Source of the DNA: a plasmid
Length of the DNA stretch: 64,000 nt
Sequence record: NZ_CP018188.1
Strand: one strand, 5' to 3'
Shown: in pieces, positions 1-64,000 of the stretch
How the letters are laid out: each line of letters starts with the position of its first letter
How positions within the stretch are numbered: position 1 is the first letter of the stretch
Made by a program: the position numbers and the translations under genes
Notes under the pieces: generated by a model
What the model was told of the DNA's origin: nothing
Databases searched by the model: none
What the model saw: the letters and a program-made list of their open reading frames with translations, nothing else

Positions 1-1059
1 TTTGAAGAGAAGTTATTTAAATTTGAACAGAATGCTCAATTGTTAAATGTAAAAAATGGTGAGTATAATCAAATCAGTGGTTTTTTTCAGTATGTAATCA
101 TTATTTCTTGTTTATGCTTTGGTGGATTTTTAGTGTTGAATCAAGGCTTGACATTAGGAAAGATGATTGCGGTTACACAAATTTCAAATTTGATAGTTGG
201 TCCAATTCAACAGATTGGTTCTTCAGTTATTGATATTTTGGCTAGTAAGGATATAACGAAAGAAATGTCAGATATTTTTTTAAAACAATCAATCGTTTTA
301 GATAAAAAAGTATATCAAAAAGGTTTTGATAATATAAGGATTTCTACTTGTAGTGTCACAAAAGATAATAAAAAGCTCTTGGGTGGTGTTAATATATCTC
401 TTGAATATGGTAAAAAATATTGTATTATTGGTCCAAATGGTAGCGGAAAAACTACATTTGGACGATTAATGTTAAATTTGTTAAATGATGTTGAAGAACG
501 AGTATTTATAGATAGAGAAGCTAGTAATTTAGAAGATGTCGCCAAATTGATTTCATATGTACCGCAAAATAGTATTGCTTTTAAAGGTACTTTGAAAGAT
601 AATATTACATTGTTTGAACGCTACGATGATAAAATTATTGATGAGGTAATTAGAGACGTTAATTTAAACAATAAAAGTAAAGAGATTCAAATGATTTCGG
701 AAAACGGTGACAATATTTCTGGTGGAGAATTGAGAAAAGTCAATATAGCTAGAGCATTTTTAGAGGATAGACCAATAATACTAGTTGATGAATTTGAGTC
801 AGCTCTGGATGAAGAATCATCAAAACTAATAGCTGATAAATTTTTGAGTTCAGAAAAAACGGTGATAATGATTTCTCACAATTTAGAGCAGTCATTTTTA
901 CAAAGGTTTGATTCCATAATTTTTATAGAAAATGGGGAAGTTACTGCAATGGGAAAATACGAAGTATTATTAAAAAATTGTGATAACTTCTATAAATATT
1001 TAATTCAAACTGCCCCTAGTGGAGGTAATATTCATGAATACAATACTACGAGCGTGTAA
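1..1059 (+). CDS. ABC exporter, fused permease-ATPase, 5'-partial (reading frame open to window start); C-terminal nucleotide-binding domain visible
   Basis: Frame is open from base 1 with no upstream stop. Walker A GPNGSGKTT, ABC signature LSGGELRK and Walker B ILVDE are present; hydrophobic segments precede the NBD. Confidence 0.8.
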   Translation, partial: FEEKLFKFEQNAQLLNVKNGEYNQISGFFQYVIIISCLCFGGFLVLNQGLTLGKMIAVTQISNLIVGPIQQIGSSVIDILASKDITKEMSDIFLKQSIVLDKKVYQKGFDNIRISTCSVTKDNKKLLGGVNISLEYGKKYCIIGPNGSGKTTFGRLMLNLLNDVEERVFIDREASNLEDVAKLISYVPQNSIAFKGTLKDNITLFERYDDKIIDEVIRDVNLNNKSKEIQMISENGDNISGGELRKVNIARAFLEDRPIILVDEFESALDEESSKLIADKFLSSEKTVIMISHNLEQSFLQRFDSIIFIENGEVTAMGKYEVLLKNCDNFYKYLIQTAPSGGNIHEYNTTSV

Positions 1060-1900
1060 TTTAAGTAAATCATTTGGTTTACAAGAGGTGTTAACTAATA
1101 TCAATTTTGACATTCAATCAGGAGATATAGTTGGCTTGATTGGAAAAAATGGCTGTGGAAAGACTACTCTAATGAAGATGATATTGGGTTTTACATCACA
1201 AACCAAGGGTTATATCCAATTTGAAGGTGATCCGAATTATCATACTAAAAGGAAGACATTAAATAAAATCGGTTTCCTCCTAGATTGTAGGCTGTTTGAA
1301 GATTTCTCTGCATATGATAATTTGAAATTATTCTCTATGTACTCTTCAACAGTTAATGAAGAAAATTTAGATGACCGAATTGAGAGGTTGTTAAAGTTTG
1401 TTGGTTTAGATAATAGTAAAAAACTAGTAAAATCTTATTCTTTTGGTATGAAACAGAGATTGGGTTTGGCACTGGCATTACTAGATGATCCTGAATTTTT
1501 GATTTTAGACGAACCATTTGTCGGTTTGGATCCCACCGGAGTTAGAGTTCTTCTAGATTATATTGTAAAGTTACGTCGGGAAAAGGGTGTTACGATACTA
1601 ATCTCATCACATCAGTTACATGAAATTGAAGAAATTTGTGACTATTTCTTATTTATAAATGAAAAGAGTATTGAAAAACATTCTAAACTAGGGGAAAATC
1701 AAATAGTTATTACTTTGGGACATCTAGTACCAGAGTTGGAACAGGACTTAAGAGATATGATTGATATGAAAGAAGGTCAGATAACTTTACCAAAGGATAT
1801 GTCGTTGCTGAATTCAACATTAAAGCTTATTTACAAGTATAATAGTGAATTAAAAGATATCACAATAAATGATTCTACAGAAGAGTTATTTAGGGGGTGA
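1034..1900 (+). CDS. ABC transporter ATP-binding protein (ABC-2 type, bacteriocin-immunity-like)
   Basis: GGAGG RBS sits 9 nt upstream of ATG 1034. Walker A GKNGCGKTT, signature SFGMKQRLGLALAL and Walker B LILDEP are present. Confidence 0.85.
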   Translation: MNTILRACNLSKSFGLQEVLTNINFDIQSGDIVGLIGKNGCGKTTLMKMILGFTSQTKGYIQFEGDPNYHTKRKTLNKIGFLLDCRLFEDFSAYDNLKLFSMYSSTVNEENLDDRIERLLKFVGLDNSKKLVKSYSFGMKQRLGLALALLDDPEFLILDEPFVGLDPTGVRVLLDYIVKLRREKGVTILISSHQLHEIEEICDYFLFINEKSIEKHSKLGENQIVITLGHLVPELEQDLRDMIDMKEGQITLPKDMSLLNSTLKLIYKYNSELKDITINDSTEELFRG

Positions 1901-1904
1901 AAAA

Positions 1905-2657
1905 ATGCAATCGATAATATTAGCAGAACTATATAAATTACTGAAACGGAAAAATTTTATCATATTAGCAGTGTTATCTTTGTGGTCGTTAATTTACGGA
2001 TTAGGCGCTTTTTTACATTGGGATTTTGTAAAAATTGGTGCTAAGTTGGATTTAGTTACCTTTATTACAACGATGTGGACGTTTTTATTGATATTAACTA
2101 TTCCACTATTATTAATTTTGTACACTGCTTCCTTTATTTTAGGAGGAGAAATCCAAGGAGGGCAAATTTTACTAGAAGTAAACCGAGTATCTAGTAAGAA
2201 AACGTTGATTATTTCTAAGTATATAGTTGTCATCTTATCAATCTTATTTTTGTATGTACTGAACTGCTTATCATCACTCATCACTTATATTTGTTTTTTA
2301 TCTCGAAGTGAGTTTGGTTACGTACATTTTTGGGAACTGCATTCTACAAATATGCAATCAATAATAATTAGTTTGGTAAATTTAAGTTTCATTATTTTAT
2401 TGGCTAGTGTAGCCTTTTACTTATCGTTATATGTTTCGGCAATAGTAGCCGCATTTGCAAGTTTAGGTGTTTATTTTTTATGTCAACTTTTGTCATATAT
2501 TGCTATTATTTCTAAATTTGTTCCGGGATACTTTTTTATTGTATCGAATTATCGTTTTTCATTGGAATTATCTATAGTTCACTTGTTAGGTTATTTCTTG
2601 ATTTGTCTGTTATTATTGATTGCTACTACGAAAGGATTTGAAAAGAAAGCATTATGA
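1905..2657 (+). CDS. ABC-2 family permease (polytopic membrane protein)
   Basis: GGGGGTG RBS sits before ATG 1905. The protein has 6 predicted hydrophobic helices and lies immediately downstream of the ATPase. Confidence 0.7.
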   Translation: MQSIILAELYKLLKRKNFIILAVLSLWSLIYGLGAFLHWDFVKIGAKLDLVTFITTMWTFLLILTIPLLLILYTASFILGGEIQGGQILLEVNRVSSKKTLIISKYIVVILSILFLYVLNCLSSLITYICFLSRSEFGYVHFWELHSTNMQSIIISLVNLSFIILLASVAFYLSLYVSAIVAAFASLGVYFLCQLLSYIAIISKFVPGYFFIVSNYRFSLELSIVHLLGYFLICLLLLIATTKGFEKKAL

Positions 2658-2694
2658 GTGATATAATATTTCAAAAAGGAATTCATGAAAGCAC

Positions 2695-3423
2695 ATGTAT
2701 AAAATAGCAATTTGTGATGATGATAGTCTACAAGTTAGTCATTTAGAAACTCAAATTTCAAAGTATTTTGATGAGATTAATGTTCACTATGAGATTGATG
2801 GCTATTATAAAGGAAATCGTCTAGTAAAGGCGATGAGCACTCAGGCAGATAACTATCAATTGATATTTTTAGATATTGAAATGGAGGAAATTAATGGTAT
2901 TGAAACTGCAAAATTATTGAGAAATTTAGATAAGAGTTTCGTCTTAATCTATGTTACAAGTTATGAGCAATATGCTTTAGAGAGTTTTGAAGTATCTCCG
3001 TTTCGTTATCTTATAAAACCTGTATCTACTGAAAAATTGAGAGACGTTCTTAGTGATGTTCTCGTAGAATTAACTGCTAAACAGAAATTCTTATTTTATC
3101 AAGTAGGTATGGAACATTTTCAAGTAATCTTAGATAATATTGTGTGCTTATATTCTGAATTTGGTCGAAAAATCCACCTTGAGTTGGTTAATGATAATAG
3201 CGTGTTGTTTTATGGAAAAATATCAACACTTGAAGAAGAGTTACCTCAAACACATTTTATTAGAGTCAATAGCGGGGCAATAATTAATCTAGACTATGTT
3301 GTATCTTTTAATAGAAATGAAGTAACGATGATAAATGGTGACTGTATTACTATTAGTAGAAGTCGAAAGAAAACAGTAGTAGCAACTTACAATCATTTTA
3401 TTGAGAGGAGTTTTGGATTATGA
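2695..3423 (+). CDS. LytTR-family response regulator (AgrA/ComE/BlpR-like)
   Basis: An N-terminal receiver domain (IAICDDD ... FLDIEM) is followed by a C-terminal LytTR DNA-binding domain. The gene overlaps the downstream kinase gene. Confidence 0.8.
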
Positions 3424-4673
3424 TTGATTTGTTTAAAACAATTGGAATCCTCTCTCTTTTTTTATTTCAAAGCTTTGTTATTTGGATTTATTTACTACAT
3501 TTTTTTGTTGTCAGAATACCTAAAATGAGATTTTATTGTTTTATTTTTTGTATTTATTTTGTTGGTAGAACATCAATAACAGTGGATCAGACCACGTTTA
3601 TTGATTTAAAAATTTTTTCTTTATTTTGTACTTTCTTGATTCTTTTCTTCTTTTTATCTGGGGAGGTAATGAAAAAAGTATTTCATTTCTTATTTCTGAC
3701 TTTTTGGTTCTTGATTCAAGAGGATATTGCAGGTTTATTATTTAATCATACGCCAGAAACTAAAGTATTTGTTATTCTTTTCGTTCAATTTTTATTGATG
3801 TTGTTGACTCTTTTCTTCATATTGGGATTGAAGCGTTTCAAAGTAGATAATTTAATAGGTCTGAATAAAATGGAATATGGCATTCTTTCAGTTACTCCAT
3901 TTTTTTCTATTATTCTGCTGTTACATAAGGTAGCGCTGCCTCTAGTAAAGGTTCTTGCATTTGATAGTTATTTGTGGTTAATAAATATTGTTATAATCGT
4001 GCTTTACAATTACTTAAGTGAAAAAAACTACAATATTATCAAAAACAAAGTAGCTTTTGATGAAAATAGTATGACTAGTGAAATTATAAAGCAAGAAAAG
4101 GAGCTAGCCGTTCTTAGACATGATTTGAAAAATATTGTTTCTTCAATAGATTTTTATGCTGATAATAGTGATTATGAAAATATTAAAGTAATAACTCGAA
4201 AGATACTGGGACAGGAAGTATTTAATCGTAAGATTACAGGTTGTATACCTATTGATGCTGTGTTAAATCAAAAAATATCTAAGATGAAAAAAGATGGTAT
4301 TCTACATAATTTAGATTTACAGGTTCCATATAATTTAGACTTAAGTACTATTGCGATTGATTCATGTGCCATTCTTGGGAATCTTCTTGATAATGCTATA
4401 GAAGAAATTGAACGTAATAGCTTAGAAGAACCGATTGAAATAGCTCTGCGTTTTAAAAATAATAAATTAGTTTTCAAAGTTGCTAATCCCATCAGAACTT
4501 CTAATGTAGATGTTAATTATGATGGAATGAAGTCTATTAAATCTCCTAACAGACAAGGTATAGGAATAAAAAGTAGTTATGATAGAGTCATGAAATTAAA
4601 GGGGCACCTAAACATTACTGTTCAGTCAAATCAATTTATTGTACTAGTTGTGATTCCGTTAAGGATGAAATGA
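3420..4673 (+). CDS. HPK10-type sensor histidine kinase (AgrC/ComD/BlpH-like), polytopic N-terminus
   Basis: About 6 N-terminal TM helices, an H-box LRHDLKN and a C-terminal GHKL ATPase region. GAGAGGAG RBS. The start overlaps the response regulator stop. Confidence 0.75.
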
Positions 4674-4695
4674 GTTTTTATCAAATCTATATTTA

Positions 4696-4726
4696 AACTC
4701 TGCTAATAGGCAGAGTTCTTTATTTA
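4696..4726 (+). terminator. Rho-independent terminator after the kinase gene
   Basis: AACTCTGC/GCAGAGTT 8-bp stem followed by a T-rich tract. Confidence 0.6.
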
Positions 4727-5489
4727 AGATCTATCGTACTATCAATTCTCAACAGAAAGTAAATATCTTGCTTTTGGGCTAGGAAGTTAGTAGTTATGTG
4801 GTAAACTGAGTCATAGGAATAAATCTCTTTCTAGTAATATTTCGCAACTCTACTATAACGGATTTATTCCTTTTTGTGTTTACCCAACTTATTTTACACT
4901 ACCAAGAAATAGACCTTTGCAGTGAATATTAGGAGAAATATTAATCAAAAATGCCTCACTGATTAAGTGAAGCATTTTTGATTACATAGAAGATACTGTA
5001 TTGTCTATTTTGGGACTTATTGAAATGATTTCAGGTTATTTTAGTTTAGTTTTTGGAATCAAGAACGGCTTTAAATCAATATTTCTGACGTTAACAAGAC
5101 TTAAAAAATCATGAAACAAGTCGTAAAGAGATATAATATGGATTGAGCTCCCTTTATCTATAACAGAAATTGGTAGTGAAAATTAAGTTGTGTAAACACA
5201 AAATAATTGACAGTATCTTGTTGGTTGAAAAGTCTTTACAAATTTGGTAAAATTGCTATAGAAACGATAATATTGTTATTCATGGGGATATCTCACCATG
5301 ATAATGGAACGTCGTGGAATATCAACATGACGTTTTAACGCAAGGGGGGAAAACTCTTGCGTTTTTTGTTTTGAAAGTCTGTTATAGTTAAATAGACAAA
5401 ATGTCTTTAATAAAGAGTCCCCCCAACCCAAGATAAATGTATGATGATAGGTATGGTAAAAAAATAAATGAAGCTAGGAAGTTAAGAAT

Positions 5490-5987
5490 ATGGAAATCAA
5501 AGATCACTTTGGTGTATACGGAGTCTGTCTTCAAGACGGGGAACTGCTCTGCATTGAGAAAACGAGAGGACCTTATCGGCATCGTTTTGATTTACCGGGT
5601 GGTAGTCAAGAACTAGGTGAGGGACTGACAGAAACTCTCAAGAGAGAAGTTCTGGAAGAGACGGGCTATATGCTTAGCGATTATTCAAACCCTAGAATCT
5701 ATGATGTGCTGGTTCAAGAAGATGGGCAAGACTTTGTCGTACACCATATCATGGCCTTTTATGATATAGTACTTGACTTGGAATACTCTCAAAAATCCCT
5801 TCCTCATGAAGTTCTTGATGGAAGCAATGATTCAGCAAATGCCATTTGGCTTCCGATCGAGCAGATTACCGAAGAAACTGCCTCACCCATAGTATTGAAG
5901 GTGAAGGCAGAGTTACTAGGATTTCCAGAATTAGAACTGACAAGCTATAGAAATTGGAAGGTAAAAGAAAAGAAGGAGCAATCATGA
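5490..5987 (+). CDS. NUDIX hydrolase
   Basis: The Nudix box GGSQELGEGLTETLKREVLEETG (GX5EX7REUXEEXGU) is present. GC content is higher than in flanking DNA. Confidence 0.85.
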   Translation: MEIKDHFGVYGVCLQDGELLCIEKTRGPYRHRFDLPGGSQELGEGLTETLKREVLEETGYMLSDYSNPRIYDVLVQEDGQDFVVHHIMAFYDIVLDLEYSQKSLPHEVLDGSNDSANAIWLPIEQITEETASPIVLKVKAELLGFPELELTSYRNWKVKEKKEQS

Positions 5988-6424
5988 CACCGCAAGAAAT
6001 GTGGAATGCCTACAAGCAAATCAACCCCTCTATTGGAGATGAGATAGACGCCTGGGCTTTTGGTGTGGAACCAGACCTTTTAGCGGATTTGGTGTTTACA
6101 GGTGAAAAAACAGCAACTGCCTCAGCCTGCGACCTCTATGCAGTAGGGGACGAACCCCTTCCACAAGAAGGAACCTTTGATGTGATTTTAGACAGCCAAC
6201 ATCAAGCTATCTGCATTGTCGAAATCACCAAGGTTTCTGTTCAGCCTTTCAATCAAGTGTCAGACGACCATGCCTTTAAGGAAGGGGAAGGAGATAAGTC
6301 CCTTGCCTATTGGCGGCAGGTTCACGAGGAATTCTTCACGAAGTGGCTGGAGAAAGCGGGCCTGACTTTTACACCTGACAGCAAGGTTGTATTAGAAGAA
6401 TTTCGTAAGGTTTATCCATTATAG
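5984..6424 (+). CDS. ASCH-domain protein
   Basis: AAGGAG RBS before ATG 5984. The sequence fits the ASCH-domain family (MTPQEMW ... ICIVEITKV ... HAFKEGEGDKSLAYWRQVHEEFF). A 3' fragment is duplicated at 28009-28266. Confidence 0.7.
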   Translation: MTPQEMWNAYKQINPSIGDEIDAWAFGVEPDLLADLVFTGEKTATASACDLYAVGDEPLPQEGTFDVILDSQHQAICIVEITKVSVQPFNQVSDDHAFKEGEGDKSLAYWRQVHEEFFTKWLEKAGLTFTPDSKVVLEEFRKVYPL

Positions 6425-6428
6425 AACA

Positions 6429-6454
6429 CACTCTCCTTCTTGGAGAGTTTTTTG
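6429..6454 (+). terminator. Rho-independent terminator after the ASCH gene
   Basis: ACTCTCC/GGAGAGT stem plus TTTTT. Confidence 0.6.
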
Positions 6455-6984
6455 ATCTGGATCTTATTTTCCAAAAGGGTTAAAAAATGATGTAAGCGAT
6501 ATTATACAGAAGCACAGGAGCAGTACGACCGCAGGGCTAAACAAAAAGGTCGGAATTCTTGTTTGAAGTTGATGAATACGCCTTGGAGTATGATACTAAG
6601 CGAGATATTTTCTATCTCGTCTTAGGGCCTGAGGTTCAGTAGAAAGTTAAGCTACGTATTTAATACGTGGCTTTTTTATAAAGGAGATAAATTAATGCGG
6701 CTTGATTTAAAAATTGACAGAGATTTGGCTTTTGGACAGGCTCTTTCGATATACCATATCATAAAAAAGAGCTACTTAAGTTTTCGGAAGAACAGTTGTC
6801 ATCGGCACAAGAGACAACTCCAGAAGAGTTGGATGATATAGCATTACATTGGGAATTTATCCAAACCTAAGCTAATGCTTACTGATAGTAGAAAACAAAT
6901 AAGCACTTAAAATTTTTAAAATTTGATATGATACCTCTTAAGTAGACAAGGTAAATACCTAAAATCTACTTAAGAGGTATTTTT

Positions 6985-7662
6985 ATGTCTAGAAGAGAAA
7001 GATTCACCCCATACGAGAAAGAACAAGCTTGTCTCGATTATATTAATGGTAATCGTTCCAGATCTGAGATATGTAATTGTCTCCATATTTCCACAAGGAC
7101 GATTCAAGATTGGGCTGCCATCTATAAAAAATATGGGATTTTAGGATTCACAAAGAAAACAAAAAACCGTTCCTATTCAAAAGAATTTAAAATGGAACTT
7201 GTAGAAAAATGTATTAGTGGTGAGGCTTCATCTATTGATTTAGGTCATCAGTATGATATTTCTTCAGGTCTTTTAAGAAAGTGGATTAGGATGTATAATG
7301 CCAATATAGAACTTAAGGATTACAATCCAAAACGGGAGGTCTATATGGCAAAAGCAAGACGTAAAACCACTATTGATGAACGCAAAGAGATTGTCAACTA
7401 TTGTATTGAACACAATCGCAATTATAAGGAAACGGCGTCACTTTATGATGTTTCTTATAGCCAAGTATACTCGTGGGTAAAGAAGTATGATAGTGGTGGC
7501 GAAAAAGGTTTAATTGACAAAAGGGGGCATCACAAAATAGATGATGAGCTTGATGAATTAGAGCGTTTACGAAGAGAAAATGTGCGCTTAAAACGTCAGT
7601 TAGAAGAAAAGGATATGGCTGTTGAACTCTTAAAAAAAGTGAAAGAATTCGGAAGGATGTGA
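6985..7662 (+). CDS. IS3-family transposase OrfA (HTH domains, leucine zipper)
   Basis: Two HTH-like regions and a C-terminal heptad LERLRRENVRLKRQLEE. It ends at the frameshift window. Confidence 0.8.
   Translation: MSRRERFTPYEKEQACLDYINGNRSRSEICNCLHISTRTIQDWAAIYKKYGILGFTKKTKNRSYSKEFKMELVEKCISGEASSIDLGHQYDISSGLLRKWIRMYNANIELKDYNPKREVYMAKARRKTTIDERKEIVNYCIEHNRNYKETASLYDVSYSQVYSWVKKYDSGGEKGLIDKRGHHKIDDELDELERLRRENVRLKRQLEEKDMAVELLKKVKEFGRM
7632..7641 (+). promoter_or_regulatory. Programmed -1 ribosomal frameshift site (A_AAA_AAG) joining IS3 orfA and orfB
   Basis: The TTAAAAAAAGTG heptamer sits in the orfA/orfB overlap. This is the canonical IS3-family frameshift motif. Confidence 0.6.
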
Positions 7663-8624
7663 GGCTAGGCAAACAGCGCCACGAATCAAAATACTTAGCG
7701 ATCGAAGACTTCAACACCAACAAAGGGTGGAGCATTAGCTGGATGTGTCATCAGCTCGGCATTACGAGGTCTGCATTTTATAAATGGAAACATAGAATAG
7801 TTCCAGAACAAGAACAATTAAACAGCGAAATTGCGGAATTAATTAAAGAATATGACGAACGTTTTTCACACATCTTGGGATACCGAAGAATGACCGATTG
7901 GATCAATCATTTCAATCATACGAATTACTCAAGAAAGAGAATTCACCGAATTATGAAAGTACTCGATATCCACGCTTTTATCCGTAAGAAAAAGAAAAAA
8001 TACAAGACTGTTAAACCTGAAGAAACTGCAGAAAATAAGTTGGCAAGAAACTTCTATACAACTGCTCCGAACAAAAAATGGGTAACAGATGTTACAGAGT
8101 TTAAGATTCCTAACTCTCATAAGAAACTCTATCTTAGTGCCATACTTGATTTATATGACCGCTATCCTATTGCTTTTGTCATAAGTGGTCGAAATGACAA
8201 TCGGCTGGTCTTCAAAACATTTGACAAAGCCATTGAAAAAAATCCCGCAGCGAAGCCTATATTTCACAGCGATAGAGGGTTTCAATATACCAATAAGAAC
8301 TTTCAAAAAAAGCTGAAAGATACTGATATGATTCAATCCATGTCAAGAGTGGGCCATTGTATTGATAACGGACCAATAGAAGGTTTTTGGGGAATTATAA
8401 AATCGGAAATGTATCAGATGTATGAGATTTCAGATGAGGCCTCCCTCCGATATGCCATCAAAGACTATATCCGATTTTACTGTCAAGAGCGTCCACAAAG
8501 TAGGTATGACTGTAAAACGCCTTTGGCAGTAAGAAACGCTGCCTTATCATCAGAACATCCTTTGTCATACCCAATCGCTAAGAATAACAAAATTGAAAAG
8601 TACAAGTCTAAGTGGTCTGCATAA
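7659..8624 (+). CDS. IS3-family transposase OrfB (DDE/rve integrase core)
   Basis: Contains an rve-like catalytic core with D ... D ... E spacing (HSDRGFQYT ... CIDNGPIEGFWG). It lies in the -1 frame relative to orfA. Confidence 0.8.
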   Translation: MRLGKQRHESKYLAIEDFNTNKGWSISWMCHQLGITRSAFYKWKHRIVPEQEQLNSEIAELIKEYDERFSHILGYRRMTDWINHFNHTNYSRKRIHRIMKVLDIHAFIRKKKKKYKTVKPEETAENKLARNFYTTAPNKKWVTDVTEFKIPNSHKKLYLSAILDLYDRYPIAFVISGRNDNRLVFKTFDKAIEKNPAAKPIFHSDRGFQYTNKNFQKKLKDTDMIQSMSRVGHCIDNGPIEGFWGIIKSEMYQMYEISDEASLRYAIKDYIRFYCQERPQSRYDCKTPLAVRNAALSSEHPLSYPIAKNNKIEKYKSKWSA

Positions 8625-8721
8625 AAAAACAGCCGTACATTTATTATGTACGACTGACCTTCAAAAACAGACACTTTTTTAGATATTTAACCTGTCTACT
8701 TGACAGGGGGCATATCAATTT

Positions 8722-8850
8722 GAGTGCTTTTTTTGTTACTTTTTGGTATCTTTTACGAATAGATATATTGTAGAAAATAGGAGGTATATAAAATGATGAC
8801 TTATGATGAAGTAATGGAAGCGATAGAAAGAGGGTTTATCAAGGGAGATA
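8722..8850 (+). repeat. About 130-bp segment near-identical to 28707-28835 (promoter/RBS and 5' end of a small duplicated gene)
   Basis: Direct sequence identity (tgttactttttggtatcttttacgaatagatatattgtagaaaataggaggtatataaaatgatgacttatgatgaagtaatggaagcgatagaaagagggtttatcaagg). Confidence 0.8.
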
Positions 8851-8978
8851 AAATCAGCATTATTCGACGAAATGGCAAGATCCATGATTATGTTTTACCA
8901 GGAGAGAAAGTAGAACCTGGAGAAATAGTGGAAAAAGAGGACTTAGATGTTGTTCTTGAAGAGTTGAAGGAGTTCTAA
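8793..8978 (+). CDS. Small hypothetical protein (61 aa), paralogue of 28777-28959
   Basis: AGGAGG RBS is present. About 85% identical to the second copy. Function unknown. Confidence 0.5.
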   Translation: MMTYDEVMEAIERGFIKGDKISIIRRNGKIHDYVLPGEKVEPGEIVEKEDLDVVLEELKEF

Positions 8979-9077
8979 AATGATGCAGCTTTTAAGTAAG
9001 ATGATTCTTATGGTCTCGCAAAAGGGATACAAGAGTGATAAAATAGCCTCAATTATTTAAAATGGAATGACTGCGTA

Positions 9078-10442
9078 CTATAAGGTAGGTGACTCAATAG
9101 GAAGGATAATTTCTGTTTGAAAATATTCTCCTTGTTCACTTGTGATTATCATACTACCTCCATGTAAATCAACAATTTGGTTAGAAATTTTTAGTCCCAT
9201 ACCACTTCTGCGAACTCCAGAAATATCAAAATTAAATTCCTCAATTTTATTAATATTTTTAAGTCTATCTGTAGAAGTTCCAATTCCATTATCACGTATA
9301 ATAACTGAAAATTTATTACGGGAAATATAGTTAAGGACAATCTGAATATTACAACCAGAAGGGTTATGCAATACAGAATTATAAATGAGATTGTGAATAA
9401 CTCTAGACATCAAAGATTTTTCAATGTACATTTTTTTACCCAACAATTTATTATCAGGAATAAACTCAAAATTAAAATCATTCCAAATCTCTTGATTAAT
9501 AATTTGTATGATTATTTCCTTAAAGAAGGGTATAATGTCTGTTATTTCTTGATTTAATTTTAAATTACCGTTTGTTAGTCTAGCGAATATGTTGAGATCG
9601 TTTAGCAAATTTTGAATATAGTGACTCTCAATCAGCGTAGGTTTCAAATTTTTTAATAGGTCATCATTGTCTGTTTTTTCAATAGCTAATGATGCATTAG
9701 CCACGATAACTGAGAGTGGGGTTTTGATGTCATGAGCTATTCCAGAAATCCAATTCTCTTTGAATTCTTCATTTTTACGTAGTTTTTTGTTAGCAGAGTT
9801 AACCGCTAAAGTTAATCTATCTAATTCTTGAACAGAATTTACCTGTTTGTTTAAACCGACAGGTAATTTACCTATTGCGTTAATAATTGGCTGGATGTTG
9901 CGATTTAAGAAAGTAACACTATAAAGGTATAGGAATAGGCAAAATAGGCAGTTAACAAATATGATAACTAAAATTAAAATCGGAAAAATTTGAATTCTCT
10001 TTAGATCAAAGAAATTATTTCCGTATCTAATGATACTTTCTTTTGGAAATGCAATTATATAAATATCTTTTTGTTCTTTTTTTATTTGAGTGAATATTGG
10101 ATAGTCATCTAAATAATAACGTGAAAACTTAATGACATCGGCATAATCAAATTGTGTTTTTATATTTTTAGGTTTTTTGATATTAAACTTTTCATTTCCA
10201 CTTTTTTGATCAAGAATCATGACCCATAAGTTGTGCTTTTTAATCAGTTTTTTTGCAGTTTGATTAACTTTATATGTTCCATTTGATGGGGTGATGTTCG
10301 AAGATACACCTTGTATGATATCTATAGGAGATTGTTGGCTACGGATAAAGTTGGTTGTAGCTACTAATAGAACAAAATCGATAAATATTATGGTAAGAAA
10401 GGCGAGAATAAATTTTAATATACCTTTTTTGAAAATATTCAT
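9078..10442 (-). CDS. lanK: Lantibiotic-locus sensor histidine kinase (LanK; NisK/ScnK-like)
   Basis: Two TM helices flank an extracellular domain. H-box HDIKTPLS and HATPase_c (GMGL) are present. It lies directly downstream of the response regulator and adjacent to the lantibiotic genes. Confidence 0.85.
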   Translation of the reverse strand: MNIFKKGILKFILAFLTIIFIDFVLLVATTNFIRSQQSPIDIIQGVSSNITPSNGTYKVNQTAKKLIKKHNLWVMILDQKSGNEKFNIKKPKNIKTQFDYADVIKFSRYYLDDYPIFTQIKKEQKDIYIIAFPKESIIRYGNNFFDLKRIQIFPILILVIIFVNCLFCLFLYLYSVTFLNRNIQPIINAIGKLPVGLNKQVNSVQELDRLTLAVNSANKKLRKNEEFKENWISGIAHDIKTPLSVIVANASLAIEKTDNDDLLKNLKPTLIESHYIQNLLNDLNIFARLTNGNLKLNQEITDIIPFFKEIIIQIINQEIWNDFNFEFIPDNKLLGKKMYIEKSLMSRVIHNLIYNSVLHNPSGCNIQIVLNYISRNKFSVIIRDNGIGTSTDRLKNINKIEEFNFDISGVRRSGMGLKISNQIVDLHGGSMIITSEQGEYFQTEIILPIESPTL

Positions 10443-10458
10443 AGAGGACTCCGTAAAT

Positions 10459-11157
10459 TCAGATAACTAACTTATAACCCAGCCCTTTGACTGTAATGAG
10501 GTGACGTGGTTTTGATGGGGATAATTCTATCTTCTCTCTTATATTACGAATATGTACCATTAAGGATTTTTCATATCCGAAACTATCTATTCCCCAAATA
10601 GTATCGCAGATTGCTTCTGTTGACACAATATAGTTTTTATTGGTATATAGTTTTCTTAGAATCTGTATTTCAGTTGGAGTTAGCGATAAATGCTGTTCCT
10701 CTTTTTTTACACTAGCATTATTTAAATCAATGATACAAGAAGTTAAAGTTATTAATTCTGATTCTCCTTTATATGCTCTCCTCAGTAAAGCAATTATACG
10801 ATAGATTAAAGTTTTTGGAAGAAATGGTTTTGTGACAAAGTCATCACCACCTGAATCTAATCCTTTAACTTCATCATCTGGATTATTTTTGGCTGTTAAA
10901 AATAAAATTGGTATATCAGAAGTTTTTCTGATGTACTGAGCAAGTAGATAACCTTCTCCATCCGGCAACATTACATCTAGGATAATGAGATCTATTTTAG
11001 AAATAGAAAAAATATCTATTCCTTCGCTAATACTGTAAGCATTACTAATATTTTTAAATCCCCTGCTCACCAAAACTTCTTTAATAGATTTACTAAGTGA
11101 AACATCATCGTCTACTATTAATATCCGTTTGTTTAATAGCTGCGCTTCGAAATTCAT
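10459..11157 (-). CDS. lanR: OmpR-family response regulator (LanR; ScnR/NisR-like)
   Basis: Receiver domain (ILIVDDD ... ILDVMLPDG) plus winged-helix C-terminus. GGGAGG RBS before ATG 11157; an upstream in-frame TTG/ATG is unlikely. Confidence 0.85.
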   Translation of the reverse strand: MNFEAQLLNKRILIVDDDVSLSKSIKEVLVSRGFKNISNAYSISEGIDIFSISKIDLIILDVMLPDGEGYLLAQYIRKTSDIPILFLTAKNNPDDEVKGLDSGGDDFVTKPFLPKTLIYRIIALLRRAYKGESELITLTSCIIDLNNASVKKEEQHLSLTPTEIQILRKLYTNKNYIVSTEAICDTIWGIDSFGYEKSLMVHIRNIREKIELSPSKPRHLITVKGLGYKLVI

Positions 11158-11414
11158 ATACGCGCCTCCCATAAAATTTATTTTAATTATACCATAAACC
11201 ATCTTACTTTAATAAACTGTAGGCAGATAGGAAATTTAAATTCTTAAAAATAATTTTAAGATTTCTTTACTCTGTCTTAACCTAGTCTTCGTAAAATTTA
11301 CTTGTAACAAAGATACTTAGTCTCAAAATAATAACGGATTATCAATAGCTTTGAATAGTCATGTGCTAGAGGTAACTTAGCAGATTATTCTTAAATCTTA
11401 GAAAGAGGAAAAAT

Positions 11415-11564
11415 ATGAAAAAAGATGTAGTTATCGAATCAATTAAAGAAGTAAGTCTTGAAGAGCTTGATCAAATTATTGGAGCTGGGAACGGTGTGTT
11501 TAAAACTATCTCACATGAGTGTCATCTTAATACCTGGGCATTTCTTGCTACATGTTGCTCATAA
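11415..11564 (+). CDS. slnA: Lantibiotic precursor, lacticin-481 group (SA-FF22 / salivaricin G32-like); copy 1
   Basis: 49 aa: [24 protein letters not shown] | [25 protein letters not shown]. It has a GA-type double-glycine leader. The core matches streptococcin A-FF22 ([26 protein letters not shown]) minus Lys2, which is what I recall for salivaricin G32. An RBS is present. Confidence 0.85.
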   Translation: [49 protein letters not shown]

Positions 11565-11592
11565 TAATTATTAATTTAGAGAGAGGAAAATT

Positions 11593-11742
11593 ATGAAAAA
11601 AGATGCAATTATCGAATCAATTAAAGAAGTAAGTCTTGAAGAACTTGACCAAATTATTGGAGCTGGGAACGGTGTGTTTAAAACCATTTCACATGAGTGT
11701 CACTTGAATACTTGGGCATTTCTTGCTACATGTTGCTCATAA
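11593..11742 (+). CDS. slnA: Lantibiotic precursor, copy 2 (identical mature peptide; leader differs at V5A and V6I)
   Basis: [49 protein letters not shown]. This is a tandem duplicate with its own RBS. Confidence 0.85.
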   Translation: [49 protein letters not shown]

Positions 11743-11778
11743 TTTTTGATGACTAAGTATCTACATTGTTATATAAAG

Positions 11779-11800
11779 AAGAGGGAAACCTCTTTTTTTT
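11779..11800 (+). terminator. Weak intrinsic terminator/attenuator between structural genes and the downstream third lanA and lanM
   Basis: AAGAGG-GAAA-CCTCTT hairpin followed by T8. This is the typical partial terminator of lantibiotic operons. Confidence 0.5.
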
Positions 11801-11988
11801 ATATGATGAATTTTGTTTATTTATTCATTCATGTAGTTCATATAATTTATGACTATATATTAAATTAGAAATTTATCTTGACTTTACTTTGCCTTAAACT
11901 TGTCTTTATGTTGCAATTTTAGAATCAATTTATAAAGAAAAATAATTTCGAGCCAGACTCGACATGAAATTTAATGAGGTTATAGACT

Positions 11989-12147
11989 ATGAAAAATAAT
12001 AAAATTCATCTAGAAGCTTTGGAAGCGTTACAAGAACTAAAAATGGAAGAAATAGATAATCTTTTGGGCGGAGCTGGTCATGGAGTAAATACTATTTCTG
12101 CTGAATGTCGTTGGAATAGCTTACAAGCTATCTTTACCTGTTGTTAA
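11989..12147 (+). CDS. Third, divergent lacticin-481-group precursor peptide (A1/A'-type)
   Basis: 52 aa: MKNNKIHLEALEALQELKMEEIDNLLGGAG | HGVNTISAECRWNSLQAIFTCC. It has a GG/GA leader and the conserved TIS-EC ... TCC ring-forming residues. GAGG RBS. It lies immediately upstream of lanM. Confidence 0.7.
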   Translation: MKNNKIHLEALEALQELKMEEIDNLLGGAGHGVNTISAECRWNSLQAIFTCC

Positions 12148-12166
12148 TTTTTAGAAAGGTAAGACA

Positions 12167-14947
12167 ATGAATCATCAAGAACAATTATATAGTCAGTTTA
12201 ATAAATTTCCTAAAGTTTTTATTGAAAAGAAAATACCTGAAGTTCTTAATGAGGATGTTAAGGTACTAAAACAGGTTGAGAAAAATATATCAGACTATTA
12301 TCGATCTACATTAATTTATTTGATTAACGAAAAACGTATTGAAGGGAAGTTAATTGGCGATACAGCTGAGCTACGATATGATTATTTTAATAATGTATTA
12401 TGTAAAAATGGTGATATTTTAGAAGAAATAGAGGAAAGATTTCCGACTATTAGTCAACGTGTCATCATCAGTATAGAGCAGTACCTTGATTTGCTTAAAT
12501 GCGTAAAAAAACATTTTTCAATAGACTTTTCAATATTGAAAAAAATAAAATTTATTTGCTCAGATGATGAATATCCTAATTTAAACAATCTTGATATTAA
12601 AGTAACAGGTGATATTCATAATGGAAGTGGAGTTTGTATTTTATCTTATGAGGGACAAAAATTAGTTTATAAGAAAAAATCGTCAAAACCAAATCATCTT
12701 TTAAAAAAATTGGATAATCAAGTTAGCAAGTATTTAAAAAAAGAGATTCAGTTTGTACCTGACTTTTTAGATAGGGAAGGTTACTTTTGGGAAACTTTTA
12801 TAGACAGTAAACCAGTTTGTTCGATTGATGAAGCGAAAGAGTTTTATAAAAGAATGGGTTATCTTGTAGCATATGCTTACATTTTAAATATTTCTGACTT
12901 GCATTTCGAAAATCTTATTTCACATAATGTTCAGCCTATCCTAGTAGATGCTGAGACAGTATTTTCTGTAAGTCCGTATGAAACAGTAGCGGATAATAAT
13001 GCTACTTTAGAGATAATTCGGGATAGCAGAAATTCAGTACTATCTACAGGATTGTTACCTGTGTCTGAAGCCGATAAAATTTTTGGAGGAGATACTAGTG
13101 GAGTTTTAGGGGGCACTCTTATTGGTGAAGCAAGAGTGCTGATAAACCAGAATAGAGATGATATACATGTTGAAAAACAAAAATATAAAACAGAAAATCA
13201 AGCTCACTTACCTTATCGAGTAGGACAAACGGGATTAAGGAATTATTTAAATGCAGAAGATTACATTGATTCCATAAAAATGGGCTACCTAGAGTTAGGT
13301 CATTTTATTATTGATAATAAAGAATTTCTAAAACAACTTTATTTAAGTTTTAGTGATTTAAAAACAAGAGTTTTATTTAGAAATACTAGAGATTACAGTT
13401 TAGTCCGTCAATTGTTGACTTCACCAATTTATTGTAATCAGTCAAATGTTTTATTTGAAAAGATGTCTGATAAATTATCAAATTTTGAAAGTTTGAATTT
13501 ATGTGAATCTGAAGAAAAACAATTACTTAATATGAATATTCCATATTTTTATTCTCGTATTAGTGATGTCGACATTAAAGATAATGAGACTATAGTATGG
13601 AAATTAAAAGAATCTGCTTTAACCGAGGCATTAAAAAAATTGGAAAGATTTGACTTGAGCATAATGAAGGAACAAGTCGATTTAATTGAATTTTCTATTA
13701 AAACACCAAATGCTTTGTATAGTACCGAGCTTCAAGAGTCGTACAAAAAATTTAATAATTTAAATTCAGATAAAGAGGTTTTGTTTGCTGGTATCAATAC
13801 GCTAGTTGATACCATTTTGAATAATGAGAAATGCTCTAAATTAGATGGAAGTACAAATTGGTTAACGCTTAAAGTTACAGATTATGATGCATTTAAACTT
13901 GAACCTATGGATCTATCTATTTATGAGGGAATTTCTGGATTATCAATTGCATTATGTGAAGTCTACGATTTAGTGAATAGTGAAAGACAGGAGAAAATTT
14001 ATAATTGTATACATAGAATTTTTCTAACTCTCTCAAACTCTTACGATAGTGTGCAAAATCAATCGTACTACGTTGGAAAATTAGGTATTCTTTCTGCATT
14101 GAAAAGAATACAGTTGATTACGGGACAAAAAATCTCAAAGTCAATTTTAGATAGAAATAAGGATTACAGTTTAGATTTGAATGTTTCGAGTGCAGATTTT
14201 CTTTCAAGTTTTCCTAATGAGATTGTTGCTCTGTATAGAAGTGATTTGTCAATTAAAAATCTTCGACAAGCCTTAGATAAATTAATTGATTTAAAGGTTA
14301 ATTATGAGAATTATATTGCTTGGGATAATTTGGAATCAAATAATGTTAGTTTAGCACATGGAAATCTAGGAATAGAATTGGCATTACACTATATTGCTGG
14401 AATTTTGGATAATTCTAAAGCCCTAGAGATGTTATTTCAAGCGAATAACTTTGATAATCGCCAAAAAATATCTCAAGGTTGGATAGATAAAAGAAATAAT
14501 TCAACCAGTGCTAATTGGTGTCATGGCTCAACAGGAGTTCTTGTTGCAAGATTAGCTCAACTAGAATTGGATAAAAAATTTCAGCTAATTCCTAGTGCTA
14601 GAAGAAAAGAGTTAGAAGCTGATATTAGACATGCAGTATCTCAAATAATTGAAGTTGGATTCAATATGACCAATTTTTCTATTTGTCATGGAACTAGTGG
14701 AAATTTGTTAGCACTTAACTATTATCGTTCATATCTTAAAGGACACGAAGCACAAGAGTTGGAAAAAATTTTGGAAATTGAGTATAGGAAGTTGCATTCA
14801 TTTGGTTTAGAAAATGGGTGGATGTGCAGTTTTAATACTAAATATAATGTTTATGGGATTATGAATGGTTTGTCAGGGATATTATATTCTACAGCCAAGT
14901 ATCTAAAAAGAGATAATTCTCTAGACCTTCTAATCCCTACTCTATAA
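12167..14947 (+). CDS. lanM: LanM bifunctional lanthionine synthetase (dehydratase + LanC-like cyclase)
   Basis: 926 aa. The C-terminal LanC-like domain has zinc ligands WCHGSTG and ICHGTSGN. The gene sits after the lanA genes. Confidence 0.9.
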   Translation: MNHQEQLYSQFNKFPKVFIEKKIPEVLNEDVKVLKQVEKNISDYYRSTLIYLINEKRIEGKLIGDTAELRYDYFNNVLCKNGDILEEIEERFPTISQRVIISIEQYLDLLKCVKKHFSIDFSILKKIKFICSDDEYPNLNNLDIKVTGDIHNGSGVCILSYEGQKLVYKKKSSKPNHLLKKLDNQVSKYLKKEIQFVPDFLDREGYFWETFIDSKPVCSIDEAKEFYKRMGYLVAYAYILNISDLHFENLISHNVQPILVDAETVFSVSPYETVADNNATLEIIRDSRNSVLSTGLLPVSEADKIFGGDTSGVLGGTLIGEARVLINQNRDDIHVEKQKYKTENQAHLPYRVGQTGLRNYLNAEDYIDSIKMGYLELGHFIIDNKEFLKQLYLSFSDLKTRVLFRNTRDYSLVRQLLTSPIYCNQSNVLFEKMSDKLSNFESLNLCESEEKQLLNMNIPYFYSRISDVDIKDNETIVWKLKESALTEALKKLERFDLSIMKEQVDLIEFSIKTPNALYSTELQESYKKFNNLNSDKEVLFAGINTLVDTILNNEKCSKLDGSTNWLTLKVTDYDAFKLEPMDLSIYEGISGLSIALCEVYDLVNSERQEKIYNCIHRIFLTLSNSYDSVQNQSYYVGKLGILSALKRIQLITGQKISKSILDRNKDYSLDLNVSSADFLSSFPNEIVALYRSDLSIKNLRQALDKLIDLKVNYENYIAWDNLESNNVSLAHGNLGIELALHYIAGILDNSKALEMLFQANNFDNRQKISQGWIDKRNNSTSANWCHGSTGVLVARLAQLELDKKFQLIPSARRKELEADIRHAVSQIIEVGFNMTNFSICHGTSGNLLALNYYRSYLKGHEAQELEKILEIEYRKLHSFGLENGWMCSFNTKYNVYGIMNGLSGILYSTAKYLKRDNSLDLLIPTL

Positions 14948-14973
14948 TCAGCGATAGGAAGGAAACTTTATAC

Positions 14974-17046
14974 ATGAAGATTGTTTTGCAAAATAACGAG
15001 GAGGATTGCTTATTAGCATGTTATACAATGCTATTAAATGATCTGGGGCACAAAGTCCCTTTATATGAGGTATATAATAAAGATACCCTACCAGCGGATG
15101 GTCTGAATGTATCGTACTTACTATCTCTTAACGAGAGGTTTGGAGTAACCTTGAATGCATACCATGCTACATATGAGGATATATGTAAAATCTATAAGGA
15201 ACAGAAACAAAGGATGATTCTCCACTGGAATAATGATCATTTTGTTGTTCTAGAAAAGATTACTGCAACCCAAGTTATGATAGTAGATCCAGCAATTGGT
15301 CGAGTAAAATATAGTTATGAAGAATTTATAAAACACTACTCTAAAACAATAGTGTTGATAAGTAAAAGTAAGAATTTTCAAAAGCAAAAATATAACCAAA
15401 TTTTTTGGAAATATTTTATACAAACTTTGAAAACAAAAACAATTATTTTATTTTTAGTTTCATTAGTGTTAATCCAGATCAGCGTTTTAATATTTTCGGT
15501 AGTATTAAGATACATGTTAGCGGAAAAATTTAAATTCTGGGCCAGTATCATTCTTCTAGCGGGGGTAGTTTTATTCCAACTATTTGGATATTTTATTAAA
15601 AATAATGCACTGGATGAATATAATTTAGATTTTGATAATAATTATAGCAGAATACTTTTTGAAAAATTATTGAAAAAGCCACTTTTATATTTTAGAAATC
15701 ATTTAAGCGGTGGAATTTCAGAAAAGATTAATTTCAAATCTACCTTAAGGGATAATGTTACTTTAAAAATTATTCCGTCATGTGTTAGTTTTATTTCAGC
15801 AATTGTTATTTTTATATATCTGATGACTATTTCAGTCAAATTAACAGTGATTCTAGTTACGATGATTTCAGCGTATAGTATTATTTCAATATTTCTTTAT
15901 CGCAAACAAAACGAATATAATCAAACCTATTTGCAGTATCTAATTGATTTTAATTCGGAATTGCAAATGGATTTAGACGATATTGACTATATCAAAATTA
16001 TGAGGCGGGAAGGTTTGACCTTTAGTTCATGGATGGATATTAATAAAAAAGTTACTGAAAAGTATTCACAGATTTTGAAATTTGAAAATCTTACACAGCT
16101 GATTGGTACGATTTTTAATTATATTAGTCTCTCGGTAATCATCATAGTAGCAGTTTACTATGAAAATTATATACATGTTTCCATTTCAGACCTATTAGTT
16201 TATCAGACTAGTATTTCGTTATTAGTATCAGCTATTGAGCAAGTTAAGGGGGCTGCTTTTGAAGCTATAAGGTTAGGTGTCTATGCAGAAAAACAAAGTG
16301 ATTTATTAAAAGACAGTAAACCAATTTTAGTACAAAGCTCGAGTTCAGACGAGTATTTGATAAAAGCTGAAAAGTTGAATTTTTCTTATGGCATGAAGCC
16401 GATTTATAATGATATTGATTTAACAATTGGTAAAGGAGAAAAAGTTGCTATCGTAGGGAAATCAGGTAGTGGGAAATCAACGTTATTACTGTTATTAGCA
16501 GGTATGTTACGTTATAATGGCTCATTAAAATATGGTATCGAAAATTTTGAAGAATGTTTGAGTGTTGTTCTTCAGAATATGACCTTAAGAAAGGGAAGTG
16601 TATTAGAAAATTTGGAGTGGGATTCAGATGATTTAACACCCCTATTTCAAGTATTAAAAGATACCTCGGCAGATGAAGTTATTAACCAATTGCCAAATAA
16701 AGTTCATTCAAAATTATTAAAACAAGGGAAAAATTTATCGGGGGGACAAATTCAGAAACTATTAATAGCTAAATCGTTACTTAAAAATGAAGGTATCATT
16801 TTTTGGGATGAAGCATTCAGTAACCTCGATGAACAAAGTAAAAATAAAATTTACACCAATATTCTAAAAAATAGTAATTATTCAAAAAAGACTATGCTGA
16901 TGGTTAGCCATCATCTAGATATTGTTGAATATGTTGATTACATTATCTATATAGACGATGAGACAGGTAAAGTCTATAAAGATACTCATAGTAATCTAAT
17001 AAAAACCAATGAAAGTTACTTCAACTTCATTAATTCAAAAGTATAG
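14974..17046 (+). CDS. lanT: LanT: C39 peptidase-domain ABC exporter for leader cleavage and export
   Basis: N-terminal C39 motif (CLLACYTMLL with catalytic Cys), 6 TM helices, Walker A GKSGSGKST and signature LSGGQIQK. Confidence 0.9.
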   Translation: MKIVLQNNEEDCLLACYTMLLNDLGHKVPLYEVYNKDTLPADGLNVSYLLSLNERFGVTLNAYHATYEDICKIYKEQKQRMILHWNNDHFVVLEKITATQVMIVDPAIGRVKYSYEEFIKHYSKTIVLISKSKNFQKQKYNQIFWKYFIQTLKTKTIILFLVSLVLIQISVLIFSVVLRYMLAEKFKFWASIILLAGVVLFQLFGYFIKNNALDEYNLDFDNNYSRILFEKLLKKPLLYFRNHLSGGISEKINFKSTLRDNVTLKIIPSCVSFISAIVIFIYLMTISVKLTVILVTMISAYSIISIFLYRKQNEYNQTYLQYLIDFNSELQMDLDDIDYIKIMRREGLTFSSWMDINKKVTEKYSQILKFENLTQLIGTIFNYISLSVIIIVAVYYENYIHVSISDLLVYQTSISLLVSAIEQVKGAAFEAIRLGVYAEKQSDLLKDSKPILVQSSSSDEYLIKAEKLNFSYGMKPIYNDIDLTIGKGEKVAIVGKSGSGKSTLLLLLAGMLRYNGSLKYGIENFEECLSVVLQNMTLRKGSVLENLEWDSDDLTPLFQVLKDTSADEVINQLPNKVHSKLLKQGKNLSGGQIQKLLIAKSLLKNEGIIFWDEAFSNLDEQSKNKIYTNILKNSNYSKKTMLMVSHHLDIVEYVDYIIYIDDETGKVYKDTHSNLIKTNESYFNFINSKV

Positions 17047-17152
17047 AAAATATCTTGATCTATCTTAATGTTATCTTTAAGATGATAAAGTAGAATTACA
17101 TTGTAAAGAAAGGAGTAATCCTGGCTAAAAGGATTACAAGGAAATTAATGAG

Positions 17153-18061
17153 ATGAATAATATTATTGAATTGAAAAATCTTAAAAAGGTCTATAAAGAT
17201 ACTACTACAGTGGATCTTAAGAAACTGACAGTCAGAGAAGGGGAAATCTATGGTTTCTTAGGTCCCAACGGCGCAGGGAAAACAACTACGATGAAAATGA
17301 TCTTATCTTTGGTGGAGCCTACTTTAGGAGAGATTTTAGTCAATGGTCAAAATATCAAAGAGAATAATGATTACCTAAATCAAATTGGATCGATGATTGA
17401 GGAACCATCTTATTATCCAAATTTAACGGGATATGAAAACTTATTAGTATTTCAAAAAATGGTAGGTTTTGATGAGGATAATATTTGGCCAACTTTGAAA
17501 TTAGTTGGATTGGCGGAGGACAAAAATCGTAAGAAATTAGTGAAAGCCTATTCCCTAGGGATGAAGCAACGTTTAGCCTTAGCTTTTGCTTTAGTTAAAA
17601 AGCCCCAAATTTTATTATTAGATGAACCGACTAATGGTCTTGATCCAGCAGGGATTCATGAAATTCGTGAGTTGATTGTTAAATTAGCAAAAGAAGAAGG
17701 CTTAACAGTCTTTATCTCCAGCCACATCTTATCAGAGATAGAACAAATTGCTGATCGGGTTGGTATTATAAATCATGGTTGTTTAGTTTATGAAGGAGAG
17801 ATTCGAGAGATCAAATCAAATACTTGGATTGAGATTGGTGGCGATTTTTCGCAAAATAATATTGTTCAACACTTAGTTGATTTCGGTTCAGTCAGAGTAC
17901 GGGAAGCATCGGCGAGTGAGGTTAAATTAGACGATATGAGTAACGATCGTCTTGCGGATATTATCACCTATATAACCGACCTTGGCTTTAGAATTTTTCG
18001 TGTCACTAGAGAAAGTGAGACATTAGAAGATATTTTTCTGGAACTAACAAAGGAGGTATAA
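17153..18061 (+). CDS. lanF: LanF immunity ABC ATP-binding protein
   Basis: Walker A GPNGAGKTT, signature LSLGMKQRLALAFAL and Walker B LLLDEP. Confidence 0.85.
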   Translation: MNNIIELKNLKKVYKDTTTVDLKKLTVREGEIYGFLGPNGAGKTTTMKMILSLVEPTLGEILVNGQNIKENNDYLNQIGSMIEEPSYYPNLTGYENLLVFQKMVGFDEDNIWPTLKLVGLAEDKNRKKLVKAYSLGMKQRLALAFALVKKPQILLLDEPTNGLDPAGIHEIRELIVKLAKEEGLTVFISSHILSEIEQIADRVGIINHGCLVYEGEIREIKSNTWIEIGGDFSQNNIVQHLVDFGSVRVREASASEVKLDDMSNDRLADIITYITDLGFRIFRVTRESETLEDIFLELTKEV

Positions 18062-18062
18062 G

Positions 18063-18806
18063 ATGAGAGGTGTGTACATTGAATGGTTAAAAAGTAGACG
18101 AACAAAATCTTTTTCAATTGTTACTCTTTTGATGATTGTAGCGACATTGTGGAGTATTGCAATGTTTATGTCTGCTTTTTCGCATCCAGAGTTAAAAAAT
18201 GTCGGAACTTTATTTAGTAATCAGAATGTGAACCTTCTCATGCTTCCTATTGCTGTTTCTGTATTTGTGAGTCGAATTGTGAGTAATGAACGAGAAGGAC
18301 AGACCTTTAAATTACAAGCTACAAATGGCTTAGGTTTGATGACGATCTTTAGACATAAATTTTTATTTACAATGGTCTTCTTCTTTGTCATGTCTTTTGC
18401 AGAAATTGTAGCTATCTGTTGCTTTGGAAAACAATCTGGTATCTCAATTCCTATGGACATTGTAGGAGTTCAATTTTTAGGACAATTACTATCTATTTTC
18501 GCTCTAGTTTCTATCTATTTAACGTTAGCAATGGTACTAGAAAAACAAGGCGTATTACTGGCTTTAGGATTGTTAGGAGGTTTTTTAGGAATCGTCTTAA
18601 ATCCAAGAAGTTATGGTTTTGCTAGTTTGCTTAATCCGTTGACCGGAGCAGGCAGTTTAGCACCTTATAAGTATCACTTTCTTGGGGATGGGGCATATAC
18701 CTACCTCTTGGATCAACAGTTACCTTGGAAACTAGTATTCTTTATGATTTATTGTTTGATGTTATACGGTTTAGCTAATGTTATTTTGAGAAAGAGAGGA
18801 AGTTGA
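18063..18806 (+). CDS. lanE: LanE immunity ABC permease
   Basis: Polytopic membrane protein, translationally coupled to lanF. Confidence 0.75.
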   Translation: MRGVYIEWLKSRRTKSFSIVTLLMIVATLWSIAMFMSAFSHPELKNVGTLFSNQNVNLLMLPIAVSVFVSRIVSNEREGQTFKLQATNGLGLMTIFRHKFLFTMVFFFVMSFAEIVAICCFGKQSGISIPMDIVGVQFLGQLLSIFALVSIYLTLAMVLEKQGVLLALGLLGGFLGIVLNPRSYGFASLLNPLTGAGSLAPYKYHFLGDGAYTYLLDQQLPWKLVFFMIYCLMLYGLANVILRKRGS

Positions 18807-18807
18807 A

Positions 18808-19542
18808 ATGAGACCTTATGTTTTTGCTGAGTGGAAAAAGACTCGCAAATTACAATTGTTCATGATTGGAATGGCATTTTTGGTTTTTTCTAGCTTTATC
18901 GGTTTAGGAGTTTATTTTGCTAATAGGGCTGTCTTAATTGATAAGACACAATCCCTTGTTTTATGGGGACAATTAACATTTTATAACAGTACACTTCTCT
19001 ATCCTCCTATGTTAGCCATTATTGTGGGACAGTTACTGATGCCAGAATTTGAGAGAAAAAACATTGAGATGTTAAAAGCTAATCAAGTTTCAATGGATAA
19101 ATTGTACTTTGGAAAACTATTAAGTGGCTTCTTTCTGATTCTTTCCGTCCAACTTTTTTTACTACTTATTTTTGTTGTAGCTGCTAAAGTTGACGGGATT
19201 TCGTTTGACCTCAGTTTAGCAGTTCATATTAAATGGCTTCTGTTGTCAGTGGTGGCCTCTTTTCCGATAATGACGCTTCAATCCTTCGTAACCGCAAAGA
19301 CTCGTAATTTTAGTAAAGTTGTTGGAGTTGCTACAATTGGTAGCATGTTAAACTTTGTGCTGATTTTTATTAACGAGAATCTTACAAAGTTTTTCCCTTA
19401 TTCTCAACCAATGATTGCCCTACGTAGTCGTTCTTTAACAGATATGTCCTTAATAGATTTGACGATTTTTCTAGTTGTTAATAGTCTATATAGTTTACTT
19501 TTCTATAAATTAACAGTGGCAGCTTTGAAGAAAAACGAATAA
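18808..19542 (+). CDS. lanG: LanG immunity ABC permease
   Basis: Polytopic membrane protein, translationally coupled to lanE. Confidence 0.75.
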   Translation: MRPYVFAEWKKTRKLQLFMIGMAFLVFSSFIGLGVYFANRAVLIDKTQSLVLWGQLTFYNSTLLYPPMLAIIVGQLLMPEFERKNIEMLKANQVSMDKLYFGKLLSGFFLILSVQLFLLLIFVVAAKVDGISFDLSLAVHIKWLLLSVVASFPIMTLQSFVTAKTRNFSKVVGVATIGSMLNFVLIFINENLTKFFPYSQPMIALRSRSLTDMSLIDLTIFLVVNSLYSLLFYKLTVAALKKNE

Positions 19543-19846
19543 TGTTTTAAAAATATATCCATTGTTTATGTCAGAATAAGGAAATTTCAATCAAAAATTT
19601 GAGTATCTCTGTATTTTTACAATAAGAGACACCTTGTAATAAACCGAGATACTGTCAATAATTTTGTGTAAACACTCTAGTAGAGTTATGGAGTTTTAAT
19701 CAAATAAGGATGGCCATACGACAATAGTTGTATAGAGTCATTTCACGAAACGATCAAAAAGGAGCTTATTTATGCCGAAACTGATGTTAGTATGATTTTA
19801 TGGACACGTTTTGGTGGAATAGTATCTAACCAAAGGAGATGTCCAA

Positions 19847-20140
19847 ATGAGCCAAAAATATACCAAAGAGTTCAAGGAAACAATTGTTCAATTGCATGAA
19901 GCAGGACAGCCTGTTTTAGATCTAGTCAAAGAGTACGGAGTTGCCAACCAAACTATATACAAATGGCTTCAACTATACGGGAAATCTAAAGCTGAAAATG
20001 TATCCCTTCATGAACTCCAACAAATGCGCAAAGAGATGGCACAATTTTTGATAAAATTATATCAAAGTGACGAAGTTGTTGGTTTAGTTGATGTTAAAAA
20101 CTTTGAGTTTCACCTTAGTGGGCCATTGTTTAACCATTGA
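19847..20140 (+). pseudogene. IS3-family transposase OrfA fragment (IS861/IS904-like N-terminus), remnant
   Basis: MSQKYTKEFKETIVQLHEAGQPVLDLVKEYGVANQTIYKWLQ matches the HTH of IS3 OrfA. It diverges after about 70 aa and no orfB follows. Confidence 0.6.
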
Positions 20141-20154
20141 TTGTTACATGTGAT

Positions 20155-20192
20155 AAAAAAGCTGATGAATTTATATTTCATCAGCTTTTTTG
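20155..20192. terminator. Bidirectional intrinsic terminator
   Basis: AAAAGCTGATGAA ... TTCATCAGCTTTT is a perfect 13-bp stem flanked by A/T runs on both sides. Confidence 0.6.
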
Positions 20193-20209
20193 AGAGCTTA
20201 ATTTGACTA

Positions 20210-20485
20210 TTAGCTTATTTTGATAGTTAGATTTTTATTCAGAGCAGGTGCAATTTTGCTCATTGTTTCAATGCTTGTGTTATGTCCACGTTCAATGCGA
20301 GCAATGGTAGACTGTGGGACATGAGATAGGGAAGCTAGCTCCCTTTGGGTGAGACCTGCTGTTTGTCGTGCGTCAGAAACTGCAATAGCACTTTCCAAAA
20401 TAGCTTTTTCAGTTAAAAAGCCTTCTTTAAAATTATTGTCTGCTAGTTCGTTTTCTAAAAAATCATCAAATTTAATTGTGGTCAT
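20210..20485 (-). CDS. XRE-family HTH antitoxin (HigA-like)
   Basis: GAGGA RBS before ATG 20485 (MTTIKFDDF ...). The HTH region is GLTQRELASLSHVPQSTIARIERG. It lies directly downstream of a RelE/HigB-like toxin frame. Confidence 0.7.
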   Translation of the reverse strand: MTTIKFDDFLENELADNNFKEGFLTEKAILESAIAVSDARQTAGLTQRELASLSHVPQSTIARIERGHNTSIETMSKIAPALNKNLTIKIS

Positions 20486-20531
20486 GGTTGTTGTCCTCAA
20501 ATTCTTCTTTAAATCCTTAGCGTGTTTTATC

Positions 20532-20833
20532 TCACTCTGGGGTGTTTTTTGTTTTTTTGGTAAAGCCATGGGTGATGATGTAGCGTTCATTGAGAACATG
20601 AAAATAAAGTGCCCTTTGAATGTTAGAAGCAACCTTTGAGCGGATTTCAAAGATGTCGTCATCTAGCTTTTTCACCCATTCCATACGTTGAGCAACTAAA
20701 AGACCATGCTCTTGTATAGTGGCGATAGTTGCCAGTAATTTTTATTTGTCTTTAATTGGTATAGTTTGTAAAAATTCTAGGAACTCGGTGTGTCCATTTA
20801 ACCGAGTATAAAACTCAAATTTTGGCTTTTTCA
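20532..20833 (-). pseudogene. RelE/ParE(HigB)-family toxin gene with in-frame TAA at codon 31
   Basis: GGAGGTACA RBS before ATG 20833. MKKPKFEFYTRLNGHTEFLEFLQTIPIKDK*KLLATIATIQEHGLLVAQRMEWVKKLDDDIFEIRSKVASNIQRALYFHVLNERYIITHGFTKKTKNTPE. One nonsense codon (20741-20743) interrupts an otherwise full-length family member. Confidence 0.55.
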
Positions 20834-21244
20834 TTGTACCTCCATGATAGCATATATTGTTTTTTCTTCAAGAATAATATATGCTATGCTGCAATCATAT
20901 AGTAATTATGTATTTTTTATTCTTAATCTTAGTTTTGGTTTTGAAAATAGTAGTAAATTTATTCCATCTGTTGACGGTTGAGATAAACTCTAAGTGACAT
21001 ACATGTATGCCAAAGGAACACTTTGCGTATTTATTGTAATTTTAGATTAATTTCTATATTAGGATAGTGTTGTATTATGTCACTAAATAAAGGGAAATCA
21101 TAACTAAAGTAGAATTGGATTTGGTATAATAGTAATTGAAGTCACTGTACAGTAATTTTATGTATAACTTGAAAATTATTGACAGTATCGAAAATCAAAA
21201 GCTGTTAGAGCAAGGGAATCTTTTAAATCTAGGGGTTATCTTAA

Positions 21245-22138
21245 ATGACTAACATAATATTTTCACAAGTTCAAAAGAGTTTTCACAAGAAGTTGGTGTT
21301 AGACATTCCTGATTTTCAGGCAGATTCAGGTGAAATCATCTCCATTGTTGGTGGCAATGGTGCTGGCAAGTCAACTTTCATCAAACTTCTGGCAGGGATT
21401 TTCTTGCAGGATAAGGGAGAGGTTCGTGTGCATGGCGTTTCTAATCGTTCTAAGAAAATCAATTCGCTGGTCAAGTTTGTCTTGGAGAGCGGGCAGGGTT
21501 TGTACAGTTATTTAACTGCTATGGAAAATCTCCAGTATTTTATAGGCTTAAATGGGATTGCCTTGTCTCATATCAAAGCAGAAGTGGATGCTTTATGTGA
21601 CCAGCTGGCTTTTACACCCTACAAAGACACGCTGGTTTCGGAACTGTCCCAGGGCAATCGTCAGAAATTGACCTTAATCTTAGCCTTGGTGCAAAAACCG
21701 AAAGTACTCTGTTTGGATGAGCCGACCAATGGGTTAGATTTACTGGCAAAAAAGCAGCTGATGACTCTTTTGCAGGATTATGCTCGTCACCATCAAGCTA
21801 GTGTTTTCATCACCAGTCATGACGCTAGTTTTATCAAGAAGATCAGTAATCGGGTGGTGCTGATTCAGGAGGGACGGATCTATCGTGACGGAACCTTCGA
21901 GGAGATTTTTGGGACTGTCCACCAGCATGAAGTCTATCACTTGCTTCTGGCTAAGAGTGCAGAAAGCGTGCTGAGACAAAGCTTTCTTGAGTTGGACTAC
22001 AAGGTGCTTGAGGATGGGATTTCGATAGAGACCAGAAATCCAGCCTTTTATCGGCGATTACTAGAAGAAACGGAAGTCTTGCAGTTTAGCCGAGAGCCAG
22101 CCTCTTTGGAAGATTTGCTTTATGAGGTGCTCAAATGA
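21245..22138 (+). CDS. ABC transporter ATP-binding protein
   Basis: Walker A GGNGAGKST, signature LSQGNRQKLTLILAL and Walker B LCLDEP. GC content is higher than in surrounding DNA. Confidence 0.85.
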   Translation: MTNIIFSQVQKSFHKKLVLDIPDFQADSGEIISIVGGNGAGKSTFIKLLAGIFLQDKGEVRVHGVSNRSKKINSLVKFVLESGQGLYSYLTAMENLQYFIGLNGIALSHIKAEVDALCDQLAFTPYKDTLVSELSQGNRQKLTLILALVQKPKVLCLDEPTNGLDLLAKKQLMTLLQDYARHHQASVFITSHDASFIKKISNRVVLIQEGRIYRDGTFEEIFGTVHQHEVYHLLLAKSAESVLRQSFLELDYKVLEDGISIETRNPAFYRRLLEETEVLQFSREPASLEDLLYEVLK

Positions 22139-22875
22139 TGCTAGCAGCGATTGGACGGGAGTTTAGCCGCCAACTGAGCGAATACAAACAGTTCAGAGTC
22201 AATCTTCTCTTTGCTAATCTGGGAATTTTCTTTCTTGTCACGGGTTTTCTGACTTATTTTGATAGCCAGCAAGATACTTTTGAGTTATTTATCTTGCTGT
22301 TTACTTGGTATTTTTCTAGCCATAGTATCACCCATCCGACCTATTTTATCGAGGATGAGATTGCAGACCGCACCATTATCAACGTGATTCAGAGTCGGCG
22401 GAGCATCTTTGGCATGCTTTTTATCAAAATTATCGTGCAGATTTTGTTGGACTTGGTCAAGGCCATTCCTTTGTTCTGCTTGGTTGCCTTGGTTCAGCAG
22501 ATTGCCTTTCCTACTGACTGGATTGATACAGTTGTTCCCTTTCTTCTGTCCTTTGTGGTCATTGCCTCCCTTTATGGTCTGGGCTTTCTCTTTGCCAGTT
22601 TTTCCTTTGTCTTTACAAAAATTTCCAGTATTACTAGCCTCCTTGCTTACGGGATTCTCTTTTTGGTTGGTTTTCAGGAACCATCGAGTCATTTGATGGT
22701 TACTTTATCTCGTTGTTTGCCTTTCCATCTCTTGGTGAGTTTTATCCGTCAGCCAAGTTGGTTCCTTTTTTTATTATCACTGGGATACGGTTTGTTTTAC
22801 TGGCTCTTGGGCTACTTTTGCTTTCAAACTTGTTTGACCTTTGCCAAAAAGAAGGGAAGTTTGTTCCATGTATAA
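22135..22875 (+). CDS. ABC-2-type permease/membrane protein
   Basis: Polytopic membrane protein, overlap-coupled to the ATPase. Confidence 0.7.
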   Translation: MMLAAIGREFSRQLSEYKQFRVNLLFANLGIFFLVTGFLTYFDSQQDTFELFILLFTWYFSSHSITHPTYFIEDEIADRTIINVIQSRRSIFGMLFIKIIVQILLDLVKAIPLFCLVALVQQIAFPTDWIDTVVPFLLSFVVIASLYGLGFLFASFSFVFTKISSITSLLAYGILFLVGFQEPSSHLMVTLSRCLPFHLLVSFIRQPSWFLFLLSLGYGLFYWLLGYFCFQTCLTFAKKKGSLFHV

Positions 22876-23446
22876 TGAAGTGAAGCGATTTTATCTCTTT
22901 CGCAGGAGACGCTGGGTGGATACCCTGTTTGACACCCTCTACCACATTATTTTCATTCTTGGTTTTTATAGCCTTTTGAGGGGAAATCCAGACTTTCAGC
23001 TGTCTTATTTTTATTACTATTTCATCTTGACTCATGTGGTTTCCTTGGGAAATGAGGAGTTGGAGTACGAGATTCGGTCGGGGCAATCTTTTGGCACCCA
23101 GTATGCTCTGCAATCAGTGTATAGAACTTACCTGCAACGAGCAGTGGTTTACTTTGTTTGGTTGTCTTTGATTTTCTGGATTGCCCTACTGTTGATTCGT
23201 CAGGATTTACTACCCCACTTTTCTTTGAAGGTCATCAGTTTCCAGGAACTGCTCGTGGTATTGATTGCTTTCCTGATTTTCCTCGGCTATTACTTTGTCA
23301 TGATTCGACTTACTATCCGCTTTCAACGGATTTCATTCTTGGTAGATTTTCTAAACACCGTGCTCTTATTCTACTCAGGGCTCGTATTTCCAGTGGTGAG
23401 TTTTGGGAATTTGAAGAAATTATTTGATTGGCTTTTAAGAAATTAA
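22868..23446 (+). CDS. Second membrane component of the ABC system
   Basis: ATG 22868 overlaps the upstream stop. The protein has several hydrophobic helices. Confidence 0.6.
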   Translation: MYNEVKRFYLFRRRRWVDTLFDTLYHIIFILGFYSLLRGNPDFQLSYFYYYFILTHVVSLGNEELEYEIRSGQSFGTQYALQSVYRTYLQRAVVYFVWLSLIFWIALLLIRQDLLPHFSLKVISFQELLVVLIAFLIFLGYYFVMIRLTIRFQRISFLVDFLNTVLLFYSGLVFPVVSFGNLKKLFDWLLRN

Positions 23447-23544
23447 GGATTCTTTTTCAATGCAGAGTCCTTTTTCTATTGTGATACTTTTTTAAAGATT
23501 TATCTGTTATGCTTGACCTAGTTTTTATAGAAAGAAGGTCTAAG

Positions 23545-24186
23545 ATGTTAAATAAAGTCAAAACTAAAGCCTTAATTAGTGTTGGAGCAGTAGCCTCAAC
23601 TAGCTTTATTCTCATGATGGGATATACTGCTGGTCAACATTCTACTGCTAAACAAAGTCGAAAAGAAATCGAGTTGGCTGCAGCTAAACTTGTAGAGGAC
23701 AAACAAGTAGAAGATAAAGCAAGTATTTTATCATCAGATACTGTAAAAGAATTTTTGACACAGTACTATACGAAAGAAAAACTAGGGGAAAATAATACAC
23801 GTATTCAACCTTATATGACTGAATCGGCTTATTCTCAAGAATTGACAAGTCAAAATGATGCCATGAACCAAGTCTATAAGGACTATATTTTGGATTATCA
23901 TTTTGAAAAAGCTGATATCTTTGTCAATCAGACTACGAATCAAGCTATTGTCATGGTGTCTTATAATGTAACCTATGTATCTGATTTAAAGAATGCTAAC
24001 CAATCAAAGACAAACCAAACAGAAACCCGAACGGTTAAATTGTCCTATTCTAAACTACCTGGTAAGTTATTGGTCAATCAAGTACAGGTTTGGAAATCTG
24101 GATTAGATGATTTAGATAAGGCAACTCCCAAAACCTTAGAAGACTCATCATCAGTTCCATCATTGCCAAATACTACGACAAAATGA
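23545..24186 (+). CDS. Membrane-anchored extracellular hypothetical protein
   Basis: GAAAGAAGG RBS before ATG 23545. An N-terminal TM helix is followed by a polar extracytoplasmic domain. Confidence 0.5.
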   Translation: MLNKVKTKALISVGAVASTSFILMMGYTAGQHSTAKQSRKEIELAAAKLVEDKQVEDKASILSSDTVKEFLTQYYTKEKLGENNTRIQPYMTESAYSQELTSQNDAMNQVYKDYILDYHFEKADIFVNQTTNQAIVMVSYNVTYVSDLKNANQSKTNQTETRTVKLSYSKLPGKLLVNQVQVWKSGLDDLDKATPKTLEDSSSVPSLPNTTTK

Positions 24187-24654
24187 TGATATTGCATGGA
24201 AATAGAAGAATGTAAGCAAATTTCAATTCTTGATGTAGCAAGTCGTTTAGGTATCTCCTTTAAACAAGTTTCTAGCAGTGTCTATGAACATCCTGAACAC
24301 GTTGAGTGTGTAGCTTTGCTTGTGCGAGCTAATTCATCAGTGAAGTAGATGTTCAGCAAATGCTATAGCTTTCGTAGACTGAGGAGATTACGACGAAATA
24401 ATACGGTAATTCCGAACCGCTGAGTGTGTAAGATTGCTTATAAAAGCGTAAAAACCTTGTAATGAATCAATAATGAAAAGCCTTGATTGTAAGGCTTTTC
24501 ATTATTGTGATAGAATATAGTTAGTTATAAATAGAGAGCCAATAAGAAGCAGTAAAAATATTATTCATTAAATAATCAAGCTAGCGTAGACGAACTGGAT
24601 AGGTTACTAGTGAAAACTGCAAGATGTGATGTGAAAAGAATCGGAGAGTGCTTG

Positions 24655-25530
24655 ATGGATTTTAGTAGTAAGGTAGCCATAAATAAAGGCTGGTCAGATG
24701 ATAAAAAATATTGTGTGACAGATCAAAATCAGCAAAACTATTTCTTGCGTGTTTCTGATAAGGAGAAGTTAGATTCTAAAAAATTTGAATTTGATATGAT
24801 GAAGAAAGTAGCTTCTCTTGGAGTTCCGATGTGTAAACCAATTAGCATTGAACTCTGCGATGACGAAGTACATTCTTTACACGAATGGATAGACGGGAAA
24901 GATGCAAGAGAAACCATTTTAACTGTTTCGAAAGAACAACAATACACTTACGGAGTAGAAGCAGGAAACATACTTCGAAAAATTCATTCACTTCCTGTTA
25001 CAGAAGATCGTGAAGATTGGGAACCCTTTTATAATCGAAAAATTGATGACAAAATCAAAAAATACAAAGAATGTCCCGTTCAATACGAAAATGGTCAGAT
25101 TTTTATTGATTATTTAAATGCAAATCGAGAATGGTTAAAAGATAGACCTCAGGTTTTCCAACATGGGGATTATCATATCGGAAATTTCATGATTGGAAAA
25201 GATGGTAAAATTTATGTCATTGACTTTGATCGATTTGATCTTGGAGATCCTTGGGAGGAGTTCAATCGTATTGTGTGGTCCGCTCAAGTATCTCCCTCTT
25301 TTGCATCTGGTATGATAGATGGATATTTTGATGACAAGGTTCCAGATTTATTTTGGAAACTTCTTGCCATTTACATTCTAACTAATATAGTTGGAGCTCT
25401 ACCCTGGGCTCTACCTTATGGAAGCGAAGAAATAGCAGTAATGCAAAATCAAGCTAAGGAAATTTTAGAATGGTATGATGATTTGAAGCAAATCATTCCT
25501 AGTTGGTACTTGAATAAGATGACTGAATAA
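24655..25530 (+). CDS. APH-fold phosphotransferase (aminoglycoside/choline-kinase-like family), substrate unknown
   Basis: GGAGAG RBS. Catalytic loop HGDYHIGNF and DFD-type motif IDFDRFDLGDP are present. Confidence 0.7.
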   Translation: MDFSSKVAINKGWSDDKKYCVTDQNQQNYFLRVSDKEKLDSKKFEFDMMKKVASLGVPMCKPISIELCDDEVHSLHEWIDGKDARETILTVSKEQQYTYGVEAGNILRKIHSLPVTEDREDWEPFYNRKIDDKIKKYKECPVQYENGQIFIDYLNANREWLKDRPQVFQHGDYHIGNFMIGKDGKIYVIDFDRFDLGDPWEEFNRIVWSAQVSPSFASGMIDGYFDDKVPDLFWKLLAIYILTNIVGALPWALPYGSEEIAVMQNQAKEILEWYDDLKQIIPSWYLNKMTE

Positions 25531-25660
25531 TATAAAGGTTGAAATATCAGTTTGAAAAAATGTCAAGATTATTTGCTCATATTATAACGAATTCAATTCT
25601 TTATTAATACCTATCGAGAATTATCTTGAAACTTGGAATGTTGTTTCGGAGTCAAGTTAC

Positions 25661-26278
25661 ATGAAAGAATATATTTTAAATTTAGAAAAAGAATTCTCTT
25701 TGATAGAAAATGGATTTAAAGAAGAAGAGAAGAGAGCTCTTGCTGACTATCTATCAAACGATAATGCCTATACTAAAGAATTAGCATTTTTAGCCTTTAA
25801 ATCCAATGTATATCAAGTTAGAATGTATAGTGTATTTCTCTTTGGACATTTGTCATCGTATGAAGAAATTTTGAACTTCATGAGAGATGAGGTTTCAAAA
25901 GATGAAAATTGGAGAGTTCAAGAAGTATTAGCAAAAGCATTTGATGAATTTTGTAAGCAAACAGGTTATGAAAAATCTCTTCCGGTTATTGACGACTGGC
26001 TACAAAATAATAATCCAAATGTCAGAAGAGCTGTTACAGAAGGTTTGAGAATATGGACGAGTAGACCATATTTCAAGGATAATCCAGATGAAGCTATTAA
26101 ACGAATCGCAACATTAAAAGAAGATTCTAGTGAATATGTTAGAAAATCAGTTGGTAATGCTTTGAGGGATATTAGCAAAAAATTTCCAGACTTGATTAAA
26201 GAAGAACTTGATAGTTGGGACATTAAGAGTAAAGAGATTCAAAAAGTTTACAAGTTAGCAAGTAAATTTATTAAGTGA
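25661..26278 (+). CDS. HEAT-repeat DNA alkylation repair-like protein (AlkD/AlkC-like)
   Basis: Helical-repeat signature WRVQEVLAKAF ... NPNVRRAVTEGLR ... EYVRKSVGNALRD. The family assignment rests on the motifs alone and is unverified. Confidence 0.5.
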   Translation: MKEYILNLEKEFSLIENGFKEEEKRALADYLSNDNAYTKELAFLAFKSNVYQVRMYSVFLFGHLSSYEEILNFMRDEVSKDENWRVQEVLAKAFDEFCKQTGYEKSLPVIDDWLQNNNPNVRRAVTEGLRIWTSRPYFKDNPDEAIKRIATLKEDSSEYVRKSVGNALRDISKKFPDLIKEELDSWDIKSKEIQKVYKLASKFIK

Positions 26279-26659
26279 CAATTATCAGCTACAAAGTTGG
26301 AAAAATGGTAACTATAAAATATTTTCAATCTAAAGTTTAATTTTAAACAACAACTCTATCTCTTTCGTTCTATAATATAGATGTTGACTAACTCCATACG
26401 TGGAGTGTGTAGCTTTGCTTGTATGAAAGGAAGCAAGAGATGATTTAAGTCAGTTAGATCTTCTAGCTTGGGGAACAAAAGATATGCCGACATTTCTTTT
26501 CTGTCTGATGGAATCGGCATTAGACAATTACCGAGGATTTTATTCCTTGAGAGATTTGATGGAGGATGCTAACGGTACCCTTCAGCAAGGTTACGATAAA
26601 GCAGTTTACTGGATCTATAGTGGTGTCAAAGGACAATATAAATATTAGAAGGAGAAAAA

Positions 26660-26818
26660 ATGACTAAACATAGCTATGTTACGAAATTTAAGCGTAAAGA
26701 CGAAACCGTCTTTACGAAAAGGTTTTTAGCTTCAGATTTATTTGAGGCTGATGAACATGCGCTAGAGTATGCCACTAAGCGAGATATTCTCTATCTCGAC
26801 TTAGGGCATGCAGGATAG
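26660..26818 (+). CDS. Small hypothetical protein (52 aa); a decayed copy lies at about 6540-6640
   Basis: GGAGAAAAAATG RBS context. The remnant with similar C-terminus (..ALEYDTKRDIFYL..) sits upstream of the IS3 element. Confidence 0.5.
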   Translation: MTKHSYVTKFKRKDETVFTKRFLASDLFEADEHALEYATKRDILYLDLGHAG

Positions 26819-26891
26819 TAGTCAGTAGAAAGTAGAAGCTGGGACAAAAGTCCTAGCTTCTCAATACATTCCTCTTTTAATTAATTTATCT

Positions 26892-27674
26892 CTACAATTC
26901 TCTAATAAGGGCTGCAATTTTTTTCGATTCTGACCACTGTAGATAGTGGTGGCTCCCACCTAGAATGAGTTTTGTATTAGAATTCCAATATTCTGAATCT
27001 CTATACTCTTTTTCTCTGTACGCCTGACAAAATACGAAAACAGGAATATTATCTGCTAAGGACAAACTATCAAAATCTTCAGAAGTAATATTTACAGATA
27101 TCTGAAATCCAGGAACTTGATTTTCCAATTCTAAGCCCTTTTCTTCCATCAATTCCCAAATCAGTCTATCAGTTTCAGGTTCAAATGTTGCTTGAGTTAG
27201 TCCCTTAAAATAATTTTCCGGACCACATTCTTCGATCATTCTCATTTGCTCTTCCATTTTTGGATAAGGATTTTTTGAAAAATCAGCAAACATTACATTT
27301 TTTGTTGTTGGTTCAATTGCTATCAAAGCTTGACACTTAATTGGTTTACTCATTAACTTTAAAGCCAAAACACCACTTAAACTATGAACACAAAGTATAT
27401 AATTGGAAATTTCCAATCCTTTCAGGATTTCGTATACCGCTTCAACAAGATTATCCAAATTAATTCCTGTTTGATTATGAATCGGACTCCTACCTGTATT
27501 CGGAAAATCAATCGTAAGGTAACCTATTGAGGAAGGAAGTTTTTCAAGTATTGGTAGAAAATTTTCATAACTCGGTATCAAACCAGCACCATTTAAACAA
27601 ACTAGTACTTTATTTCGCTTTTTATAAGTAACAGAGAAACAACCAATCTTTGTAGTTACTTCAAATCGGTTCAT
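26892..27674 (-). CDS. alpha/beta-hydrolase fold protein
   Basis: Nucleophile elbow VHSLSG (GXSXG). ATG 27674 is preferred over the upstream TTG. Confidence 0.7.
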   Translation of the reverse strand: MNRFEVTTKIGCFSVTYKKRNKVLVCLNGAGLIPSYENFLPILEKLPSSIGYLTIDFPNTGRSPIHNQTGINLDNLVEAVYEILKGLEISNYILCVHSLSGVLALKLMSKPIKCQALIAIEPTTKNVMFADFSKNPYPKMEEQMRMIEECGPENYFKGLTQATFEPETDRLIWELMEEKGLELENQVPGFQISVNITSEDFDSLSLADNIPVFVFCQAYREKEYRDSEYWNSNTKLILGGSHHYLQWSESKKIAALIREL

Positions 27675-27766
27675 ATCAAAACAACTCTTTCTATACAACA
27701 ATTCAATTAACAACCTTACGTTTTATTTTATCACGTTCAGAGGATTTTCTCAAAAGCTCTTTTTTG

Positions 27767-28006
27767 CTAGAAACTGCTCCAAATCCTTTGCAGACTGGTA
27801 TATGACAGCTGCTGTTTGATCCTTTTCAAGGTGGGGTCGATATCATTAATAGTAGCGATTAAAACTGTATAGTGAATGATATCAGCCAGTTCTTTGGCCT
27901 CTTCCTCATTTGAATCCCGAAGCCCCTCTTTTTGTCCAGAATGTCCATTTAAGACCTCAGCTACTTTACCAACCTCTTCGACGAGTTTGATATACAGCCC
28001 TTCCAC
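27767..28006 (-). CDS. MazG-like nucleotide pyrophosphohydrolase domain protein, probably N-terminally truncated by rearrangement
   Basis: EEVGKVAEV ... EEEAKELADIIHYTVLIA matches the MazG EExxE ... D helix pair. The GTG start abuts exactly the breakpoint with the ASCH fragment. Confidence 0.45.
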   Translation of the reverse strand: MEGLYIKLVEEVGKVAEVLNGHSGQKEGLRDSNEEEAKELADIIHYTVLIATINDIDPTLKRIKQQLSYTSLQRIWSSF

Positions 28007-28008
28007 AA

Positions 28009-28266
28009 GAAGGGACCTTTGATATCATTTTAGATAGCCAAGATCAGGCTGTCTGCATTGTCGAAATAACAAAGGTTTCTGTTCAGCCTTTTCATCAAGT
28101 GTCAGCTGACCATGCCTTCAAGGAAGGGGAAGGTGACAAATCCCTAGCCTATTGGCGTCAGGTTCATGAGGCCTGTTTCTCCGAGTGGCTGAGAGAGGCA
28201 GGAATGACTTTTACACCTAACAGCAAGGTTGTTTTAGAAGAATTTCGCAAGGTTTATCCATTATAG
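28009..28266 (+). pseudogene. 5'-truncated second copy of the ASCH gene (homologous to 6165-6424)
   Basis: About 85% nucleotide identity to the 3' 260 bp of the ASCH gene. Homology begins abruptly at cccttccacaagaagg. Confidence 0.7.
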
Positions 28267-28404
28267 AACATGAGAGTAGGGCTGTAAAAGCTGATGAAAT
28301 CAGCGTAGTAGAGCCCACTCAACCACTGCGTCTTGCTCGACAATCCAAAGACAATTGAGAGGCTAGGATTTTGTCCCAGCCTCTTTTTAAAGGGGATATT
28401 CGAG

Positions 28405-28665
28405 ATGCGTTTTATTTCTAAAAGTGACAGAGATTTGGCTTTTGAACAGGCTCTCTTGAGATATGATATCATAAAAAAAGGGCTACTTAAGATTTCGAAA
28501 GAAGAGCTGTCATCGGCACAAGAGACAACTCTAGAAGAGTTAGATGAAATGTCTGGAGTTGTTAAGCAACTAACGTGTGGGGAAGCAGTTGCAGATTTAA
28601 TTGCCTATGCTTTCCTAGATGATATGGAGTTAAATTGGGAATTTTCCCAAGCTAGTGACTCCTAA
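28405..28665 (+). CDS. Hypothetical protein (86 aa); a decayed copy lies at about 6700-6870
   Basis: AAAGGGGA RBS before ATG 28405. The remnant upstream of the IS3 element retains DRDLAFGQAL ... SSAQETTPEELDD. Confidence 0.5.
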   Translation: MRFISKSDRDLAFEQALLRYDIIKKGLLKISKEELSSAQETTLEELDEMSGVVKQLTCGEAVADLIAYAFLDDMELNWEFSQASDS

Positions 28666-28776
28666 TAGTAGAAATTAAAAAGGCACTTAAAGTTTTTTAA
28701 CTTTGAGTGCCTTTTTTTGTTACTTTTTTGTATCTTTTACGAATAGATATATTGTAGAAAATAGGAGGTATATAAA

Positions 28777-28959
28777 ATGATGACTTATGATGAAGTAATG
28801 GAAGCGATAGAAAGAGGGTTTATCAAGGGCGATAAGATCAGTATTGTCCGACGAAATGGGAAAATCCATGATTATGTCTTGCCAGGAGAGAAAGTAGAAC
28901 CTGGAGAAATGGTGACAGAAGAGGACGTAGAAACTGTACTTGAAGAGTTGAGGGAATAG
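28777..28959 (+). CDS. Small hypothetical protein (60 aa), paralogue of 8793-8978
   Basis: Promoter/RBS region is identical to the first copy. Product is MMTYDEVMEAIERGFIKGDKISIVRRNGKIHDYVLPGEKVEPGEMV... Confidence 0.5.
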   Translation: MMTYDEVMEAIERGFIKGDKISIVRRNGKIHDYVLPGEKVEPGEMVTEEDVETVLEELRE

Positions 28960-29255
28960 GATGAGAGAGAGTTTTTATTTGAGAAATAGATTGATTTATC
29001 TTTAGTTATAATTCTATACAAAAATTGGTGATATTTTATGGAAGAGGTCAAATTTTATAGTATGTTGGAAAAGAAAGAGGAGAAGTGAGAACATGATATC
29101 ACCTGAATTCAACAGTCAACAAAATTGAGATTGAAGTAGTGACACATTAATTAGTGTCTCTACTTTTTTTAATTATGGAAGTGTTTTCGTGGTATAATAT
29201 GGAAAAAGTGTAGTTTCATTATATTGAGACAATTTATAAGAAATGAGAGTTCATC

Positions 29256-31028
29256 ATGCGTAATGATATTCAGCCAAGTCTACAAACAGTAGAACAATAT
29301 TTTTCTAAATCTGAATTTTATATTCCTAGCTACCAGAGACCGTATGCGTGGCAGGTGGCACAATGTGATCAGTTAATTGAAGACATCAATCAGCATATGG
29401 AAAACTTCGATAAAGATTCACAGGACAATTACTTCTTTGGAGCAGTACTGATTGCCCAAGAATCTGGTGAGGATCATGATGTTACACTAATTGATGGTCA
29501 ACAAAGAACAACTACCTTTATGTTGTTATTAAAAGCGTTGTTACTTAAAATTGAGAGTGAATTAGCTATCCAACCTCAAGACGATGCAGATGGTAGACGA
29601 CTTATTAAGAGACTGAACGGATTAAAAGAACAAATTGCATCATTGCTGTTTAATATGTCTGAGGATGAACTAGATGATTTTGTTGATGGGCTATCATTCC
29701 CAACTGTTGAAATGATAAAGTACATTAATGATTCCATCTCAGAAAAATACGCTTTTGACATGCAGGCAATTCTACTTGGACGCAATTTTGAAGAAATAAA
29801 ACAGAATGTTCATCAAATATACCGTCGCCAAAAAGATAATCGCTATACGAACTTCTACAAAAATTTCCGATATTTCTACAATACTTGCAAAGAATTGAGT
29901 GTTATTAATTGCATTAATTTTGCTAATCATTTTATAAAAAATTGCCAAGTCATCACCATTACAAGTTTTAATACTGACCAAGCTATTAATATTTTTAACT
30001 CTTTAAATGGTACTGGTGTACCCTTGACTCCAATTGAAGTCATTGTTTCCAAAACAACTGCTAGTGCTGCAGATAGAAAAACATTTGAAAATAATTGGCA
30101 GGAGATAGTAGAATGGGCTGACAAGTCAAATCTTGATTTGAATACGTTGATGACACATTATATTTTCACTAAGCTATCGCAACAAAATGGTACAGACAGA
30201 AGGAATCCCGGAATACGCGCATTCTTTAATAAGAATAAGGAACTTCTTAATGATGATGTTGTCTTTACAGATGATTTGAAAAAGATACTCCATACTTATT
30301 TGCTTACATCAGAAACTTCGATTGGTAGAGTAGTCAGTCAGCTTAATGGTAATTTAAGGCCATTTGTGAGTAGCTATCTATTTTTCCGAGATGATAAGAG
30401 ATATATTGAGTACCTGATGCGAATTGGTATCTTAATTGAATTATCAGAGTTATCATACAGTCATGGATTATTCAAAGGCTTTCTTGAGGAAATCAATTTG
30501 TTGTATAGTCAAGTCGATATATTTTCAACAGAGTCATTGATTGATAAGGTTCGAGAGCATATACGTTTGAATTTTGAATATGAAAATGTTAAACAAACAC
30601 TTTTAGAGAGTGGAGTCTCAAATGCTCTTATTTATGTGAATGAGTACCTATTTGCAACCGAACATGCTATAAATCTAAAGCTTGACGGAAATATAGACAT
30701 CGAACATATTATGCCAAAAAGTGGGATTAACAGAGAGCACATCATGCATGATATAGGTGTCGATGATCCGGATGAATTTCGTGAATATGCTGAGAAGTTA
30801 GGAAACAAGATTTTACTTGAAGCAGAAATAAATCGTGGTATTGGAGATGCCTGGTTTAGAACTAAGAAGGAAAATCATATCTCTAAGGGTAATGGATATA
30901 TTGGTAGTAAGTTTCCAATAGCTCAGTCTCTCGTAACGTATACCAAAGATACTTGGACTAAAGAGGATATTGATTTAGCTACAGAGAAAGCAGCAAAACG
31001 AATAGCAGACTTTGTTTTTGAGCTATAA
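29256..31028 (+). CDS. GmrSD-like type IV (modification-dependent) restriction endonuclease, DUF262 + DUF1524
   Basis: N-terminal DUF262/ParB-like motif DGQQRTTT and C-terminal His-Me finger region (IDIEHIMPKS ...). The fused DUF262+DUF1524 architecture is established for GmrSD/SspE-like enzymes. Confidence 0.7.
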   Translation: MRNDIQPSLQTVEQYFSKSEFYIPSYQRPYAWQVAQCDQLIEDINQHMENFDKDSQDNYFFGAVLIAQESGEDHDVTLIDGQQRTTTFMLLLKALLLKIESELAIQPQDDADGRRLIKRLNGLKEQIASLLFNMSEDELDDFVDGLSFPTVEMIKYINDSISEKYAFDMQAILLGRNFEEIKQNVHQIYRRQKDNRYTNFYKNFRYFYNTCKELSVINCINFANHFIKNCQVITITSFNTDQAINIFNSLNGTGVPLTPIEVIVSKTTASAADRKTFENNWQEIVEWADKSNLDLNTLMTHYIFTKLSQQNGTDRRNPGIRAFFNKNKELLNDDVVFTDDLKKILHTYLLTSETSIGRVVSQLNGNLRPFVSSYLFFRDDKRYIEYLMRIGILIELSELSYSHGLFKGFLEEINLLYSQVDIFSTESLIDKVREHIRLNFEYENVKQTLLESGVSNALIYVNEYLFATEHAINLKLDGNIDIEHIMPKSGINREHIMHDIGVDDPDEFREYAEKLGNKILLEAEINRGIGDAWFRTKKENHISKGNGYIGSKFPIAQSLVTYTKDTWTKEDIDLATEKAAKRIADFVFEL

Positions 31029-31106
31029 TTTTTAGTTCTAGTTATCCGAGAAAAGGATAATATTATTGTGTCAATAAAGTGATTACTTATAGAAAGTAGT
31101 AGTAAT

Positions 31107-31958
31107 ATGAGAATTAATATTGTTGAGAAAAATGAGGTAAAATTCTATGGTATAGAAAATCATGCGTCAGAATCAAGTGACTTTACCTCTTTTTGGAAAA
31201 ACTATTATAAGTATGTCGCTGCTGATTATAACGCACCAGTTGGATATATTTCGGCTCCAGATGAACATGGTGATTTTACATATTATACATGTATTGGTCA
31301 TGTTCCTAAAAACTCTGATAGGTTTAAAGAAGTAATCCTTCCAAGTGGCAATTATGCTATCATTGAACTAATAGGCTCTGTCGAAAAAACAATTCCTAAA
31401 GCATGGGAGTTTGCTAAGGAGAATTTTGTAATAAAAAATAGTCCTAGTCTTGAAGTCTATAGTGTTGGGGATAGATTAAACAAGAAGTATCGTATGGAAC
31501 TCTGGATTCCTATTTCGGAAGTGTTACCAAACTTTAAGAAGAACACCAGTAAAATCGGTACTTTGAAAAGGAAGGTATCAGATTCAATTGAAGATACTAT
31601 TGAATTTTCAAAGACTGATAATGGGAAAAAATTCCTAAAAGTTGGAGGAGCTATCCTTACGGTAGGTGCAGCAGCATTATTACTAGCTAAACAATTAGGT
31701 CATGACGCAAATAATGAGGAAGTCAGTGACAGTCAAAGTGATGAAAATATTTCCATTTCCGAAGTTACTGACAACGATGGTTCCAATTCTGAAGTTACTG
31801 ACAACGATGATTCTAATTTGGTTGTGACACATGACTATCCAGATGTAAGAAAGTCTCCAATAGTACATACTGTCCATAGAGGGGAAACAACTTTTATTCG
31901 TGGTGGCACAGATGAAGAGAAACAAAGATTTAGAGAAGAGAATAATTTGGATTTCTAA
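31107..31958 (+). CDS. GyrI-like (AraC effector-binding fold) domain protein with C-terminal TM segment and acidic repeat tail
   Basis: The N-terminal 150 aa pattern is typical of GyrI-like small-molecule-binding domains. It contains a TM helix (VGGAILTVGAAALLLA) and the 2x30-bp tandem repeat SEVTDNDGSN/SEVTDNDDSN (31770-31829). Confidence 0.45.
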   Translation: MRINIVEKNEVKFYGIENHASESSDFTSFWKNYYKYVAADYNAPVGYISAPDEHGDFTYYTCIGHVPKNSDRFKEVILPSGNYAIIELIGSVEKTIPKAWEFAKENFVIKNSPSLEVYSVGDRLNKKYRMELWIPISEVLPNFKKNTSKIGTLKRKVSDSIEDTIEFSKTDNGKKFLKVGGAILTVGAAALLLAKQLGHDANNEEVSDSQSDENISISEVTDNDGSNSEVTDNDDSNLVVTHDYPDVRKSPIVHTVHRGETTFIRGGTDEEKQRFREENNLDF

Positions 31959-31990
31959 CACAACGGTTCTAGTAAATACGTTGTGTTAGA
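31954..31990 (+). terminator. Long perfect hairpin at the 3' end of the GyrI-like gene
   Basis: TCTAACACAACG ... CGTTGTGTTAGA is a 12-bp perfect stem. A T-run lies about 15 nt downstream. Confidence 0.45.
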
Positions 31991-32189
31991 AATATAGTTT
32001 CTTTGAATTTTTTTTGGTGTTTTTCTGACATTTGGACATCTTATTTGGTTAGATGATATCCTACACAAAATGTGTCAATGATATCATACTGACATCAAGA
32101 TAATTATAGGAGATTGAAAAGAAATAAAAAAACTGAAATAAAGGGTCCTCTGAGCTTCGCATACAAGACCTGTTATGATATACTTATAT

Positions 32190-32400
32190 CAAGGTTAAGG
32201 AATGAGGTTTCTCCCCTCGCCTTAACCCGACCATTGTTGTTGTAAGGTTAGACGAGATTTCTCCTCTCGCATCTAACATAATCTATTAAGTTCTATTAGT
32301 TATGAATCAGGGACCTCCCCCAAAGCATAACTATCCTTTCTGTTTTTAGTGTTATGAGGTTTCTCCCCTCGCTGTTAAACTAAAAATAGTCATTGTTTTT
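32190..32400. repeat. Four degenerate ~50-bp tandem units, each with a conserved core and flanking short inverted repeats
   Basis: Core GAGGTTTCTCCCCTCGC occurs at 32204 and 32356, GAGATTTCTCCTCTCGC at 32254, and a degenerate GGGACCTCCCCCAAAGC at 32310. Unit 1 is flanked by GGTTAAGG/CCTTAACC and unit 2 by GTTAGA/TCTAAC. Confidence 0.5.
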
Positions 32401-32739
32401 CTTCTCCAGAGAAATTTCTCTTGGGAAGAGAGGTAGTCCATTAAGGGCTGCCTCTTTTTTGTTGTCAACAGAAACTTATTTTGAATAGAAAAAACCATCG
32501 GAACTACAGGAAGTCCCAATGGTTACAACAACAATATTTTCAAAAAACAATGACGTTTCAAGAAAAAGAAGATATGGAGAAGAAGGAGAAAAGCAACCTC
32601 TCCATAAAATTCCCCGAAGGGAAAAACAATGACTGTGTTTAGTAGTACTCCTAAACACATTTTTAGTATAGCTTATTGATAGGGTTATTTCAATGCTAGG
32701 AAACCAGAATAAGCTCGAAAGTCAACCTATGTCACTAGG

Positions 32740-33873
32740 TTGCGACACCAATATAAAATAGCCTATCATGGCTTCATGGTAGAATTTAAAGATTATGAAA
32801 ATACACAAGGGCTCGAAGAGCTAGAAGGTTGGCGGTATTTTCCGATTAGAGCAGCAAATAGGATTAAGTCCTTCTGGGAGAGCAACAGCGTTCTCTCTTA
32901 CTTGAGGCGACATCGGTTAAAACGAACGATGATTATTAGTTATGCATTACTGGGAACAATGGTATGGACAGCTACATCTGCTTATTTCTCTCCAACCCGA
33001 GTTACTTACTTAGAGTCACAACTGCAGGCAACACAATCATTTGGTAATGGCCTTGGAAGTATCACAGCAACTTCTATGACTTACTCTTCGTCAAATGGAT
33101 TAGTCGTTATGGAATTGACAACATCAGATGCTACGAGTGCTATCAAAAAAGGGATTAATACTGAAAATCTTGATTGGCAGGTTTTCTTGCCAAGTAGTGT
33201 TAAGAATCCTGAAGCAGTGACCTTAGAAGTCATTCCGTTAACCGGAGATAAGGTGTATCTAGTCATGCGTAATGTGCCTTCAGATTATACGCTCATGGTT
33301 ATTCGTGCGACAAATAAGACACCGAACTCAAACAGTCTCAAGATTGACGTTCAAGAATACAATGATTACTTATCATCTAGTTCTAATGACGCTTCAGTCT
33401 CTAAGCAGAATAAACAAAAAGATAAGGAAGGGAATAAGAACTATGTTGATTTCTTTGTAACTCCTCAAAATGAACTCTTAAAAAACAAATATGTCAAGAA
33501 TTTGTCTCGTGAGAAGTTTGCCCTCAATATTTTTGAAGAGGAGTTGAAATATCAAAAAGATCAACGAAAAGAACTCTTGGCTTCTGCAAAAACACTTGAT
33601 GACAGTGTCAAGGAAGATACTAAGACATTGGAGCAGTTGAAGCGTGAGTCAGAATACTTGGTCGGTAACGAGTTAACCGATAAGCAGAGTGATATGGAAG
33701 CAATCGAGAAAAGTATGGACTCTAAAGAGAAGGACGGAGCGAAAGCGCGTGAAAATGCTGCTTATGTTCAGACAATCATTGAACAGATTGAAAAAAATAT
33801 CAAAGCAGTTAAGAATGGTACTTACAAGTTTAATTCACCAGTACGCTCAGTAAAACAAGATATTGGGGAATAA
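32740..33873 (+). CDS. Hypothetical bitopic membrane protein with extracellular domain and C-terminal coiled coil (first gene of the T4SS-like block)
   Basis: A single TM helix (MIISYALLGTMVWTATSAYF) is followed by a K/E-rich coiled-coil C-terminus. The start is ambiguous (TTG 32740 or ATG 32776). Confidence 0.4.
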   Translation: MRHQYKIAYHGFMVEFKDYENTQGLEELEGWRYFPIRAANRIKSFWESNSVLSYLRRHRLKRTMIISYALLGTMVWTATSAYFSPTRVTYLESQLQATQSFGNGLGSITATSMTYSSSNGLVVMELTTSDATSAIKKGINTENLDWQVFLPSSVKNPEAVTLEVIPLTGDKVYLVMRNVPSDYTLMVIRATNKTPNSNSLKIDVQEYNDYLSSSSNDASVSKQNKQKDKEGNKNYVDFFVTPQNELLKNKYVKNLSREKFALNIFEEELKYQKDQRKELLASAKTLDDSVKEDTKTLEQLKRESEYLVGNELTDKQSDMEAIEKSMDSKEKDGAKARENAAYVQTIIEQIEKNIKAVKNGTYKFNSPVRSVKQDIGE

Positions 33874-33908
33874 ATATAAAAAGGAAAGAAAGGACTTTAT
33901 TAACGATT

Positions 33909-34307
33909 ATGACAATTGACGAACAACGCTATTTACTTAACCAGGACTGCCTATTGATGAAATATCAGCGAGGTAACGCTATGAATGAACCCCTTCAAAT
34001 TTTTAGAGGGAAATGGGCAGACGGTTTAGAACGCCTACATCAAATCATTGATAAAGAAGTTGGTTGGAAGAACTTTCGTAGTTTTGTCTCAAGTAACGTA
34101 CATCATGACTCTGAAACATCCATTGAGGTAGTTAAGACACACTTAAACCAATGCCGTACTGAATGTACGGACCTTTTGGATATTGATTTTGGAGAGAAAG
34201 GTTCTATTTGTATTCAGAGGGATCAAGTGGAGCTTTTGACTGAGAAATTCCGTTATTTCCTTTATTTTGAAAGTAATATTCAACCAATGATGGATATTGA
34301 CTTCTAG
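33909..34307 (+). CDS. Hypothetical protein (132 aa)
   Basis: ORF with consistent codon usage inside the operon. No recognisable motif. Confidence 0.4.
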   Translation: MTIDEQRYLLNQDCLLMKYQRGNAMNEPLQIFRGKWADGLERLHQIIDKEVGWKNFRSFVSSNVHHDSETSIEVVKTHLNQCRTECTDLLDIDFGEKGSICIQRDQVELLTEKFRYFLYFESNIQPMMDIDF

Positions 34308-34317
34308 GAGGTACTGG

Positions 34318-34719
34318 ATGAATCAAGAAGAAAACCAACAACAAGAGGGGAACTGGGGACTGCCTCGTGGTCTTTACACGCAGGTAAAGTACTACGGTGT
34401 TCCGGTAATGAAAGCCTTCATTATAGTAGGGAGTTTTGTTTTTCCGCTACAATTCAGGGATATATTTTTCCCTAGAGGGCAGGAGTTGAAGTTCCTAATC
34501 AATTTACTCTGTACAATGACTTTAACGATTTATTGGATGATCCCTTCTTCGTCTGGTGGAAATAAGTTCTGGGAATTTATTCATGCTCACCGTCGGACAA
34601 AGAAACGTTATTATCCAATTGATAAGAACTGTTACCCAGAGTTGAGAGATGATGGCTCGAAAAACCGTCGCTACTTAATGGATAAGGCTGCAGAACGTTT
34701 AGGAAGGAAGTATAAATAG
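34318..34719 (+). CDS. Small two-TM membrane protein (possible VirB3-like component)
   Basis: GGAGG RBS before ATG 34318. Two hydrophobic helices. Its size and topology resemble the VirB3/PrgI-like proteins of Gram-positive T4SS. Confidence 0.35.
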   Translation: MNQEENQQQEGNWGLPRGLYTQVKYYGVPVMKAFIIVGSFVFPLQFRDIFFPRGQELKFLINLLCTMTLTIYWMIPSSSGGNKFWEFIHAHRRTKKRYYPIDKNCYPELRDDGSKNRRYLMDKAAERLGRKYK

Positions 34720-36663
34720 ATGAAGGAGAGGACTAACCATAATCTTAGTAAGACTCCTTATATTGACAAATACACAACAGACCTTACTGAGAAAATCAGA
34801 CCCAAGCGTCAAGATTTTGTGGCTTGGGGTAGACAAGATGAAATCAGACAAGTCTTTATCTCACTGAATCGATTAGAAAAAAACTCTCCTGTACTAATTG
34901 GTGAAGCTGGTGTAGGTAAAACAGCTATTGTAGAAGGAATTTGTGCGGATATTCTTAACAATAAAGCCCACGTCCCAACACGTTTCCAAGGTAAGCAGGT
35001 TAAGCAACTAGAATTATCTGCTATCCAAGGGAAAGAATTTGACCATACAGGTAAAGAGGTGAACATCATTGCCAAAATGGACGGATTGATTAAAGAGTTT
35101 ATGGCTCATAAAGATGAGTTTATCCTCTTTATTGATGAAGTGCATACCATTATGGGTACTGGGGTTGAGGGAAGTGCTCTTGACGTCGCTAATAGCTTGA
35201 AACCAGCCTTATCTCGTGGGGAAATCTATCTTATTTCAGCCACTACAGCTGATGAGTTTATGATTATCGAACGAGATCCAGCGATGGAACGACGTCTGCA
35301 ACCAGTTTACGTTGATGAACTGGACAAAGAGGCATCTATTTTGGTCTTGAAAAAACGTCGTCCCAAGTATAAACGAGAACTTGATATTGAGATTCCTACT
35401 GATGCCATTAAGGCAGCAGTAGAATTATCTATTCGTTATGTCACGGATAAAATGCTTCCTGATAAAGCTATTGATATTATTGATGAAGCTTCAGCGACTG
35501 CAAATATTGATGGGAAATCAGAGATTACCTTAAGAGATATTGCGAATGTCATTCACCGTAAAAAAGGTATTCCAATGGAAAGTCTCCTACGCACGTCCTC
35601 AACTCCAGTGGATTTTGCGGAAGGGATGCGTGCTGTTGTTAAGGGGCAAGACCATGTGATTCGAACTATAGCACGCCTTATGTATAAAGGTATCCAGGGT
35701 GGGCAGAACAAGCGAAGACCTCTAGGAACTCTTCTTCTACTTGGAACAACAGGTACAGGTAAAACTGAATTGGCGAAACAAGCAGCAAAACAACTGTTTG
35801 GTAGTGAAGAAGCGATGATTCGGCTGGATATGTCAGAATACATGACTGATAATGCTGTTGTTCGTCTTATAGGAAATGACGAGCGAAAAGGTGATTTAAC
35901 TGAAAAAATTAAGAAGAATCCCTATTCGTTAGTACTATTGGACGAGTTAGAAAAGGCTCATCCAGATGTCTGGGCTTTATATTTGCAAATGCTTGATGAC
36001 GGGCATTTAACTGACGGACGTGGACGAAAAATCAATTTTAAGAATACGTTTATCATTGCGACATCAAACGTGGGGCATAAGCGAATCAAAGATAAATATA
36101 TCACTTCTGGTCAAACCTTTACAGAAATGAACAAGACTGACTATAAAGAGTTCATGAAGGACATGAGAGACGAGTTAATCAAGATCTTTAAACGTCCTGA
36201 ATTTATCAACCGCTGGAAAATTGAAGTGACTAATATCTTGACGAAACAAACCATTGATAAGATTGTCTATTCAAAAATGGCTGTACATGAGAGCAGTTGG
36301 TTTAAAGAGCATCATATCCTTATTAATTATGAGGATGTTATGGATGGTGACCAAACTATCGATGGCAAAAAATACTTCTATGAATATCTCAGTAGTGTCG
36401 GTGTTAGCCCAGAAGATGGAGCAAGGCCTTTAGAAAGAACTATTGATGAAGTGTTAACTGATGAAATCTTTGAGCAATTGTATTTCCTTGGGCGAAAGCC
36501 ACAAGATTACTTTATGGTTGATGTCTCACTATATGGACATGCACCAGGAACATTTGCGTATGGGAACTCAGGTAGAAAGACAGTTCAAGATAGGCGTCAG
36601 ACACATATTAGTGTCAAACGGATACCTCCAGAGGAGTATGCGAACTATTTGCTTACGTCTTAA
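34720..36663 (+). CDS. Clp/Hsp100-family double-AAA+ ATPase lacking N-domain and M-domain (ClpB/ClpV-like)
   Basis: D1 has Walker A GEAGVGKTA, Walker B FIDEVH, and LKPALSRGEIYLISATT ... ERRLQPV ... LPDKAIDIIDEA. D2 has GTTGTGKTELAK, LLDELEKAHPDVWALYLQMLDDGHLTDGRGRKINFKNTFIIATSNVG. Both modules align collinearly with ClpB D1 and D2. No coiled-coil middle domain is present. Confidence 0.8.
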   Translation: MKERTNHNLSKTPYIDKYTTDLTEKIRPKRQDFVAWGRQDEIRQVFISLNRLEKNSPVLIGEAGVGKTAIVEGICADILNNKAHVPTRFQGKQVKQLELSAIQGKEFDHTGKEVNIIAKMDGLIKEFMAHKDEFILFIDEVHTIMGTGVEGSALDVANSLKPALSRGEIYLISATTADEFMIIERDPAMERRLQPVYVDELDKEASILVLKKRRPKYKRELDIEIPTDAIKAAVELSIRYVTDKMLPDKAIDIIDEASATANIDGKSEITLRDIANVIHRKKGIPMESLLRTSSTPVDFAEGMRAVVKGQDHVIRTIARLMYKGIQGGQNKRRPLGTLLLLGTTGTGKTELAKQAAKQLFGSEEAMIRLDMSEYMTDNAVVRLIGNDERKGDLTEKIKKNPYSLVLLDELEKAHPDVWALYLQMLDDGHLTDGRGRKINFKNTFIIATSNVGHKRIKDKYITSGQTFTEMNKTDYKEFMKDMRDELIKIFKRPEFINRWKIEVTNILTKQTIDKIVYSKMAVHESSWFKEHHILINYEDVMDGDQTIDGKKYFYEYLSSVGVSPEDGARPLERTIDEVLTDEIFEQLYFLGRKPQDYFMVDVSLYGHAPGTFAYGNSGRKTVQDRRQTHISVKRIPPEEYANYLLTS

Positions 36664-36736
36664 GGGGTGTCACTAGGTTGTGACTCATAGATGGAATATT
36701 GTAGACTACAACTATTAAAATTTTAAGGAGACTGTT

Positions 36737-37087
36737 TTGAAAGAAAACACATTTTTGAACAACGTGAAGGCAAAGGCATCAACATTAGGAATGACTGCTT
36801 TATTGACGTTAAACTCTGTATCCCTTGCTTTTGCGGAGCAAACTGGAGGAAATGGGACTGTTAACCCAGCTAATGAAGCTAATAACTGGATTAATAACTT
36901 TACAGATATGCTACGTCTCTTATTCCCGGGGATAGCAGTACTAAGTGGTTTAGGGGCATGTATCTTGATGATGATGGGTGATAAGAAACGATCAGTAGCC
37001 CTTGACCGACTTATGTGGATTGCAATCGCACTATGTGCCGGTTCAGCACTCGTTTCATTTGTTGATTATCTTTGGCAACCCAAATAA
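36737..37087 (+). CDS. VirB2/TrbC-like pilin candidate
   Basis: AAGGAG RBS with TTG start. A long signal peptide ends ..SLAFA|EQ, followed by two hydrophobic helices. The size (116 aa) is typical. Confidence 0.4.
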   Translation: MKENTFLNNVKAKASTLGMTALLTLNSVSLAFAEQTGGNGTVNPANEANNWINNFTDMLRLLFPGIAVLSGLGACILMMMGDKKRSVALDRLMWIAIALCAGSALVSFVDYLWQPK

Positions 37088-37107
37088 GTCTTTAAGAGGT
37101 ATACTTT

Positions 37108-38322
37108 ATGGAAAAAGAATTACTTACCATAAAGGGGAATCGCAAGGTATTGTTTCCGGATGCCTTGTTTCTTTATATCGAGTGGAAAGGAAATGCAAAT
37201 CCTAAAAAGGATGAAGAGTTAGCGGATATCATTGATGACTTAGATACTGAATATTTTCCTAGTAATAAAAAGGAAAGTATCGCACAAAGTCTCCCATTCC
37301 TAACTTTTAAACAAGCGGAATTACTTTTTCGAGAAATCAAAAAGCGTTATTCTCAGTTTACCTTGAAGGGAATTGCTCTTGCTAGTCAACCGATGGAACA
37401 AGATGGTCGTGTGACACGGCCAACTACGGGAGTCCCTAGTATTGAAGGACAACCTCAGATTACCCCTTTTGTTATTACGAAAGATTATAAGGAACTTGTT
37501 ACCCCACTCATCGAAGAAGCACACCGTGATAAACGGTTTGAGAAGACAACATATGAAGGTATCTCTAACTTTTTCAGTGGTCCAATGGGGTTACTTCCAT
37601 GTTATGCTGAAAGTCTAGGCTTGTCTCTAGTTGATATGCCACCTTATCCAAAACCAGGAACGATTGAAGGAGAACTTCCAAATCGTCTTATGTCGAATAA
37701 AGATAAGCATAAACAGTCAGTTGCTGGAGCCAAGAAACGGAAGGAGAAGACAGGCAGAGTGTATGAAGATGAGGAAGTAGGACCACCAAGTAAGTTGCCA
37801 TTGATTTTGGCTATTGGCTCTTGTACCTTGTCGGTATTCTTATTGTTGATGCTAATGGTCTATAATAGTAATTTCACGCGCGTGAAGAAAGAACTTGTAG
37901 CCACAACAGATAAGGTTGAGCGTCTTACAATGATACAAGATTATGAACATGAGATTGATGTCATGGCTCGTTATTTCTTGTCATACTATTATTCAGGAGA
38001 CAAGGATAAGCTTAAGGCTTACTTGGATAATAACGACGCTAAATTTACTAACCCAGAGGTAGCAACTGTTTCTAGCACAATGTTGGAGAAAGTTGAACTC
38101 GTTAAGAATGAGAAGGATACCTATGAGGTTACATATGTTGTTGGTACAACGGATGAGGCTCAAAAAACGACAGTTCGTCGTGTTACTTTCAATGTTAAGA
38201 AAAAACCATCAGCTACTCAAGGTTGGGTAGTTACATCTGAACCGACAACAACAGCATTTGCAACTCCAACATCTCCTTCAACTGAAACTTCAGCTGAAAA
38301 CACTGAAAACAGGGAGGGATAA
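37108..38322 (+). CDS. Bitopic membrane protein with C-terminal NTF2-like domain (VirB8/TcpC-like candidate)
   Basis: A cytoplasmic N-terminal half, one TM (LPLILAIGSCTLSVFLLLMLMVY) and a ~150-aa extracytoplasmic C-terminal domain. This matches VirB8-like topology. Confidence 0.4.
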   Translation: MEKELLTIKGNRKVLFPDALFLYIEWKGNANPKKDEELADIIDDLDTEYFPSNKKESIAQSLPFLTFKQAELLFREIKKRYSQFTLKGIALASQPMEQDGRVTRPTTGVPSIEGQPQITPFVITKDYKELVTPLIEEAHRDKRFEKTTYEGISNFFSGPMGLLPCYAESLGLSLVDMPPYPKPGTIEGELPNRLMSNKDKHKQSVAGAKKRKEKTGRVYEDEEVGPPSKLPLILAIGSCTLSVFLLLMLMVYNSNFTRVKKELVATTDKVERLTMIQDYEHEIDVMARYFLSYYYSGDKDKLKAYLDNNDAKFTNPEVATVSSTMLEKVELVKNEKDTYEVTYVVGTTDEAQKTTVRRVTFNVKKKPSATQGWVVTSEPTTTAFATPTSPSTETSAENTENREG

Positions 38323-38325
38323 CCT

Positions 38326-40569
38326 ATGGGTGCAGAAGCAACAATTGAGATTGAACAAGGGAAGGTCTGGCCATCCCTATCAGATATGATCTCTCAATCG
38401 AAAGATTGGCCTAATGAAGTTGGTTCTAAAGGTTGGGGAGGTGACAAAGATAAAGAGCTATTATTGGCATCCTTTTATGCTCAGTGGGACCAATATCTCC
38501 ACCCAACAACAGGGGTATTTATAGCTTTTGGCTTTATTCCCGAGATGCTTTCAAAAGGTATCTATAGTTTTAGTTATGCGATAGAGAAAGCATACCTCAA
38601 CATGTTTAAGTTGTTCGGGATGTTTGATTATATTAGTCAGTCTGATAGCTTTGTTGGGCAGGTTTATAAGTGGCTTCAAATCGTTGGGATTTCATTATTT
38701 GTTCTGGTAACGCTCATTCGTCTTATAATGGCAATGGCAGGAGCACCTTTCAGGTATCGAGAATTCTTCAATCATATGATTCTGGTAACTTTCTCTGTTG
38801 CTTCACTTCCAGTGTTTGCTTCAAAATTTGGTAGTGCCATAGCGAAGGATACCGTAGGACTAGCCTATTATGACATAACTGGCAGTGGTCAGAGTGTTTC
38901 ACTTTCTGTGACACCATTTCGAAGTAACACAGTTGACCTTGAAATGCTGTATGCAATGGATTTTGATGCAGATAAGTTGGGCTATAATAAAGATACTCAT
39001 TTTATAGCTGGTGATAAAAACTGGAATTCTATTTCAGATGGTAACATTTGGTTCACTAATTTTACTGAAACCTATGGTCCAACCAATAAGGCAATGCTTC
39101 AGTACTATTCTGGACGTGAAGGACGAGTATCGTCGATAGCCAAATTCGTAGGAGTGCGAGAAGACGGTTCGGTTGACTGGGGACAACAAGTAAAAAATGG
39201 TATAGCCTTATCTAACCCGATAACTGCTCTTCTTCAAACCAGTAAAATATTTTTTACTGGTTGGAAAGAGGAATCGGAGTGGAAAGATAATCAAGAAAAA
39301 TCACCCTATAATGGTTTCTCTGATGTAATGAGATCCACGCTTAACACCATTCGTTATGCAGATGGTAAAATTGCTTATGCACGAGTTACCACTTCAAAAT
39401 CAGGTTATTTCCTTGGTTTTGATAATACTGCTTTCTTACCAACTTATGCCCGCTATAAAGTTGACTGGATAGCTCTGATCACTCAGCAAATTATTCTTTT
39501 ACTTTTGCTTATCGGATTGCTGGTAACTACGGTACGAATGATTTTCAAAACACTTATAACAGTGATTATTTCACCACTAGTTTCATACTCGGCTGTTGGA
39601 AATAGTATGCGTATCCTAGAGGTTTGGCAAGAAGTTATGACAGGAATTGCTGCCATCTGGTTCCAACTATTATTCGTAAAAATAGCACAATGGTTCTTAA
39701 TTACTTATAGTGAAGTGAAGCTCAATCTAGGTTCTGGAGCATCTGATGTTGCTAAGAAAACTCTGGGTGGAAGTTTCTATGATGGCTTAGATCCATTCCA
39801 ACATGCCATTGCGACGATTGCTGTTTACCTTGGTGTTTATCTTGCAGTTTCTCAAGGATCAAAAATTTTGGAACGCTGGCTAGGTATTGATACTAACCTT
39901 TCAAGTGGAACTAAGACTGGAGTTGCTACAATGGCTGTTGGTGCGATGGCTGCTAGTAAAATGGGTGGTGGTGCTAGAAACTTTGCTGTTGGTAAGTATA
40001 ATCCAACTACTGGAAGACGAAATCAAAGTGGCTTTAACCGTCTCAGAAATAGTGTTAGTAGTGGAACCAAAGTTGGTGTTAAGGGACTTAGGAGTGCTGG
40101 TAGCGTGGTAGGTTCGACCACAAATGGTATCAGACGAGGTGCCTTAACTGCTGCTGGTGCTACTGCTGGTACTGTAGCAGGTACTTGGAATGCAATGGCT
40201 GATAGAAGAGCTCATGGTCTTAAGTATAGAGAGATTGTTGGTCAGTCAATGAGTGCTACTGGACGCAATATGTTTAAAGGATTCAAAGACACTATTAAAT
40301 CTGGTAAAGAAGTTGTTAGCAATGAATTCAGGAATGCTGGTCAATCTATTAAGAGAGACTTCTCAAGCAGTTTCGGAGAAGGCTACACAAGTTCTAGAGA
40401 TAATGTCAGAGATAAAATCTTAAATAATACTGGTGGAGCAGGACGAATAACTCCAAAAGGGGATACTTCAAATATTACTCCTCCAACACAAAGCTTACCA
40501 AAGAAAAATAGCTTAGATAGTGATAGTCGATTCCAGAAATTTGATGCTGGAGAAGACGGTGAGTTGTGA
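38326..40569 (+). CDS. VirB6-like polytopic membrane protein (PrgH/TcpH/Tn916-Orf15-like), Gly/Ser-rich C-terminal tail
   Basis: 747 aa. Multiple TM helices in two clusters are separated by a large extracytoplasmic loop. The size and topology resemble Gram-positive VirB6 analogues. Confidence 0.5.
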   Translation: MGAEATIEIEQGKVWPSLSDMISQSKDWPNEVGSKGWGGDKDKELLLASFYAQWDQYLHPTTGVFIAFGFIPEMLSKGIYSFSYAIEKAYLNMFKLFGMFDYISQSDSFVGQVYKWLQIVGISLFVLVTLIRLIMAMAGAPFRYREFFNHMILVTFSVASLPVFASKFGSAIAKDTVGLAYYDITGSGQSVSLSVTPFRSNTVDLEMLYAMDFDADKLGYNKDTHFIAGDKNWNSISDGNIWFTNFTETYGPTNKAMLQYYSGREGRVSSIAKFVGVREDGSVDWGQQVKNGIALSNPITALLQTSKIFFTGWKEESEWKDNQEKSPYNGFSDVMRSTLNTIRYADGKIAYARVTTSKSGYFLGFDNTAFLPTYARYKVDWIALITQQIILLLLLIGLLVTTVRMIFKTLITVIISPLVSYSAVGNSMRILEVWQEVMTGIAAIWFQLLFVKIAQWFLITYSEVKLNLGSGASDVAKKTLGGSFYDGLDPFQHAIATIAVYLGVYLAVSQGSKILERWLGIDTNLSSGTKTGVATMAVGAMAASKMGGGARNFAVGKYNPTTGRRNQSGFNRLRNSVSSGTKVGVKGLRSAGSVVGSTTNGIRRGALTAAGATAGTVAGTWNAMADRRAHGLKYREIVGQSMSATGRNMFKGFKDTIKSGKEVVSNEFRNAGQSIKRDFSSSFGEGYTSSRDNVRDKILNNTGGAGRITPKGDTSNITPPTQSLPKKNSLDSDSRFQKFDAGEDGEL

Positions 40570-40580
40570 TAATAGTCTCA

Positions 40581-40612
40581 AAAAAACAAGCCTTGTGGCT
40601 TGTTTTTTATTT
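40581..40612. terminator. Bidirectional terminator between convergent genes
   Basis: AAAAAAACAAGCC-ttgt-GGCTTGTTTTTTAT. Confidence 0.55.
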
Positions 40613-40969
40613 CTTAACTAAAAATAAGAGGAAGAAAGGATTAAAGAGACTGATGATGAATAGGATAATACCACAGATTATTACTAAACCAAATACTGGG
40701 AAAAAGAAACTAGAAACAGCACCTACTAGGATTCCTATTGAATGGATGATGCCATGAAGTGTCATGAATAGACAAAATAGAGCAAACATTCCAGTAAGAG
40801 ACAACGAAAATTTAAACCAAATTGTTTCAGCAGCCTCACTTATCGTAGAAAAAAGAAGCGTAAGCAAGAAGCAAGCGATACCAATAAGTACTGAAAAAAG
40901 TAACCATTTTAATGAGGTCCAAGTGCTTATATATAGTGAAAAATAAAAATCTTGTAAAAAGTCTAGCAT
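40607..40969 (-). CDS. Small polytopic membrane protein (120 aa), opposite strand inside the block
   Basis: AGGAGGG RBS before ATG 40969. 3-4 hydrophobic helices. Confidence 0.5.
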   Translation of the reverse strand: MLDFLQDFYFSLYISTWTSLKWLLFSVLIGIACFLLTLLFSTISEAAETIWFKFSLSLTGMFALFCLFMTLHGIIHSIGILVGAVSSFFFPVFGLVIICGIILFIISLFNPFFLLFLVKK

Positions 40970-41176
40970 CCTAAAACCCTCCTAAAAAGATTATTGCGAT
41001 TGTATTTATTTGATTGTAACAGTTTTTTAGTAGCTAGACAAGGACAGAGAGCCCTAAATGGAAGGCGATTGTCAAAAACATGGAGAAGTAGGAGTAGCTA
41101 ATGGGTGTCACTGGGTTACGAACGTCCCATACCGTTTTGTAGAATAGGGAAGAATAATATTTATGGAGGAAATGAT

Positions 41177-41992
41177 ATGCCGGGTTTAATTGAAGAACCA
41201 GTATTGTCAAAAAAAGAGATTAAGAAACGAAAAAAAGAAGAGGCACGGAAAAGAAAACAAGAGAAGAAGAAGGAAAAGCAAACACAATTTGAAAGTATAG
41301 ACCTTGGTGAACGTGCCGGAGAAGAGTTTGTGTATGTCCCGCTCAATAAGAAAAAACGTAGAGATTTTTTAGACACTGTTGCGATTGCTGACGTGAAGTC
41401 TATTCTATATGGCTATCCTAATCAACCGATACGATTAGCTAATGGCTATTCAGGTTATGTGCAGATTTTTGAGGTGTTTGGGCAAGATATTCAAGCGATG
41501 TCTAATGAAGAACAAGCAGCTGTTAAGGTAGGCTTCACTCTTTTTCTGTCTGGTACTACCTTTGACATGATGCTTCAGACAACGAAATTACCAACAGATG
41601 TTTCAAGCCAATCTAACGAATTCCTACGTCTGCTGGATGAAGTCAAGCAAGAGCAGAATGCTCCAGAATTGATTATCAATGATGGCGATGATCTTGACAC
41701 AATTGCAAATAAAGAGAGACTTATTTATCAACTCAGGCAACGAGAAGATATTTTGAAAACAAAATATCTCGTACAACAAGTCGTTGCAATCAACCAACAA
41801 AATATCGAGTTCTTTATCTGGGTGTTTGGAGACACTCTGGCTGAAATAGATTCCAATACTCGTACCACCTTAACAATTGCTTCGAGCCACGGATTTGCCC
41901 CTAAAGTTGTATCTGTCGAAAAGAAGGAAGAGTTATTGACTCAATATTACAACTTTAATGATTCACTTAATGGTTCCCCTAACCAGTACTAG
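41177..41992 (+). CDS. Hypothetical protein with Lys/Glu-rich N-terminus
   Basis: GGAGGA RBS before ATG 41177. Highly charged N-terminal KKEIKKRKKEEARKRKQEKKKEK. Confidence 0.45.
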   Translation: MPGLIEEPVLSKKEIKKRKKEEARKRKQEKKKEKQTQFESIDLGERAGEEFVYVPLNKKKRRDFLDTVAIADVKSILYGYPNQPIRLANGYSGYVQIFEVFGQDIQAMSNEEQAAVKVGFTLFLSGTTFDMMLQTTKLPTDVSSQSNEFLRLLDEVKQEQNAPELIINDGDDLDTIANKERLIYQLRQREDILKTKYLVQQVVAINQQNIEFFIWVFGDTLAEIDSNTRTTLTIASSHGFAPKVVSVEKKEELLTQYYNFNDSLNGSPNQY

Positions 41993-42003
41993 AAGGAGTT
42001 TAC

Positions 42004-43965
42004 ATGGATTTAAGTTCACGAAAAATCAAGAAATATATTCGAGAGGGTTATGACCTCAATCTTATTAGTAGGATTCAAAGTGATATTCCAGATTTTAAAT
42101 ATGATGATAGATATTGGAGACAAGCAAATGGTTATTATAAGATTGCTCATGTTCCATATGACAGATATCCAGCACACGGTTTACCTGACTTTTGGATGAG
42201 TGATTTAATGCTCGTTGATAATGTAATCAGTTTTATGTCCTTAGAACATACTTTAAATAATGAAATGTCCGACTTAGCTTCAAAAGCTATTTCGAATATG
42301 TTAGCAACGCAAAATACAAAGGCTGCACAAGATGCAGATGATAAGAAGCGTATTGGTTCTTTATTAGGCTATCGCGAAAAACTTGATAATAATATTCCTT
42401 CTAAAAAAATCCACACTCGCTTTTTGTTAGCGGCAAACACATTGAATGAACTGGTAGAACGAGAAGCTGATCTGAAGCAACAGTTGAATCAGTATTCGAT
42501 TTCTTCTTCTGATGGCATGCAAGACGTCGAATATCATACAGCTTTTATTCCAGCTTCTCGATTGGAAGATACCCCACTACGTCGAAAAGGGCAAGCTGCA
42601 TCCGCCTGGGATTTAGGTGCTGGCTATCCTTTTAACCATACAAACTTAATGGATACCTATGGTGTTTACTTGGGTGAAACACGTACCGGTGGAGTAGTAA
42701 ACTTTGACCTTTTGCATGAAGATAGGGAACGTAAAATTCCTACAATGATGATTGCCGGAGCAGGTAATGGAAAAATGAAGTTGTTAGGTAATTTGATTGA
42801 TACCTATTTTGCTAAAGGACATACCATTTTTAACATTGATCTTACTGGTCACTTAAAAGACCTTACGGAACTTCAAGGTGGTCGATATGTTAAGATGTCT
42901 GGTACTAATAATCGAAATCATATTAACCTCATGCAAATTATTGCGACGGCTTCCTCTGCAGATGGAGAAACAACGGACCAGGTCCAGTCTTTCTATGCCC
43001 ACCGTAATAAACTACGTGCTTTAGCTCAAATTCTTGATCCAGGGTTAAAGAACTCTGACCTCAATAATTTGTCATCTGCTTTAAACGACTTTTATGAAGA
43101 CCGTAGTCTGTGGAACCGTAATGCAGAAGTCATGGACCAAGAAGACTTAACGATTACGAATGTTATTCCAGAAGATTATCCTACTCTATCTCATTGGGTA
43201 GAACGCTTAAACAAGCTTAAAGAGGACAAAATCGCAGAGGGGAATGAAATTGATGCTGCAAGTTATGACCGTCTCTTTAATGCTTTCTCTGGTCTATTGG
43301 GGGATTATCGCTTCTTAAATGCGACCTCACAGTTTGAAGATTTCTCAAATGAACAAGTTGTGACCTTTGACCTCTCTGGGATACAAGATACTGAACTTCT
43401 TAATATTCAGCTTTACCAAGTGTTATCTATCATTTCATCATACGCTGTAGCAAATGGAAGAAGGGTCTCTGAGTATTTCCGTAGAGGGATTATCGGGGGA
43501 GATAAGAGCCAACGACCTCATAGCATTATTACCATTAACGGAGCACATAAGCTCTTCAATTATCGTTATTCAGAGTCTCTTAACTTTCTAAAGGATTTGA
43601 TTGAGAATGTAAGTAGTAACTATTCTGCATTTATTATGGAAATGAGTTCGTTAGATAACATCCTCTTGAATGCAAACTCTACGGACGCAGTGGATTACGT
43701 TTTAGCGACACGCGCAATTTTCTCTATGATGACGTATCGTGTCTTTTCTCAATTAGGTGATTTGACTATCCCTCGTCTAGCAGATGCTTTACAAGGGGAA
43801 ATGACCGAGAGTGAACTTTCGTCACTTAAATATTTAAGAGATGGTGATTTCTTCCTAAATATTGCTTCTGTCAAGAACTTAGTCTTTAATCATCAGCTAG
43901 CGGATAATAGGTCTTATGGGAAGTATCCGTATGATGAACATGTTCGCTATGCATTCTTACCTTAG
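42004..43965 (+). CDS. VirB4-like ATPase candidate with non-canonical Walker A (GAGNGKM)
   Basis: 653 aa. P-loop-like IPTMMIAGAGNGKMKLLGNLI is followed by a DLTGH motif. The size and position are typical of T4SS VirB4/TrsE/PrgJ. The Walker A Ser/Thr is replaced by Met. Confidence 0.45.
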   Translation: MDLSSRKIKKYIREGYDLNLISRIQSDIPDFKYDDRYWRQANGYYKIAHVPYDRYPAHGLPDFWMSDLMLVDNVISFMSLEHTLNNEMSDLASKAISNMLATQNTKAAQDADDKKRIGSLLGYREKLDNNIPSKKIHTRFLLAANTLNELVEREADLKQQLNQYSISSSDGMQDVEYHTAFIPASRLEDTPLRRKGQAASAWDLGAGYPFNHTNLMDTYGVYLGETRTGGVVNFDLLHEDRERKIPTMMIAGAGNGKMKLLGNLIDTYFAKGHTIFNIDLTGHLKDLTELQGGRYVKMSGTNNRNHINLMQIIATASSADGETTDQVQSFYAHRNKLRALAQILDPGLKNSDLNNLSSALNDFYEDRSLWNRNAEVMDQEDLTITNVIPEDYPTLSHWVERLNKLKEDKIAEGNEIDAASYDRLFNAFSGLLGDYRFLNATSQFEDFSNEQVVTFDLSGIQDTELLNIQLYQVLSIISSYAVANGRRVSEYFRRGIIGGDKSQRPHSIITINGAHKLFNYRYSESLNFLKDLIENVSSNYSAFIMEMSSLDNILLNANSTDAVDYVLATRAIFSMMTYRVFSQLGDLTIPRLADALQGEMTESELSSLKYLRDGDFFLNIASVKNLVFNHQLADNRSYGKYPYDEHVRYAFLP

Positions 43966-43987
43966 AAATGGTGAAAGGGGAAATACA

Positions 43988-44293
43988 ATGAACCTACAGC
44001 AACCATATTCTGATGAGGCATTCCAACTACAAACTAAAATTCTGACAGAGGATAATCCGCATGATTTGGAAAGAATTGTAAATGATTACTTAGAGATCTT
44101 GGCTTACAAAAAGACCTGTCGTGTTGTTGATATTACTTATCAGATGCGAAAAACACATCTTTTAAGTAGTTTATGTGGCTTATTTGGAAGTCAGCAAGTG
44201 GATGAGTACTCAGCCATGATTATCTACCAAGAACCTGCTCGATTTGATTCGAGAATATTTGAAACAGAAGAAGTACCAGAGGAGGAAAATTAA
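43988..44293 (+). CDS. Hypothetical protein (101 aa)
   Basis: GAAAGGGG RBS before ATG 43988. Acidic C-terminus. Confidence 0.4.
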   Translation: MNLQQPYSDEAFQLQTKILTEDNPHDLERIVNDYLEILAYKKTCRVVDITYQMRKTHLLSSLCGLFGSQQVDEYSAMIIYQEPARFDSRIFETEEVPEEEN

Positions 44294-44296
44294 TCA

Positions 44297-44995
44297 ATGA
44301 CCACACTAATGCAACTGTCACTATGGGTTAACAATATATCTTATGACATTAAGACACTACGTTTCTTTAGGATAGTCTCCTTTATTATTAGTTTAGTTCT
44401 TGGTTTGGTTGGTTTCTATAGCTATCTCATGCTCTATCAGACACTTTTATTCGCCTACGGTGTTCATTTTATGGCTATTGCCTATACACCATATGTGTTT
44501 TGTGCCTTGACTGTAGCCCTTTATCAGCTACTTACTGGTAAGAGACGTGAACGTATCAAGAAAGCAAAGCATATTCTTATGTTTAGTCTTCTTCCTATTT
44601 GTTTGATGAACACCTGGGGCTTTATCACGCTAGTGACTTGGGGGCTTGCATGGGTTATGGCTAAACTAGAATATAACCATAGAAAACGAGCTGTTAAGGT
44701 CGTATCATTCTTCTCAAAGGAATATTCACCTCTTTTTGAAAAAAGATTGGCCAATCGAAGTAACTATTATGCTTATCAATCTGCTTATCGTCTCCTAGAC
44801 TTGATTCAGGTATCAGCTTATGAAGAACTCTTTAAGGAAGAAGTGACGGAAAAAGATTATAAAGCTGGTCTCGTTGTTAAGGAGTTACACCGTACTTTTA
44901 AAATCAAAGGTGTACCTTTTTCTAAGGTAACAGTAACAGATAAACTCTATATTGCTCCACAAAAAATGCCTATTATTGGCTTAAGGAGGTTTTGA
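44297..44995 (+). CDS. Membrane protein (232 aa)
   Basis: GAGGAGG RBS. 4 N-terminal hydrophobic helices. Confidence 0.45.
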   Translation: MTTLMQLSLWVNNISYDIKTLRFFRIVSFIISLVLGLVGFYSYLMLYQTLLFAYGVHFMAIAYTPYVFCALTVALYQLLTGKRRERIKKAKHILMFSLLPICLMNTWGFITLVTWGLAWVMAKLEYNHRKRAVKVVSFFSKEYSPLFEKRLANRSNYYAYQSAYRLLDLIQVSAYEELFKEEVTEKDYKAGLVVKELHRTFKIKGVPFSKVTVTDKLYIAPQKMPIIGLRRF

Positions 44996-44998
44996 TAT

Positions 44999-45421
44999 AT
45001 GGTATCTTATCGTTTTAAACGAGATGGTCAGTATATTCAGCGTGAACTAGAGCTAGATTCTCCTAATGATTATCAAGACCAAGGCTATCCGGAAAACCTC
45101 GAAGAGCAAGTAGATTATTCAGCGTTTTACGATACCTATTATGACGGTTTTGATGAGGACAGTATTTCACGTGAGCAAGAGAAAAAACAAGGTCTCATTG
45201 CGCGTGGGAAAGAAAGGTTATCCAGTGTCAAGGAGGATGTGACAGACTATTATAATTTGCAAGTGGAACGTCACAAAGACTATTACTCAGATGAAGATTC
45301 ATTTTGGATGCGAAAGCAACAACAAAAACGAAATCGAAAATTCATTAAACAAAGTATCTTTCTTGCCCTAGGACTTTTACTTGTATTTGGTTGGTATTGG
45401 CTAACCGCACTACTTCATTAA
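44999..45421 (+). CDS. Hypothetical protein with C-terminal TM anchor (140 aa)
   Basis: AAGGAGG RBS. Acidic N-terminus and a C-terminal helix (IFLALGLLLVFGWYWL). Confidence 0.4.
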   Translation: MVSYRFKRDGQYIQRELELDSPNDYQDQGYPENLEEQVDYSAFYDTYYDGFDEDSISREQEKKQGLIARGKERLSSVKEDVTDYYNLQVERHKDYYSDEDSFWMRKQQQKRNRKFIKQSIFLALGLLLVFGWYWLTALLH

Positions 45422-45438
45422 GGGGGTGACTAAGATAT

Positions 45439-47481
45439 TTGAAACGAATAGGTGATAAAGCTGCTCGTGTTCTTCTAACGATTTTTGGAGTGAAGACAAC
45501 CATTATTATAGGAACTATTTTAACTTTTGCGGTTATCTTAATTGCAATTATTACTGGTTTGATGGGCACGATTAGTACTTCAGGAGGAAATTCTGGAAAG
45601 ACTAACGCTCAATGTGTGACCTACCAAAAAGATGGCGATGAAGACGATGATGAAGAAGACGATGATGAAGGCTCTAAGCCTCAATCGACTTCTACTAAAA
45701 CTGACTCATCATCTGCAGGCGACTCTGATCCTTTTACGAAGGGAACAAAAGCTTATGAGAATGCCCACAAAGTCTTTATGGCTTTTGTGAATTCGGGAAT
45801 GTCCGGGGAATCTGCTGCAGGTGCAGTTGGTTGGGCAAACTCTGAAGGGAGCTATGATATCATTGGACGTGCCCAAGGGCATTATGGTAATGGTATCAAT
45901 GATTCCATTTCTAAAGGAGCTGTTCCAACGACAGGTGGTACATCAAATACGCTTGGGGGTGGTGGAATTTTCCAGTTTGACCCCTACACTAAATATGCAC
46001 CTCTTAATAGTCCTGATTGGGAAGATGCTGATAAGATGGTTGCCTTTGTTATCGATGCCATCTCAAAAGGTGACTGGAATCCAGCCTATGATGAATCTGG
46101 CCATAACTGGACATTTCAGGAGTTTGCCAAACAAACCAATATCGATGAAACGGCTATGTCATGGAATGCCTACGAACGAGGCAATATGGCTTATGTCAGA
46201 CCAGAGCAGAAGAAGGCGGATGCAAGGAAGTTTGCGGAAGTCTTTGAAGCAAGCAAGTATAAGTACGATGATGCCAAGTTCCAAAAAGCTTTTGGAGGTA
46301 GCGGTGCTTCTTCCAATAACTCCTCGTCAAGTAGTCAAAGTTCAGATGATGATGACGGTGACGACGATGAAGAAGATAGCGAGAACGAAGACGATGAGAG
46401 CGATAGCAGTTCATCAAGTGACTCTAGCAACAAAGATAGTAAAAAAGACAGTGACAAGGACAAAAAATCTATTGATACTGACAAAGCTATCAAGTGGTAT
46501 AAGGATAAGCTAGGCAAGGTCAAGTATTCTCGTGATGCTCGTACTGGACCAGATAGCTACGACCATTCATCTGCTCTTTACTATGCTCTTGTTGACGGAG
46601 GTGCTAAAGAATCTGGATCTCCAGTAGATACCGATTCAGAACACGACTGGTTGAAAGACAATGGTTATGAATTGGTGTATGAGGGAGCGTGGTCGTCCAA
46701 AGATGATGTTCAAAACCGTGAAAAAGGAGATGTCATTATCTGGGGTACGAAAGGAAGTAGCTCCGGAGATAAAGGACAGACCATGCTAGTTGAGGATAAG
46801 GAGAATATTATCCAATGTTCCCCTTCAAGAGATGGGATTGCTGAGAATAATTATGGCCAATATCGAGACCGTATTACTATGGACTACGGAAAAGTCTATG
46901 TCTATCGTCCGAAAGACAAGAAGGATAAGGATGATGACAAGGAAGAAGTAGATGCAGATACGTGTGGTGACAGCGATAGTAGTAATCTCAGCACTGATAC
47001 TGGTCAGCCACTTGATGTTCCTTATACCATTACCCAACTTTTCGGTGCAGCAGCTAATGCAGGTGGTCCAAATGCGGGTTCAGGACACACAGGAATGGAC
47101 CTTGCAGCACCAGAAGGCTCTCCAATTTATGCCGTAACAGACGGTGAAGTAGTAGAGGTCAATGAAGAGGCGATGAATATCGACGGTAACCACGTGATGC
47201 ACACTCTTCCAGATGGCACTATTATCTATTATGGACATATGCGTGATGTTCCTCTTGTTAAGAAAGGGGATAAGGTCAAAAAAGGCCAACTTATCGGATA
47301 TGTTGGACAAACGGGTGCAGCTACTGGGCCACATATTCACTTTGAACGTCGGAAAACGAAAGTCTTTCAGTACGGTGATTTCTTGAGTCCAGCATCAATT
47401 ATTTTAGGAGATACCCAACCACAAGTTGGTATGGTGATTGATCCTAAAACACAAAAAGGTGGAGCACCATCTAAAGAATAG
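45439..47481 (+). CDS. Multi-domain T4SS-type cell-wall hydrolase (PrgK/CwlT-like)
   Basis: N-terminal TM anchor, two acidic low-complexity linkers, a lysozyme/SLT-like region, an NlpC/P60-like segment with the Cys position replaced (SYDHSSALYY), and a C-terminal M23 peptidase. The M23 zinc motifs are intact (HTGMDLAAPEGSPIYA ... GHM ... GPHIHFE). AAGGGGGTG RBS with TTG start. Confidence 0.75.
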   Translation: MKRIGDKAARVLLTIFGVKTTIIIGTILTFAVILIAIITGLMGTISTSGGNSGKTNAQCVTYQKDGDEDDDEEDDDEGSKPQSTSTKTDSSSAGDSDPFTKGTKAYENAHKVFMAFVNSGMSGESAAGAVGWANSEGSYDIIGRAQGHYGNGINDSISKGAVPTTGGTSNTLGGGGIFQFDPYTKYAPLNSPDWEDADKMVAFVIDAISKGDWNPAYDESGHNWTFQEFAKQTNIDETAMSWNAYERGNMAYVRPEQKKADARKFAEVFEASKYKYDDAKFQKAFGGSGASSNNSSSSSQSSDDDDGDDDEEDSENEDDESDSSSSSDSSNKDSKKDSDKDKKSIDTDKAIKWYKDKLGKVKYSRDARTGPDSYDHSSALYYALVDGGAKESGSPVDTDSEHDWLKDNGYELVYEGAWSSKDDVQNREKGDVIIWGTKGSSSGDKGQTMLVEDKENIIQCSPSRDGIAENNYGQYRDRITMDYGKVYVYRPKDKKDKDDDKEEVDADTCGDSDSSNLSTDTGQPLDVPYTITQLFGAAANAGGPNAGSGHTGMDLAAPEGSPIYAVTDGEVVEVNEEAMNIDGNHVMHTLPDGTIIYYGHMRDVPLVKKGDKVKKGQLIGYVGQTGAATGPHIHFERRKTKVFQYGDFLSPASIILGDTQPQVGMVIDPKTQKGGAPSKE

Positions 47482-47838
47482 ATTGCAATTGTTATCAATG
47501 GTTTTTTCTCCAAGTTATCTTCCACTAAGTAACCTAACTGTTAGTGAAAATTAGGCGAAATCATACATAAACATATTTATGTATACACTAAAAAGGAGTC
47601 TGAGGATTCCTTTTTAGTGACTAGATTCTTCGTATGGAATATCAGAGGATGACCTTAATAATTTAGAAAAGCCAGCTCCCTTCATTATTAGGATAGCTGG
47701 CTTTTGGGAAATGGCTTTTATTGTATGAATTTGATATACTTTTATATGTAGAAAAGTGATAGACGGTGGCTTTCATTCATTAGAGAGGAGTGATGCCTAT
47801 GGGCAAGCATTCGAAATCTAGTAGAAAGGAGAGCCGTT

Positions 47839-47943
47839 TTGACAGCGTTTGAGGTTGTACAAACCATTCTAGGCTTTGGTAGTTTTACTATTGCTCTTAT
47901 TGGTTTATGCTACAAGCTCTTTAAGAACGATGACAAAAAATAA
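47839..47943 (+). CDS. Candidate type I toxin, Fst/Ldr-like small hydrophobic peptide (34 aa)
   Basis: GGAGAG RBS with TTG start. Product (M)TAFEVVQTILGFGSFTIALIGLCYKLFKNDDKK has a single TM helix plus a charged C-terminal tail. It is followed immediately by a bidirectional terminator and faces a convergent promoter. Confidence 0.4.
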   Translation: MTAFEVVQTILGFGSFTIALIGLCYKLFKNDDKK

Positions 47944-47986
47944 TCCGTCCCCACTTTTGGCGAAGTAAGACGGATTATTTTCGTTT
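47942..47986. terminator. Bidirectional intrinsic terminator
   Basis: AATCCGTC ... GACGGATT is an 8-bp stem with T-runs on both sides. Confidence 0.55.
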
Positions 47987-48052
47987 AAAACTAGCCACCG
48001 TCTTTTAAACGGATCTACGTAGAAGCTGATCGTACACTCAGTTTCTTTTTGT
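47945..48052 (-). ncRNA. Predicted antisense (antitoxin) sRNA convergent with the Fst-like toxin
   Basis: Minus-strand promoter with -35 TTGACA (reverse complement of 48084-48089), a 17-nt spacer and -10 TAGAAT (reverse complement of 48060-48065). The transcript would run into the shared terminator and overlap the toxin 3' end. Confidence 0.25.
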
Positions 48053-48611
48053 ATGTAGATTCTAGCAAATTAACTTAATTTTGTCAAGTTTATAACTTGC
48101 TATCGAATTTATATAATATTTTACATATTATAGTTGTTGGTTTTCAAAGTAAATTTTGATTATGAGCGACTATATGCTTTAGAAAAGCATAACAATTTGA
48201 AATATCTGTCAATTATAGTTGTTAATCTTAATAGGGAGTTGTATAATAAAAATACTTTCGAGAGGTATAACCGTTTAATCATATTATGAAGAGAAAGAAG
48301 TAGAATAACTGAAGACATTTAGATGAGTAATGAAAGCTATTGAAAGTAGCTTTATTCAGAGAGGTTCCTTATTTTCTTTTAGGTAAAAAATCTGTGGTAT
48401 CGGAACAAAATTTTAATTTTGTAAGATTGTCTAAGACTAACGTTTGAAAAGTTTATTGATGCGTTAGATGAGTAGTAAATAAACTTTTTGATTAAGTGAT
48501 AACATAATTGAGAGGTTTTTAAGTGTTTACTTCACTGTTTGAGTAGATTCATTATCTTTTGCAAATGAGTAACGGGTACTTTGTAGTATAAATATTGGGA
48601 GTTTAATTATT

Positions 48612-49436
48612 ATGGGAAGTTTATCTAGTAAATTAAAAAAAAAAATTTATAAACACTTTAAAAAAATAGTACTTGGTTTAAGTATTTGGTCATTATGGTC
48701 ACCAACGATATATCTTATATTTCAGTTAACTGGTGTTGAAAATAAAGAGTTTTTTAATTTTACATGGTTGACACCTAAAACAATCTTTCAGATTGTTTTT
48801 TTGCTCGTAATAATCTTTATTATATTTATGATGTTAGGTTTTCATGAGTCAAATTTAATGAGTAAGGATAGAAAGCCTATATCGATACCTGATAGTGAAG
48901 AAAAATTTTGGAATAAGAACTGTGTAAAGTTAGCTAGAAAGAATCCAGATTATGAGGGAAGTGTGGATTTCATGATGGATAATGATTATAAGTTCCTTTC
49001 TCAGAAGTTATTTTCTTCTATAATAGCAGTAACCACAATTCTATTTTCAACTTTACCGCAGAAAATACTTACCCCAGAGCTCAAAAATTTGTTTTTGTTA
49101 TATATATGTATTACAGGTGGAATTTATATTCTTTCATTTCTTTACCTATATTTCGCTTCTCTTAAAAAAGAAAAAAGAAGTATTTGGGAATATCTTTTCA
49201 TGTTCTACAGTATTTTGTGTAATCTCTTTGCAATTGTTTTTTTCTTAATTTTGTTTTTTGATGTATCACCTTCTGTTATTTCAAATTCTCATAAACTTAA
49301 TATAAGCTCAATTTGTTTTCGAAATATGTATTTAGGAGCTATTTTTGTAGGTTTCGTCATATTTTTCATTTCTTTTGTACTAGTGCCTTTAAGAGTACAT
49401 AAATTTAAACAGAAATGGGAGAATAAGATTCAATAG
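48612..49436 (+). CDS. Very AT-rich polytopic membrane protein (274 aa), function unknown
   Basis: About 6 TM helices, Lys-rich loops and roughly 25% GC. It is preceded by about 1.1 kb of AT-rich non-coding DNA. Confidence 0.5.
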   Translation: MGSLSSKLKKKIYKHFKKIVLGLSIWSLWSPTIYLIFQLTGVENKEFFNFTWLTPKTIFQIVFLLVIIFIIFMMLGFHESNLMSKDRKPISIPDSEEKFWNKNCVKLARKNPDYEGSVDFMMDNDYKFLSQKLFSSIIAVTTILFSTLPQKILTPELKNLFLLYICITGGIYILSFLYLYFASLKKEKRSIWEYLFMFYSILCNLFAIVFFLILFFDVSPSVISNSHKLNISSICFRNMYLGAIFVGFVIFFISFVLVPLRVHKFKQKWENKIQ

Positions 49437-49659
49437 TGCACTGACCCCAAAAAGTTAGTTAAATAATTTAAGTAAAGGATTTGGTTCTTTTCTACTATTT
49501 ATCAAGTATATCAAGGTATTTGATGAAAAATAGTTTGAGTTTCATAGTCAAACTAGGAAAATAATCTTTTTTGAACTAAAGTTTAGTGTAAAATGTGTAT
49601 ACTAAACCAACACCTTATCTGGTGTTTTTTGATAAGGCGTTACAGTAATATGGTATGAA

Positions 49660-50500
49660 CAATTTTACCGATTTTGGGTAGAAGTATAATCGTGAAGTTT
49701 GTTATGCGTTATGAGGTAATACATTGTTCTAATGAGACGATGTATAGAGGCAATCGTGTGTGGTTTGGTTGAAGTCACTTGCGGTTGTCTTTTCCGTTTC
49801 TCAGGCTAGAGAGTTTCCAGATTCATAGTGTCTGAAGTCAATGCCGATAAAATCATTGATTTGATTGGCAGAGTGAAACCGACGAATGTTACCATCTCCT
49901 CTAAAACACCTTGTCAGTGTTCAGAAAGCCTGCATAGTATTTGACCTCTTCTATCATTGGAGAGGTTTTCTTGACCGTACAATAACACGGATTAGCTAGT
50001 TTTGTAAGCTTATCTATTAAGTAAGTCATACGTTTTTCAGAGATGCGTTTTGCCGTAGACTGACGGATGATTGCTGTTAATGTGGCGTCATCCGACTCCA
50101 GTACAAAACTATTACATGGAAAAGTTATAACCAAGTTCCAATATTGTTCCCCAGTTGATGCCGACAAGATGTTTTCCAATTCGGGAAAAGTGACCTGTAA
50201 AACCTTGTGCAGACGGATTTTAGCGCAGATAATATCCTCAGTAAGATTCTGATAGAAATGGCTGAGGTCGTTTAATTCTTGATAAAGCACTTCTTGGACA
50301 TAGCTTGGGTTACGGTTGAGGATGAACTGAGACGCGCTAGTTTTTCAGCATCAATATTATCGGTTTTACGTACTCGTAAGCTATCTAGTTGTTTTGTTTG
50401 ACCTGAATGAGTTTATTGTTGTAGCATTCAATATAGTCTATAATAGCTTGTTGATAATCTTCTCTTGATAACACATCTATTAGGAATTCTTTATCGTAAT
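49660..50500 (-). pseudogene. IS110-family transposase remnant (frameshifted/truncated)
   Basis: The longest frame (49901-50290) carries a central IS110-like region (RLHKVLQVTFPELENIL). An adjacent frame carries the C-terminal family motif RFHSANQINDFIGIDFRHYESG. The reading frame is broken several times. Confidence 0.5.
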
Positions 50501-50558
50501 CTAATTGTTTTTCGAATACTGGTGTGATATATTTATGGCAAAAAACGAAAGGTAACGT

Positions 50559-51131
50559 TTGATAATGAGTTACGGTTATTTAGAAATATCGCCTAAAGCC
50601 CAAAAACTAATAGATGAGGGTAAAGCACGTATTGAAAAAGCGAATGTTGTTTGGAATCCTGGGTCAGGAAATACAGGGGTAGTTGAGTGGTGTAAATTCG
50701 TAGTAGTAGACGAAGATGAACTGAAAAATAATGACGTTAAGCTGATTGTTAGTGGTATAGCTGCTGGTGCTATAGCAACAGCGGGGATTGCTGTAGTAGT
50801 AGGTCATACTATAAAAAGAAAACAAGATGAAAGAGATCGTAAACTAAATAACTTGATTAGTTGCTTATCATTCTATACTCTAGAATTGTGTGATAATAAT
50901 GTACATCCGTCAACTGTATTAGATTTGAAAGTCGCTATAAGAGAATTTATGAGTGACAAAAAATTACTTAAAAAAGTTGATGAAACATTGTTAAAAAACT
51001 TGTCAACAACTATCAATCATTTAAATGAAGACGACAAGGACCAGATCAATGATAAAATTATTGATTTGCAAACTTATATTCAAAGTAAATCAAAAAGTAG
51101 TTCAAAATCATTCTTCAAGAAGGTGAACTAA
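50559..51131 (+). CDS. Hypothetical single-TM protein (190 aa)
   Basis: Soluble N-terminal domain, a Gly/Ala-rich TM helix (IVSGIAAGAIATAGIAVVVG) and a C-terminal Lys/Ser-rich tail. Possible TTG start. Confidence 0.5.
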   Translation: MIMSYGYLEISPKAQKLIDEGKARIEKANVVWNPGSGNTGVVEWCKFVVVDEDELKNNDVKLIVSGIAAGAIATAGIAVVVGHTIKRKQDERDRKLNNLISCLSFYTLELCDNNVHPSTVLDLKVAIREFMSDKKLLKKVDETLLKNLSTTINHLNEDDKDQINDKIIDLQTYIQSKSKSSSKSFFKKVN

Positions 51132-51135
51132 AAAG

Positions 51136-51897
51136 GTGCCAGATTATATGGAAATTTCTGAATCAAATAACATACTCCTCGGACGATTAAAAGAGCTACT
51201 GTATGATATTGAAAACTATGATTCAATGGTTTTGAATTATTCAAAAGTAAATGAGGAAATTGAATCACTAGAAAATAGGGGGCAAGAGGAACTAGATTCT
51301 TTTGACGCTAGACATCTCAACAACTTTATCGTTGAAAGTATTGGAGAAGCACCTAAAGAACTTTCTCGAGTAATCTCTAAAATGTTTAAAAAGAAGAGAC
51401 AGCAAAATTTAACAGAAATAGAGGAATATGCCAAAAAAGAGGAATTAGCTATAGAACAGTACTATAAGGTTTTTGCAGAAGAACGGGCTGAAATTCTTCG
51501 AAAAGAAAGTGAACAATTTAAGGAAGAATTGCTGGAACTGAATAAAACTCGTTCGAATCTACAGGAACTTCTAGCTGAATATGAACAACATTTTAGCAAG
51601 GTTGATTTTTTACCTGAAAAATATTTAAATAGTACTCAATTAGTTAGGATTATTAGTTATTTGGAAGACTATAGGGCTGATAATATAAAAGAAGCTATAA
51701 ATATCTTGTGTTCTGAGGAACAATTGGAGATAAAATTTAAACAACTGAACACAAGAATTGAGGACTTAGAAAAATCGCTAGATAATTTAAGAGCGGAAGT
51801 GTCTGATAACCTTAATACAGGTTTGTATAATGTTGAAGTCTCAATTTCGAATCTAGAGGACGAAATGAGTCAATTAAGATTTGATTTAAAGGATTAG
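51136..51897 (+). CDS. Hypothetical coiled-coil protein (253 aa)
   Basis: Predominantly heptad/Glu-Lys-rich sequence. It lies 4 nt after the upstream gene, so it is probably co-transcribed. Confidence 0.5.
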   Translation: MPDYMEISESNNILLGRLKELLYDIENYDSMVLNYSKVNEEIESLENRGQEELDSFDARHLNNFIVESIGEAPKELSRVISKMFKKKRQQNLTEIEEYAKKEELAIEQYYKVFAEERAEILRKESEQFKEELLELNKTRSNLQELLAEYEQHFSKVDFLPEKYLNSTQLVRIISYLEDYRADNIKEAINILCSEEQLEIKFKQLNTRIEDLEKSLDNLRAEVSDNLNTGLYNVEVSISNLEDEMSQLRFDLKD

Positions 51898-52606
51898 CTC
51901 ATTTCTATAATGGCTTCTAACACAGGAGTATTATATTAATAAATTGTTCCACTGTACTCTTAATGTTTGAACAGCGAAAAAGATATATGCAGTTTGTATA
52001 GGTTTATAATAGTATATTGCCGTGGGTAGAATTTAACATATATCTATTTCAGCCAAGAAGTACGACTGGAATAACGATTTAAAAGCAGAAAAATAACTAA
52101 TTTTACGAGATAAAAAAGCTCCTGAGAAGACCCAGGAGCATACAAAAAAGGCTGAGAACACATTCGGGGATTACCTGAAAAACAGGAGGCAGCACCTCTA
52201 CCTGAAGCGGATGAACCGCAACCTTTGAATGAGTCGTCACCGGCTCAAACTCAGTCTCAACCTTTATTTAATTTTACCAAATCTGAAGTGTTAGAGTCAA
52301 TTTATAAGATATGCTAGAATTGGATAGCCAAGAAATATTAATATAGTAAAAAAATGTAGGGGGGTTCTTCTGCATTTTTTTATATTCAAATACAGTTATT
52401 ATGTATTTATGTGTTTTAGTGACAACTTGAAGTGTGGTTAGCTATCTACTAAGGCCAAGCTTGTCAAGGTCTTCCTTATGTTTTCATTGCTTTCATGGTA
52501 TAATCAAGAGGATATTATCTTGGAAATGATACCACAAGTCTAGGTAACATCATTTTTAAAGATAGCAATTTGTAAACGAAATGGTAAATAGTAAAGGGAG
52601 ACTCAA

Positions 52607-55171
52607 ATGATTACGTCAGAAGAAATCAAAGCACGTCTGTGGAATGGAGCTACTGAGCTCCGTGGTTCAATGGACGCTAGCCGTTACAAAGACTACATGT
52701 TAGGACTCATGTTCTATAAATTCCTGAGTGACAAAACACTCAAAACCTTTGCAGAATTATCCGGGCTTTCTACTGATGTGGACGTGTTTGAGGAATATCA
52801 AAAGGCACACGAGTTATACGAAAAAGATCTGGAGAAGATGATCAGTGATAACTTAGGGTATGTGGTCAAACCTAAGTACTTGTATCAAAAATGGTTAAAT
52901 GACATGAATACAGGGCAGTTTGAAGTTCAGACGGTTACTGAAAGTCTTGGTGAATTTGAACGTAGTGTCGTGTCAACATACGAGACAGATGATTTTAATG
53001 GTCTTTTCTCAAGCTCAACGTTGGATTTGTCTGATACAGCTCTTGGTAGTGACCTGAACACACGAAGCAAGAACATTCAGGCTCTTATTCGTCTTTTTGA
53101 AGACTTGGACATGGTTGCCCTCCAAAAAAGTGATATTTTAGGAGATGCTTATGAGTACTTGATTGGGCAGTTCGCTATGGAATCTGGGAAAAAGGCTGGT
53201 GAATTCTACACCCCTCATCAGGTCAGTGAAGTCATGGCTCAGATAGTTGCGACAAATAAGTCTCTAGCCTCTATCTATGACCCAACTGTTGGTTCAGGGT
53301 CACTCCTTTTGACTGTAAAAAAACATTTATCTGAAGAGCAGCAGAAGGTTCTTAGCTACTACGGACAAGAAAAAAATACAGCGACTTACAACTTGACACG
53401 TATGAACCTCTTACTTCATGGTGTACGTCCTGAGAAGATGAGCATCAAAAACGGGGATACCCTTGCACAAGACTGGCCAGAAGATCCAGAGCGTCCAGAT
53501 GAAGGTGTACAGTTTGATGCGGTGGTTATGAACCCACCTTATTCGATTAAGAACTGGAACCGAGTCGGCTTAAAAGCTTCAGACCCACGTTTTGAAATTG
53601 CCAGTGTACTACCTCCAGATTCAAAAGGGGATTTTGCCTTCCTTCTTCATGGGCTTTACCACCTATCAACCACTGGTACAATGGCCATTGTATTACCTCA
53701 TGGGGTGCTTTTCCGTGGAGGAGCAGAAGGCGAGATTCGTCAGAAACTCATTGAAAAAAATCAGATTGATACCGTTATTGGTTTGCCAAGCAATCTATTC
53801 TCTAATACAGGGATCCCAGTATGTATCATCATTTTGAAGAAGAATCGTGACTTAAATGAGCCTGTTCTCTTTATTGATGCTTCGCATAACTTTATTAAAG
53901 TAGGGAAGCAAAATGTCCTTCAAGAAAAAGATATTGCTAAGATTGTAGATACATACAGTAATCGTACAGAAGAAGAAGGATATAGTCATTTAGCGAGTCG
54001 AAAGGAACTCATCAGCAACGAGTTTAATATGAACATTCCTCGCTATGTGACAGCTATAGACAATGAGATTGCTCACGATGTTGATGCCCATTTATACGGA
54101 GGTATTCCAAAAGAGAATATTGAGAACTTGAAGATTCTCAATCAATTAGTACCAGATGTTTTAGAACAAGCATTTACTGAAAAGCGTCCTGGCTATTTGG
54201 CTTTAAACAAAACGATTGATGAATTTTCAGACGAGGTATTATCAAGTACGGTAGTTCAAGAGACGATGATGCATGTGAAAGAAATGGTTGAAGCTTATCT
54301 GGATACCTACTGGACTCAGTTACATGAGCTTGGTAAGGAACGTAGTTCTAGACAGCTTAAAGAATCCATGTTAGCGGATATCAAACATCAGCTATCAGCC
54401 TTTGAACAACTTGACAGTTATGACGGGTATCAGATGATTGCTGAGATTTGGGCCAATAGCCTTGAACATGATTCAGAGTTTATTGAACAGTTAGGATTTT
54501 ACCAAGCTGGTCGAACACGTGAGCCCAATATGGTAAAAAAAGGTAAGAAAAAAGAACTTGTTCAAGACGGTTGGAATGGGGTTGTCGTTCCAAATAGTCT
54601 CATTGCTAGTGAACTTTATGCTAAGGAGCTAGCTGAAATTAAGGCTTTCAAATCACGTATTGCTGATATTGAAAGCGAAATGAGTGAGCTTGTAGAAAAT
54701 GCGAAGGTAGAAGATAGTGATGAGTACAATGCTCTCTTTGACTCTCTCAAAAAGAATGAAGAGGGTGAGGCTCAAGACAGTTTTGAAGGCAAGTTGATTA
54801 AAGATAGTTTGAAAGAGGCTGAAAAAGGGTCTCTTGAGTATGACCTTCTCAAGAAAGTCGATGACTTGACCAAAGAAAAATCAGCAGTCAATAAAAAGAT
54901 TAAGACCAAAGAGCAAGAGTTAAAAGAACTAGTGGCTGAACGCATTCTTCAATTGACAGATGAAGAAGTAGATCAACTCCTTTACAAAAAATGGTTTGGT
55001 TCAGTTATCGAAAGAGTGGAGAACTTAGTAGAATCCCCTCTTAAGTCTGAGATTGCAGTGGTAGATGAATTGAACAAACGCTACTCTGAAACATTAGATA
55101 GTCTAGATGATGAGATTGCTAAACTCGAAAAAGAACTGGAAGCAATGATGAAGGAATTGGTGGTGCTTTGA
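52607..55171 (+). CDS. hsdM: Type I restriction-modification N6-adenine DNA methyltransferase subunit (HsdM) with a long C-terminal coiled-coil extension
   Basis: HsdM N-terminal domain is present. SAM-binding motif IYDPTVGSGSLL and catalytic NPPY (VVMNPPYS) are present. 854 aa against the usual ~500-550. Confidence 0.9.
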   Translation: MITSEEIKARLWNGATELRGSMDASRYKDYMLGLMFYKFLSDKTLKTFAELSGLSTDVDVFEEYQKAHELYEKDLEKMISDNLGYVVKPKYLYQKWLNDMNTGQFEVQTVTESLGEFERSVVSTYETDDFNGLFSSSTLDLSDTALGSDLNTRSKNIQALIRLFEDLDMVALQKSDILGDAYEYLIGQFAMESGKKAGEFYTPHQVSEVMAQIVATNKSLASIYDPTVGSGSLLLTVKKHLSEEQQKVLSYYGQEKNTATYNLTRMNLLLHGVRPEKMSIKNGDTLAQDWPEDPERPDEGVQFDAVVMNPPYSIKNWNRVGLKASDPRFEIASVLPPDSKGDFAFLLHGLYHLSTTGTMAIVLPHGVLFRGGAEGEIRQKLIEKNQIDTVIGLPSNLFSNTGIPVCIIILKKNRDLNEPVLFIDASHNFIKVGKQNVLQEKDIAKIVDTYSNRTEEEGYSHLASRKELISNEFNMNIPRYVTAIDNEIAHDVDAHLYGGIPKENIENLKILNQLVPDVLEQAFTEKRPGYLALNKTIDEFSDEVLSSTVVQETMMHVKEMVEAYLDTYWTQLHELGKERSSRQLKESMLADIKHQLSAFEQLDSYDGYQMIAEIWANSLEHDSEFIEQLGFYQAGRTREPNMVKKGKKKELVQDGWNGVVVPNSLIASELYAKELAEIKAFKSRIADIESEMSELVENAKVEDSDEYNALFDSLKKNEEGEAQDSFEGKLIKDSLKEAEKGSLEYDLLKKVDDLTKEKSAVNKKIKTKEQELKELVAERILQLTDEEVDQLLYKKWFGSVIERVENLVESPLKSEIAVVDELNKRYSETLDSLDDEIAKLEKELEAMMKELVVL

Positions 55172-56454
55172 TGACGAACAGTAAATATGTGCCAAAGAGA
55201 CGGTTTAAAGAGTTTGAATTAGATGGTGAGTGGGAACAAGACCTCTTAGGAAATATAGCTGATTTCTCTATAAAAACGAATTCTTTTTCGCGAGAAAAAC
55301 TAACGCACGAATCTTACGAAGTTCAAAATATACATTATGGTGATATTCTAATAAAGTTTCAAAGTGTTATAGATCTAAAACGAGATAACTTGCCATCAAT
55401 AATTGATTCTAGTGTACTAGATTTTAGACAATCTCTTCTTCAAGATGGTGATGTAATTTTTGCAGACGCTGCAGAAGATTCAACTGTTGGAAAGGCAATA
55501 GAAATTAGAAATATTATGGGGAAAAATGTGGTGTCTGGATTACATACAATCGCTGCCAGACCAATACAGTTATTTGCTCCATATTATTTAGGATATTACT
55601 TAAATTCTGATTTTTATCACAAGCAGATATTACCTTTAATGCAAGGAACGAAAGTTAGTTCTATCAGTAAGTCTAATTTACAAGTGACTGAAATTAGTTT
55701 TCCAATAATTGATGAACAGAAAAAAATCGGAAAATTTTTCCAAACAATCGACTCTCTCATCACCCTCCATCAGCATAAACTTGATAAACTCAAAAATCTC
55801 AAAAAAGCCTATCTTGCTGAACTCTTCCCTGCAGAAGGAGAACGAGTACCAAAACGTCGTTTCTCAGGTTTTGAAGGGGAATGGGAAGAGGTTTTGTTAG
55901 GAAGACTAGGAAATGCTCAATCTGGTATTGGATTCCCCGATTCAGAGCAAGGAGGAAAAGTAGGAATTCCTTTTTACAAAGTATCAGATATGAATAACCA
56001 AGGGAATGAGCATGAAATGGTCTTTGCAAACAATTACGTCACAATAGAACAAATTAACCAGAGAAGTTGGAAACCAATTCAGGATGTTCCGGCGATATTT
56101 TTTGCAAAAGTTGGAGCAGCAGTTTTGTTGAATCGTAAGAGGTTATGTAGTATACCATTCCTTATGGATAACAATACTATGGCATTTTCTATTGATACTT
56201 CAAAAATTGATACAAATTTTGCTAAAACTATATTTGAAACAATTGATTTACCATCCTTGATTCAAGTCGGTGCATTACCATCATACAACGCTAGAGATGT
56301 AGAAAGCATTTTAGTATCAGTTCCCTCTCTACCAGAGCAAGAAAAAATAGGAGAATTTTTCCAAAAACTCGACAAATCTATCTCTATCCAACAACAAAAA
56401 CTCGACAAACTAAACGATTTGAAAAAGGCTTATTTGAATGAATTATTCGTGTAA
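55168..56454 (+). CDS. hsdS: Type I R-M specificity subunit (HsdS), two target-recognition domains
   Basis: Two variable TRDs are separated by conserved helical repeats (central HQHKLDKLKNLKKAYLAELF, C-terminal QQQKLDKLNDLKKAYLNELF). The start overlaps the hsdM stop. Confidence 0.85.
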   Translation: MMTNSKYVPKRRFKEFELDGEWEQDLLGNIADFSIKTNSFSREKLTHESYEVQNIHYGDILIKFQSVIDLKRDNLPSIIDSSVLDFRQSLLQDGDVIFADAAEDSTVGKAIEIRNIMGKNVVSGLHTIAARPIQLFAPYYLGYYLNSDFYHKQILPLMQGTKVSSISKSNLQVTEISFPIIDEQKKIGKFFQTIDSLITLHQHKLDKLKNLKKAYLAELFPAEGERVPKRRFSGFEGEWEEVLLGRLGNAQSGIGFPDSEQGGKVGIPFYKVSDMNNQGNEHEMVFANNYVTIEQINQRSWKPIQDVPAIFFAKVGAAVLLNRKRLCSIPFLMDNNTMAFSIDTSKIDTNFAKTIFETIDLPSLIQVGALPSYNARDVESILVSVPSLPEQEKIGEFFQKLDKSISIQQQKLDKLNDLKKAYLNELFV

Positions 56455-56486
56455 CATCAGCTAAGTTTGATATAGAAAGGACACGT

Positions 56487-59400
56487 ATGAGTAATACTCC
56501 CAAAAATACTTCAGAAAAGGCATTTCAGGAAAATTTCGTAAAAAAATTAACGAAGTTTAAGTGGCAAGCTCCTGATAAACTAAATGGTAATCTTCATAAA
56601 GTCACTGTTCAAGACCTTATTAATAACTGGCGTGATGAGTTAAATCGTATCAATGCGGACATCTTAGAGGGTGTTGCCTTGACTGATGCTGAGTTCCAGC
56701 AAGTTATGGCGAAGGTCAAACAGATATCAAATAGTTATGAAGCCGCAAAGATCCTATCAATGGAAGGTTCAACGGGTAAAATTGATGGTATCTATCGTGA
56801 CAGTCATCCAGATGTTACTAGACGACAAATCACACTAACGATTCTGAGAAAGGCTCAAGTTCGTGGTGGAGACTCTAATTATCAAATTGCGCGTGAAGTA
56901 CAGACTGACTATAATAATCGATTTGATATTGTGCTGTTAATTAATGGACTACCATTAATTAATATTGAGCAAAAACGTACGGATAAAACATTAGACGAAG
57001 CCTTTGGACAATTTAAGCGTTATTATCGAGATGGTGAATATACCAATAACTTTATGGCATTTTCACAAATGATGGTTGTGACAAGTGAGATTGAAACACG
57101 TTATTTTGCGACACCTAAAACACTCAATGATTTTAATCCTGCTTTTGTGTTCCACTGGTCACTTGTACGAAAAAGCGAAAAAGATGGTGAATTCCTAGGT
57201 CACCGTATATTGACAAATTATCAAGAAGTTATTGAACATTTCTTAAATATTCCCATGGCACATCAAATGGTTGGGGATTATTTGATAATAAATGAAGATA
57301 AACTGGAAGAAAATCGCCGTCATATGTTGATGCGACCTTATCAAGTCCACGCGTTACAAGCCATTGAAACGGCTGTTTTTGGCTCGCCAAATGATAGTAT
57401 ACCGCACGGTGGTTTTGTCTGGCATACAACTGGTTCAGGAAAGACCATCACAAGTTTTAAGACAGCTCAGGTTTTAGCCACTCGAACGGAGTATGATAAG
57501 GTAGTTTTCTTATTAGATCGACGTGATCTTGACGACCAAACTTCAGAAGCCTTCAAAGCTTATTCCGTTTATGAATCGGTTAATGTGGATGATACGAAAA
57601 GTACTTATCAACTGAGAAGACAATTGATGTCTGCTAAGAGTGGGATTGTTGTTACAACAACCTTTAAACTATATAACCTCGTTGAAAGTCTTGTTAAAGG
57701 ACAGGATGATAGCCTAAAAGAGAAGAAAATAATCTTTATTATTGATGAGGCCCATCGGACAACTATGGGTGATATGATGGCTAAAATTAAAGAGTATTTC
57801 TTTCAAAATGGTTTGTTCTTTGGTTTTACCGGGACACCTTTGTTTGATGAAAATAAGGCTAAAGGTAAAGTCAATGAACGTAGCGAGCTCATTAATACGA
57901 CTGAAAAGCTTTTTGGCCCCTTGCTCCATCAATACACTATCGATGAAGCGATTGCGGACGGTAATGTCTTAGGTTTCCATGTTGACTACATCAATACTGG
58001 TGAGTTTAGAAATTATGATGATCTCCGTGAGCAACTGATTGAGACCTTATCTGAGCAACACCCAGAAAAAGGTGAGAAAGCCATCGCACGAGAGGTCTAT
58101 CAGTGGGATGATTTGGAGGTTGAAACCAAGGCTTCTGAAGAAGGTATCTTAATCTACCAAGATGAGACTCATATTCCACGAGTAGTTGAAGAAGTGCTAG
58201 ATGGTTGGCAGGAACAGTCTCAAAACGGAGAGTTTAATGCCATCTTAACAGCTGCTTATAAAGATCGTGTAATTGCCTATTACCATGAATTTAAGAAACA
58301 AATTGCTGAGAAATTCAAGGATGGTGAAGCTAAACCCAATGTTGCCATGACATTTAGCTTTGGAAACGAGAATGATCCAGATAATATTGCTCTAGAAGTC
58401 GTTGATGAAATGTTTGAAGACTATGCAAACTTTACTGGTATTTCCTTTGTTCCTGGTAATAAGACTCATGGTGAAGCTGCCTACTTTGAAGATGTAACGG
58501 ACCGTGCGAAACGTGGGGGTAGTGGTAGAAACCCTAAGAATATCGATATTCTTATTGTTGCTGACCAATTACTAACAGGTTATGACTCAAAACGTATTAA
58601 CACCCTTTATGTTGATAGACGTCTTGAACTTCAAGGCTTGATTCAGGCTTATTCTAGAACAAATCGTGTTTTTGGTTCTTCAAAGGAATTTGGAACGATT
58701 ATTAATTTCCAATATCCAAGAATTACACAAGAGCTTGTTAGGGCTGCCCTTGAACTTTATGGTAGCGGGGGTAAGAATAGTAAAGTTATCGTTGATAAGT
58801 ATGAGGATGCTGTCGATGAACTGAATAAGCGAATGATTAATCTCATCCAAGAACTTTCAGACCCAACACGATGGATAGACCTACGTGACGATAAAGACGG
58901 CAAAAAACGATTTAAAGCAGCATTCGAAGAAGCTGCTAAACAGTTAAATGTTGTTAAACAATATTATGAATTTGTCTGGGATAATAAGCGTTTTGGCCTT
59001 GATGAGCATAAGTGGCTTCAGTATATAGGTGCCTATAGAAACCTTTTCTCTATACTTGTAGATGGAGCAGAAGAGGAAGAGATTAGAGAATTACAAGGGA
59101 GAACTAAACTTCAAGGATCTCAGGTCATTGATGCTCAGAGCATCCTAGAGTTAATTGGAAATAAGACGACTACAGAAGGTGGTTATATTGTAATCAATGA
59201 TAATAATTTGGTCTTAATTCAAGAGCAAATCCAAGAGTTGAGTAACCTTGGGGAACATGAAAAGGCTGAGTCTTTGAAACGTTTTGTTAATGAAGAATTA
59301 CGAGGTGGTCACATTCCGGCTACCAGTAATTTTGATGAAGCTTTTCAGGATTGGCAGGACAAACAACAATTCAAAGAAGTTAAATCATTTGCGTCCGAAT

Positions 59401-59609
59401 GGGGGATTGATGCTGATTTACTTAGTAAATCACTTAAAGAGTATAGTCTTCTCAAGCCGGAAGAGATTCCATTCCGTGATGAAATTTCTAAAACACTGGA
59501 TCCTGATAAAGCCACCAATCCCTTTGCAGGCAATAAGTTGATGCTTAATATGAACTTGGGTCCTGTTCTTCAAAAATGGATGCGTGAAATTAAACAGAAA
59601 TATAAGTGA
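56487..59609 (+). CDS. hsdR: Type I R-M restriction subunit (HsdR), SF2 helicase/endonuclease
   Basis: N-terminal nuclease region, helicase motif I TGSGKT, and DEAH-like motif II (IIDEAHR). Confidence 0.9.
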   Translation: MSNTPKNTSEKAFQENFVKKLTKFKWQAPDKLNGNLHKVTVQDLINNWRDELNRINADILEGVALTDAEFQQVMAKVKQISNSYEAAKILSMEGSTGKIDGIYRDSHPDVTRRQITLTILRKAQVRGGDSNYQIAREVQTDYNNRFDIVLLINGLPLINIEQKRTDKTLDEAFGQFKRYYRDGEYTNNFMAFSQMMVVTSEIETRYFATPKTLNDFNPAFVFHWSLVRKSEKDGEFLGHRILTNYQEVIEHFLNIPMAHQMVGDYLIINEDKLEENRRHMLMRPYQVHALQAIETAVFGSPNDSIPHGGFVWHTTGSGKTITSFKTAQVLATRTEYDKVVFLLDRRDLDDQTSEAFKAYSVYESVNVDDTKSTYQLRRQLMSAKSGIVVTTTFKLYNLVESLVKGQDDSLKEKKIIFIIDEAHRTTMGDMMAKIKEYFFQNGLFFGFTGTPLFDENKAKGKVNERSELINTTEKLFGPLLHQYTIDEAIADGNVLGFHVDYINTGEFRNYDDLREQLIETLSEQHPEKGEKAIAREVYQWDDLEVETKASEEGILIYQDETHIPRVVEEVLDGWQEQSQNGEFNAILTAAYKDRVIAYYHEFKKQIAEKFKDGEAKPNVAMTFSFGNENDPDNIALEVVDEMFEDYANFTGISFVPGNKTHGEAAYFEDVTDRAKRGGSGRNPKNIDILIVADQLLTGYDSKRINTLYVDRRLELQGLIQAYSRTNRVFGSSKEFGTIINFQYPRITQELVRAALELYGSGGKNSKVIVDKYEDAVDELNKRMINLIQELSDPTRWIDLRDDKDGKKRFKAAFEEAAKQLNVVKQYYEFVWDNKRFGLDEHKWLQYIGAYRNLFSILVDGAEEEEIRELQGRTKLQGSQVIDAQSILELIGNKTTTEGGYIVINDNNLVLIQEQIQELSNLGEHEKAESLKRFVNEELRGGHIPATSNFDEAFQDWQDKQQFKEVKSFASEWGIDADLLSKSLKEYSLLKPEEIPFRDEISKTLDPDKATNPFAGNKLMLNMNLGPVLQKWMREIKQKYK

Positions 59610-59619
59610 TAATTCAAAT

Positions 59620-59650
59620 AAAGAGCCAGGAAAAATCCTGGCTCTTTGAT
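59620..59650. terminator. Bidirectional terminator between hsdR and the surface-protein gene
   Basis: AAAGAGCCAGG-aaaaat-CCTGGCTCTTT. Confidence 0.6.
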
Positions 59651-59688
59651 TGTTGAGAGGTATCGTAGGTGATATAAACAACGATAGC

Positions 59689-61932
59689 TTATATCTTAGT
59701 AGCATTTCCGTCTTTATCGAATTGGTAAGTGACACCATTAATTGTCCGTGTTTGATTAGCTACAAGGTCACCAGAGTTTTCATCGTAGTAATGACCATCT
59801 GGTGCAAAAGCGCCTTTAACTTGTCTACCATTACTTGTATTGAAGTAGAGCTTTTGCCCATTAATTTGAACTTCACCGGTTGCGGCTGTGCCATCTGCAT
59901 AGAAGTAGTACCAGTCATTACCCCATTGATAGAAACGATTTTTAACTGCTTTACCCTCATGATCGAAGTAATAAATCTTATCTCCGATATAATTAGTGCT
60001 ATCATGCCACATGTCACCTAATTGGGTGTACTTATAGGCACCTCCTTGACGGAAGTAATATAAGTCACCATTGATTTCATGGAGTCCAAGGACTTTTTCA
60101 CCTTTCTCGTCAAGATAATAAGTTAAGCCTCTGTTATCTTTGACAAAACCAGCTTCGATTACCTTACGACCATTATCCTTGTCGTAGTAGTACTCAGGCA
60201 TGTAGACGCCATCTTGTCCAAATTCTCCTTTAGCTTGTACACCTCGATAGTTGAAGAAGACATCTTGTCCATCGATATTTCGAGGTCCCTTGATTGGTTT
60301 ACCATCTTTACCTACATAAAACCAATTACCCATGTAGTCAATATAACGATTCGTTACAAGATTTCCTGAATTAACATCGTAGAATGCATATAAATCACCG
60401 TAGGAATTACCATAAGCCCCTTTGACCTGTTGACCGTTGTCACGGAAGAATACTTTTTGTCCATTGATAATTTGAGCCCCAGTAAGGTTATCTCCATTTA
60501 CGTTCTTATAATACCAGTTTCCTTTATCATCACTATAATAACCATTTGGGTTAGGAGCATCTGTACCTACACCATTTTCATCAAATTGATAGGTCATACC
60601 GTTAATTGTTAGAGTGGTGTTAAAGGCACGTGCTCCCGAATCAGGATCATAGTAGCGAAGAATACCATTGTCGAGAACAAGCTCTCCTTTAGCCTGACGA
60701 CCATTGGCATAGAGGTAAACGATTTGACCATCGATATTGACTTCACCATCTTGAGGACGAATAGCATTTCCATCTTCACCATAATAGTACCAACCATCAT
60801 TTTCTTGGACATAGCGATTTTTAACGGCTTGACCAGTAATTGGGTCAAAATAGTATCGACGAGTGATTTTAGTAGGAGTACCATAACCGTAAGGACGTGG
60901 TGAATTTTTGCCATCTTCTAGTTCTACACTAACTCCCTTTTGTAGTATACCTGGAATAACTTCATATGCAGATTCCCATGTTCTAAAGTAATATAGATTA
61001 CCATCTATTTCATGGATACCAACATATTTTGACCCATCAGCATTTATATAAAATATTTGCCCTTTTTTATTCTGTACAATACCTTCTTTTCTAACCCTCG
61101 CACCAGAATTTAAATCATAGTAGACAGTATGTTCTGTTAACATGTCTTCTCTTCCGCTAAAATCACCTTTAACTTGAGTACCATTGTCATTAAAATATAC
61201 TTCTTGCCCATTGATATTCTGTTCACCAGTTAGGGGACGCCCATTATCGTCTAAATAATACCAATTTCCGTTGTATTCTAGATAACGATTAGTTTGAAGT
61301 TGACCAGAATTATCATCAAAATAACGGCGTAGCCTACCACCATATCCTGACAAATCTGGACCCTTAATTTGTTTACCATCTTTTTTGAAAGAGACACGCA
61401 CACCATCAATGGTTTGGTCGCCAGTCAGGTTTTTACCGCTGGCATCTTTATAATACCAGTTGCCTTGGTCATCACTATAGTATTGACCACCAGTGACGTT
61501 TGTTTCATTAGGTTCTGAAGCAGTCTCACTGGCAGCTCGGTCTGTAGTTACAGCTTCACGTGTTTGGCCTGAGGCGGATACTGCAGGTGTCTGACTTTCA
61601 CTAGCAGTTGTTGAAGCTGTTTCACTTGCAGTTTCAGAACTTGCAACAGAAGTTGTGGCCTGTTCTGAGACATTTGTAGTGCTTTCAGTGCTGGCGACAT
61701 TTTCAGTAGCAGCAGGTGCTTCGACAACCTTGGTTTCGACAAGGTCTGCTGTAGTTTCCACATTGGCAGTGGTAGTAGCGTTCACATCAAGGTTTGATGC
61801 GTTGTCGGCTTTAGCTTCCTCAGCGAAAGCAGGTCTTGCGATAAAGGCAAAACTTGCAAGAGCAGTGGCACATGAGAATGCAATCAGACGCTTTTTGGAC
61901 TTAGGCCCAGTAAAATTAGAATGTACTTTCAT
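59689..61932 (-). CDS. Secreted cell-wall/glucan-binding repeat protein (YG / CW_binding_1 repeats)
   Basis: GGAGGA RBS. Signal peptide ...FIARPAFA|EE, then an Ala/Thr/Ser-rich linker, then about 600 aa of tandem ~20-aa YG repeats (GxxYYFxxNGxxxxG, WYYxDxxGxxxxG). These repeats occur in streptococcal glucan-binding proteins, choline-binding proteins and clostridial toxins. Confidence 0.8.
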   Translation of the reverse strand: MKVHSNFTGPKSKKRLIAFSCATALASFAFIARPAFAEEAKADNASNLDVNATTTANVETTADLVETKVVEAPAATENVASTESTTNVSEQATTSVASSETASETASTTASESQTPAVSASGQTREAVTTDRAASETASEPNETNVTGGQYYSDDQGNWYYKDASGKNLTGDQTIDGVRVSFKKDGKQIKGPDLSGYGGRLRRYFDDNSGQLQTNRYLEYNGNWYYLDDNGRPLTGEQNINGQEVYFNDNGTQVKGDFSGREDMLTEHTVYYDLNSGARVRKEGIVQNKKGQIFYINADGSKYVGIHEIDGNLYYFRTWESAYEVIPGILQKGVSVELEDGKNSPRPYGYGTPTKITRRYYFDPITGQAVKNRYVQENDGWYYYGEDGNAIRPQDGEVNIDGQIVYLYANGRQAKGELVLDNGILRYYDPDSGARAFNTTLTINGMTYQFDENGVGTDAPNPNGYYSDDKGNWYYKNVNGDNLTGAQIINGQKVFFRDNGQQVKGAYGNSYGDLYAFYDVNSGNLVTNRYIDYMGNWFYVGKDGKPIKGPRNIDGQDVFFNYRGVQAKGEFGQDGVYMPEYYYDKDNGRKVIEAGFVKDNRGLTYYLDEKGEKVLGLHEINGDLYYFRQGGAYKYTQLGDMWHDSTNYIGDKIYYFDHEGKAVKNRFYQWGNDWYYFYADGTAATGEVQINGQKLYFNTSNGRQVKGAFAPDGHYYDENSGDLVANQTRTINGVTYQFDKDGNATKI

Positions 61933-62293
61933 AATTTTTCCTCCATTTCCTAAATCTAATTATATTCCAATTTTTTACGGATTCCAAGTATATATTAGAT
62001 AATACTCATAAAAATGAAAACCTTTCCAAAAATTTATTGAAAGGAGGAATTTAACTTATATTATAGATAGAAAATTATATCCCTTCAGCTTATGAACAAT
62101 AATTTTTTATTTTATTATTCTGACATCAGGAGGGGAGAAAAATTCGTATATATATCTATATGCAACATCAGAAAAACTGAATTCTCGAGTTTACATATCT
62201 AAACAGCTACATCTATAATATGCTAGGTTTCTGCCGGTTTGAAATTGTTAAATGGTATAATAGTAATGGGAATGAAATTAGGAGGGAATTGCT

Positions 62294-63067
62294 ATGCCTA
62301 AGAAGATACTTTTTGCAGTTCTGATAGTTATTTCATTGTTCTTATGCAGTTCGGCTGTTAATAAGGCAATCACCTATGATAATGACTTCATCAATTCCTT
62401 AGCTAAAGGGTTAGATAAACGGTGGGAGGATGCCAGTTCTAATTACAAGGACACTACGGCGTACTATGAAAAGGCCACACAATTTGAGTTATCGGAAGTT
62501 GGAAGATATAAGGAAAGAACTTTTAAGGATAACAAACTCAAGAAATTAGCTATTGAATATATAAATGTTCTTGAGGATTCAAAAAAATTAACATCGAAGG
62601 AAAATGAACATTTCTCTTCTGATAGTTGGGTTGAGTACAGAAGAAAGAGATATGAATTGATACTTGATATTCATTCAAGGAAAAAAATACCAGTCCATGA
62701 TACTAGGAACTTACGTGATATCCTAGACATAGGAATAAAAGTGAAGCAAAAAAATGAAATAATCCAAGCACTTAAAAAAATTTTTAAAGGGAATAACTTT
62801 ACAATCAGTAAAAGTAGCGAAAATAGTGACGAATTGAATTGTTCTGGTACATTTGAGAATACTACCGATTATTATCTAAGATATGTGCCTATGACTATTG
62901 TAGCTTGCAATAAGAATGGTAAGGTATTTTTTAGCACGCATTATGCAGTCATCACTGAGTGGAGAGAAGGAACAACTAAAGAATTAAATTTAACAGTTTA
63001 TGATCCAAATCATGAATTCAATGAAATCAAAGTATCGTTGGATGAAAAATATCTCCAATTTAGATAA
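62294..63067 (+). CDS. Putative secreted/lipoprotein-like hypothetical protein (257 aa)
   Basis: N-terminal signal/anchor MPKKILFAVLIVISLFLCSSA (Cys at 18, non-canonical lipobox). Lys-rich mature part. Confidence 0.5.
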   Translation: MPKKILFAVLIVISLFLCSSAVNKAITYDNDFINSLAKGLDKRWEDASSNYKDTTAYYEKATQFELSEVGRYKERTFKDNKLKKLAIEYINVLEDSKKLTSKENEHFSSDSWVEYRRKRYELILDIHSRKKIPVHDTRNLRDILDIGIKVKQKNEIIQALKKIFKGNNFTISKSSENSDELNCSGTFENTTDYYLRYVPMTIVACNKNGKVFFSTHYAVITEWREGTTKELNLTVYDPNHEFNEIKVSLDEKYLQFR

Positions 63068-63094
63068 ATCATTTTAGGTATTATTGTGAAACAA

Positions 63095-63121
63095 AAAAGG
63101 GGGTGTCACTCCCTTTTTCTC
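63095..63121 (+). terminator. Rho-independent terminator
   Basis: GGGGGTGTCACTCCC hairpin plus TTTTTT. Confidence 0.5.
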
Positions 63122-63148
63122 TTATATAAATGATGCTATACTGGGCAT

Positions 63149-63739
63149 ATGAAAAAAGATTCTAAGTACATTATTATTTTAGTGGTTATTTTCCTCGCTC
63201 TTGGAGTCATGTTTTTGGTATCTGCGTTAATGATGAAAAATGAACCGAAGAAAAAAGTAACACCCCCTAGCACCGAACAGGTGCTTGAGGATTCGTCATC
63301 GGAAGATATTCCAAAGGAGGATAAGTATGAGCGATGGCGTAAAGAGTCTCTTGCGACTTTAGAAACACAAACACTTTCAGATGACACTGATACACAAATT
63401 GTAAAGAATGCACTGAAAGAGATGTGCTCTTATGTTGAGACTGTTCAGAACGTAACCGATGTTAAACCAGATTATCAAAATCACTTAACACTTACTGGGA
63501 CTAAGATGCAGTATGAACTTGTAGCAAAATTCATGCTAGGCTATAAGTATTCTGAGGCTAAAACTCAAGTATTTAAAGCCAAAGCAGATAATGTTCGTCA
63601 GTTTGTACTTGAGGTTGCTAACCCAGAAGGTGCGAAACTCTATTTCTGTGGGAATTATGTTATGGGAACAACTCAAATTGAAGTGACATCGATTCATGGG
63701 GTTGCTGAAGGAGACCATGCTGAACATGGACATGACTAA
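63149..63739 (+). CDS. Membrane-anchored hypothetical protein (196 aa)
   Basis: N-terminal TM helix (IIILVVIFLALGVMFLVSALMM) and a polar extracytoplasmic domain. The C-terminal HAEHGHD may be a metal-binding tail. Confidence 0.5.
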   Translation: MKKDSKYIIILVVIFLALGVMFLVSALMMKNEPKKKVTPPSTEQVLEDSSSEDIPKEDKYERWRKESLATLETQTLSDDTDTQIVKNALKEMCSYVETVQNVTDVKPDYQNHLTLTGTKMQYELVAKFMLGYKYSEAKTQVFKAKADNVRQFVLEVANPEGAKLYFCGNYVMGTTQIEVTSIHGVAEGDHAEHGHD

Positions 63740-63943
63740 AGGTAGTCAATGCGTCTTATACATCTTGTTTAGCTTCATCATGAGATGGAGCTTTTCTTTA
63801 TATAATTAACTCAAATAGAAATTTTTGTCCCTGTGTAAGTGCATATCTTCTTAATCCTTGATATAATAGTGCCATAATACAAGGATTAGAGAATTAGTGA
63901 TAATAAGAGAGTATGATTAAAGAACGATTGGAGATGATGAGTC

Positions 63944-64000
63944 ATGGAAAAAGAAACAAAGCGTCTTTTAAGGAAGTTGGTCAGATTATTTGACGGACAG
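63944..64000 (+). CDS. Start of an ORF truncated by the window end
   Basis: ATG 63944 (MEKETKRLLRKLVRLFDGQ ...) continues past base 64000. Confidence 0.3.
   Translation, partial: MEKETKRLLRKLVRLFDGQ

What the first reader, a model, noticed from the sequence alone, without database searches (positions are those of the whole stretch)
11989..12147. Divergent third precursor (HGVNTISAECRWNSLQAIFTCC) directly upstream of lanM
It keeps the ring-forming Thr/Ser/Cys scaffold of the lacticin-481 group, but the core is about 50% different and the leader is unrelated (MKNNKIHLEALEALQELKMEEIDNLLGGAG). It sits downstream of the attenuator hairpin. It could be a second active lantibiotic processed by the same LanM/LanT, or an inducer peptide for LanKR. 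Whether it is made and modified is not visible from sequence.
Basis: inference. Interest (0 to 1): 0.5.

Follow-up and report, generated by a model that had tools for sequence, protein, structure and literature searches.

The report
slnA1, third salivaricin G32 precursor gene
This small gene is the already described slnA1 of the salivaricin G32 antibiotic cluster of Streptococcus salivarius; its function is still untested, but its ring-forming part is unchanged across many streptococcal species and it has its own regulated promoter, which fits the unidentified signal peptide that switches the cluster on.

Summary
The ORF is real: 11989-12147 (+) encodes a 52-aa lacticin-481-family precursor (Pfam E=4e-24), 19 nt upstream of lanM. 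It is not new. It is slnA1 of the salivaricin G32 locus, identical to the copy on S. salivarius plasmid pSsal-YU10. It is the orthologue of scnA'/scnA1, mcdA1 and sssA1, whose function the literature calls unknown.

New here:
- **Conservation.** The ring region NTISAECRWNSLQAIF(T/S)CC is invariant in seven lineages. In five lineages compared, dN is 0-0.05 while synonymous sites are near saturation. The partner bacteriocin core (dN up to 0.35), the A1 leader and LanM (62% identity) all diverge.
- **Decay.** The gene degenerates where lanM is lost.
- **Promoter.** A conserved box, CTTAAnnTTnTCTTTA plus 11 nt plus TAnAAT, precedes both slnA1 and the immunity operon slnFEG.

Published work shows that pure salivaricin G32 does not induce its own production, whereas producer extracts cross-induce between species.

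Best reading (about 50%): SlnA1 is the lanthipeptide pheromone sensed by SlnK. The main rival is a second antibiotic. This is a known gene with a sharpened, testable hypothesis.

The parts
9078..10442 (-). slnK, sensor histidine kinase with two predicted transmembrane segments (about residues 8-32 and 150-180) and an extracellular loop of about 115 aa
   Evidence: Pfam HisKA and HATPase_c. Hydropathy and conservation profile. 98% identical to the pSsal-YU10 copy.
10459..11202 (-). slnR, OmpR/PhoB-type response regulator
   Evidence: Pfam Response_reg and Trans_reg_C. RefSeq annotates a shorter 232-aa start in pSsal-YU10.
11276..11291 (+). Box upstream of slnA (CTTAACCTAGTCTTCG); the core promoter here is not resolved
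   Evidence: Pattern hit. Alignment with the slnA1 upstream region.
11415..11564 (+). slnA, salivaricin G32 precursor
   Evidence: Translation. After loss of 4 H2O the core mass is 2668.0 Da, against the published 2667 Da (PMC3332205).
11593..11742 (+). slnA', duplicate precursor with an identical core and two leader differences
   Evidence: Translation. 168-nt direct repeat at 93% identity.
11763..11806 (+). Intrinsic terminator after slnA' (G+C core 11779-11794, T-run to 11800)
   Evidence: Scan hit. Fold of -24.1 kcal/mol, z = -4.8. One of only two conserved islands in the intergenic alignment.
11893..11925 (+). Putative SlnR-dependent promoter of slnA1-slnM-slnT: box CTTAAACTTGTCTTTA (11893-11908), 11 nt, then -10 TAGAAT (11920-11925)
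   Evidence: Same box, spacing and -10 as upstream of slnF. Conserved upstream of A1 in the window, L003, L005, L009, L012, L014, L016 and L017. SlnR binding is inferred, not shown.
11976..11979 (+). Ribosome-binding site GAGG, 9 nt before the ATG
   Evidence: Sequence. Conserved in the orthologous loci.
11989..12072 (+). slnA1 leader (28 aa, MKNNKIHLEALEALQELKMEEIDNLLGG), double-glycine type
   Evidence: Translation. Leader similarity test. Leader dN is 0.15-0.44 between lineages. The cleavage site is inferred from the register.
12073..12147 (+). slnA1 core (AGHGVNTISAECRWNSLQAIFTCC, 24 aa) plus stop. Predicted rings by analogy with lacticin 481 and SA-FF22: T7-C12, S9-C23 and S16-C24, with Dhb22
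   Evidence: Ring region invariant in seven lineages; dN 0-0.05 with dS about 1 or saturated in the five lineages compared. Predicted mass after loss of 4 H2O is 2509.8 Da average, 2508.12 Da monoisotopic. The ring topology is an inference.
12167..14947 (+). slnM, class II lanthipeptide synthetase
   Evidence: Pfam DUF4135 and LANC_like. TIGR03897.
14974..17046 (+). slnT, ABC exporter with an N-terminal C39 leader peptidase
   Evidence: Pfam Peptidase_C39, ABC_membrane and ABC_tran.
17064..17096 (+). Promoter of slnFEG: box CTTAATGTTATCTTTA (17064-17079), 11 nt, then -10 TAGAAT (17091-17096)
17153..19542 (+). slnFEG, immunity ABC transporter
   Evidence: Pfam ABC_tran and ABC2_membrane_4.

Best explanation
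The ORF is slnA1, the known third precursor gene of the salivaricin G32 (sln) lantibiotic locus carried on S. salivarius megaplasmids. It is the orthologue of scnA'/scnA1 (S. pyogenes SA-FF22), mcdA1 (macedocin) and sssA1 (suicin 65). This identification is shown.

Its product is a lacticin-481-type prepeptide. The inferred maturation is as follows:
- SlnM dehydrates and cyclises it into three thioether rings plus one dehydrobutyrine.
- The C39 domain of SlnT cleaves it after Gly-Gly during export.
- The mature peptide is about 2.51 kDa: AGHGVNTISAECRWNSLQAIFTCC minus 4 H2O.

The most likely function (inferred, about 50%) is a dedicated autoinducer rather than the main antibiotic. In this model secreted SlnA1 is sensed by the extracellular loop of SlnK. 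SlnR~P then binds direct repeats of TCTTWA spaced 11 bp apart. It activates three units:
- slnA-slnA' (the antibiotic);
- slnA1-slnM-slnT (signal plus machinery, a positive feedback loop);
- slnFEG (immunity).

The terminator after slnA' keeps antibiotic precursor mRNA abundant. slnA1-M-T is driven by its own box-bearing promoter plus read-through.

Because the ring region is the same in all lineages, the signal would work across species. That would explain the published cross-induction between S. pyogenes, S. salivarius and S. dysgalactiae.

The confidence given (0.5) refers to the autoinducer function. The identity as slnA1 is about 0.97.
For: **Identity**
- The locus is 99.2% identical over 10.5 kb to pSsal-YU10, where the gene is annotated WP_080702563.1. 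The A1 protein is 100% identical.
- The exact protein carries the source names 'mcdA1' and UniRef H6VLK5_STRSL and occurs on at least 1000 contigs.
- slnA1, scnA1, mcdA1 and sssA1 are described in PMC3332205, PMC4062538 and PMC4692507.

**The peptide is functional**
- In five lineages the ring region has dN 0-0.05 with dS about 1 to saturated. Window against S. mitis shows 7 synonymous and 0 non-synonymous differences in 19 codons (11 and 0 over the last 23 codons).
- In the same locus pairs the A core reaches dN 0.35, the A1 leader dN 0.15-0.44, and LanM falls to 62% identity.
- In S. vestibularis, where lanM is lost, A1 has stop codons and loses its last Cys.

**Own regulated promoter**
- The box plus 11 nt plus TAnAAT occurs upstream of A1 in the window and seven other loci, and upstream of F in six loci. 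It lies 77-96 nt from the start codon.
- In the window the 14-nt core pattern has 3 hits, all in sln promoter regions on the + strand, against 0.32 expected; 0 of 100 shuffles reach 3.
- Outside the terminator and this block the intergenic region does not align between loci.

**Signal role**
- Pure salivaricin G32 does not induce. Extracts of FF22, G32 and S. dysgalactiae 61 cross-induce all three strains. A non-producing FF22 derivative gives no inducer. The inducer first co-purifies with the lantibiotic, then elutes earlier on C18 (PMC3332205).
- The A1 ring region is identical in S. pyogenes and S. salivarius.
- In S. mutans, ScnRK (also called LcrRS), described there as an apparent orthologue of the S. 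pyogenes ScnRK system, induces lctFEG in response to the lacticin-481-type peptide nukacin ISK-1 (PMC5501732; PMC11960140).
Against: - No SlnA1 or ScnA' peptide has ever been detected. Reviews say none appears to be produced (PMC8308785), and only G32 was recovered from strain YU10 (PMC4062538).
- MALDI of inducer-active fractions showed only the SA-FF22 mass (PMC3332205).
- Macedocin production was reported to be induced by an alpha-S1-casein-derived medium component (cited in PMC3332205). The kinase may therefore sense something other than A1.
- The extracellular loop of SlnK is no more conserved than the rest of the protein: about 55% of columns are invariant among four lineages. There is no sign of a receptor as frozen as its proposed ligand.
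- Strong purifying selection fits an antibiotic with a fixed target equally well.
- SlnR binding to the box and the transcription start are not demonstrated.
Confidence: 0.5

Rival explanations
1. SlnA1 is a second, independent antimicrobial lantibiotic. It would be made by the same SlnM and SlnT, and either broaden the killing spectrum or act together with salivaricin G32. Induction would be due to some other molecule.
For: - It has the full lacticin-481 scaffold, including the TxSxEC ring A motif. From general knowledge of this family, that motif is used for lipid II binding. It passes the family models.
- Strong purifying selection shows function but not which function.
- Loci with several different lanA genes are common.
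- The immunity operon shares its promoter box.
Against: - The peptide has never been seen as an inhibitory species in producers.
- The exact core, fused to the mutacin II leader in S. mutans T8, inhibited none of 12 indicator strains. This is a weak negative, because the known-active SA-FF22, macedocin and suicin 65 cores were also inactive in that system (PMC9927145).
- The core has no Lys and a net charge of about 0.
- In the same loci the antibiotic core A diversifies while A1 is frozen.
- This reading leaves the published non-G32 inducer unexplained.
Confidence: 0.27
2. SlnA1 is both: a weak lantibiotic that also serves as the signal, as nisin does. Salivaricin G32 would then be a duplicated paralogue that specialised in killing and lost signalling.
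For: - The evidence is the same as for the two readings above.
- Paralogy of A and A1 is clear: about 44% identity over 43 residues, with related leaders.
- From general knowledge, nisin, subtilin and salivaricin A are both antibiotic and autoinducer.
Against: No activity data exist for either role. Sequence cannot distinguish this from the pure-signal reading.
Confidence: 0.15
3. slnA1 is a silent or decaying paralogue with no function of its own. It would be carried along because it lies between the structural genes and slnM.
For: - No product has been detected.
- It lies behind a terminator.
Against: - dN/dS is near zero with near-saturated synonymous sites in five lineages.
- The RBS and promoter block are conserved.
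- Obvious decay (stops, loss of Cys) is seen only where lanM is deleted.
- scnA' is reported to be transcribed (PMC3332205).
Confidence: 0.03

Closest known systems
slnA1 of Streptococcus salivarius G32 and YU10 (salivaricin G32 locus; GenBank JN831266; pSsal-YU10 NZ_MN480763.1, WP_080702563.1)
   Same: The 52-aa protein is identical. Gene order is the same: slnK-slnR, then divergently slnA-slnA'-slnA1-slnM-slnT-slnFEG. DNA identity is 99.2% over 10.5 kb (PMC3332205; PMC4062538).
   Different: Nothing of substance. This is the same gene in another copy of the locus.
scnA' / scnA1 (S. pyogenes SA-FF22 locus), mcdA1 (S. macedonicus macedocin), sssA1 (S. suis suicin 65), and, from memory, mukA' (S. 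mutans mutacin K8)
   Same: Same position between the structural gene or genes and lanM. The ring region NTISAECRWNSLQAIF(T/S)CC is identical. None has an assigned function (PMC4692507; PMC8308785).
   Different: The leaders differ, with overall identity 65-84%. So does the 2-5-residue tail before HGVNT (AG, GG, GGG, GK, SGR). The partner antibiotic differs: G32, SA-FF22, suicin 65-like, K8-like.
Lacticin 481 group lantibiotics (lacticin 481, SA-FF22, nukacin ISK-1, mutacin II)
   Same: Double-glycine leader, the TxSxEC...S/T...TCC scaffold, and processing by LanM and a LanT with a C39 domain.
   Different: - Ala replaces the usual His or Tyr before the Glu-Cys of ring A.
- There is no C-terminal Ser.
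- There is no Lys in the N-terminal tail.
- Sequence conservation across species is extreme, unlike the antibiotic members.
Autoinducing lantibiotics sensed by LanK (nisin/NisK, subtilin/SpaK, salivaricin A/SalK)
   Same: A lanthipeptide would be sensed by a two-transmembrane histidine kinase that activates the structural and immunity promoters. ScnK and McdK are listed with the same architecture as NisK (PMC5266694).
   Different: In those systems the antibiotic is its own signal. Here the purified antibiotic does not induce (PMC3332205), and a separate paralogue is the candidate signal.
Induction peptides of class II bacteriocin three-component systems (for example PlnA, BlpC, CbnS; from general knowledge)
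   Same: A bacteriocin-like peptide with a double-glycine leader would be dedicated to signalling through a neighbouring histidine kinase and response regulator.
   Different: Those peptides are unmodified and are usually sensed by multi-pass HPK10 kinases. They diversify into pherotypes. A1 would be a ring-containing lanthipeptide and is invariant across species.

Membership tests
Lacticin 481 family lanthipeptide precursor (class II, LanM-dependent) | Sequence match to the curated family models above their cut-offs | tested here: met
   PF04604: 84.6 bits against 21.7. NF040664: 53.4 bits against 46.
Lacticin 481 family lanthipeptide precursor (class II, LanM-dependent) | Double-glycine-type leader with conserved E-L/V...E-E-L/I-D...L/I-G-G/A | tested here: met
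   Leader alignment with SlnA: 0 of 2000 shuffles score as well. The motif is conserved in 13 orthologues.
Lacticin 481 family lanthipeptide precursor (class II, LanM-dependent) | Ring-forming scaffold T-x-S/T-x-E-C-x3-S/T-x5-T-C-C | tested here: met
   TISAECRWNSLQAIFTCC. All Thr, Ser and Cys positions are invariant or conservatively changed (T to S) in the orthologues.
Lacticin 481 family lanthipeptide precursor (class II, LanM-dependent) | Encoded next to a LanM synthetase and a C39-domain LanT exporter | tested here: met
   slnM starts 19 nt downstream and slnT follows.
Lacticin 481 family lanthipeptide precursor (class II, LanM-dependent) | The peptide is actually dehydrated, cyclised, cleaved and exported | not testable with these tools
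   No product has been reported. The predicted mass of 2509.8 Da is given for a search.
Lantibiotic (antimicrobial lanthipeptide) | Growth inhibition by the mature peptide | not testable with these tools
   The only published test used the core fused to the mutacin II leader in S. mutans T8. It was negative, but so were the known-active relatives in that system (PMC9927145).
A1 orthologous group (ScnA'/ScnA1, McdA1, SssA1, SlnA1) | Located between the last lanA copy and lanM in a locus with divergent lanK-lanR | tested here: met
   Same order in L001, L003, L005, L006, L007, L012, L013 and L016.
A1 orthologous group (ScnA'/ScnA1, McdA1, SssA1, SlnA1) | Ring region NTISAECRWNSLQAIF(T/S)CC ending at Cys-Cys | tested here: met
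Autoinducer peptide of a LanKR two-component system | A cognate sensor kinase and response regulator are encoded in the locus | tested here: met
   slnK and slnR. The kinase has two transmembrane segments and an extracellular loop.
Autoinducer peptide of a LanKR two-component system | The signal gene sits behind a regulator-dependent promoter (positive feedback) | tested here: inconclusive
   A conserved direct-repeat box plus -10, shared with PslnF, is present. SlnR binding and the transcription start are not shown.
Autoinducer peptide of a LanKR two-component system | The purified peptide induces transcription through the kinase at low concentration | not testable with these tools
   Only indirect evidence exists: pure G32 does not induce, whereas producer extracts do (PMC3332205).

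The most novel reading that the evidence does not exclude
SlnA1 and its orthologues are a dedicated, sequence-invariant lanthipeptide pheromone. It would be shared by at least seven streptococcal lineages (salivarius/gallolyticus, pyogenes, agalactiae, mitis/vulneris, a mutacin-K8-like locus, Streptococcus sp. 10F2 and a further metagenomic lineage), each making a different lacticin-481-type antibiotic. It would be the lantibiotic counterpart of the class II 'induction peptide'. Unlike pherotype-diversifying signals, it would be a common language that lets different species switch on each other's antibiotic production and immunity.
Probability: 0.4. Interest if true: 0.6.

Novelty: already known. 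Interest (0 to 1): 0.33.

Why it matters
The inducer of the SA-FF22, macedocin and salivaricin G32 group has been unidentified since the locus was sequenced. The function of scnA'/A1 has been listed as unknown for just as long.

S. salivarius strains carrying such loci are developed as oral probiotics against S. pyogenes. Knowing the signal would allow production to be switched on deliberately. If the signal is the same in all species, it would also show how commensals and pathogens trigger each other's antibiotic and immunity genes.

The analysis here does not discover the gene. It supplies three concrete, checkable facts that turn the open question into a simple experiment:
- the ring region is frozen while synonymous sites are saturated;
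- the gene decays where lanM is lost;
- the gene has its own promoter with the same box as the immunity operon.

Tried and rejected
- **Kinase loop conservation.** I tested whether the extracellular loop of SlnK is unusually conserved, as a frozen ligand might predict. It is not: about 55% of columns are invariant, similar to or lower than the cytoplasmic part. This gives neither support nor refutation.
- **Kinase homologue searches.** I searched the 5.8-billion-protein set with the SlnK sensor half and with full-length SlnK. The aim was to reach distant kinases, including S. mutans LcrS/ScnK, and to ask whether A1 always travels with this kinase type. Only close relatives (at least 66% identity) or near-identical copies came back. 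The orthology of S. mutans LcrS therefore rests on the literature.
- **Primary papers.** The McLaughlin 1999 and Papadelli 2007 papers are not held. What is said about transcription of scnA' and the operon structure comes second-hand from PMC3332205.
- **RNA families.** An Rfam scan of 11100-12300 found nothing near any gathering score. The small hairpin at 11948-11962 in the predicted 5' UTR folds no better than shuffles, so I dropped it as a regulatory element.
- **Glu-to-Lys variant.** The ring A variant (P0002) at first looked frequent ('26 members'). The cluster listing shows 26 is the size of the cluster, and the variant itself is on only 2 contigs.
- **Hydrophobicity.** Comparing hydrophobicity with SA-FF22, to match the inducer's earlier C18 elution, did not discriminate (GRAVY 0.26 against 0.11).
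- **slnA core promoter.** It could not be resolved. The conserved TTGTAACAAAGA sits at the -10 offset but is a poor -10. The scan's -35/-10 pair is not kept at constant spacing in S. agalactiae.

Full report
**1. The observation**

It has a GAGG ribosome-binding site 9 nt upstream and ends 19 nt before a 926-aa LanM gene.

It matches Pfam PF04604 (Type-A lantibiotic) over its whole length at E=4e-24. It also passes NCBIfam NF040664, 'lacticin 481 family lantibiotic'.

Two nearly identical lanA genes precede it, at 11415-11564 and 11593-11742. Their shared core is GNGVFKTISHECHLNTWAFLATCCS. The third core matches it at 12 of 25 aligned positions and keeps every ring-forming Thr, Ser and Cys. 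No other ORF of 30 aa or more overlaps it on either strand, and no Rfam family matches the region.

One descriptive point is wrong. The leader is not unrelated to the SlnA leader. Both carry E(V/L)xxEE(L/I)Dxx(I/L)G(A/G), and 0 of 2000 shuffles reach their alignment score.

With the usual double-glycine register (-4 L, -7 I, -8 E, -12 L), cleavage is predicted after LLGG. The mature peptide would then begin AGHGV rather than HGV. This is an inference.

**2. What it is**

The surrounding 10.5 kb (9000-19600) is 99.2% identical to the S. salivarius YU10 megaplasmid pSsal-YU10. There the gene order is kinase, regulator, three 'lacticin 481 family lantibiotic' genes, LanM, C39-ABC exporter and a three-gene ABC immunity system. 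The third peptide is 100% identical. The rest of the window also resembles S. salivarius megaplasmids.

The core of the first two genes is salivaricin G32. Its mass after loss of four waters computes to 2668.0 Da, against 2667 Da published (PMC3332205).

The paper describing salivaricin G32 sequenced and named this third gene slnA1. It aligned it with scnA1 of S. pyogenes FF22 and mcdA1 of S. macedonicus. A later paper found slnA1 at '100% homology' in strain YU10. The suicin 65 locus of S. suis has the same gene, sssA1, 'whose function is not identified yet'.

The exact protein occurs on at least 1000 public contigs under source names such as 'mcdA1'. The gene is therefore already known. [quoted passage not shown] My literature searches up to 2026 found no later assignment.

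**3. Evidence on whether the peptide matters**

I collected orthologous loci from these sources:

| Locus | Source |
|---|---|
| L002 | S. gallolyticus |
| L003 | S. agalactiae |
| L005 | S. mitis |
| L006 | S. vulneris |
| L008, L009 | S. vestibularis |
| L012, L013 | S. pyogenes |
| L010 | a mutacin-K8-like metagenomic locus |
| L016 | Streptococcus sp. 10F2 |
| L017 | a further metagenomic lineage |

The gene order K-R / A(A') / A1 / M / T / FEG is kept.

Across these loci most components diverge:
- LanM falls to 62% identity.
- The antibiotic core changes, for example HLNTWAFLATCCS, HMNSFQFFFTCCS, HMNSWQFLFTCCS and RYNSWAFLATCCS.
- The A1 leader changes freely.

The A1 ring region, by contrast, stays NTISAECRWNSLQAIF(T/S)CC everywhere.

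Nei-Gojobori counts for five lineages:

| Region | dN | dS |
|---|---|---|
| A1 ring region | 0-0.05 | about 1 to saturated |
| A ring region | up to 0.35 | similar |
| A1 leader | 0.15-0.44 | similar |

Saturated synonymous sites rule out recent transfer or an overlapping DNA element as the cause. This is strong purifying selection on the mature peptide.

The S. vestibularis locus serves as a control. Its lanM is deleted, and both A and A1 are pseudogenes there: A1 has stop codons in the leader, R to H, NS to KN, and its final Cys changed to Tyr.

Within the S. salivarius population, the variants seen on more than one contig all lie in the leader N-terminus. The 'silent relic' reading is thus contradicted.

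**4. Regulation**

A canonical terminator follows slnA': core 11779-11794 plus a T-run, -24.1 kcal/mol for the extended stem, z = -4.8.

However, the slnA'-slnA1 spacer has only two blocks conserved between loci. One is that terminator. The other is the last 100 bp or so before slnA1. That second block contains CTTAAACTTGTCTTTA (11893-11908), then 11 nt, then TAGAAT (11920-11925).

The same arrangement stands before the immunity operon: CTTAATGTTATCTTTA (17064-17079), 11 nt, TAGAAT. A related box (11276-11291) stands before slnA.

The box scores 12-13 of 13 specified positions before A1 in the window and seven other loci, and before F in six loci. It lies 77-96 nt from the start codon, always followed by TAnAAT-like hexamers. 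In the 64-kb window the 14-nt core pattern occurs three times, only at these three places, against 0.32 expected; 0 of 100 shuffles reach three.

The box is a direct repeat of TCTTWA with 11-bp spacing. From general knowledge, that is what an OmpR/PhoB-type regulator such as SlnR would bind. Binding itself is not shown.

So slnA1-slnM-slnT very probably has its own regulated promoter of the same type as the immunity operon, in addition to any read-through.

**5. Most likely mechanism**

The salivaricin G32 paper reports several facts about induction:
- Purified G32 does not induce production.
- Extracts of S. pyogenes FF22, S. salivarius G32 and S. dysgalactiae 61 each induce all three strains.
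- A non-producing FF22 derivative yields no inducer.
- The inducer first co-purifies with the lantibiotic and then elutes earlier on C18.

These facts call for a second, lantibiotic-like, locus-encoded molecule that is the same in different species. SlnA1 fits. Its ring region is identical in S. pyogenes and S. salivarius. It is under selection typical of a ligand with a fixed partner. It sits in a feedback-type operon.

There is also a precedent for the kinase. In S. mutans, ScnRK (also called LcrRS) is described as an apparent orthologue of the S. pyogenes ScnRK system. It induces the lctFEG transporter in response to the lacticin-481-type peptide nukacin ISK-1. ScnK and McdK are listed among kinases with NisK-like architecture. 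SlnK has two predicted transmembrane segments and an extracellular loop of about 115 aa.

I therefore put about 50% on SlnA1 being the pheromone of the system. I give about 27% to an independent second antibiotic, about 15% to a dual role, and about 3% to no function.

**6. Evidence against the pheromone reading**

- The peptide has never been detected.
- Inducer-active fractions showed only the SA-FF22 mass.
- Macedocin was reported to be induced by a casein-derived peptide (cited).
- The SlnK loop is not especially conserved.
- The one published functional test fused exactly this core (AGHGVNTISAECRWNSLQAIFTCC, from S. equi) to the mutacin II leader in S. mutans T8. It found no inhibition of 12 indicator strains. 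The known-active SA-FF22, macedocin and suicin cores were equally inactive there, so the result says little.

**7. Comparison and verdict**

This is a full member of the lacticin 481 precursor family by sequence, leader, scaffold and context. It is the same gene as the published slnA1. Modification and activity cannot be tested here.

If the pheromone reading is right, it works like the 'induction peptides' of class II bacteriocin systems, but as a ring-containing lanthipeptide that is invariant across species. That differs from nisin-type systems, where the antibiotic is its own signal.

Novelty: already known. Interest is modest. The value of this re-examination is a corrected description and a sharper, directly testable hypothesis for an old, niche open question.

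Noticed in passing
L011 2056-2199 (ENA ERZ28596993 scaffold_10877); corresponds to window 11415-11488 joined to 12078-12147: A metagenomic scaffold carries the slnA leader fused in frame to the A1 core (MKKDVVIESIKEVSLEELDQIIGAGHGVNTISAECRWNSLQAIFTCC). The join is at the shared GGAGCTGG. The fusion deletes the G32 core, slnA', the terminator and the slnA1 promoter, so A1 would be the only product and would be driven by the slnA promoter. Whether this is a real deletion or an assembly join is not resolved.
   Followed up: partly
L009 5560-6260 (S. vestibularis ATCC 49124) and L008: This is a decayed copy of the locus. K and R are full length, but lanM is reduced to its first 27 codons, slnF is partial, and both A and A1 are pseudogenes. 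The promoter box before A1 is still intact.
   Followed up: partly
window 17064-17096, and the same position in L003, L005, L012, L016, L017: The immunity operon slnFEG has the same box, 11 nt and TAnAAT promoter architecture as slnA1. This suggests that signal, machinery and immunity are co-regulated separately from the antibiotic genes.
   Followed up: yes
window 11912-11940 versus 11604-11632: The stretch between the box and the RBS of slnA1 is 79% identical over 29 nt to codons 4-13 of slnA'. It may be a relic of an older lanA duplication, or chance in AT-rich DNA (family D2).
   Followed up: no
window 6985-8624: An IS3-type transposase pair (HTH_Tnp_1/HTH_28, then an rve integrase core) lies just upstream of slnK. 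The S. pyogenes locus L012 is also bracketed by transposase genes. This fits the locus moving between species.
   Followed up: no
L014 143-301 and L015 (metagenomes): A rare natural variant changes the conserved ring A Glu to Lys (TISAKC). It sits next to an intact 926-aa LanM and is seen on only 2 contigs.
   Followed up: partly
window 21245-24186: Downstream of the sln locus lies a second ABC ATPase gene (21245-22138). It is followed by three ORFs without Pfam matches, next to an HTH_3 regulator on the other strand (20210-20662). This could be another bacteriocin immunity or export unit. It was not examined.
   Followed up: no

Follow-up and report, generated by a model that had tools for sequence, protein, structure and literature searches.

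The segment from 32740 to 47481 of the window (the whole plasmid stretch of 64,000 nucleotides analyzed here) encodes a Gram-positive type IV secretion (mating-pair) module that includes a 647-aa Clp/Hsp100-like double AAA+ ATPase. Taken as a whole, the block is best explained as the mating-pair-formation module of a conjugative Streptococcus salivarius bacteriocin megaplasmid, a reading to which we assign a probability of roughly three in four. So read, the block builds a mating channel and therefore belongs to a DNA-transfer system rather than to a new protein-secretion machine. Plasmids of the S. salivarius megaplasmid family match the window as a mosaic, at 94–95% nucleotide identity; the whole block lies in the same range against these megaplasmids, and the family backbone synteny is kept on both window flanks.

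The open reading frames (ORFs) named in a first-pass annotation of this DNA are all present on the plus strand, and the T4SS-like character that it gave the block is borne out part by part by domain matches. Those that can be shown by homology are a VirB2-like pilin, TcpC/VirB8-like scaffold, VirB6-like channel protein, DUF5592 (VirB3-position) protein, two-piece VirB4, and three-domain cell-wall hydrolase. It had also described about 15 tightly packed, co-directional genes; the ORF listing gives 14 co-directional genes plus one antisense ORF (Table 1), and the block is organized as two transcription units with a terminator and the antisense ORF between them.

Table 1. Features of the type IV secretion block, with positions in the window
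Feature	Position	Strand	Basis or remarks
First module gene, 377 aa (probably ~365)	32740..33873	+	One hydrophobic segment; C-terminus coiled-coil-rich
132-aa soluble protein	33909..34307	+	Only in S. salivarius-type copies; 98% identical in locus L013
Small two-TM DUF5592 protein, 140 aa	34297..34719	+	hhalign and TM prediction
ClpC/ClpB-derived double AAA+ ATPase, 647 aa	34720..36663	+	Pfam, NCBIfam, and PDB matches; motif alignment; AF2
VirB2/TrbC-like pilin	36737..37087	+	Signal-like N-terminus and two TM helices
TcpC/VirB8-like bitopic protein	37108..38322	+	Cytoplasmic N-domain, one TM (228-254), NTF2-like C-domain
VirB6-like polytopic channel protein	38326..40569	+	pLS20_p028 / DUF8208 family
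Bidirectional terminator-like hairpin	40581..40608	.	12-bp stem, A and T runs either side
Conserved antisense 120-aa ORF	40607..40969	-	72-93% identity in loci L013-L015
VirB4 N-terminal domain as separate protein (TraC-like)	41105..41992	+	NCBIfam VirB4_plasma positions 126-280, 9e-6
VirB4 C-terminal (ATPase-fold) domain protein, 653 aa	42004..43965	+	NCBIfam VirB4_plasma 2e-35; Pfam P-loop_TraG 2e-7
Small soluble protein, 101-125 aa by start codon	43916..44293	+	ORF listing, relatives
232-aa protein, three N-terminal TM helices	44297..44995	+	TM prediction
140-aa acidic protein, C-terminal TM anchor	44999..45421	+	Conserved in relatives
Membrane-anchored three-domain peptidoglycan hydrolase	45439..47481	+	Phage_lysozyme2, Amidase_5, and Peptidase_M23; TM 9-50

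Matches in the window or among homologues uphold the pilin, VirB8-like, VirB6-like, and hydrolase assignments. The Pfam T4SS_pilin match of the pilin (9e-5) falls under the gathering score, its homologues match TrbC/T4SS_pilin, and the PGAP label of the pSAL813 copy is “TrbC/VirB2 family.” Likewise, the TcpC-like_C match of the VirB8-like protein is weak (6.5e-4) and becomes stronger in homologues. The VirB6-like protein matches NCBIfam NF045890 (pLS20_p028 conjugation transmembrane protein; 5e-43) together with mycoplasma ICE TM families, and its homologues carry DUF8208. The hydrolase matches the lysozyme-like (2.5e-16), Amidase_5 (1.8e-36), and M23 (2.4e-27) families of Pfam and M23 endopeptidases of NCBIfam. 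Upstream, the first gene gave no match in a Pfam search, and homologues at 36–40% identity are equally placed before the Clp gene in loci L007, L016, and L020; no family was found in Pfam or NCBIfam for the 132-aa protein that follows. The DUF5592 assignment comes from an hhalign comparison of the upstream-of-Clp set with the DUF5592 set found between VirB6 and VirB4 (probability 99.5%, E 6e-23), the counterpart in relatives being annotated as a 133-aa product. The hairpin lies between unit 1 on one side and the antisense ORF with unit 2 on the other. That ORF has neither a Pfam nor an NCBIfam match, and its place is taken by ORFs on the minus strand in loci from S. agalactiae (146 aa) and S. 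sanguinis-like bacteria (149 aa); a role in regulation or in exclusion/immunity is possible. The counterpart of the 232-aa protein directly follows VirB4 in all group 1 relatives (30–38% identical in loci L005–L020).

The 653-aa protein, which had been called VirB4-like, does have a VirB4 fold, with VirB4 (4ag5) as the best PDB match of its AF2 model (Foldseek, E 4.5e-16) and TrwK/VirB4 of R388 next, but it is not the whole protein, as VirB4 is here encoded by two ORFs and the N-terminal part forms a separate product whose homologues carry PF26593 (TraC-like). To our knowledge, the VirB4 motor is normally universal. In the 653-aa protein, Walker A is degenerate (AGAGNGKM, at the strand-loop-helix of the AF2 model) and Walker B reads ITINGAH instead of hhhhDE. 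Both motifs are missing in 19 of 150 VirB4 representatives, which form one exclusive, monophyletic, and mostly streptococcal clade that includes the window protein, and the same loss recurs in every full-length VirB4 C-domain that the clade's genomic loci yielded; the Walker-less state is ancient. Because the Walker A Ser/Thr and the Walker B Asp-Glu are lost, the C-domain is probably unable to hydrolyze ATP, and we predict a pseudo-ATPase kept as a structural hub. Nucleotide binding may still be possible since the P-loop lysine, which sister clades have lost too, is kept in the window protein.

The Pfam matches of the Clp-like protein are AAA, AAA_lid_9, AAA_2 (1e-48), and ClpB_D2-small, and those in NCBIfam to ClpB (6e-137), ClpV1 (5e-121), and ClpA (6e-118) each lie far under the family cut-off (for ClpV1, a score of 406 against 885), and the ClpK and ClpG matches are sub-threshold; the closest folds to its AF2 model (pLDDT 83.7) are ClpC and ClpB. 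Alignment to ClpB (1qvr) agrees with the original description of a Clp-type double AAA+ protein, embedded in the operon, that has neither an N-domain nor an M-domain. The ClpP-binding loop and the D2 pore loop (GYVG) are missing as well, and the D1 pore-loop motif is degraded, the D1 loop of the family having no conserved aromatic residue. The KYRG, GYVG, and xGF motifs are absent from 94 of 95 short Clp homologues, all 95 of which keep two Walker A motifs, and 17 aligned Clp-like sequences show no variation in the Walker A and B motifs, the Arg fingers, or the sensor residues; from these motifs, both rings are predicted to be catalytically complete. Given that both pore loops, through which substrates are threaded, are missing together with the ClpP loop and the N- and M-domains, the protein is not ClpV-like, and the label of a ClpV-like unfoldase has to be given up; it differs from ClpV in the absence of both the ClpV N-domain and a T6SS context.

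The position of the Clp gene is fixed, running from a topoisomerase gene through zero to two short ORFs to Clp and then, directly or after one small ORF, to the pilin gene. This order is common to streptococcal ICEs, megaplasmids, and lactobacillus plasmids over a 38–74% identity range, and in the window the clp start (34720) abuts the stop of the DUF5592 gene (34719). The first-pass annotation knew of no Gram-positive conjugation system with a Clp-type ATPase, but conjugative elements of Lactobacillales often carry the gene, among them streptococcal ICEs, pMP118, and plasmids of L. plantarum. The Clp-like ATPase always accompanies the module and is one of its conserved, selected parts. In more distant relatives, canonical VirD4 and MobL or MobP2 relaxases share the transfer region with the Clp gene; topoisomerase genes are found there too, as usually are those for Toprim/primase or SSB. 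The Clp-containing module adjoins unmistakable conjugation genes in an L. mucosae ICE and in pMP118, and it occurs with a MobP2 relaxase in L. plantarum Lp16G and with MobL, a 1046-aa VirD4, and a PF06782 DDE transposase in streptococcal loci. These last loci match the published ConjTnGBS1 signature (PMC4701971), and the Walker-less VirB4 is also found in loci matching the TnGBS1 family, members of which give transconjugants (PMC4701971).

As had been noted, the window itself holds no coupling protein or relaxase: neither domain was found in any sizeable ORF, and tblastn of the window with the candidates of its relatives gave no match. All eight sequenced related plasmids carry, 20–50 kb from the block, a divergent VirD4-like protein beside a PF13814 “replication-relaxation” protein, a pair 95–100% identical in nucleotide sequence among them. 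The VirD4-like protein (942 aa) has N-terminal hydrophobic segments, a Walker A motif (GLIGTGKS), and a DPTNPG motif; it has no direct family match, shares 39% identity with a 926-aa protein whose TraG-D_C and TraD matches are weak, and aligns weakly by profile with canonical T4CPs (hhalign probability 16%, E 0.0016). The PF13814 match, 38 aa long, barely passes its cut-off (25.6 bits against 25.3); in streptococcal IMEs, this family is regarded as one of relaxases (PMC7563491). For the source replicon, the pair is expected from family conservation only, because that replicon was not seen whole. The same plasmids also carry genes for topoisomerase, Sec10/PgrA surface exclusion, PcfJ, a VirB11-like ATPase, and ssb/ERF/Acr, and MOB-suite types all eight as non-mobilizable. 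In vitro transfer between strains has been shown for the K12 and M18 megaplasmids (PMC3681767), in a report that does not establish the mechanism or use the word “conjugation.”

The first-pass annotation suggested a T4SS-derived machine for protein secretion or a surface structure, which moves no DNA and whose Clp ATPase unfolds or recycles protein substrates like ClpV. The empty window, the missing M-domain, and the MOB-suite typing agree with this, but canonical VirD4 and MobL/MobP2 accompany the same module in ICEs and lactobacillus plasmids, and the proposal is therefore not supported. It is rendered very improbable also by the coupling protein/PF13814 pair in eight of eight relatives, the reported megaplasmid transfer, and the topoisomerase, SSB, primase, and surface exclusion genes around the module, as well as by the missing unfolding pore loops, the ClpV1 score and absent ClpV N-domain, and the fact that no candidate effector genes were seen. 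That the block is a decaying conjugation remnant on plasmids inherited only vertically, with a dead VirB4 and a module split by cargo, is distinctly unlikely. The unit junction does bear cargo insertions in relatives, where blocks are split or partial, the two halves lie apart in some, and unit 1 is absent from pSsal-YU10; the lost Walker motifs and the non-mobilizable typing point the same way. However, dN/dS is 0.05–0.15 in all block genes tested (0.085 for VirB4C, indicating purifying selection, and 0.08 for clp against pSAL813), and full-length ORFs and gene order are kept in >15 Streptococcus species at 35–55% protein identity. The age of the dead-motif state, its presence in loci like those of a family that yields transconjugants, and the in vitro transfer argue further against decay.

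Two other readings concern the Clp-like protein. Plasmid-borne heat-resistance disaggregases (ClpL, ClpK, ClpG) are well known, and the sub-threshold ClpK and ClpG matches recall them; yet a passenger stress chaperone placed in the operon by chance is hardly credible for a protein missing every disaggregation element (N-domain, M-domain, pore-loop tyrosines), whose gene abuts that for DUF5592 and holds a fixed position across three kinds of element. Relaxases are reported to need unfolding for T4SS transit, and a ring that processes substrates through non-canonical pore residues, by unfolding the relaxase or extracting pilin from the membrane, is a possible but doubtful alternative. It would suit the two intact rings and a gene lying between DNA-processing genes (topoisomerase, primase) and the pilin gene, but the protein has lost the D2 GYVG loop, no aromatic residue is conserved in the D1 loop across the family, and there is neither an adaptor nor an N-domain for substrate recognition.

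In the mating-channel reading that we prefer, a relaxase would nick the plasmid and a coupling ATPase would hand its single-stranded DNA to the channel. Both would be encoded outside the window, presumably as counterparts of the pair that all sequenced relatives have, the PF13814 protein and its VirD4-like neighbor of 942 aa. The VirB4 C-domain would persist as the hub of the inner-membrane complex, and the Clp-derived double ring may be an integral ATP-consuming component of this T4SS lineage, as suggested by its intact rings, co-transcription and abutment with the VirB3-like gene, and the pilin gene that comes next. Having lost both pore loops, along with its N-domain, M-domain, and ClpP loop, the protein is unlikely to unfold secreted proteins as ClpB and ClpV do; judged by gene order, conservation, and motif content, its most likely role is to remodel or energize the assembly of the channel or the pilin on the cytoplasmic side.

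We found no literature on either a Clp-like T4SS component or the motif-less VirB4 clade. The block belongs to the lineage of pLS20-, pMP118-, and TnGBS1-like Gram-positive conjugation systems, and its hydrolase is an analogue of VirB1/PrgK/TraG. VirB4 of pLS20 is split likewise (genes 51 and 52; PMC8557374). DUF5592, the VirB3-position protein of pLS20-type systems, has here moved directly upstream of clp. Although the block is of a known type, that of Gram-positive mating-channel genes, it is of interest for its Clp-like ATPase and for a VirB4 that has no hydrolysis motifs.

The block at 32740-47481 comprises 14 tightly packed ORFs on the plus strand and one conserved antisense ORF, which together with a hairpin splits it into two transcription units (see table). 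The position of this antisense ORF is occupied by minus-strand ORFs of 146 and 149 aa in the S. agalactiae and S. sanguinis-like loci. As in a T4SS, the VirB6-like, VirB8/TcpC-like and cell-wall hydrolase genes lie together in the operon of the block, and the VirB4 homologue expected of a Gram-positive conjugative T4SS was found with NCBIfam, Pfam and Foldseek. Judged by homology, the block holds the parts list of a Gram-positive mating channel, and the association of a Clp-type ATPase with T4SS genes that the first-pass annotation had pointed out is real. The small ORFs (132, 125, 232, 140 and 377 aa, and the antisense ORF of 120 aa) matched no family in Pfam or NCBIfam.

Features of the T4SS-like block and of its flanking cargo and defence islands (window coordinates)
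Feature	Position	Strand	Evidence or remark
Type 2 lantibiotic locus	11415-19542		regulators at 9078-11202 on the minus strand
GmrSD type IV restriction enzyme	29256-31028		upstream of the block
Double AAA+ Clp/Hsp100-like ATPase, 647 aa	34720-36663	+	Pfam AAA, AAA_lid_9, AAA_2 (1e-48), ClpB_D2-small
VirB2/TrbC-like pilin	36737-37087	+	weak family match; pSAL813 copy annotated 'TrbC/VirB2 family protein' (PGAP)
TcpC/VirB8-like protein	37108-38322	+	TcpC-like_C weak in the window, stronger in homologues
VirB6-like protein, pLS20_p028 family	38326-40569	+	NCBIfam NF045890, 5e-43
Bidirectional terminator-like hairpin, strong	40581-40608		
Antisense ORF, 120 aa, conserved	40607-40969	-	reaches the bidirectional terminator
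VirB4 N-domain as a separate ORF (VirB4N)	41105-41992	+	VirB4_plasma model positions 126-280
VirB4C, 653 aa	42004-43965	+	NCBIfam VirB4_plasma 2e-35, model positions 305-882; Pfam P-loop_TraG 2e-7
Three-domain peptidoglycan hydrolase	45439-47481	+	Lysozyme2 + Amidase_5 + M23
Type I R-M, complete (hsdM, hsdS, hsdR)	52607-59609		downstream of the block

To our knowledge, VirB4 is regarded as the one universal motor of T4SSs and serves as a universal marker of T4SS and conjugation systems. That the 653-aa protein VirB4C is VirB4-like, as had been proposed from the sequence, is borne out by its family match and by its AF2 model (pLDDT 70, core above 85), for which the best PDB matches in Foldseek are the T. 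pseudethanolicus VirB4 4ag5 (E 4.5e-16) and TrwK of R388 (2e-11). With these canonical proteins it shares the fold, the presence of an N-domain homologue and the operon place before the hydrolase, but its N-domain is a separate polypeptide and the motifs of a catalytically active VirB4 (GxxxxGK(S/T), hhhhDE) are missing from the window protein. The Walker A position reads AGAGNGKM rather than GxxGxGK(S/T), so that another residue stands in place of the Ser/Thr (GKM), and in sister clades even the Lys has gone; the Walker B position reads IITINGAH rather than hhhhDEAW, the Asp-Glu having become Asn-Gly or Thr-Gly. AF2 nevertheless places these degenerate segments at the expected strand-loop-helix and strand end.

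This loss extends beyond the window. In a search of 1.84 billion representatives, for which motifs were surveyed in the best 150 VirB4 homologues, both canonical Walker motifs were present in 128, among them the more distant homologues, and both were lost in the 19 nearest the window protein (for example GRDRTDKD / TVTGAE, APKMYQKK / NISSAQ and NPKMGQRS / NISEAQ). When the 70 best-scoring representatives were placed in a neighbour-joining tree, the 19 grouped together as a single clade with no other members, and every full-length VirB4C recovered from genomic loci of this clade showed the same loss. Because no copy of the gene is truncated and purifying selection acts on it (dN/dS = 0.085), VirB4C is predicted to be a conserved pseudo-ATPase and not a pseudogene; from its motifs, the protein would be catalytically inactive and structural. 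Ambroset et al. called the PF12846 domain of all ICE VirB4 proteins surveyed a 'catalytic domain' (PMC4701971). The TnGBS1-signature ICEs found on streptococcal chromosomes (loci L021-L045, L052 and L053 of our comparison), which come from more than 12 Streptococcus species, have Gln for the Walker A Lys (GNPKMGQRS) and Ser for the Walker B Asp (NISEAQ) of VirB4.

The Clp-like ATPase has the two modules, Walker A/B motifs, Arg fingers and sensor 2 of the class I Hsp100 AAA+ fold, which with D2-small it has in common with ClpC, ClpB and ClpV, and in the PDB it is most like ClpB and ClpC both in sequence (33-36% identity) and in fold. Its AF2 model (pLDDT 83.7, nearest folds ClpC and ClpB) ends in a small additional beta-hairpin and helix, at about 597-646. 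Set against ClpB and ClpC, the protein begins at the D1 module, without an N-domain, and has no M-domain or linker (about 60 aa absent); its alignment to ClpB 1qvr starts at residue 143 and has a gap over about 404-501. The D2 pore loop (GSPPGYVGYEEGG in ClpC; GYVG) is deleted, the D1 KYRGEFE loop is replaced throughout the family by a variable segment lacking any conserved aromatic, and the ClpP loop (VGF/IGF) is absent, the region reading KYITSGQTF. The Walker A/B motifs read GEAGVGKT / FIDEVH and GTTGTGKT / LLDELEKA and are invariant across the aligned Clp-like sequences, as are the ERR Arg fingers, the TSN sensor 1 and the GARP sensor 2.

The same pattern was seen among 95 homologues, defined as Clp-like proteins shorter than 700 aa: both pore-loop motifs and xGF were absent in 94/95, two Walker A motifs were present in all 95 and two Walker B motifs in 93/95. 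In the comparison set of 20 longer Clp proteins, the canonical motifs were found in 17-19 and xGF in 17. With a dN/dS of 0.08 for clp against the pSAL813 copy, the protein appears to be a selected double ring predicted to hydrolyse ATP from which the threading apparatus has been discarded, and the missing motifs lead us to infer a ring without canonical polypeptide threading.

Three known Hsp100 roles were weighed for this protein, and it is not ClpV-like, a ClpP partner or a disaggregase because the defining features are absent. The ClpV-like assignment of the first-pass annotation does not survive the absence of the N-domain, the presence of T4SS rather than T6SS neighbours and a TIGR03345 score of 406 against a cut-off of 885. 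A disaggregase of the ClpB/Hsp104 type would have an N-domain, an M-domain and pore-loop tyrosines, none of which was found, and the TIGR03346 score is 458 against a cut-off of 1232. A ClpA/ClpC/ClpE-type partner of ClpP would carry an (I/V/L)GF docking loop and an N-terminal adaptor-binding domain, and both are lacking. Unlike true ClpC, ClpB and ClpV, the protein scores far under every NCBIfam equivalog cut-off.

Clp-like homologues of 585-690 aa (38-74% identity) lie in like gene order across several elements. They occur in S. agalactiae contigs, S. sanguinis-like contigs and pMP118 of L. salivarius, in an L. mucosae ICE with an integrase, a topoisomerase and a canonical VirD4 inside the operon, and in L. 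plantarum Lp16G with a MobP2 relaxase; further Clp-like loci hold a topoisomerase, a primase and polyvalent proteins. The L. mucosae Clp-like protein matched 145 plasmid records at E <1e-60 in tblastn, a count that includes ordinary Clp proteins; among the matches listed the top ones are Lactobacillaceae plasmids, and the per-organism counts include ten Streptococcus records. A genome scan with a profile made from the VirB4C alignment of the dead-motif clade gave 36 loci in two groups, almost all from Streptococcus species. Group 1 is window-like, in the order A377 (the 377-aa product of the first gene of the block), DUF5592, Clp, pilin, TcpC, VirB6, VirB4N, VirB4C, 232-aa protein, ~130-aa protein and hydrolase. 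Group 2 runs MobL relaxase, polyvalent protein, topoisomerase, Clp-like, TrbC pilin, TcpC, LPXTG protein, SSB, VirD4, DUF8208, DUF5592, TraC-like and VirB4C; its canonical VirD4 of ~1046 aa lies ahead of VirB6, and its Clp gene is found beyond the LPXTG gene, more than 10 kb upstream of VirB4C. The group 2 elements terminate in a PF06782 DDE transposase adjoining a chromosomal gene. A CP of ~1045 aa and a PF06782 transposase are the signature of the ConjTnGBS1 superfamily (PMC4701971), and it is by this published signature that group 2 matches the TnGBS1 family. The TnGBS1-signature ICEs also encode a BRCT-domain protein of 94-96 aa between VirB6 and DUF5592.

Since the same module accompanies conjugation genes elsewhere, we place the block of the window in a known kind of system, conjugation, and this counts against a protein-secretion reading. 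Domain scans of all sizeable ORFs and tblastn detected no relaxase or T4CP in the 64-kb window, in agreement with the first-pass annotation; the relaxase-less secretion machine proposed there is not supported, given that more distant relatives have a canonical VirD4 together with MobL or MobP2 relaxases, and that a candidate pair is conserved on all eight block-carrying streptococcal plasmids. This 5-kb pair (95-100% nt identity in 8/8) comprises a 422-aa 'replication-relaxation family protein', whose gene in the ATCC 25975 plasmid precedes the block by about 20 kb and is read in the same direction, and an adjoining 942-aa protein with N-terminal hydrophobic segments, a Walker A GLIGTGKS and a DPTNPG (DPxxPG) motif. 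The 422-aa protein gives a marginal match (25.6 bits) to Pfam PF13814, a family whose members count as relaxases in streptococcal IMEs (PMC7563491). Over 812 residues, the 942-aa protein shares 39% identity with a protein of 926 aa from an oral-metagenome relative, which has weak matches to both TraG-D_C and TraD. Its assignment as a divergent T4CP stays putative because BLASTP against the L. mucosae VirD4 aligned nothing significantly beyond a brief segment around Walker A, itself not significant, and hhalign against canonical T4CPs gave an E of 0.0016, which is suggestive at most. The larger hypothetical proteins encoded by the ATCC 25975 plasmid yielded no second relaxase.

The relatives also encode a topoisomerase, Sec10/PgrA surface exclusion, PcfJ, a VirB11-like ATPase, ssb/ERF and anti-CRISPR functions, an accessory gene set typical of conjugative plasmids. 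In the ATCC 25975 megaplasmid, a VirB11-like T2SSE ATPase gene (Pfam 3e-35; L002 44030-45286) lies beside AcrIIA9-family and PcfJ genes, and these constitute a second transfer-related region. The K12 and M18 megaplasmids moved between strains in vitro, by a mechanism that was not dissected, and the products were termed 'transconjugants' (PMC3681767); transconjugants of TnGBS1 and TnGBS2 are also mentioned (PMC4701971). For the source replicon, of which the analysis covered the 64-kb window, family conservation and this literature lead us to infer that DNA is transferred with the help of a relaxase and a T4CP whose genes would lie in another part of the plasmid. At the sequence level, the assignments of these two proteins in the megaplasmids are weak.

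Throughout its length the block shares 94-95% identity with S. salivarius megaplasmids (pSAL813, the ATCC 25975 plasmid and others) and is common, whole or in part, to eight streptococcal plasmids, and outside the block the window is likewise a patchwork of this megaplasmid family. At 5123-8967 (5.1-9.0 kb), about 24 kb upstream of the block, lies the ASCH/Paratox end of an ssb-ERF 'leading-like' region, and the 3' end (63149-64000) corresponds to the two genes preceding the topoisomerase gene in the ATCC 25975 plasmid; given this backbone synteny, one would expect the genes of the T4CP/relaxase pair and of the topoisomerase to lie a short way beyond the window. Cargo and defence islands, namely the lantibiotic cluster, GmrSD and type I R-M, lie on both sides of the block. 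The lantibiotic locus, 99.2% identical to pSsal-YU10, encodes two near-identical 49-aa precursors (…GNGVFKTISHECHLNTWAFLATCCS), a third precursor of 52 aa, LanM, a C39-ABC exporter and immunity ABC genes. We take the 49-aa precursors to resemble SA-FF22, macedocin and salivaricin G32. Further cargo includes an IS3-family transposase pair (6985-8624), an HTH transposase fragment (19847-20140) and an aminoglycoside phosphotransferase-family gene (24610-25530), and a minus-strand gene of the plasmid backbone (59689-61932) encodes a protein of 747 aa in which choline-binding repeats occur at least seven times (Pfam 1e-71). A tRNA scan found no tRNA genes in the window, hence no clue to an integration site. 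The junction between the T4SS transcription units at ~40.6 kb appears to be an insertion point for cargo: pSsal-YU10 has a streptin-type lantibiotic cluster there (L055 603-12363), and unit 1 (Clp to VirB6) was not detected in this plasmid by megablast. In three other plasmids the matches to the block fall at two distinct sites, so its halves are probably apart in them.

The 140-aa two-TM ORF that abuts clp (34297-34719) is a DUF5592 homologue (hhalign probability 99.5%, E 6e-23). The DUF5592 gene lies between VirB6 and VirB4N, the position of VirB3, in systems of the pLS20 type, in pMP118 and in group 2, and it has apparently been relocated beside clp in the window lineage. This adjacency may be a sign that the Clp ring is physically tied to the membrane complex.

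A Clp gene was present in every dead-VirB4 lineage with a visible upstream region, which for group 2 means two metagenomic contigs. In its simple form, the explanation of Clp as a compensation for the loss of VirB4 activity is rejected, as pMP118 carries a Clp-like gene plus a canonical VirB4 (GNAGMGKST, NIDEVEN); because it is found with a live VirB4, the Clp gene would seem to be older than VirB4 decay and to have been acquired by the lineage before it. We tentatively propose, at a probability of about 0.3, a mostly streptococcal monophyletic lineage in which VirB4 is a pseudo-ATPase and its energising role in pilin handling or channel assembly has been taken over by a ClpC-derived double ring without pore loops. 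Speculatively, the ring might dock at the channel base and supply the energy for assembly or pilin handling that VirB4 no longer gives; alternatively, the energy would come from the T4CP candidate or the VirB11-like ATPase. Such a takeover lineage would include the S. salivarius megaplasmids and the TnGBS1-signature ICEs, and would be the first T4SS class to use a motor of the Clp type.

The DNA and its annotation are already public ('ATP-dependent Clp protease ATP-binding subunit' and many a 'hypothetical protein'), and we found no report of a Clp-type component of Gram-positive T4SSs or of a Walker-less VirB4 in the full-text literature, including papers on pLS20, streptococcal ICEs and T4SS classes, although subscription journals may hold some. 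The dead-ATP-site VirB4 clade is widespread and selected in oral and gut streptococci, with the Clp-derived ring in every lineage whose upstream region was visible, and is hosted by bacteriocin megaplasmids of probiotic S. salivarius and by TnGBS1-like ICEs. The association and the dead VirB4 deserve experimental follow-up in a system that is open to direct genetic testing, and would change the view of energy coupling in Gram-positive conjugation; they may also help to explain why typing tools such as MOB-suite class these transmissible plasmids as 'non-mobilizable'. An Hsp100 subfamily predicted to keep ATP hydrolysis without the threading apparatus bears, in addition, on how AAA+ rings work.

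Among named systems, ConjTnGBS1 (Ambroset et al. 2016, PMC4701971) has the same order around the channel as the window, with pilin, TcpC-like, VirB6-like (DUF8208), DUF5592, TraC-like VirB4N, VirB4C and hydrolase. In ConjTnGBS1-type loci, as in the window, the Clp-like ATPase lies upstream of the pilin and the VirB4C Walker motifs are degenerate, the two VirB4C proteins being about 35% identical. The window block differs in being plasmid-borne, in having no canonical VirD4 in the operon but a divergent 942-aa candidate elsewhere in its relatives, in having DUF5592 upstream of clp, and in the antisense ORF and terminator between VirB6 and VirB4N; its family has PF13814 as the relaxase candidate, in contrast to MobL. 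With pLS20 (Val-Calvo et al. 2021, PMC8557374) the window shares the core order, an extended VirB6, a small two-TM protein, a VirB8-like NTF2 protein, a VirB1-like hydrolase and a VirB4 split into ~200-aa and ~630-aa proteins, and its family shares a VirB11-like ATPase on the plasmid. However, by its published description pLS20 has no VirB2 homologue, its VirD4 gene adjoins that of VirB6, and no Clp or AAA+ gene is named (PMC8557374). In pMP118 (Ligilactobacillus salivarius UCC118), Lp16G and the L. mucosae ICE, a topoisomerase lies upstream of a short Clp-like gene (39-44% identity), separated from it by short ORFs and in Lp16G also by a toprim gene, and a small pilin-like ORF follows. In pMP118 and the L. 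mucosae ICE the next genes are VirD4, a pLS20_p028 VirB6, DUF5592 and a TraC-like gene, after which VirB4C and a lysozyme gene come in pMP118. Unlike the window, pMP118 has canonical Walker A/B motifs in VirB4C, and the Lactobacillaceae elements have a canonical VirD4 in the operon and, just upstream of Clp, a soluble protein of 139-144 aa in place of DUF5592.

Follow-up and report, generated by a model that had tools for sequence, protein, structure and literature searches.

[quoted passage not shown] The locus would be a plasmid-borne copy of a well-known kind of ‘addiction’ module, in which a 34-residue membrane toxin is silenced by an antisense RNA; its action as an addiction pair is proposed by analogy with characterized relatives. 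Parts of this picture are already known: the peptide is named by PGAP (‘putative holin-like toxin’, not PepG1, is the label on close relatives), and the rli28/RatA pairing has been noted in published work. Taken as a single locus, it is of small importance, adding a further copy of an addiction module that is widespread on plasmids and in prophages. The best-supported new point of our analysis is a long-distance pairing between the 5′ and 3′ portions of the toxin mRNA. An initial sequence-only reading had proposed a type I system with a convergent antisense promoter, overlap at the toxin 3′ end and a Bacillus-like architecture; homology to characterized systems supports this proposal, and all sequence features that it listed were found at their given coordinates. 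The promoter, both hairpins, the TTG start and the peptide are kept in >70 loci of Streptococcus, Enterococcus, Lactococcus, Vagococcus, Listeria and Staphylococcus, and it is because of this conservation that the elements described here exceed chance.

The toxin gene (47839–47943, + strand) encodes the previously noted 34-amino-acid peptide MTAFEVVQTILGFGSFTIALIGLCYKLFKNDDKK from a TTG start, which is shared by 83/85 loci. The single transmembrane helix and charged tail of that reading were recovered as a hydrophobic core at residues 6–24 (Kyte–Doolittle maximum 1.91) and a Lys-rich C terminus, KLFKNDDKK, with a net charge of +2. Its Shine–Dalgarno sequence, likewise recognized before, is AGAAAGGAGAG (47823–47833, + strand), with 7 nt between GGAG and TTG; across the family, GAAAGGAG is kept 6–9 nt 5′ of the toxin start, and a very strong ribosome site is a known txpA trait (PMC8167048). 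For the toxin ORF, pN/pS was ~0.34, with pN below pS in 99.8% of 1,152 pairs. Judged from these comparisons, the ORF is a real coding sequence and the family is under purifying selection. The locus might alternatively specify a non-coding regulatory RNA of the Rfam class of rli28, in which the ORF is incidental; rli28 is an sRNA gene in Rfam and was first described as such in Listeria (PMC9484302). We consider this extremely improbable, as the ORF is kept in >70 loci with synonymous far exceeding non-synonymous change, the strong ribosome site and TTG start are conserved, a curated protein family matches and the S. aureus homolog is translated (PMC4885055).

Profile searches placed the peptide in Hol_Tox (PF16935; 46.5 bits versus a gathering score of 23.3, residues 1–34 on profile positions 1–34), which was the only Pfam family at E ≤ 10. 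Among NCBIfam models, the equivalog PepG1 (NF041589) was the sole match at E ≤ 10, with 48.9 bits, under its cut-off of 70, and covering profile positions 14–47 of 47; the toxin is without the in-frame N-terminal extension of the PepG1 long form. With SprG1-31, the short form of the S. aureus SprG1 toxin, it shares 54% identity. Toxicity upon overexpression has been reported for the relatives SprG1–3, EF3263 and TxpA (PMC6393307, PMC2887945), and toxic EF3263 is accompanied by an antisense RNA of ~110 nt (PMC2887945). The peptide had earlier been likened to both TxpA and Fst. The first likeness named the correct family, while the second was not borne out, with no Fst family in either of the above searches at E ≤ 10. 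An Fst/RNAII (par-type, as in par of pAD1) module would combine an Fst-family peptide with complementary 5′ direct repeats and a shared bidirectional terminator. It resembles the locus in having a small Gram-positive membrane toxin with one transmembrane segment and a charged tail, convergent transcription and a shared terminator region, here a hairpin of bidirectional form. The peptide, however, belongs to another family, and the RNAs match rli28 and RatA rather than Fst/RNAII with its complementary 5′ repeats. Moreover, the repeat shared by the toxin 5′ end and the antitoxin is inverted in the DNA; it reads the same in both RNAs, so toxin and antitoxin cannot pair there, and complementarity is confined to the 3′ overlap. 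An Fst/RNAII module, thus, has a negligible chance of being correct, and the family label is corrected from Fst to SprG/TxpA.

The assignment to the SprG/SprF family extends to the RNAs. On the + strand, Rfam model RF01492 (rli28) matched 47725–47909 over model positions 1–186 of 186 with 71.4 bits against a gathering score of 45. The S. aureus sprG1/SprF1 locus is recognized by the same Rfam pair (rli28, 95.9 bits; RatA, 46.0 bits). Among nine homologous loci fetched, eight reached the rli28 gathering score, and seven of these eight carried RatA on the opposite strand (48.8–67.4 bits; six of seven reaching the gathering score). The toxin promoter, read from the sequence, is predicted to be weak; it consists of an extended −10 box, TGATATACT, at 47732–47740 (+ strand) and lacks a good −35; the poor −35 is why a consensus promoter scan missed it. 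This box aligns with the TGNTATAAT boxes located 7 nt 5′ of GTAGA or GACAG in homologs and would place the transcription start at approximately G47748. Relative to other clades, a 12-bp insertion creates a second possible −10 box, and the true start site is therefore uncertain. The predicted full-length toxin mRNA would span 47748–48052 (+ strand, ~305 nt), running through a first hairpin (T1) to a second (T2); its minimum free energy (MFE) fold has −99.5 kcal/mol (z = −5.5).

On the − strand, an antisense antitoxin RNA of ~123 nt, RatA/SprF-like, is predicted to start at 48052 and end at 47930. Its complementarity to the 3′ region of the toxin mRNA is complete and includes the last four sense codons and the stop codon. 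Its promoter (48059–48087, − strand), already reported as TTGACA-17-TAGAAT in the first reading, comprises TTGACA at 48087–48082, a 17-nt spacer and TG-n-TAGAAT at 48064–48059. With 11/12 consensus matches plus the TG extension, it was the top-scoring site in a 3-kb scan, and its position is conserved in homologs. There, ≥10/12 matches occurred in 48/74 loci versus 2.2% of shuffles, and the TG extension in 65/74 loci versus 11% of shuffles. The sequence is, thus, consistent with an antisense RNA that has its own convergent promoter and terminator and lies opposite the toxin 3′ end; its predicted fold has −33.6 kcal/mol (z = −3.6). Rfam RatA (RF01776) aligned to the central CCGUU...GACGGUG motif of this strand with 29.5 bits (E = 0.25), below the gathering score of 49; homologous loci score 46–67 bits, and the window copy is, therefore, a diverged relative. 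A covariance model built from 59 homologous antisense regions, leaving out the S. salivarius clade (model R1), recovered the window copy at full length (48052–47930, − strand) with 72.7 bits (E ~1e-11). Weak extra matches of this model in the window, at 8619–8734 (− strand, 26 bits) and 40501–40613 (+ strand, 22 bits), are probably generic terminators in AT-rich sequence.

Two hairpins lie within the overlap of the predicted transcripts. T1 (47937–47981) consists of a perfect 13-nt inverted repeat (47937–47949 and 47969–47981) with the toxin stop codon inside its 5′ arm. An A-run upstream and a T-rich run downstream make it bidirectional in form, in line with the bidirectional terminator previously placed at the toxin end. 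On the − strand, T1 would act as the intrinsic terminator of the antisense RNA, its U-tract (tail UUUUUUGUC) encoded by the toxin Lys codons. On the + strand, where it is followed by UUAUUUUCGUUU, it is predicted to be a leaky terminator or a stem-loop of the toxin mRNA; homologs from mitis/infantis-group streptococci with the same T1 stem have no + strand T-run after it. T2 with its U-tract (48021–48051, + strand) had gone unnoticed in the first reading. A terminator scan located it at 48021–48046, with 9 pairs and the tail TTTTTGTATGT. It would serve as the intrinsic terminator of the toxin mRNA, at which a read-through transcript would end, and its complement would form the 5′ stem-loop of the antisense RNA. 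In homologs, T2 changes on both sides at 8/9 pairs and its + strand T-run is conserved, and the T1 helix also covaries. The paired percentages for T1 and T2 in the alignment (48–72%) are too low because both hairpins are poorly aligned between clades.

The long-distance pairing starts from an 11-nt complementarity already pointed out in the sequence-only reading, AGACGGTGGCT at 47761–47771 with its exact reverse complement at 47993–48003. These are the only two matches of the 11-mer in the 64-kb window at ≤1 mismatch, with 0.30 expected. Its suggested role in long-range 5′–3′ pairing gained considerable ground, as the pairing is conserved, covarying and thermodynamically predicted in most homologs. 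Sequence comparison shows that the complementarity is not a chance match and is one arm of a two-helix structure. In helix A, UGUAGA (47747–47752, + strand), which begins at the predicted first mRNA nucleotide, pairs with UCUACG (48014–48019). In helix B, AGACGGUGGCU (47761–47771, + strand) pairs with AGCCACCGUCU (47993–48003). The 3′ arms together occupy 47993–48019 (+ strand), and an alternative local hairpin, CCGU/ACGG (47998–48012, + strand), lies between them.

Several lines of evidence support both helices. The helix B core, GACGGTGGC / GCYACCGTC, occupies fixed positions across the family, with GACGGTGGC at −72 to −81, and 93% of helix B alignment cells are paired. In helix A, four pairs have changed on both sides; the alignment contains no fewer than five compensatory variants, and GAGC/GCUC of S. 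aureus brings the number to at least six. Over the whole long-distance pairing, 90.8% of cells were paired versus 30–63% with the partner slid, and the covariation score of 0.252, against 0.167 in shuffles, was reached by 0/500 of them, in counts that ignore kinship. Across the two helices, G–U mismatches (100 cells) outnumber A–C mismatches (22 cells), which suggests that the pairing occurs in the + strand RNA. Pairing probabilities in the window were 0.99 for helix A and 0.92 for helix B; values of >0.5 were obtained in 63/70 and 65/70 homologs, respectively. MFE folding likewise gave the pairing in the window and, with z = −9.1, in S. aureus sprG1. RNAalifold, applied to a 420-column MAFFT alignment, recovered only four helix B pairs, the local CCGU/ACGG hairpin and part of T2; per-sequence folding was more informative than this alignment fold. 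As read from the predicted transcripts, the pairing covers the antitoxin target and would require read-through to the second terminator, T2; some toxin transcripts may stop at T1 and, hence, be without the 3′ arms. For the SprG/TxpA family, a description of 5′–3′ pairing was not found in the papers searched.

Other structures for the same sequences were evaluated. In the structure of the Rfam rli28 model, the GGUGGC motif pairs with a segment of the coding region, and two of the five pairs are G–G mismatches in the window; the conservation of this motif is explained better by the 5′–3′ pairing. A 10-nt complementarity between the spacer from ribosome site to start (47830–47839) and 48007–48016 was set aside, the CCGTTT spacer being confined to the S. 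salivarius clade. A bsrG/SR4-like scheme, in which antitoxin binding frees the 5′ motif for a helix that sequesters the ribosome site, was dropped as the main mechanism, as it produced no consistent change in accessibility. When the antisense-covered region was blocked in partition function calculations on 70 homologs, ribosome-site accessibility was lower in 28 loci and higher in 16, with median unpaired probabilities of ~0.36 with the 3′ region free and ~0.28 with it blocked.

The toxin is preceded by a second ribosome site and start codon. The leader element (47782–47852, + strand) comprises AGAGAGGAGUGAU (47782–47794) and a 17-codon ORF from the ATG at 47799 to the TGA at 47850–47852, encoding MGKHSKSSRKESRFDSV. 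This leader ORF is read in a different frame from the toxin and overlaps its start, terminating 14 nt beyond it. An upstream AUG with a strong ribosome site is present in 65/72 loci, in frame 0 relative to the toxin start in 22, +1 in 26 and +2 in 17. What is conserved of the second start codon of S. aureus sprG1 is, thus, the start itself and not the reading frame. Translation of the hok toxin is driven by a leader ORF, mok, that overlaps the hok start. The leader ORF described here probably supplies the weak TTG with ribosomes. Its AUG has a counterpart in S. aureus sprG1 that lies in frame and is used (PMC4885055). For the SprG/TxpA family, the papers searched contained no description of a leader start codon that delivers ribosomes.

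How these elements might act together can be outlined from relatives and from the predicted structure. The duplex of RatA with txpA is cut by RNase III (PMC3531473), SprF1–3 neutralize their toxins (PMC6393307), and in S. aureus, SprF1 pairs with the toxin 3′ end, the toxin RNA having a lifetime ~12× that of SprF1 (PMC4885055, PMC6393307). By analogy, the antisense RNA would form an extended duplex with the toxin mRNA that is cleaved, by RNase III in B. subtilis, removing the toxin mRNA; upon loss of the element, the short-lived antitoxin would disappear first and toxin would be made. The 5′–3′ pairing would add a further layer. The first nucleotides of the toxin mRNA, GUAGA followed by GACGGUGGCU, would pair with AGCCACCGUC and UCUAC between T1 and T2, the very stretch that the antitoxin must invade. 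Both motifs (GUAGA and GACGGUGGC) also occur in the antitoxin, which would therefore compete with the toxin’s own 5′ end for this site. Pairing may hide the 5′ end and stabilize the toxin mRNA, and antitoxin binding may, besides generating a substrate for nucleases, uncover the 5′ end. We tentatively extend this model, as a possibility of somewhat less than even odds, to the whole SprG/TxpA family including sprG1: the mRNA would be circle-like, with its 5′ end paired to the antitoxin target; the antitoxin would act partly as a competitor that exposes the 5′ end, linking duplex cleavage to 5′-end decay; and the leader start, in any frame, would feed ribosomes to the weak TTG in a mok-like manner. 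The comparison yields a concrete structural model of the family’s toxin mRNAs that can be put to the test, with paired ends overlapping the antitoxin target. It bears on how, in 3′-overlapping type I systems, an antitoxin far from the ribosome site controls toxin mRNA stability and translation.

Comparison with known systems placed the module closest to its family members. With sprG1/SprF1 of the S. aureus phage PhiSa3 (core-genome paralogs sprG2–4/SprF2–4), it shares the Pfam family at the above-mentioned 54% identity, the same two Rfam families on opposite strands ~60–70 bp apart, a convergent antitoxin over the toxin 3′ end, an upstream AUG with a strong ribosome site, the predicted 5′–3′ pairing and a location on a mobile element. 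Unlike the window, with its separate 17-codon leader ORF and TTG start, sprG1 has an AUG start and an in-frame upstream AUG that yields a 44-aa long form (PMC4885055); the window copy resides in a Streptococcus host on a plasmid-like conjugative element and is known from sequence alone. The txpA/RatA pair of the B. subtilis skin element is similar in mRNA length (~270 nt for txpA versus ~305 nt here), in a toxin mRNA with its own terminator, in a ~120-nt 3′ overlap with a convergent antisense RNA, in a toxin terminator that is the complement of an antitoxin stem-loop and vice versa, and in its very strong ribosome site (PMC3531473, PMC8167048). It differs in that TxpA (59 aa) and RatA (222 nt) are both longer than their counterparts here and in that the window antisense RNA does not reach the gathering threshold of RatA; no 5′–3′ pairing is reported in the structure-probing study of txpA.

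The rli28/RatA pairs of Listeria plasmids (pLM80) and Streptococcus agalactiae prophages have an identical arrangement, with RatA ~55–60 bp downstream on the other strand. A Hol_Tox/BsrH-like ORF lies inside rli28 in the pairs from both sources (PMC9484302, PMC6064168), and rli28 and ratA rank with the most strongly expressed genes of Listeria plasmids (PMC9484302). The papers on these pairs give the two Rfam matches and merely speculate on a toxin–antitoxin function; they describe neither a mechanism nor 5′–3′ pairing. Toxin mRNA ends that pair by fold-back are known from hok/sok (with mok) and aapA1/IsoA1 (PMC8167048), which have no sequence or family relationship to the module and are functional analogies only. 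The antisense RNAs of hok and aapA1 are directed at the 5′ region, and folding back of the mRNA keeps the ribosome site hidden until the 3′ end has been processed. In the window, by contrast, the target of the antisense RNA is the 3′ region, with which the toxin 5′ end itself pairs, and no effect on ribosome-site accessibility was detectable in silico.

The host element is very close to S. salivarius megaplasmids, to which the region is 92–94% identical, and the module adjoins conjugation genes: the upstream neighbors are a TraG-like ATPase and a cell-wall hydrolase. Within the 64-kb window, no second toxin ORF was present. The locus directly follows the gene for this 680-aa hydrolase with lysozyme, amidase and M23 domains, and in Javan prophages the homologous module lies directly after lysin genes. 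This setting, the family name ‘holin-like toxin’ and the reports that SprG1 peptides are toxic, secreted and lyse other cells (PMC4885055, PMC4147584) would fit a small membrane or holin-like peptide acting together with the neighboring peptidoglycan hydrolase, for example in hydrolase export or lysis, the antisense RNA only tuning the peptide level. However, the gene comes with a promoter and terminators of its own, and a conserved antisense RNA is dedicated to it. This module is also found beside unrelated genes (sea and a holin in phiNM3, a recombinase, a relaxase, ssb and an ABC transporter), Javan424 already encodes a canonical holin, and relatives behave as toxin–antitoxin pairs (PMC6393307). 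A hydrolase partner is, thus, quite unlikely. As a toxin–antitoxin pair, the module probably helps a large, conjugative plasmid-like element of S. salivarius to persist in its host.

Decayed copies occur in close relatives: the S. equinus copy is interrupted by an in-frame stop, and that of S. salivarius YU10 carries both an insertion and a frameshift. The module is, therefore, not always maintained; moreover, several homologous loci (for example, L023, L076, L083 and L089) have lost the 5′ region. Together with a toxin promoter without a −35 and with the 12-bp insertion, these copies would suit an inactive remnant, with at least one of the two promoters silent or with a peptide that has lost its toxicity in this host. 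We regard this as unlikely for the window copy, in which the ORF, both ribosome sites, the terminators, the pairing arms and the near-consensus antitoxin promoter are all intact, within a family under purifying selection. The peptide encoded by S. salivarius AMBR024 (L010) is identical to the window toxin.

The 34-aa ORF proposed in the sequence-only reading as the toxin of an Fst-like type I toxin-antitoxin locus is present at 47839-47943 (+), where a TTG start preceded by a GGAGAG-type ribosome site (AGAAAGGAGAG, GGAG-to-start spacing 7 nt) opens a frame encoding MTAFEVVQTILGFGSFTIALIGLCYKLFKNDDKK. Its description as a single-transmembrane peptide with a charged tail agrees with a mean Kyte-Doolittle hydropathy of 1.91 over residues 6-24 and a Lys-rich tail. 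The window contains a single toxin copy. In Pfam, the peptide matched Hol_Tox (PF16935) over its full length (46.5 bits; gathering score, 23.3), and a scan at E up to 10 returned no other family, which excludes Fst. The assignment to type I and the architecture were correct, with all proposed sequence features lying within 47700-48120, but the Fst label was wrong. The sole NCBIfam match was PepG1, the S. aureus SprG1 toxin; its 48.9 bits fall short of the equivalog cut-off (70), as only profile positions 14-47 are aligned. Identity to the window peptide is 54% for the short S. aureus SprG1 toxin and complete for the S. salivarius AMBR024 peptide. Start codon TTG was conserved in 83 of 85 distinct loci, with GAAAGGAG upstream in every case. 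Substitution patterns place the toxin coding sequence under purifying selection (median pS = 0.55, median pN = 0.19; pN < pS in 99.8% of pairs).

Rfam searches identified rli28 at 47725-47909 (+; 71.4 bits, gathering score 45) and, below threshold, RatA at 47973-48062 (-; 29.5 bits, gathering score 49). Among nine fetched homologous loci, rli28 reached its gathering score in eight; opposite it, RatA scored 48.8-67.4 bits in seven of those eight, six of the seven reaching the gathering score. The S. aureus sprG1/SprF1 locus of phage phiNM3 shares the same pair of matches (rli28, 95.9 bits; RatA, 46.0 bits). A custom covariance model, built from 59 homologous antisense regions with the S. salivarius clade left out, recovered the predicted antisense RNA of the window end to end (72.7 bits, E about 1e-11). 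On the basis of the Hol_Tox and rli28/RatA matches, the likeness to sprG1 and the custom model, we assign the locus to the family known both as TxpA/RatA (Fozo et al. 2010, PMC2887945) and as SprG/SprF (PMC6393307). From Rfam matches alone, the family has been recorded as rli28 plus RatA on Listeria plasmids and in S. agalactiae prophages (PMC9484302, PMC6064168).

In blastn with the 420-bp region, identity was 89-93% for seven megaplasmids of Streptococcus (six S. salivarius, one Streptococcus sp.) and 83% for an additional one, from S. equinus; copies in Javan prophages of other streptococci were 76% identical, and those on plasmids of Lactococcus, Enterococcus and Listeria about 70%. In all, 320 plasmid records matched. 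Scanning one genome per species for homologues contributed another 80 loci, found in Streptococcus, Enterococcus, Vagococcus, Lactococcus, Gemelliphila, Granulicatella and Tetragenococcus. Where annotated, homologous ORFs are named 'putative holin-like toxin' or 'pepG1' by PGAP. The locus is a new member of a known family that automatic annotation already names and is, for that reason, of little interest by itself. Several genomes carry paired module copies close together (loci L084, at 1501 and 1978; L057, at 291 and 816; L015/L016), recalling the multiple sprG/sprF copies of S. aureus. Tandem spacing was ~480-525 bp in a Vagococcus metagenome-assembled genome and an Enterococcus, while the two copies of S. 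suis 10581 (L015/L016) lie on one contig about 5 kb apart.

The ORF ends, as proposed, at a bidirectional-type terminator, T1 (47937-47949/47969-47981, both strands), a perfect 13-nt inverted repeat with the toxin stop codon within its 5' arm and placed between an A-run and a T-rich run. The near-consensus minus-strand promoter for the antitoxin was located at 48087-48059 (-); with 11 of 12 matches and a TG extension, TTGACA-17-TAGAAT is the top promoter-like site of a 3-kb scan. Of 74 intact-ORF loci, 48 have an antisense promoter with 10 or more of 12 matches (shuffles, 2.2%) and 65 have the TG extension (shuffles, 11%); the -10 box ends in the narrow interval from +214 to +225 relative to the toxin start. 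Absent from the sequence-only reading was a second, intrinsic terminator, T2 (48021-48046, +), with a 9-bp stem followed by TTTTTG. Both hairpins show many compensatory changes, and in T2 both sides changed in eight of nine pairs. A plus-strand T-run follows T2 in all homologues, whereas none follows T1 in those streptococcal homologues (mitis and infantis group) whose T1 stem is shared with the window. These patterns, together with promoter and hairpin conservation, indicate that the toxin mRNA extends to T2, with a predicted length of ~305 nt here, in agreement with B. subtilis txpA, an RNA of ~270 nt that stops at a terminator of its own and has a ~120-nt overlap with RatA (PMC3531473). The terminal Lys codons and stop of the toxin (AAAAAATAA; 47930-47943) are the complement of the antitoxin's T1 U-tract on the minus strand. 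Lys tail and antitoxin terminator are, therefore, one stretch of DNA, which places the conserved KK(K) tail under a joint constraint with the antitoxin 3' end.

The 11-mer AGACGGTGGCT (47761-47771) has its exact complement at 47993-48003, and beyond this pair no other match exists in the 64-kb window (0.30 expected). Long-range pairing between them had been raised as a possibility, and comparative data bear it out: the complementarity belongs to a conserved, covarying 5'-3' pairing predicted in most homologues folded. In this helix B, the core GACGGTGGC lies 72-81 nt 5' of the toxin start in almost all loci and GCYACCGTC 150-160 nt 3' of it. A shorter second helix, helix A, joins GUAGA (47748-47752), the predicted first mRNA nucleotides, to UCUAC (48014-48018). 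Wherever the TGNTATAAT box of a homologue is perfect, GUAGA or GACAG has its G 7 nt past this -10 box. The toxin promoter of the S. salivarius clade (47721-47740) contains a 12-bp insertion relative to the copies on Javan prophages and E. faecalis plasmids. The insertion gives rise to a choice of two possible extended -10 boxes, TGTATGAAT and TGATATACT, and which of them is active would decide whether the 5' end falls exactly on helix A.

In a 74-sequence alignment, the 17 pairs were formed in 90.8% of cells, as compared to 30-63% with the 3' partner slid by 1-3 columns, and the covariation score of 0.252 (0.167 in shuffles) was reached by none of 500 shuffles. Helix A occurs as GUAGA/UCUAC, ACAGU/GCUGU, ACAGA/UCUGU, GCAGA/UCUGC and GUAGG/CUUAC, and as GAGC/GCUC in S. 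aureus. Non-Watson-Crick cells comprised 100 G-U and 22 A-C, an excess expected if plus-strand RNA pairing is selected, beyond DNA alone. Folded singly, 65 of 70 homologues formed helix B and 63 of 70 helix A with pairing probability >0.5 (window, 0.92 and 0.99, respectively). Both helices are contained in the minimum free energy structures of the window's 305-nt RNA (-99.5 kcal/mol, z = -5.5) and of the 308-nt S. aureus sprG1 RNA (-113.8 kcal/mol, z = -9.1). Being the complement of the 3' arms, the antisense RNA carries GUAGA and GACGGUGGCU, as does the toxin mRNA 5' end; with identical motifs, the two cannot pair there and would instead compete for one 3' UTR segment.

The leader contains an AUG (47799, +) with the ribosome site AGAGAGGAGUGAU 5' of it, opening a 17-codon ORF (47799-47852, +; product MGKHSKSSRKESRFDSV) that is out of the toxin frame and ends 14 nt beyond the toxin start. 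The AUG with a strong ribosome site was kept in 65 of 72 aligned loci, in frame 0 relative to the toxin start in 22, +1 in 26 and +2 in 17. An in-frame AUG gives the 47-aa 'PepG1' long form, found in Enterococcus and S. aureus. Unlike the window's AUG, that of S. aureus sprG1 is in frame with the toxin, and both starts are used (PMC4885055). Because the start is conserved but its frame varies, we suggest that translation through the leader, rather than the peptide encoded there, is what matters, for example because it opens structure or lets ribosomes re-initiate at the weak TTG. For this family, we found no description of the conserved pairing or the frame-variable leader start in the open-access papers searched, and these are the parts that merit follow-up.

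Gene content, signals, family membership and the conserved pairing are shown by the sequence and its comparison; for function, relatives provide a guide. Their peptide is a membrane toxin (PMC4885055, PMC2887945), and pairing of their antisense RNA with the 3' overlap leads to decay of the toxin mRNA, in B. subtilis via RNase III (PMC3531473). SprF2 has no direct blocking effect on translation (PMC6393307). In an S. aureus relative, the toxin RNA lives ~12 times longer than the antitoxin (PMC4885055), by which the module would work as a plasmid addiction system. The long-distance pairing may sequester the toxin mRNA's 5' end, which would stabilize the transcript. In Firmicutes, a paired 5' end is known to protect RNA against 5'-end-dependent decay. 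The antitoxin would have to displace the toxin 5' end to complete the duplex, so that its binding would both create an RNase III substrate and expose the 5' end. Displacement was also considered as a means of tightening ribosome-site sequestration; across 70 folded homologues the effect had no consistent direction, and the idea was dropped as the main mechanism.

The surrounding region (36000-52000) shares 92-94% identity with S. salivarius megaplasmids. Genes 5' of the module encode a TraG-like ATPase, a ClpB-like double AAA+ ATPase (34720-36663, +) inside the conjugation block and a 680-aa protein (45439-47481, +) in which long low-complexity linkers, acidic and Ser-rich, set apart phage tail lysozyme, Amidase_5 and Peptidase_M23 domains. 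The latter protein, named 'phage tail tip lysozyme' on related plasmids, closes the conjugation-like gene block. Two ORFs lacked Pfam matches: one of 747 aa (38326-40569, +) and one of 274 aa with many hydrophobic segments (48612-49436, +), which lies 3' of the module beyond a 500-bp AT-rich spacer with several promoter-like sites. Further downstream on the same element is a complete type I restriction-modification system (HsdM, HsdS and HsdR; 52607-59609, +). Decayed toxin copies of close relatives were identified on S. salivarius pSsal-YU10 (L001, 4110-4271), with a 3-nt insertion, a frameshift extending the C terminus and mutations that also affect the long-distance pairing, in its 3' arm, and on an S. 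equinus plasmid (L004, 651-752), with an in-frame stop at codon 8. Elsewhere in the window, the custom antisense model gave weak matches at 8619-8734 (-; 26.1 bits, rough E 0.005) and 40501-40613 (+; 21.6 bits, 0.04); neither has a toxin-like ORF nearby, and both are probably generic terminator hairpins. Rfam additionally identified Spy392987, an S. pyogenes antisense RNA, at 4813-4875 (+; 68.7 bits, threshold 47).
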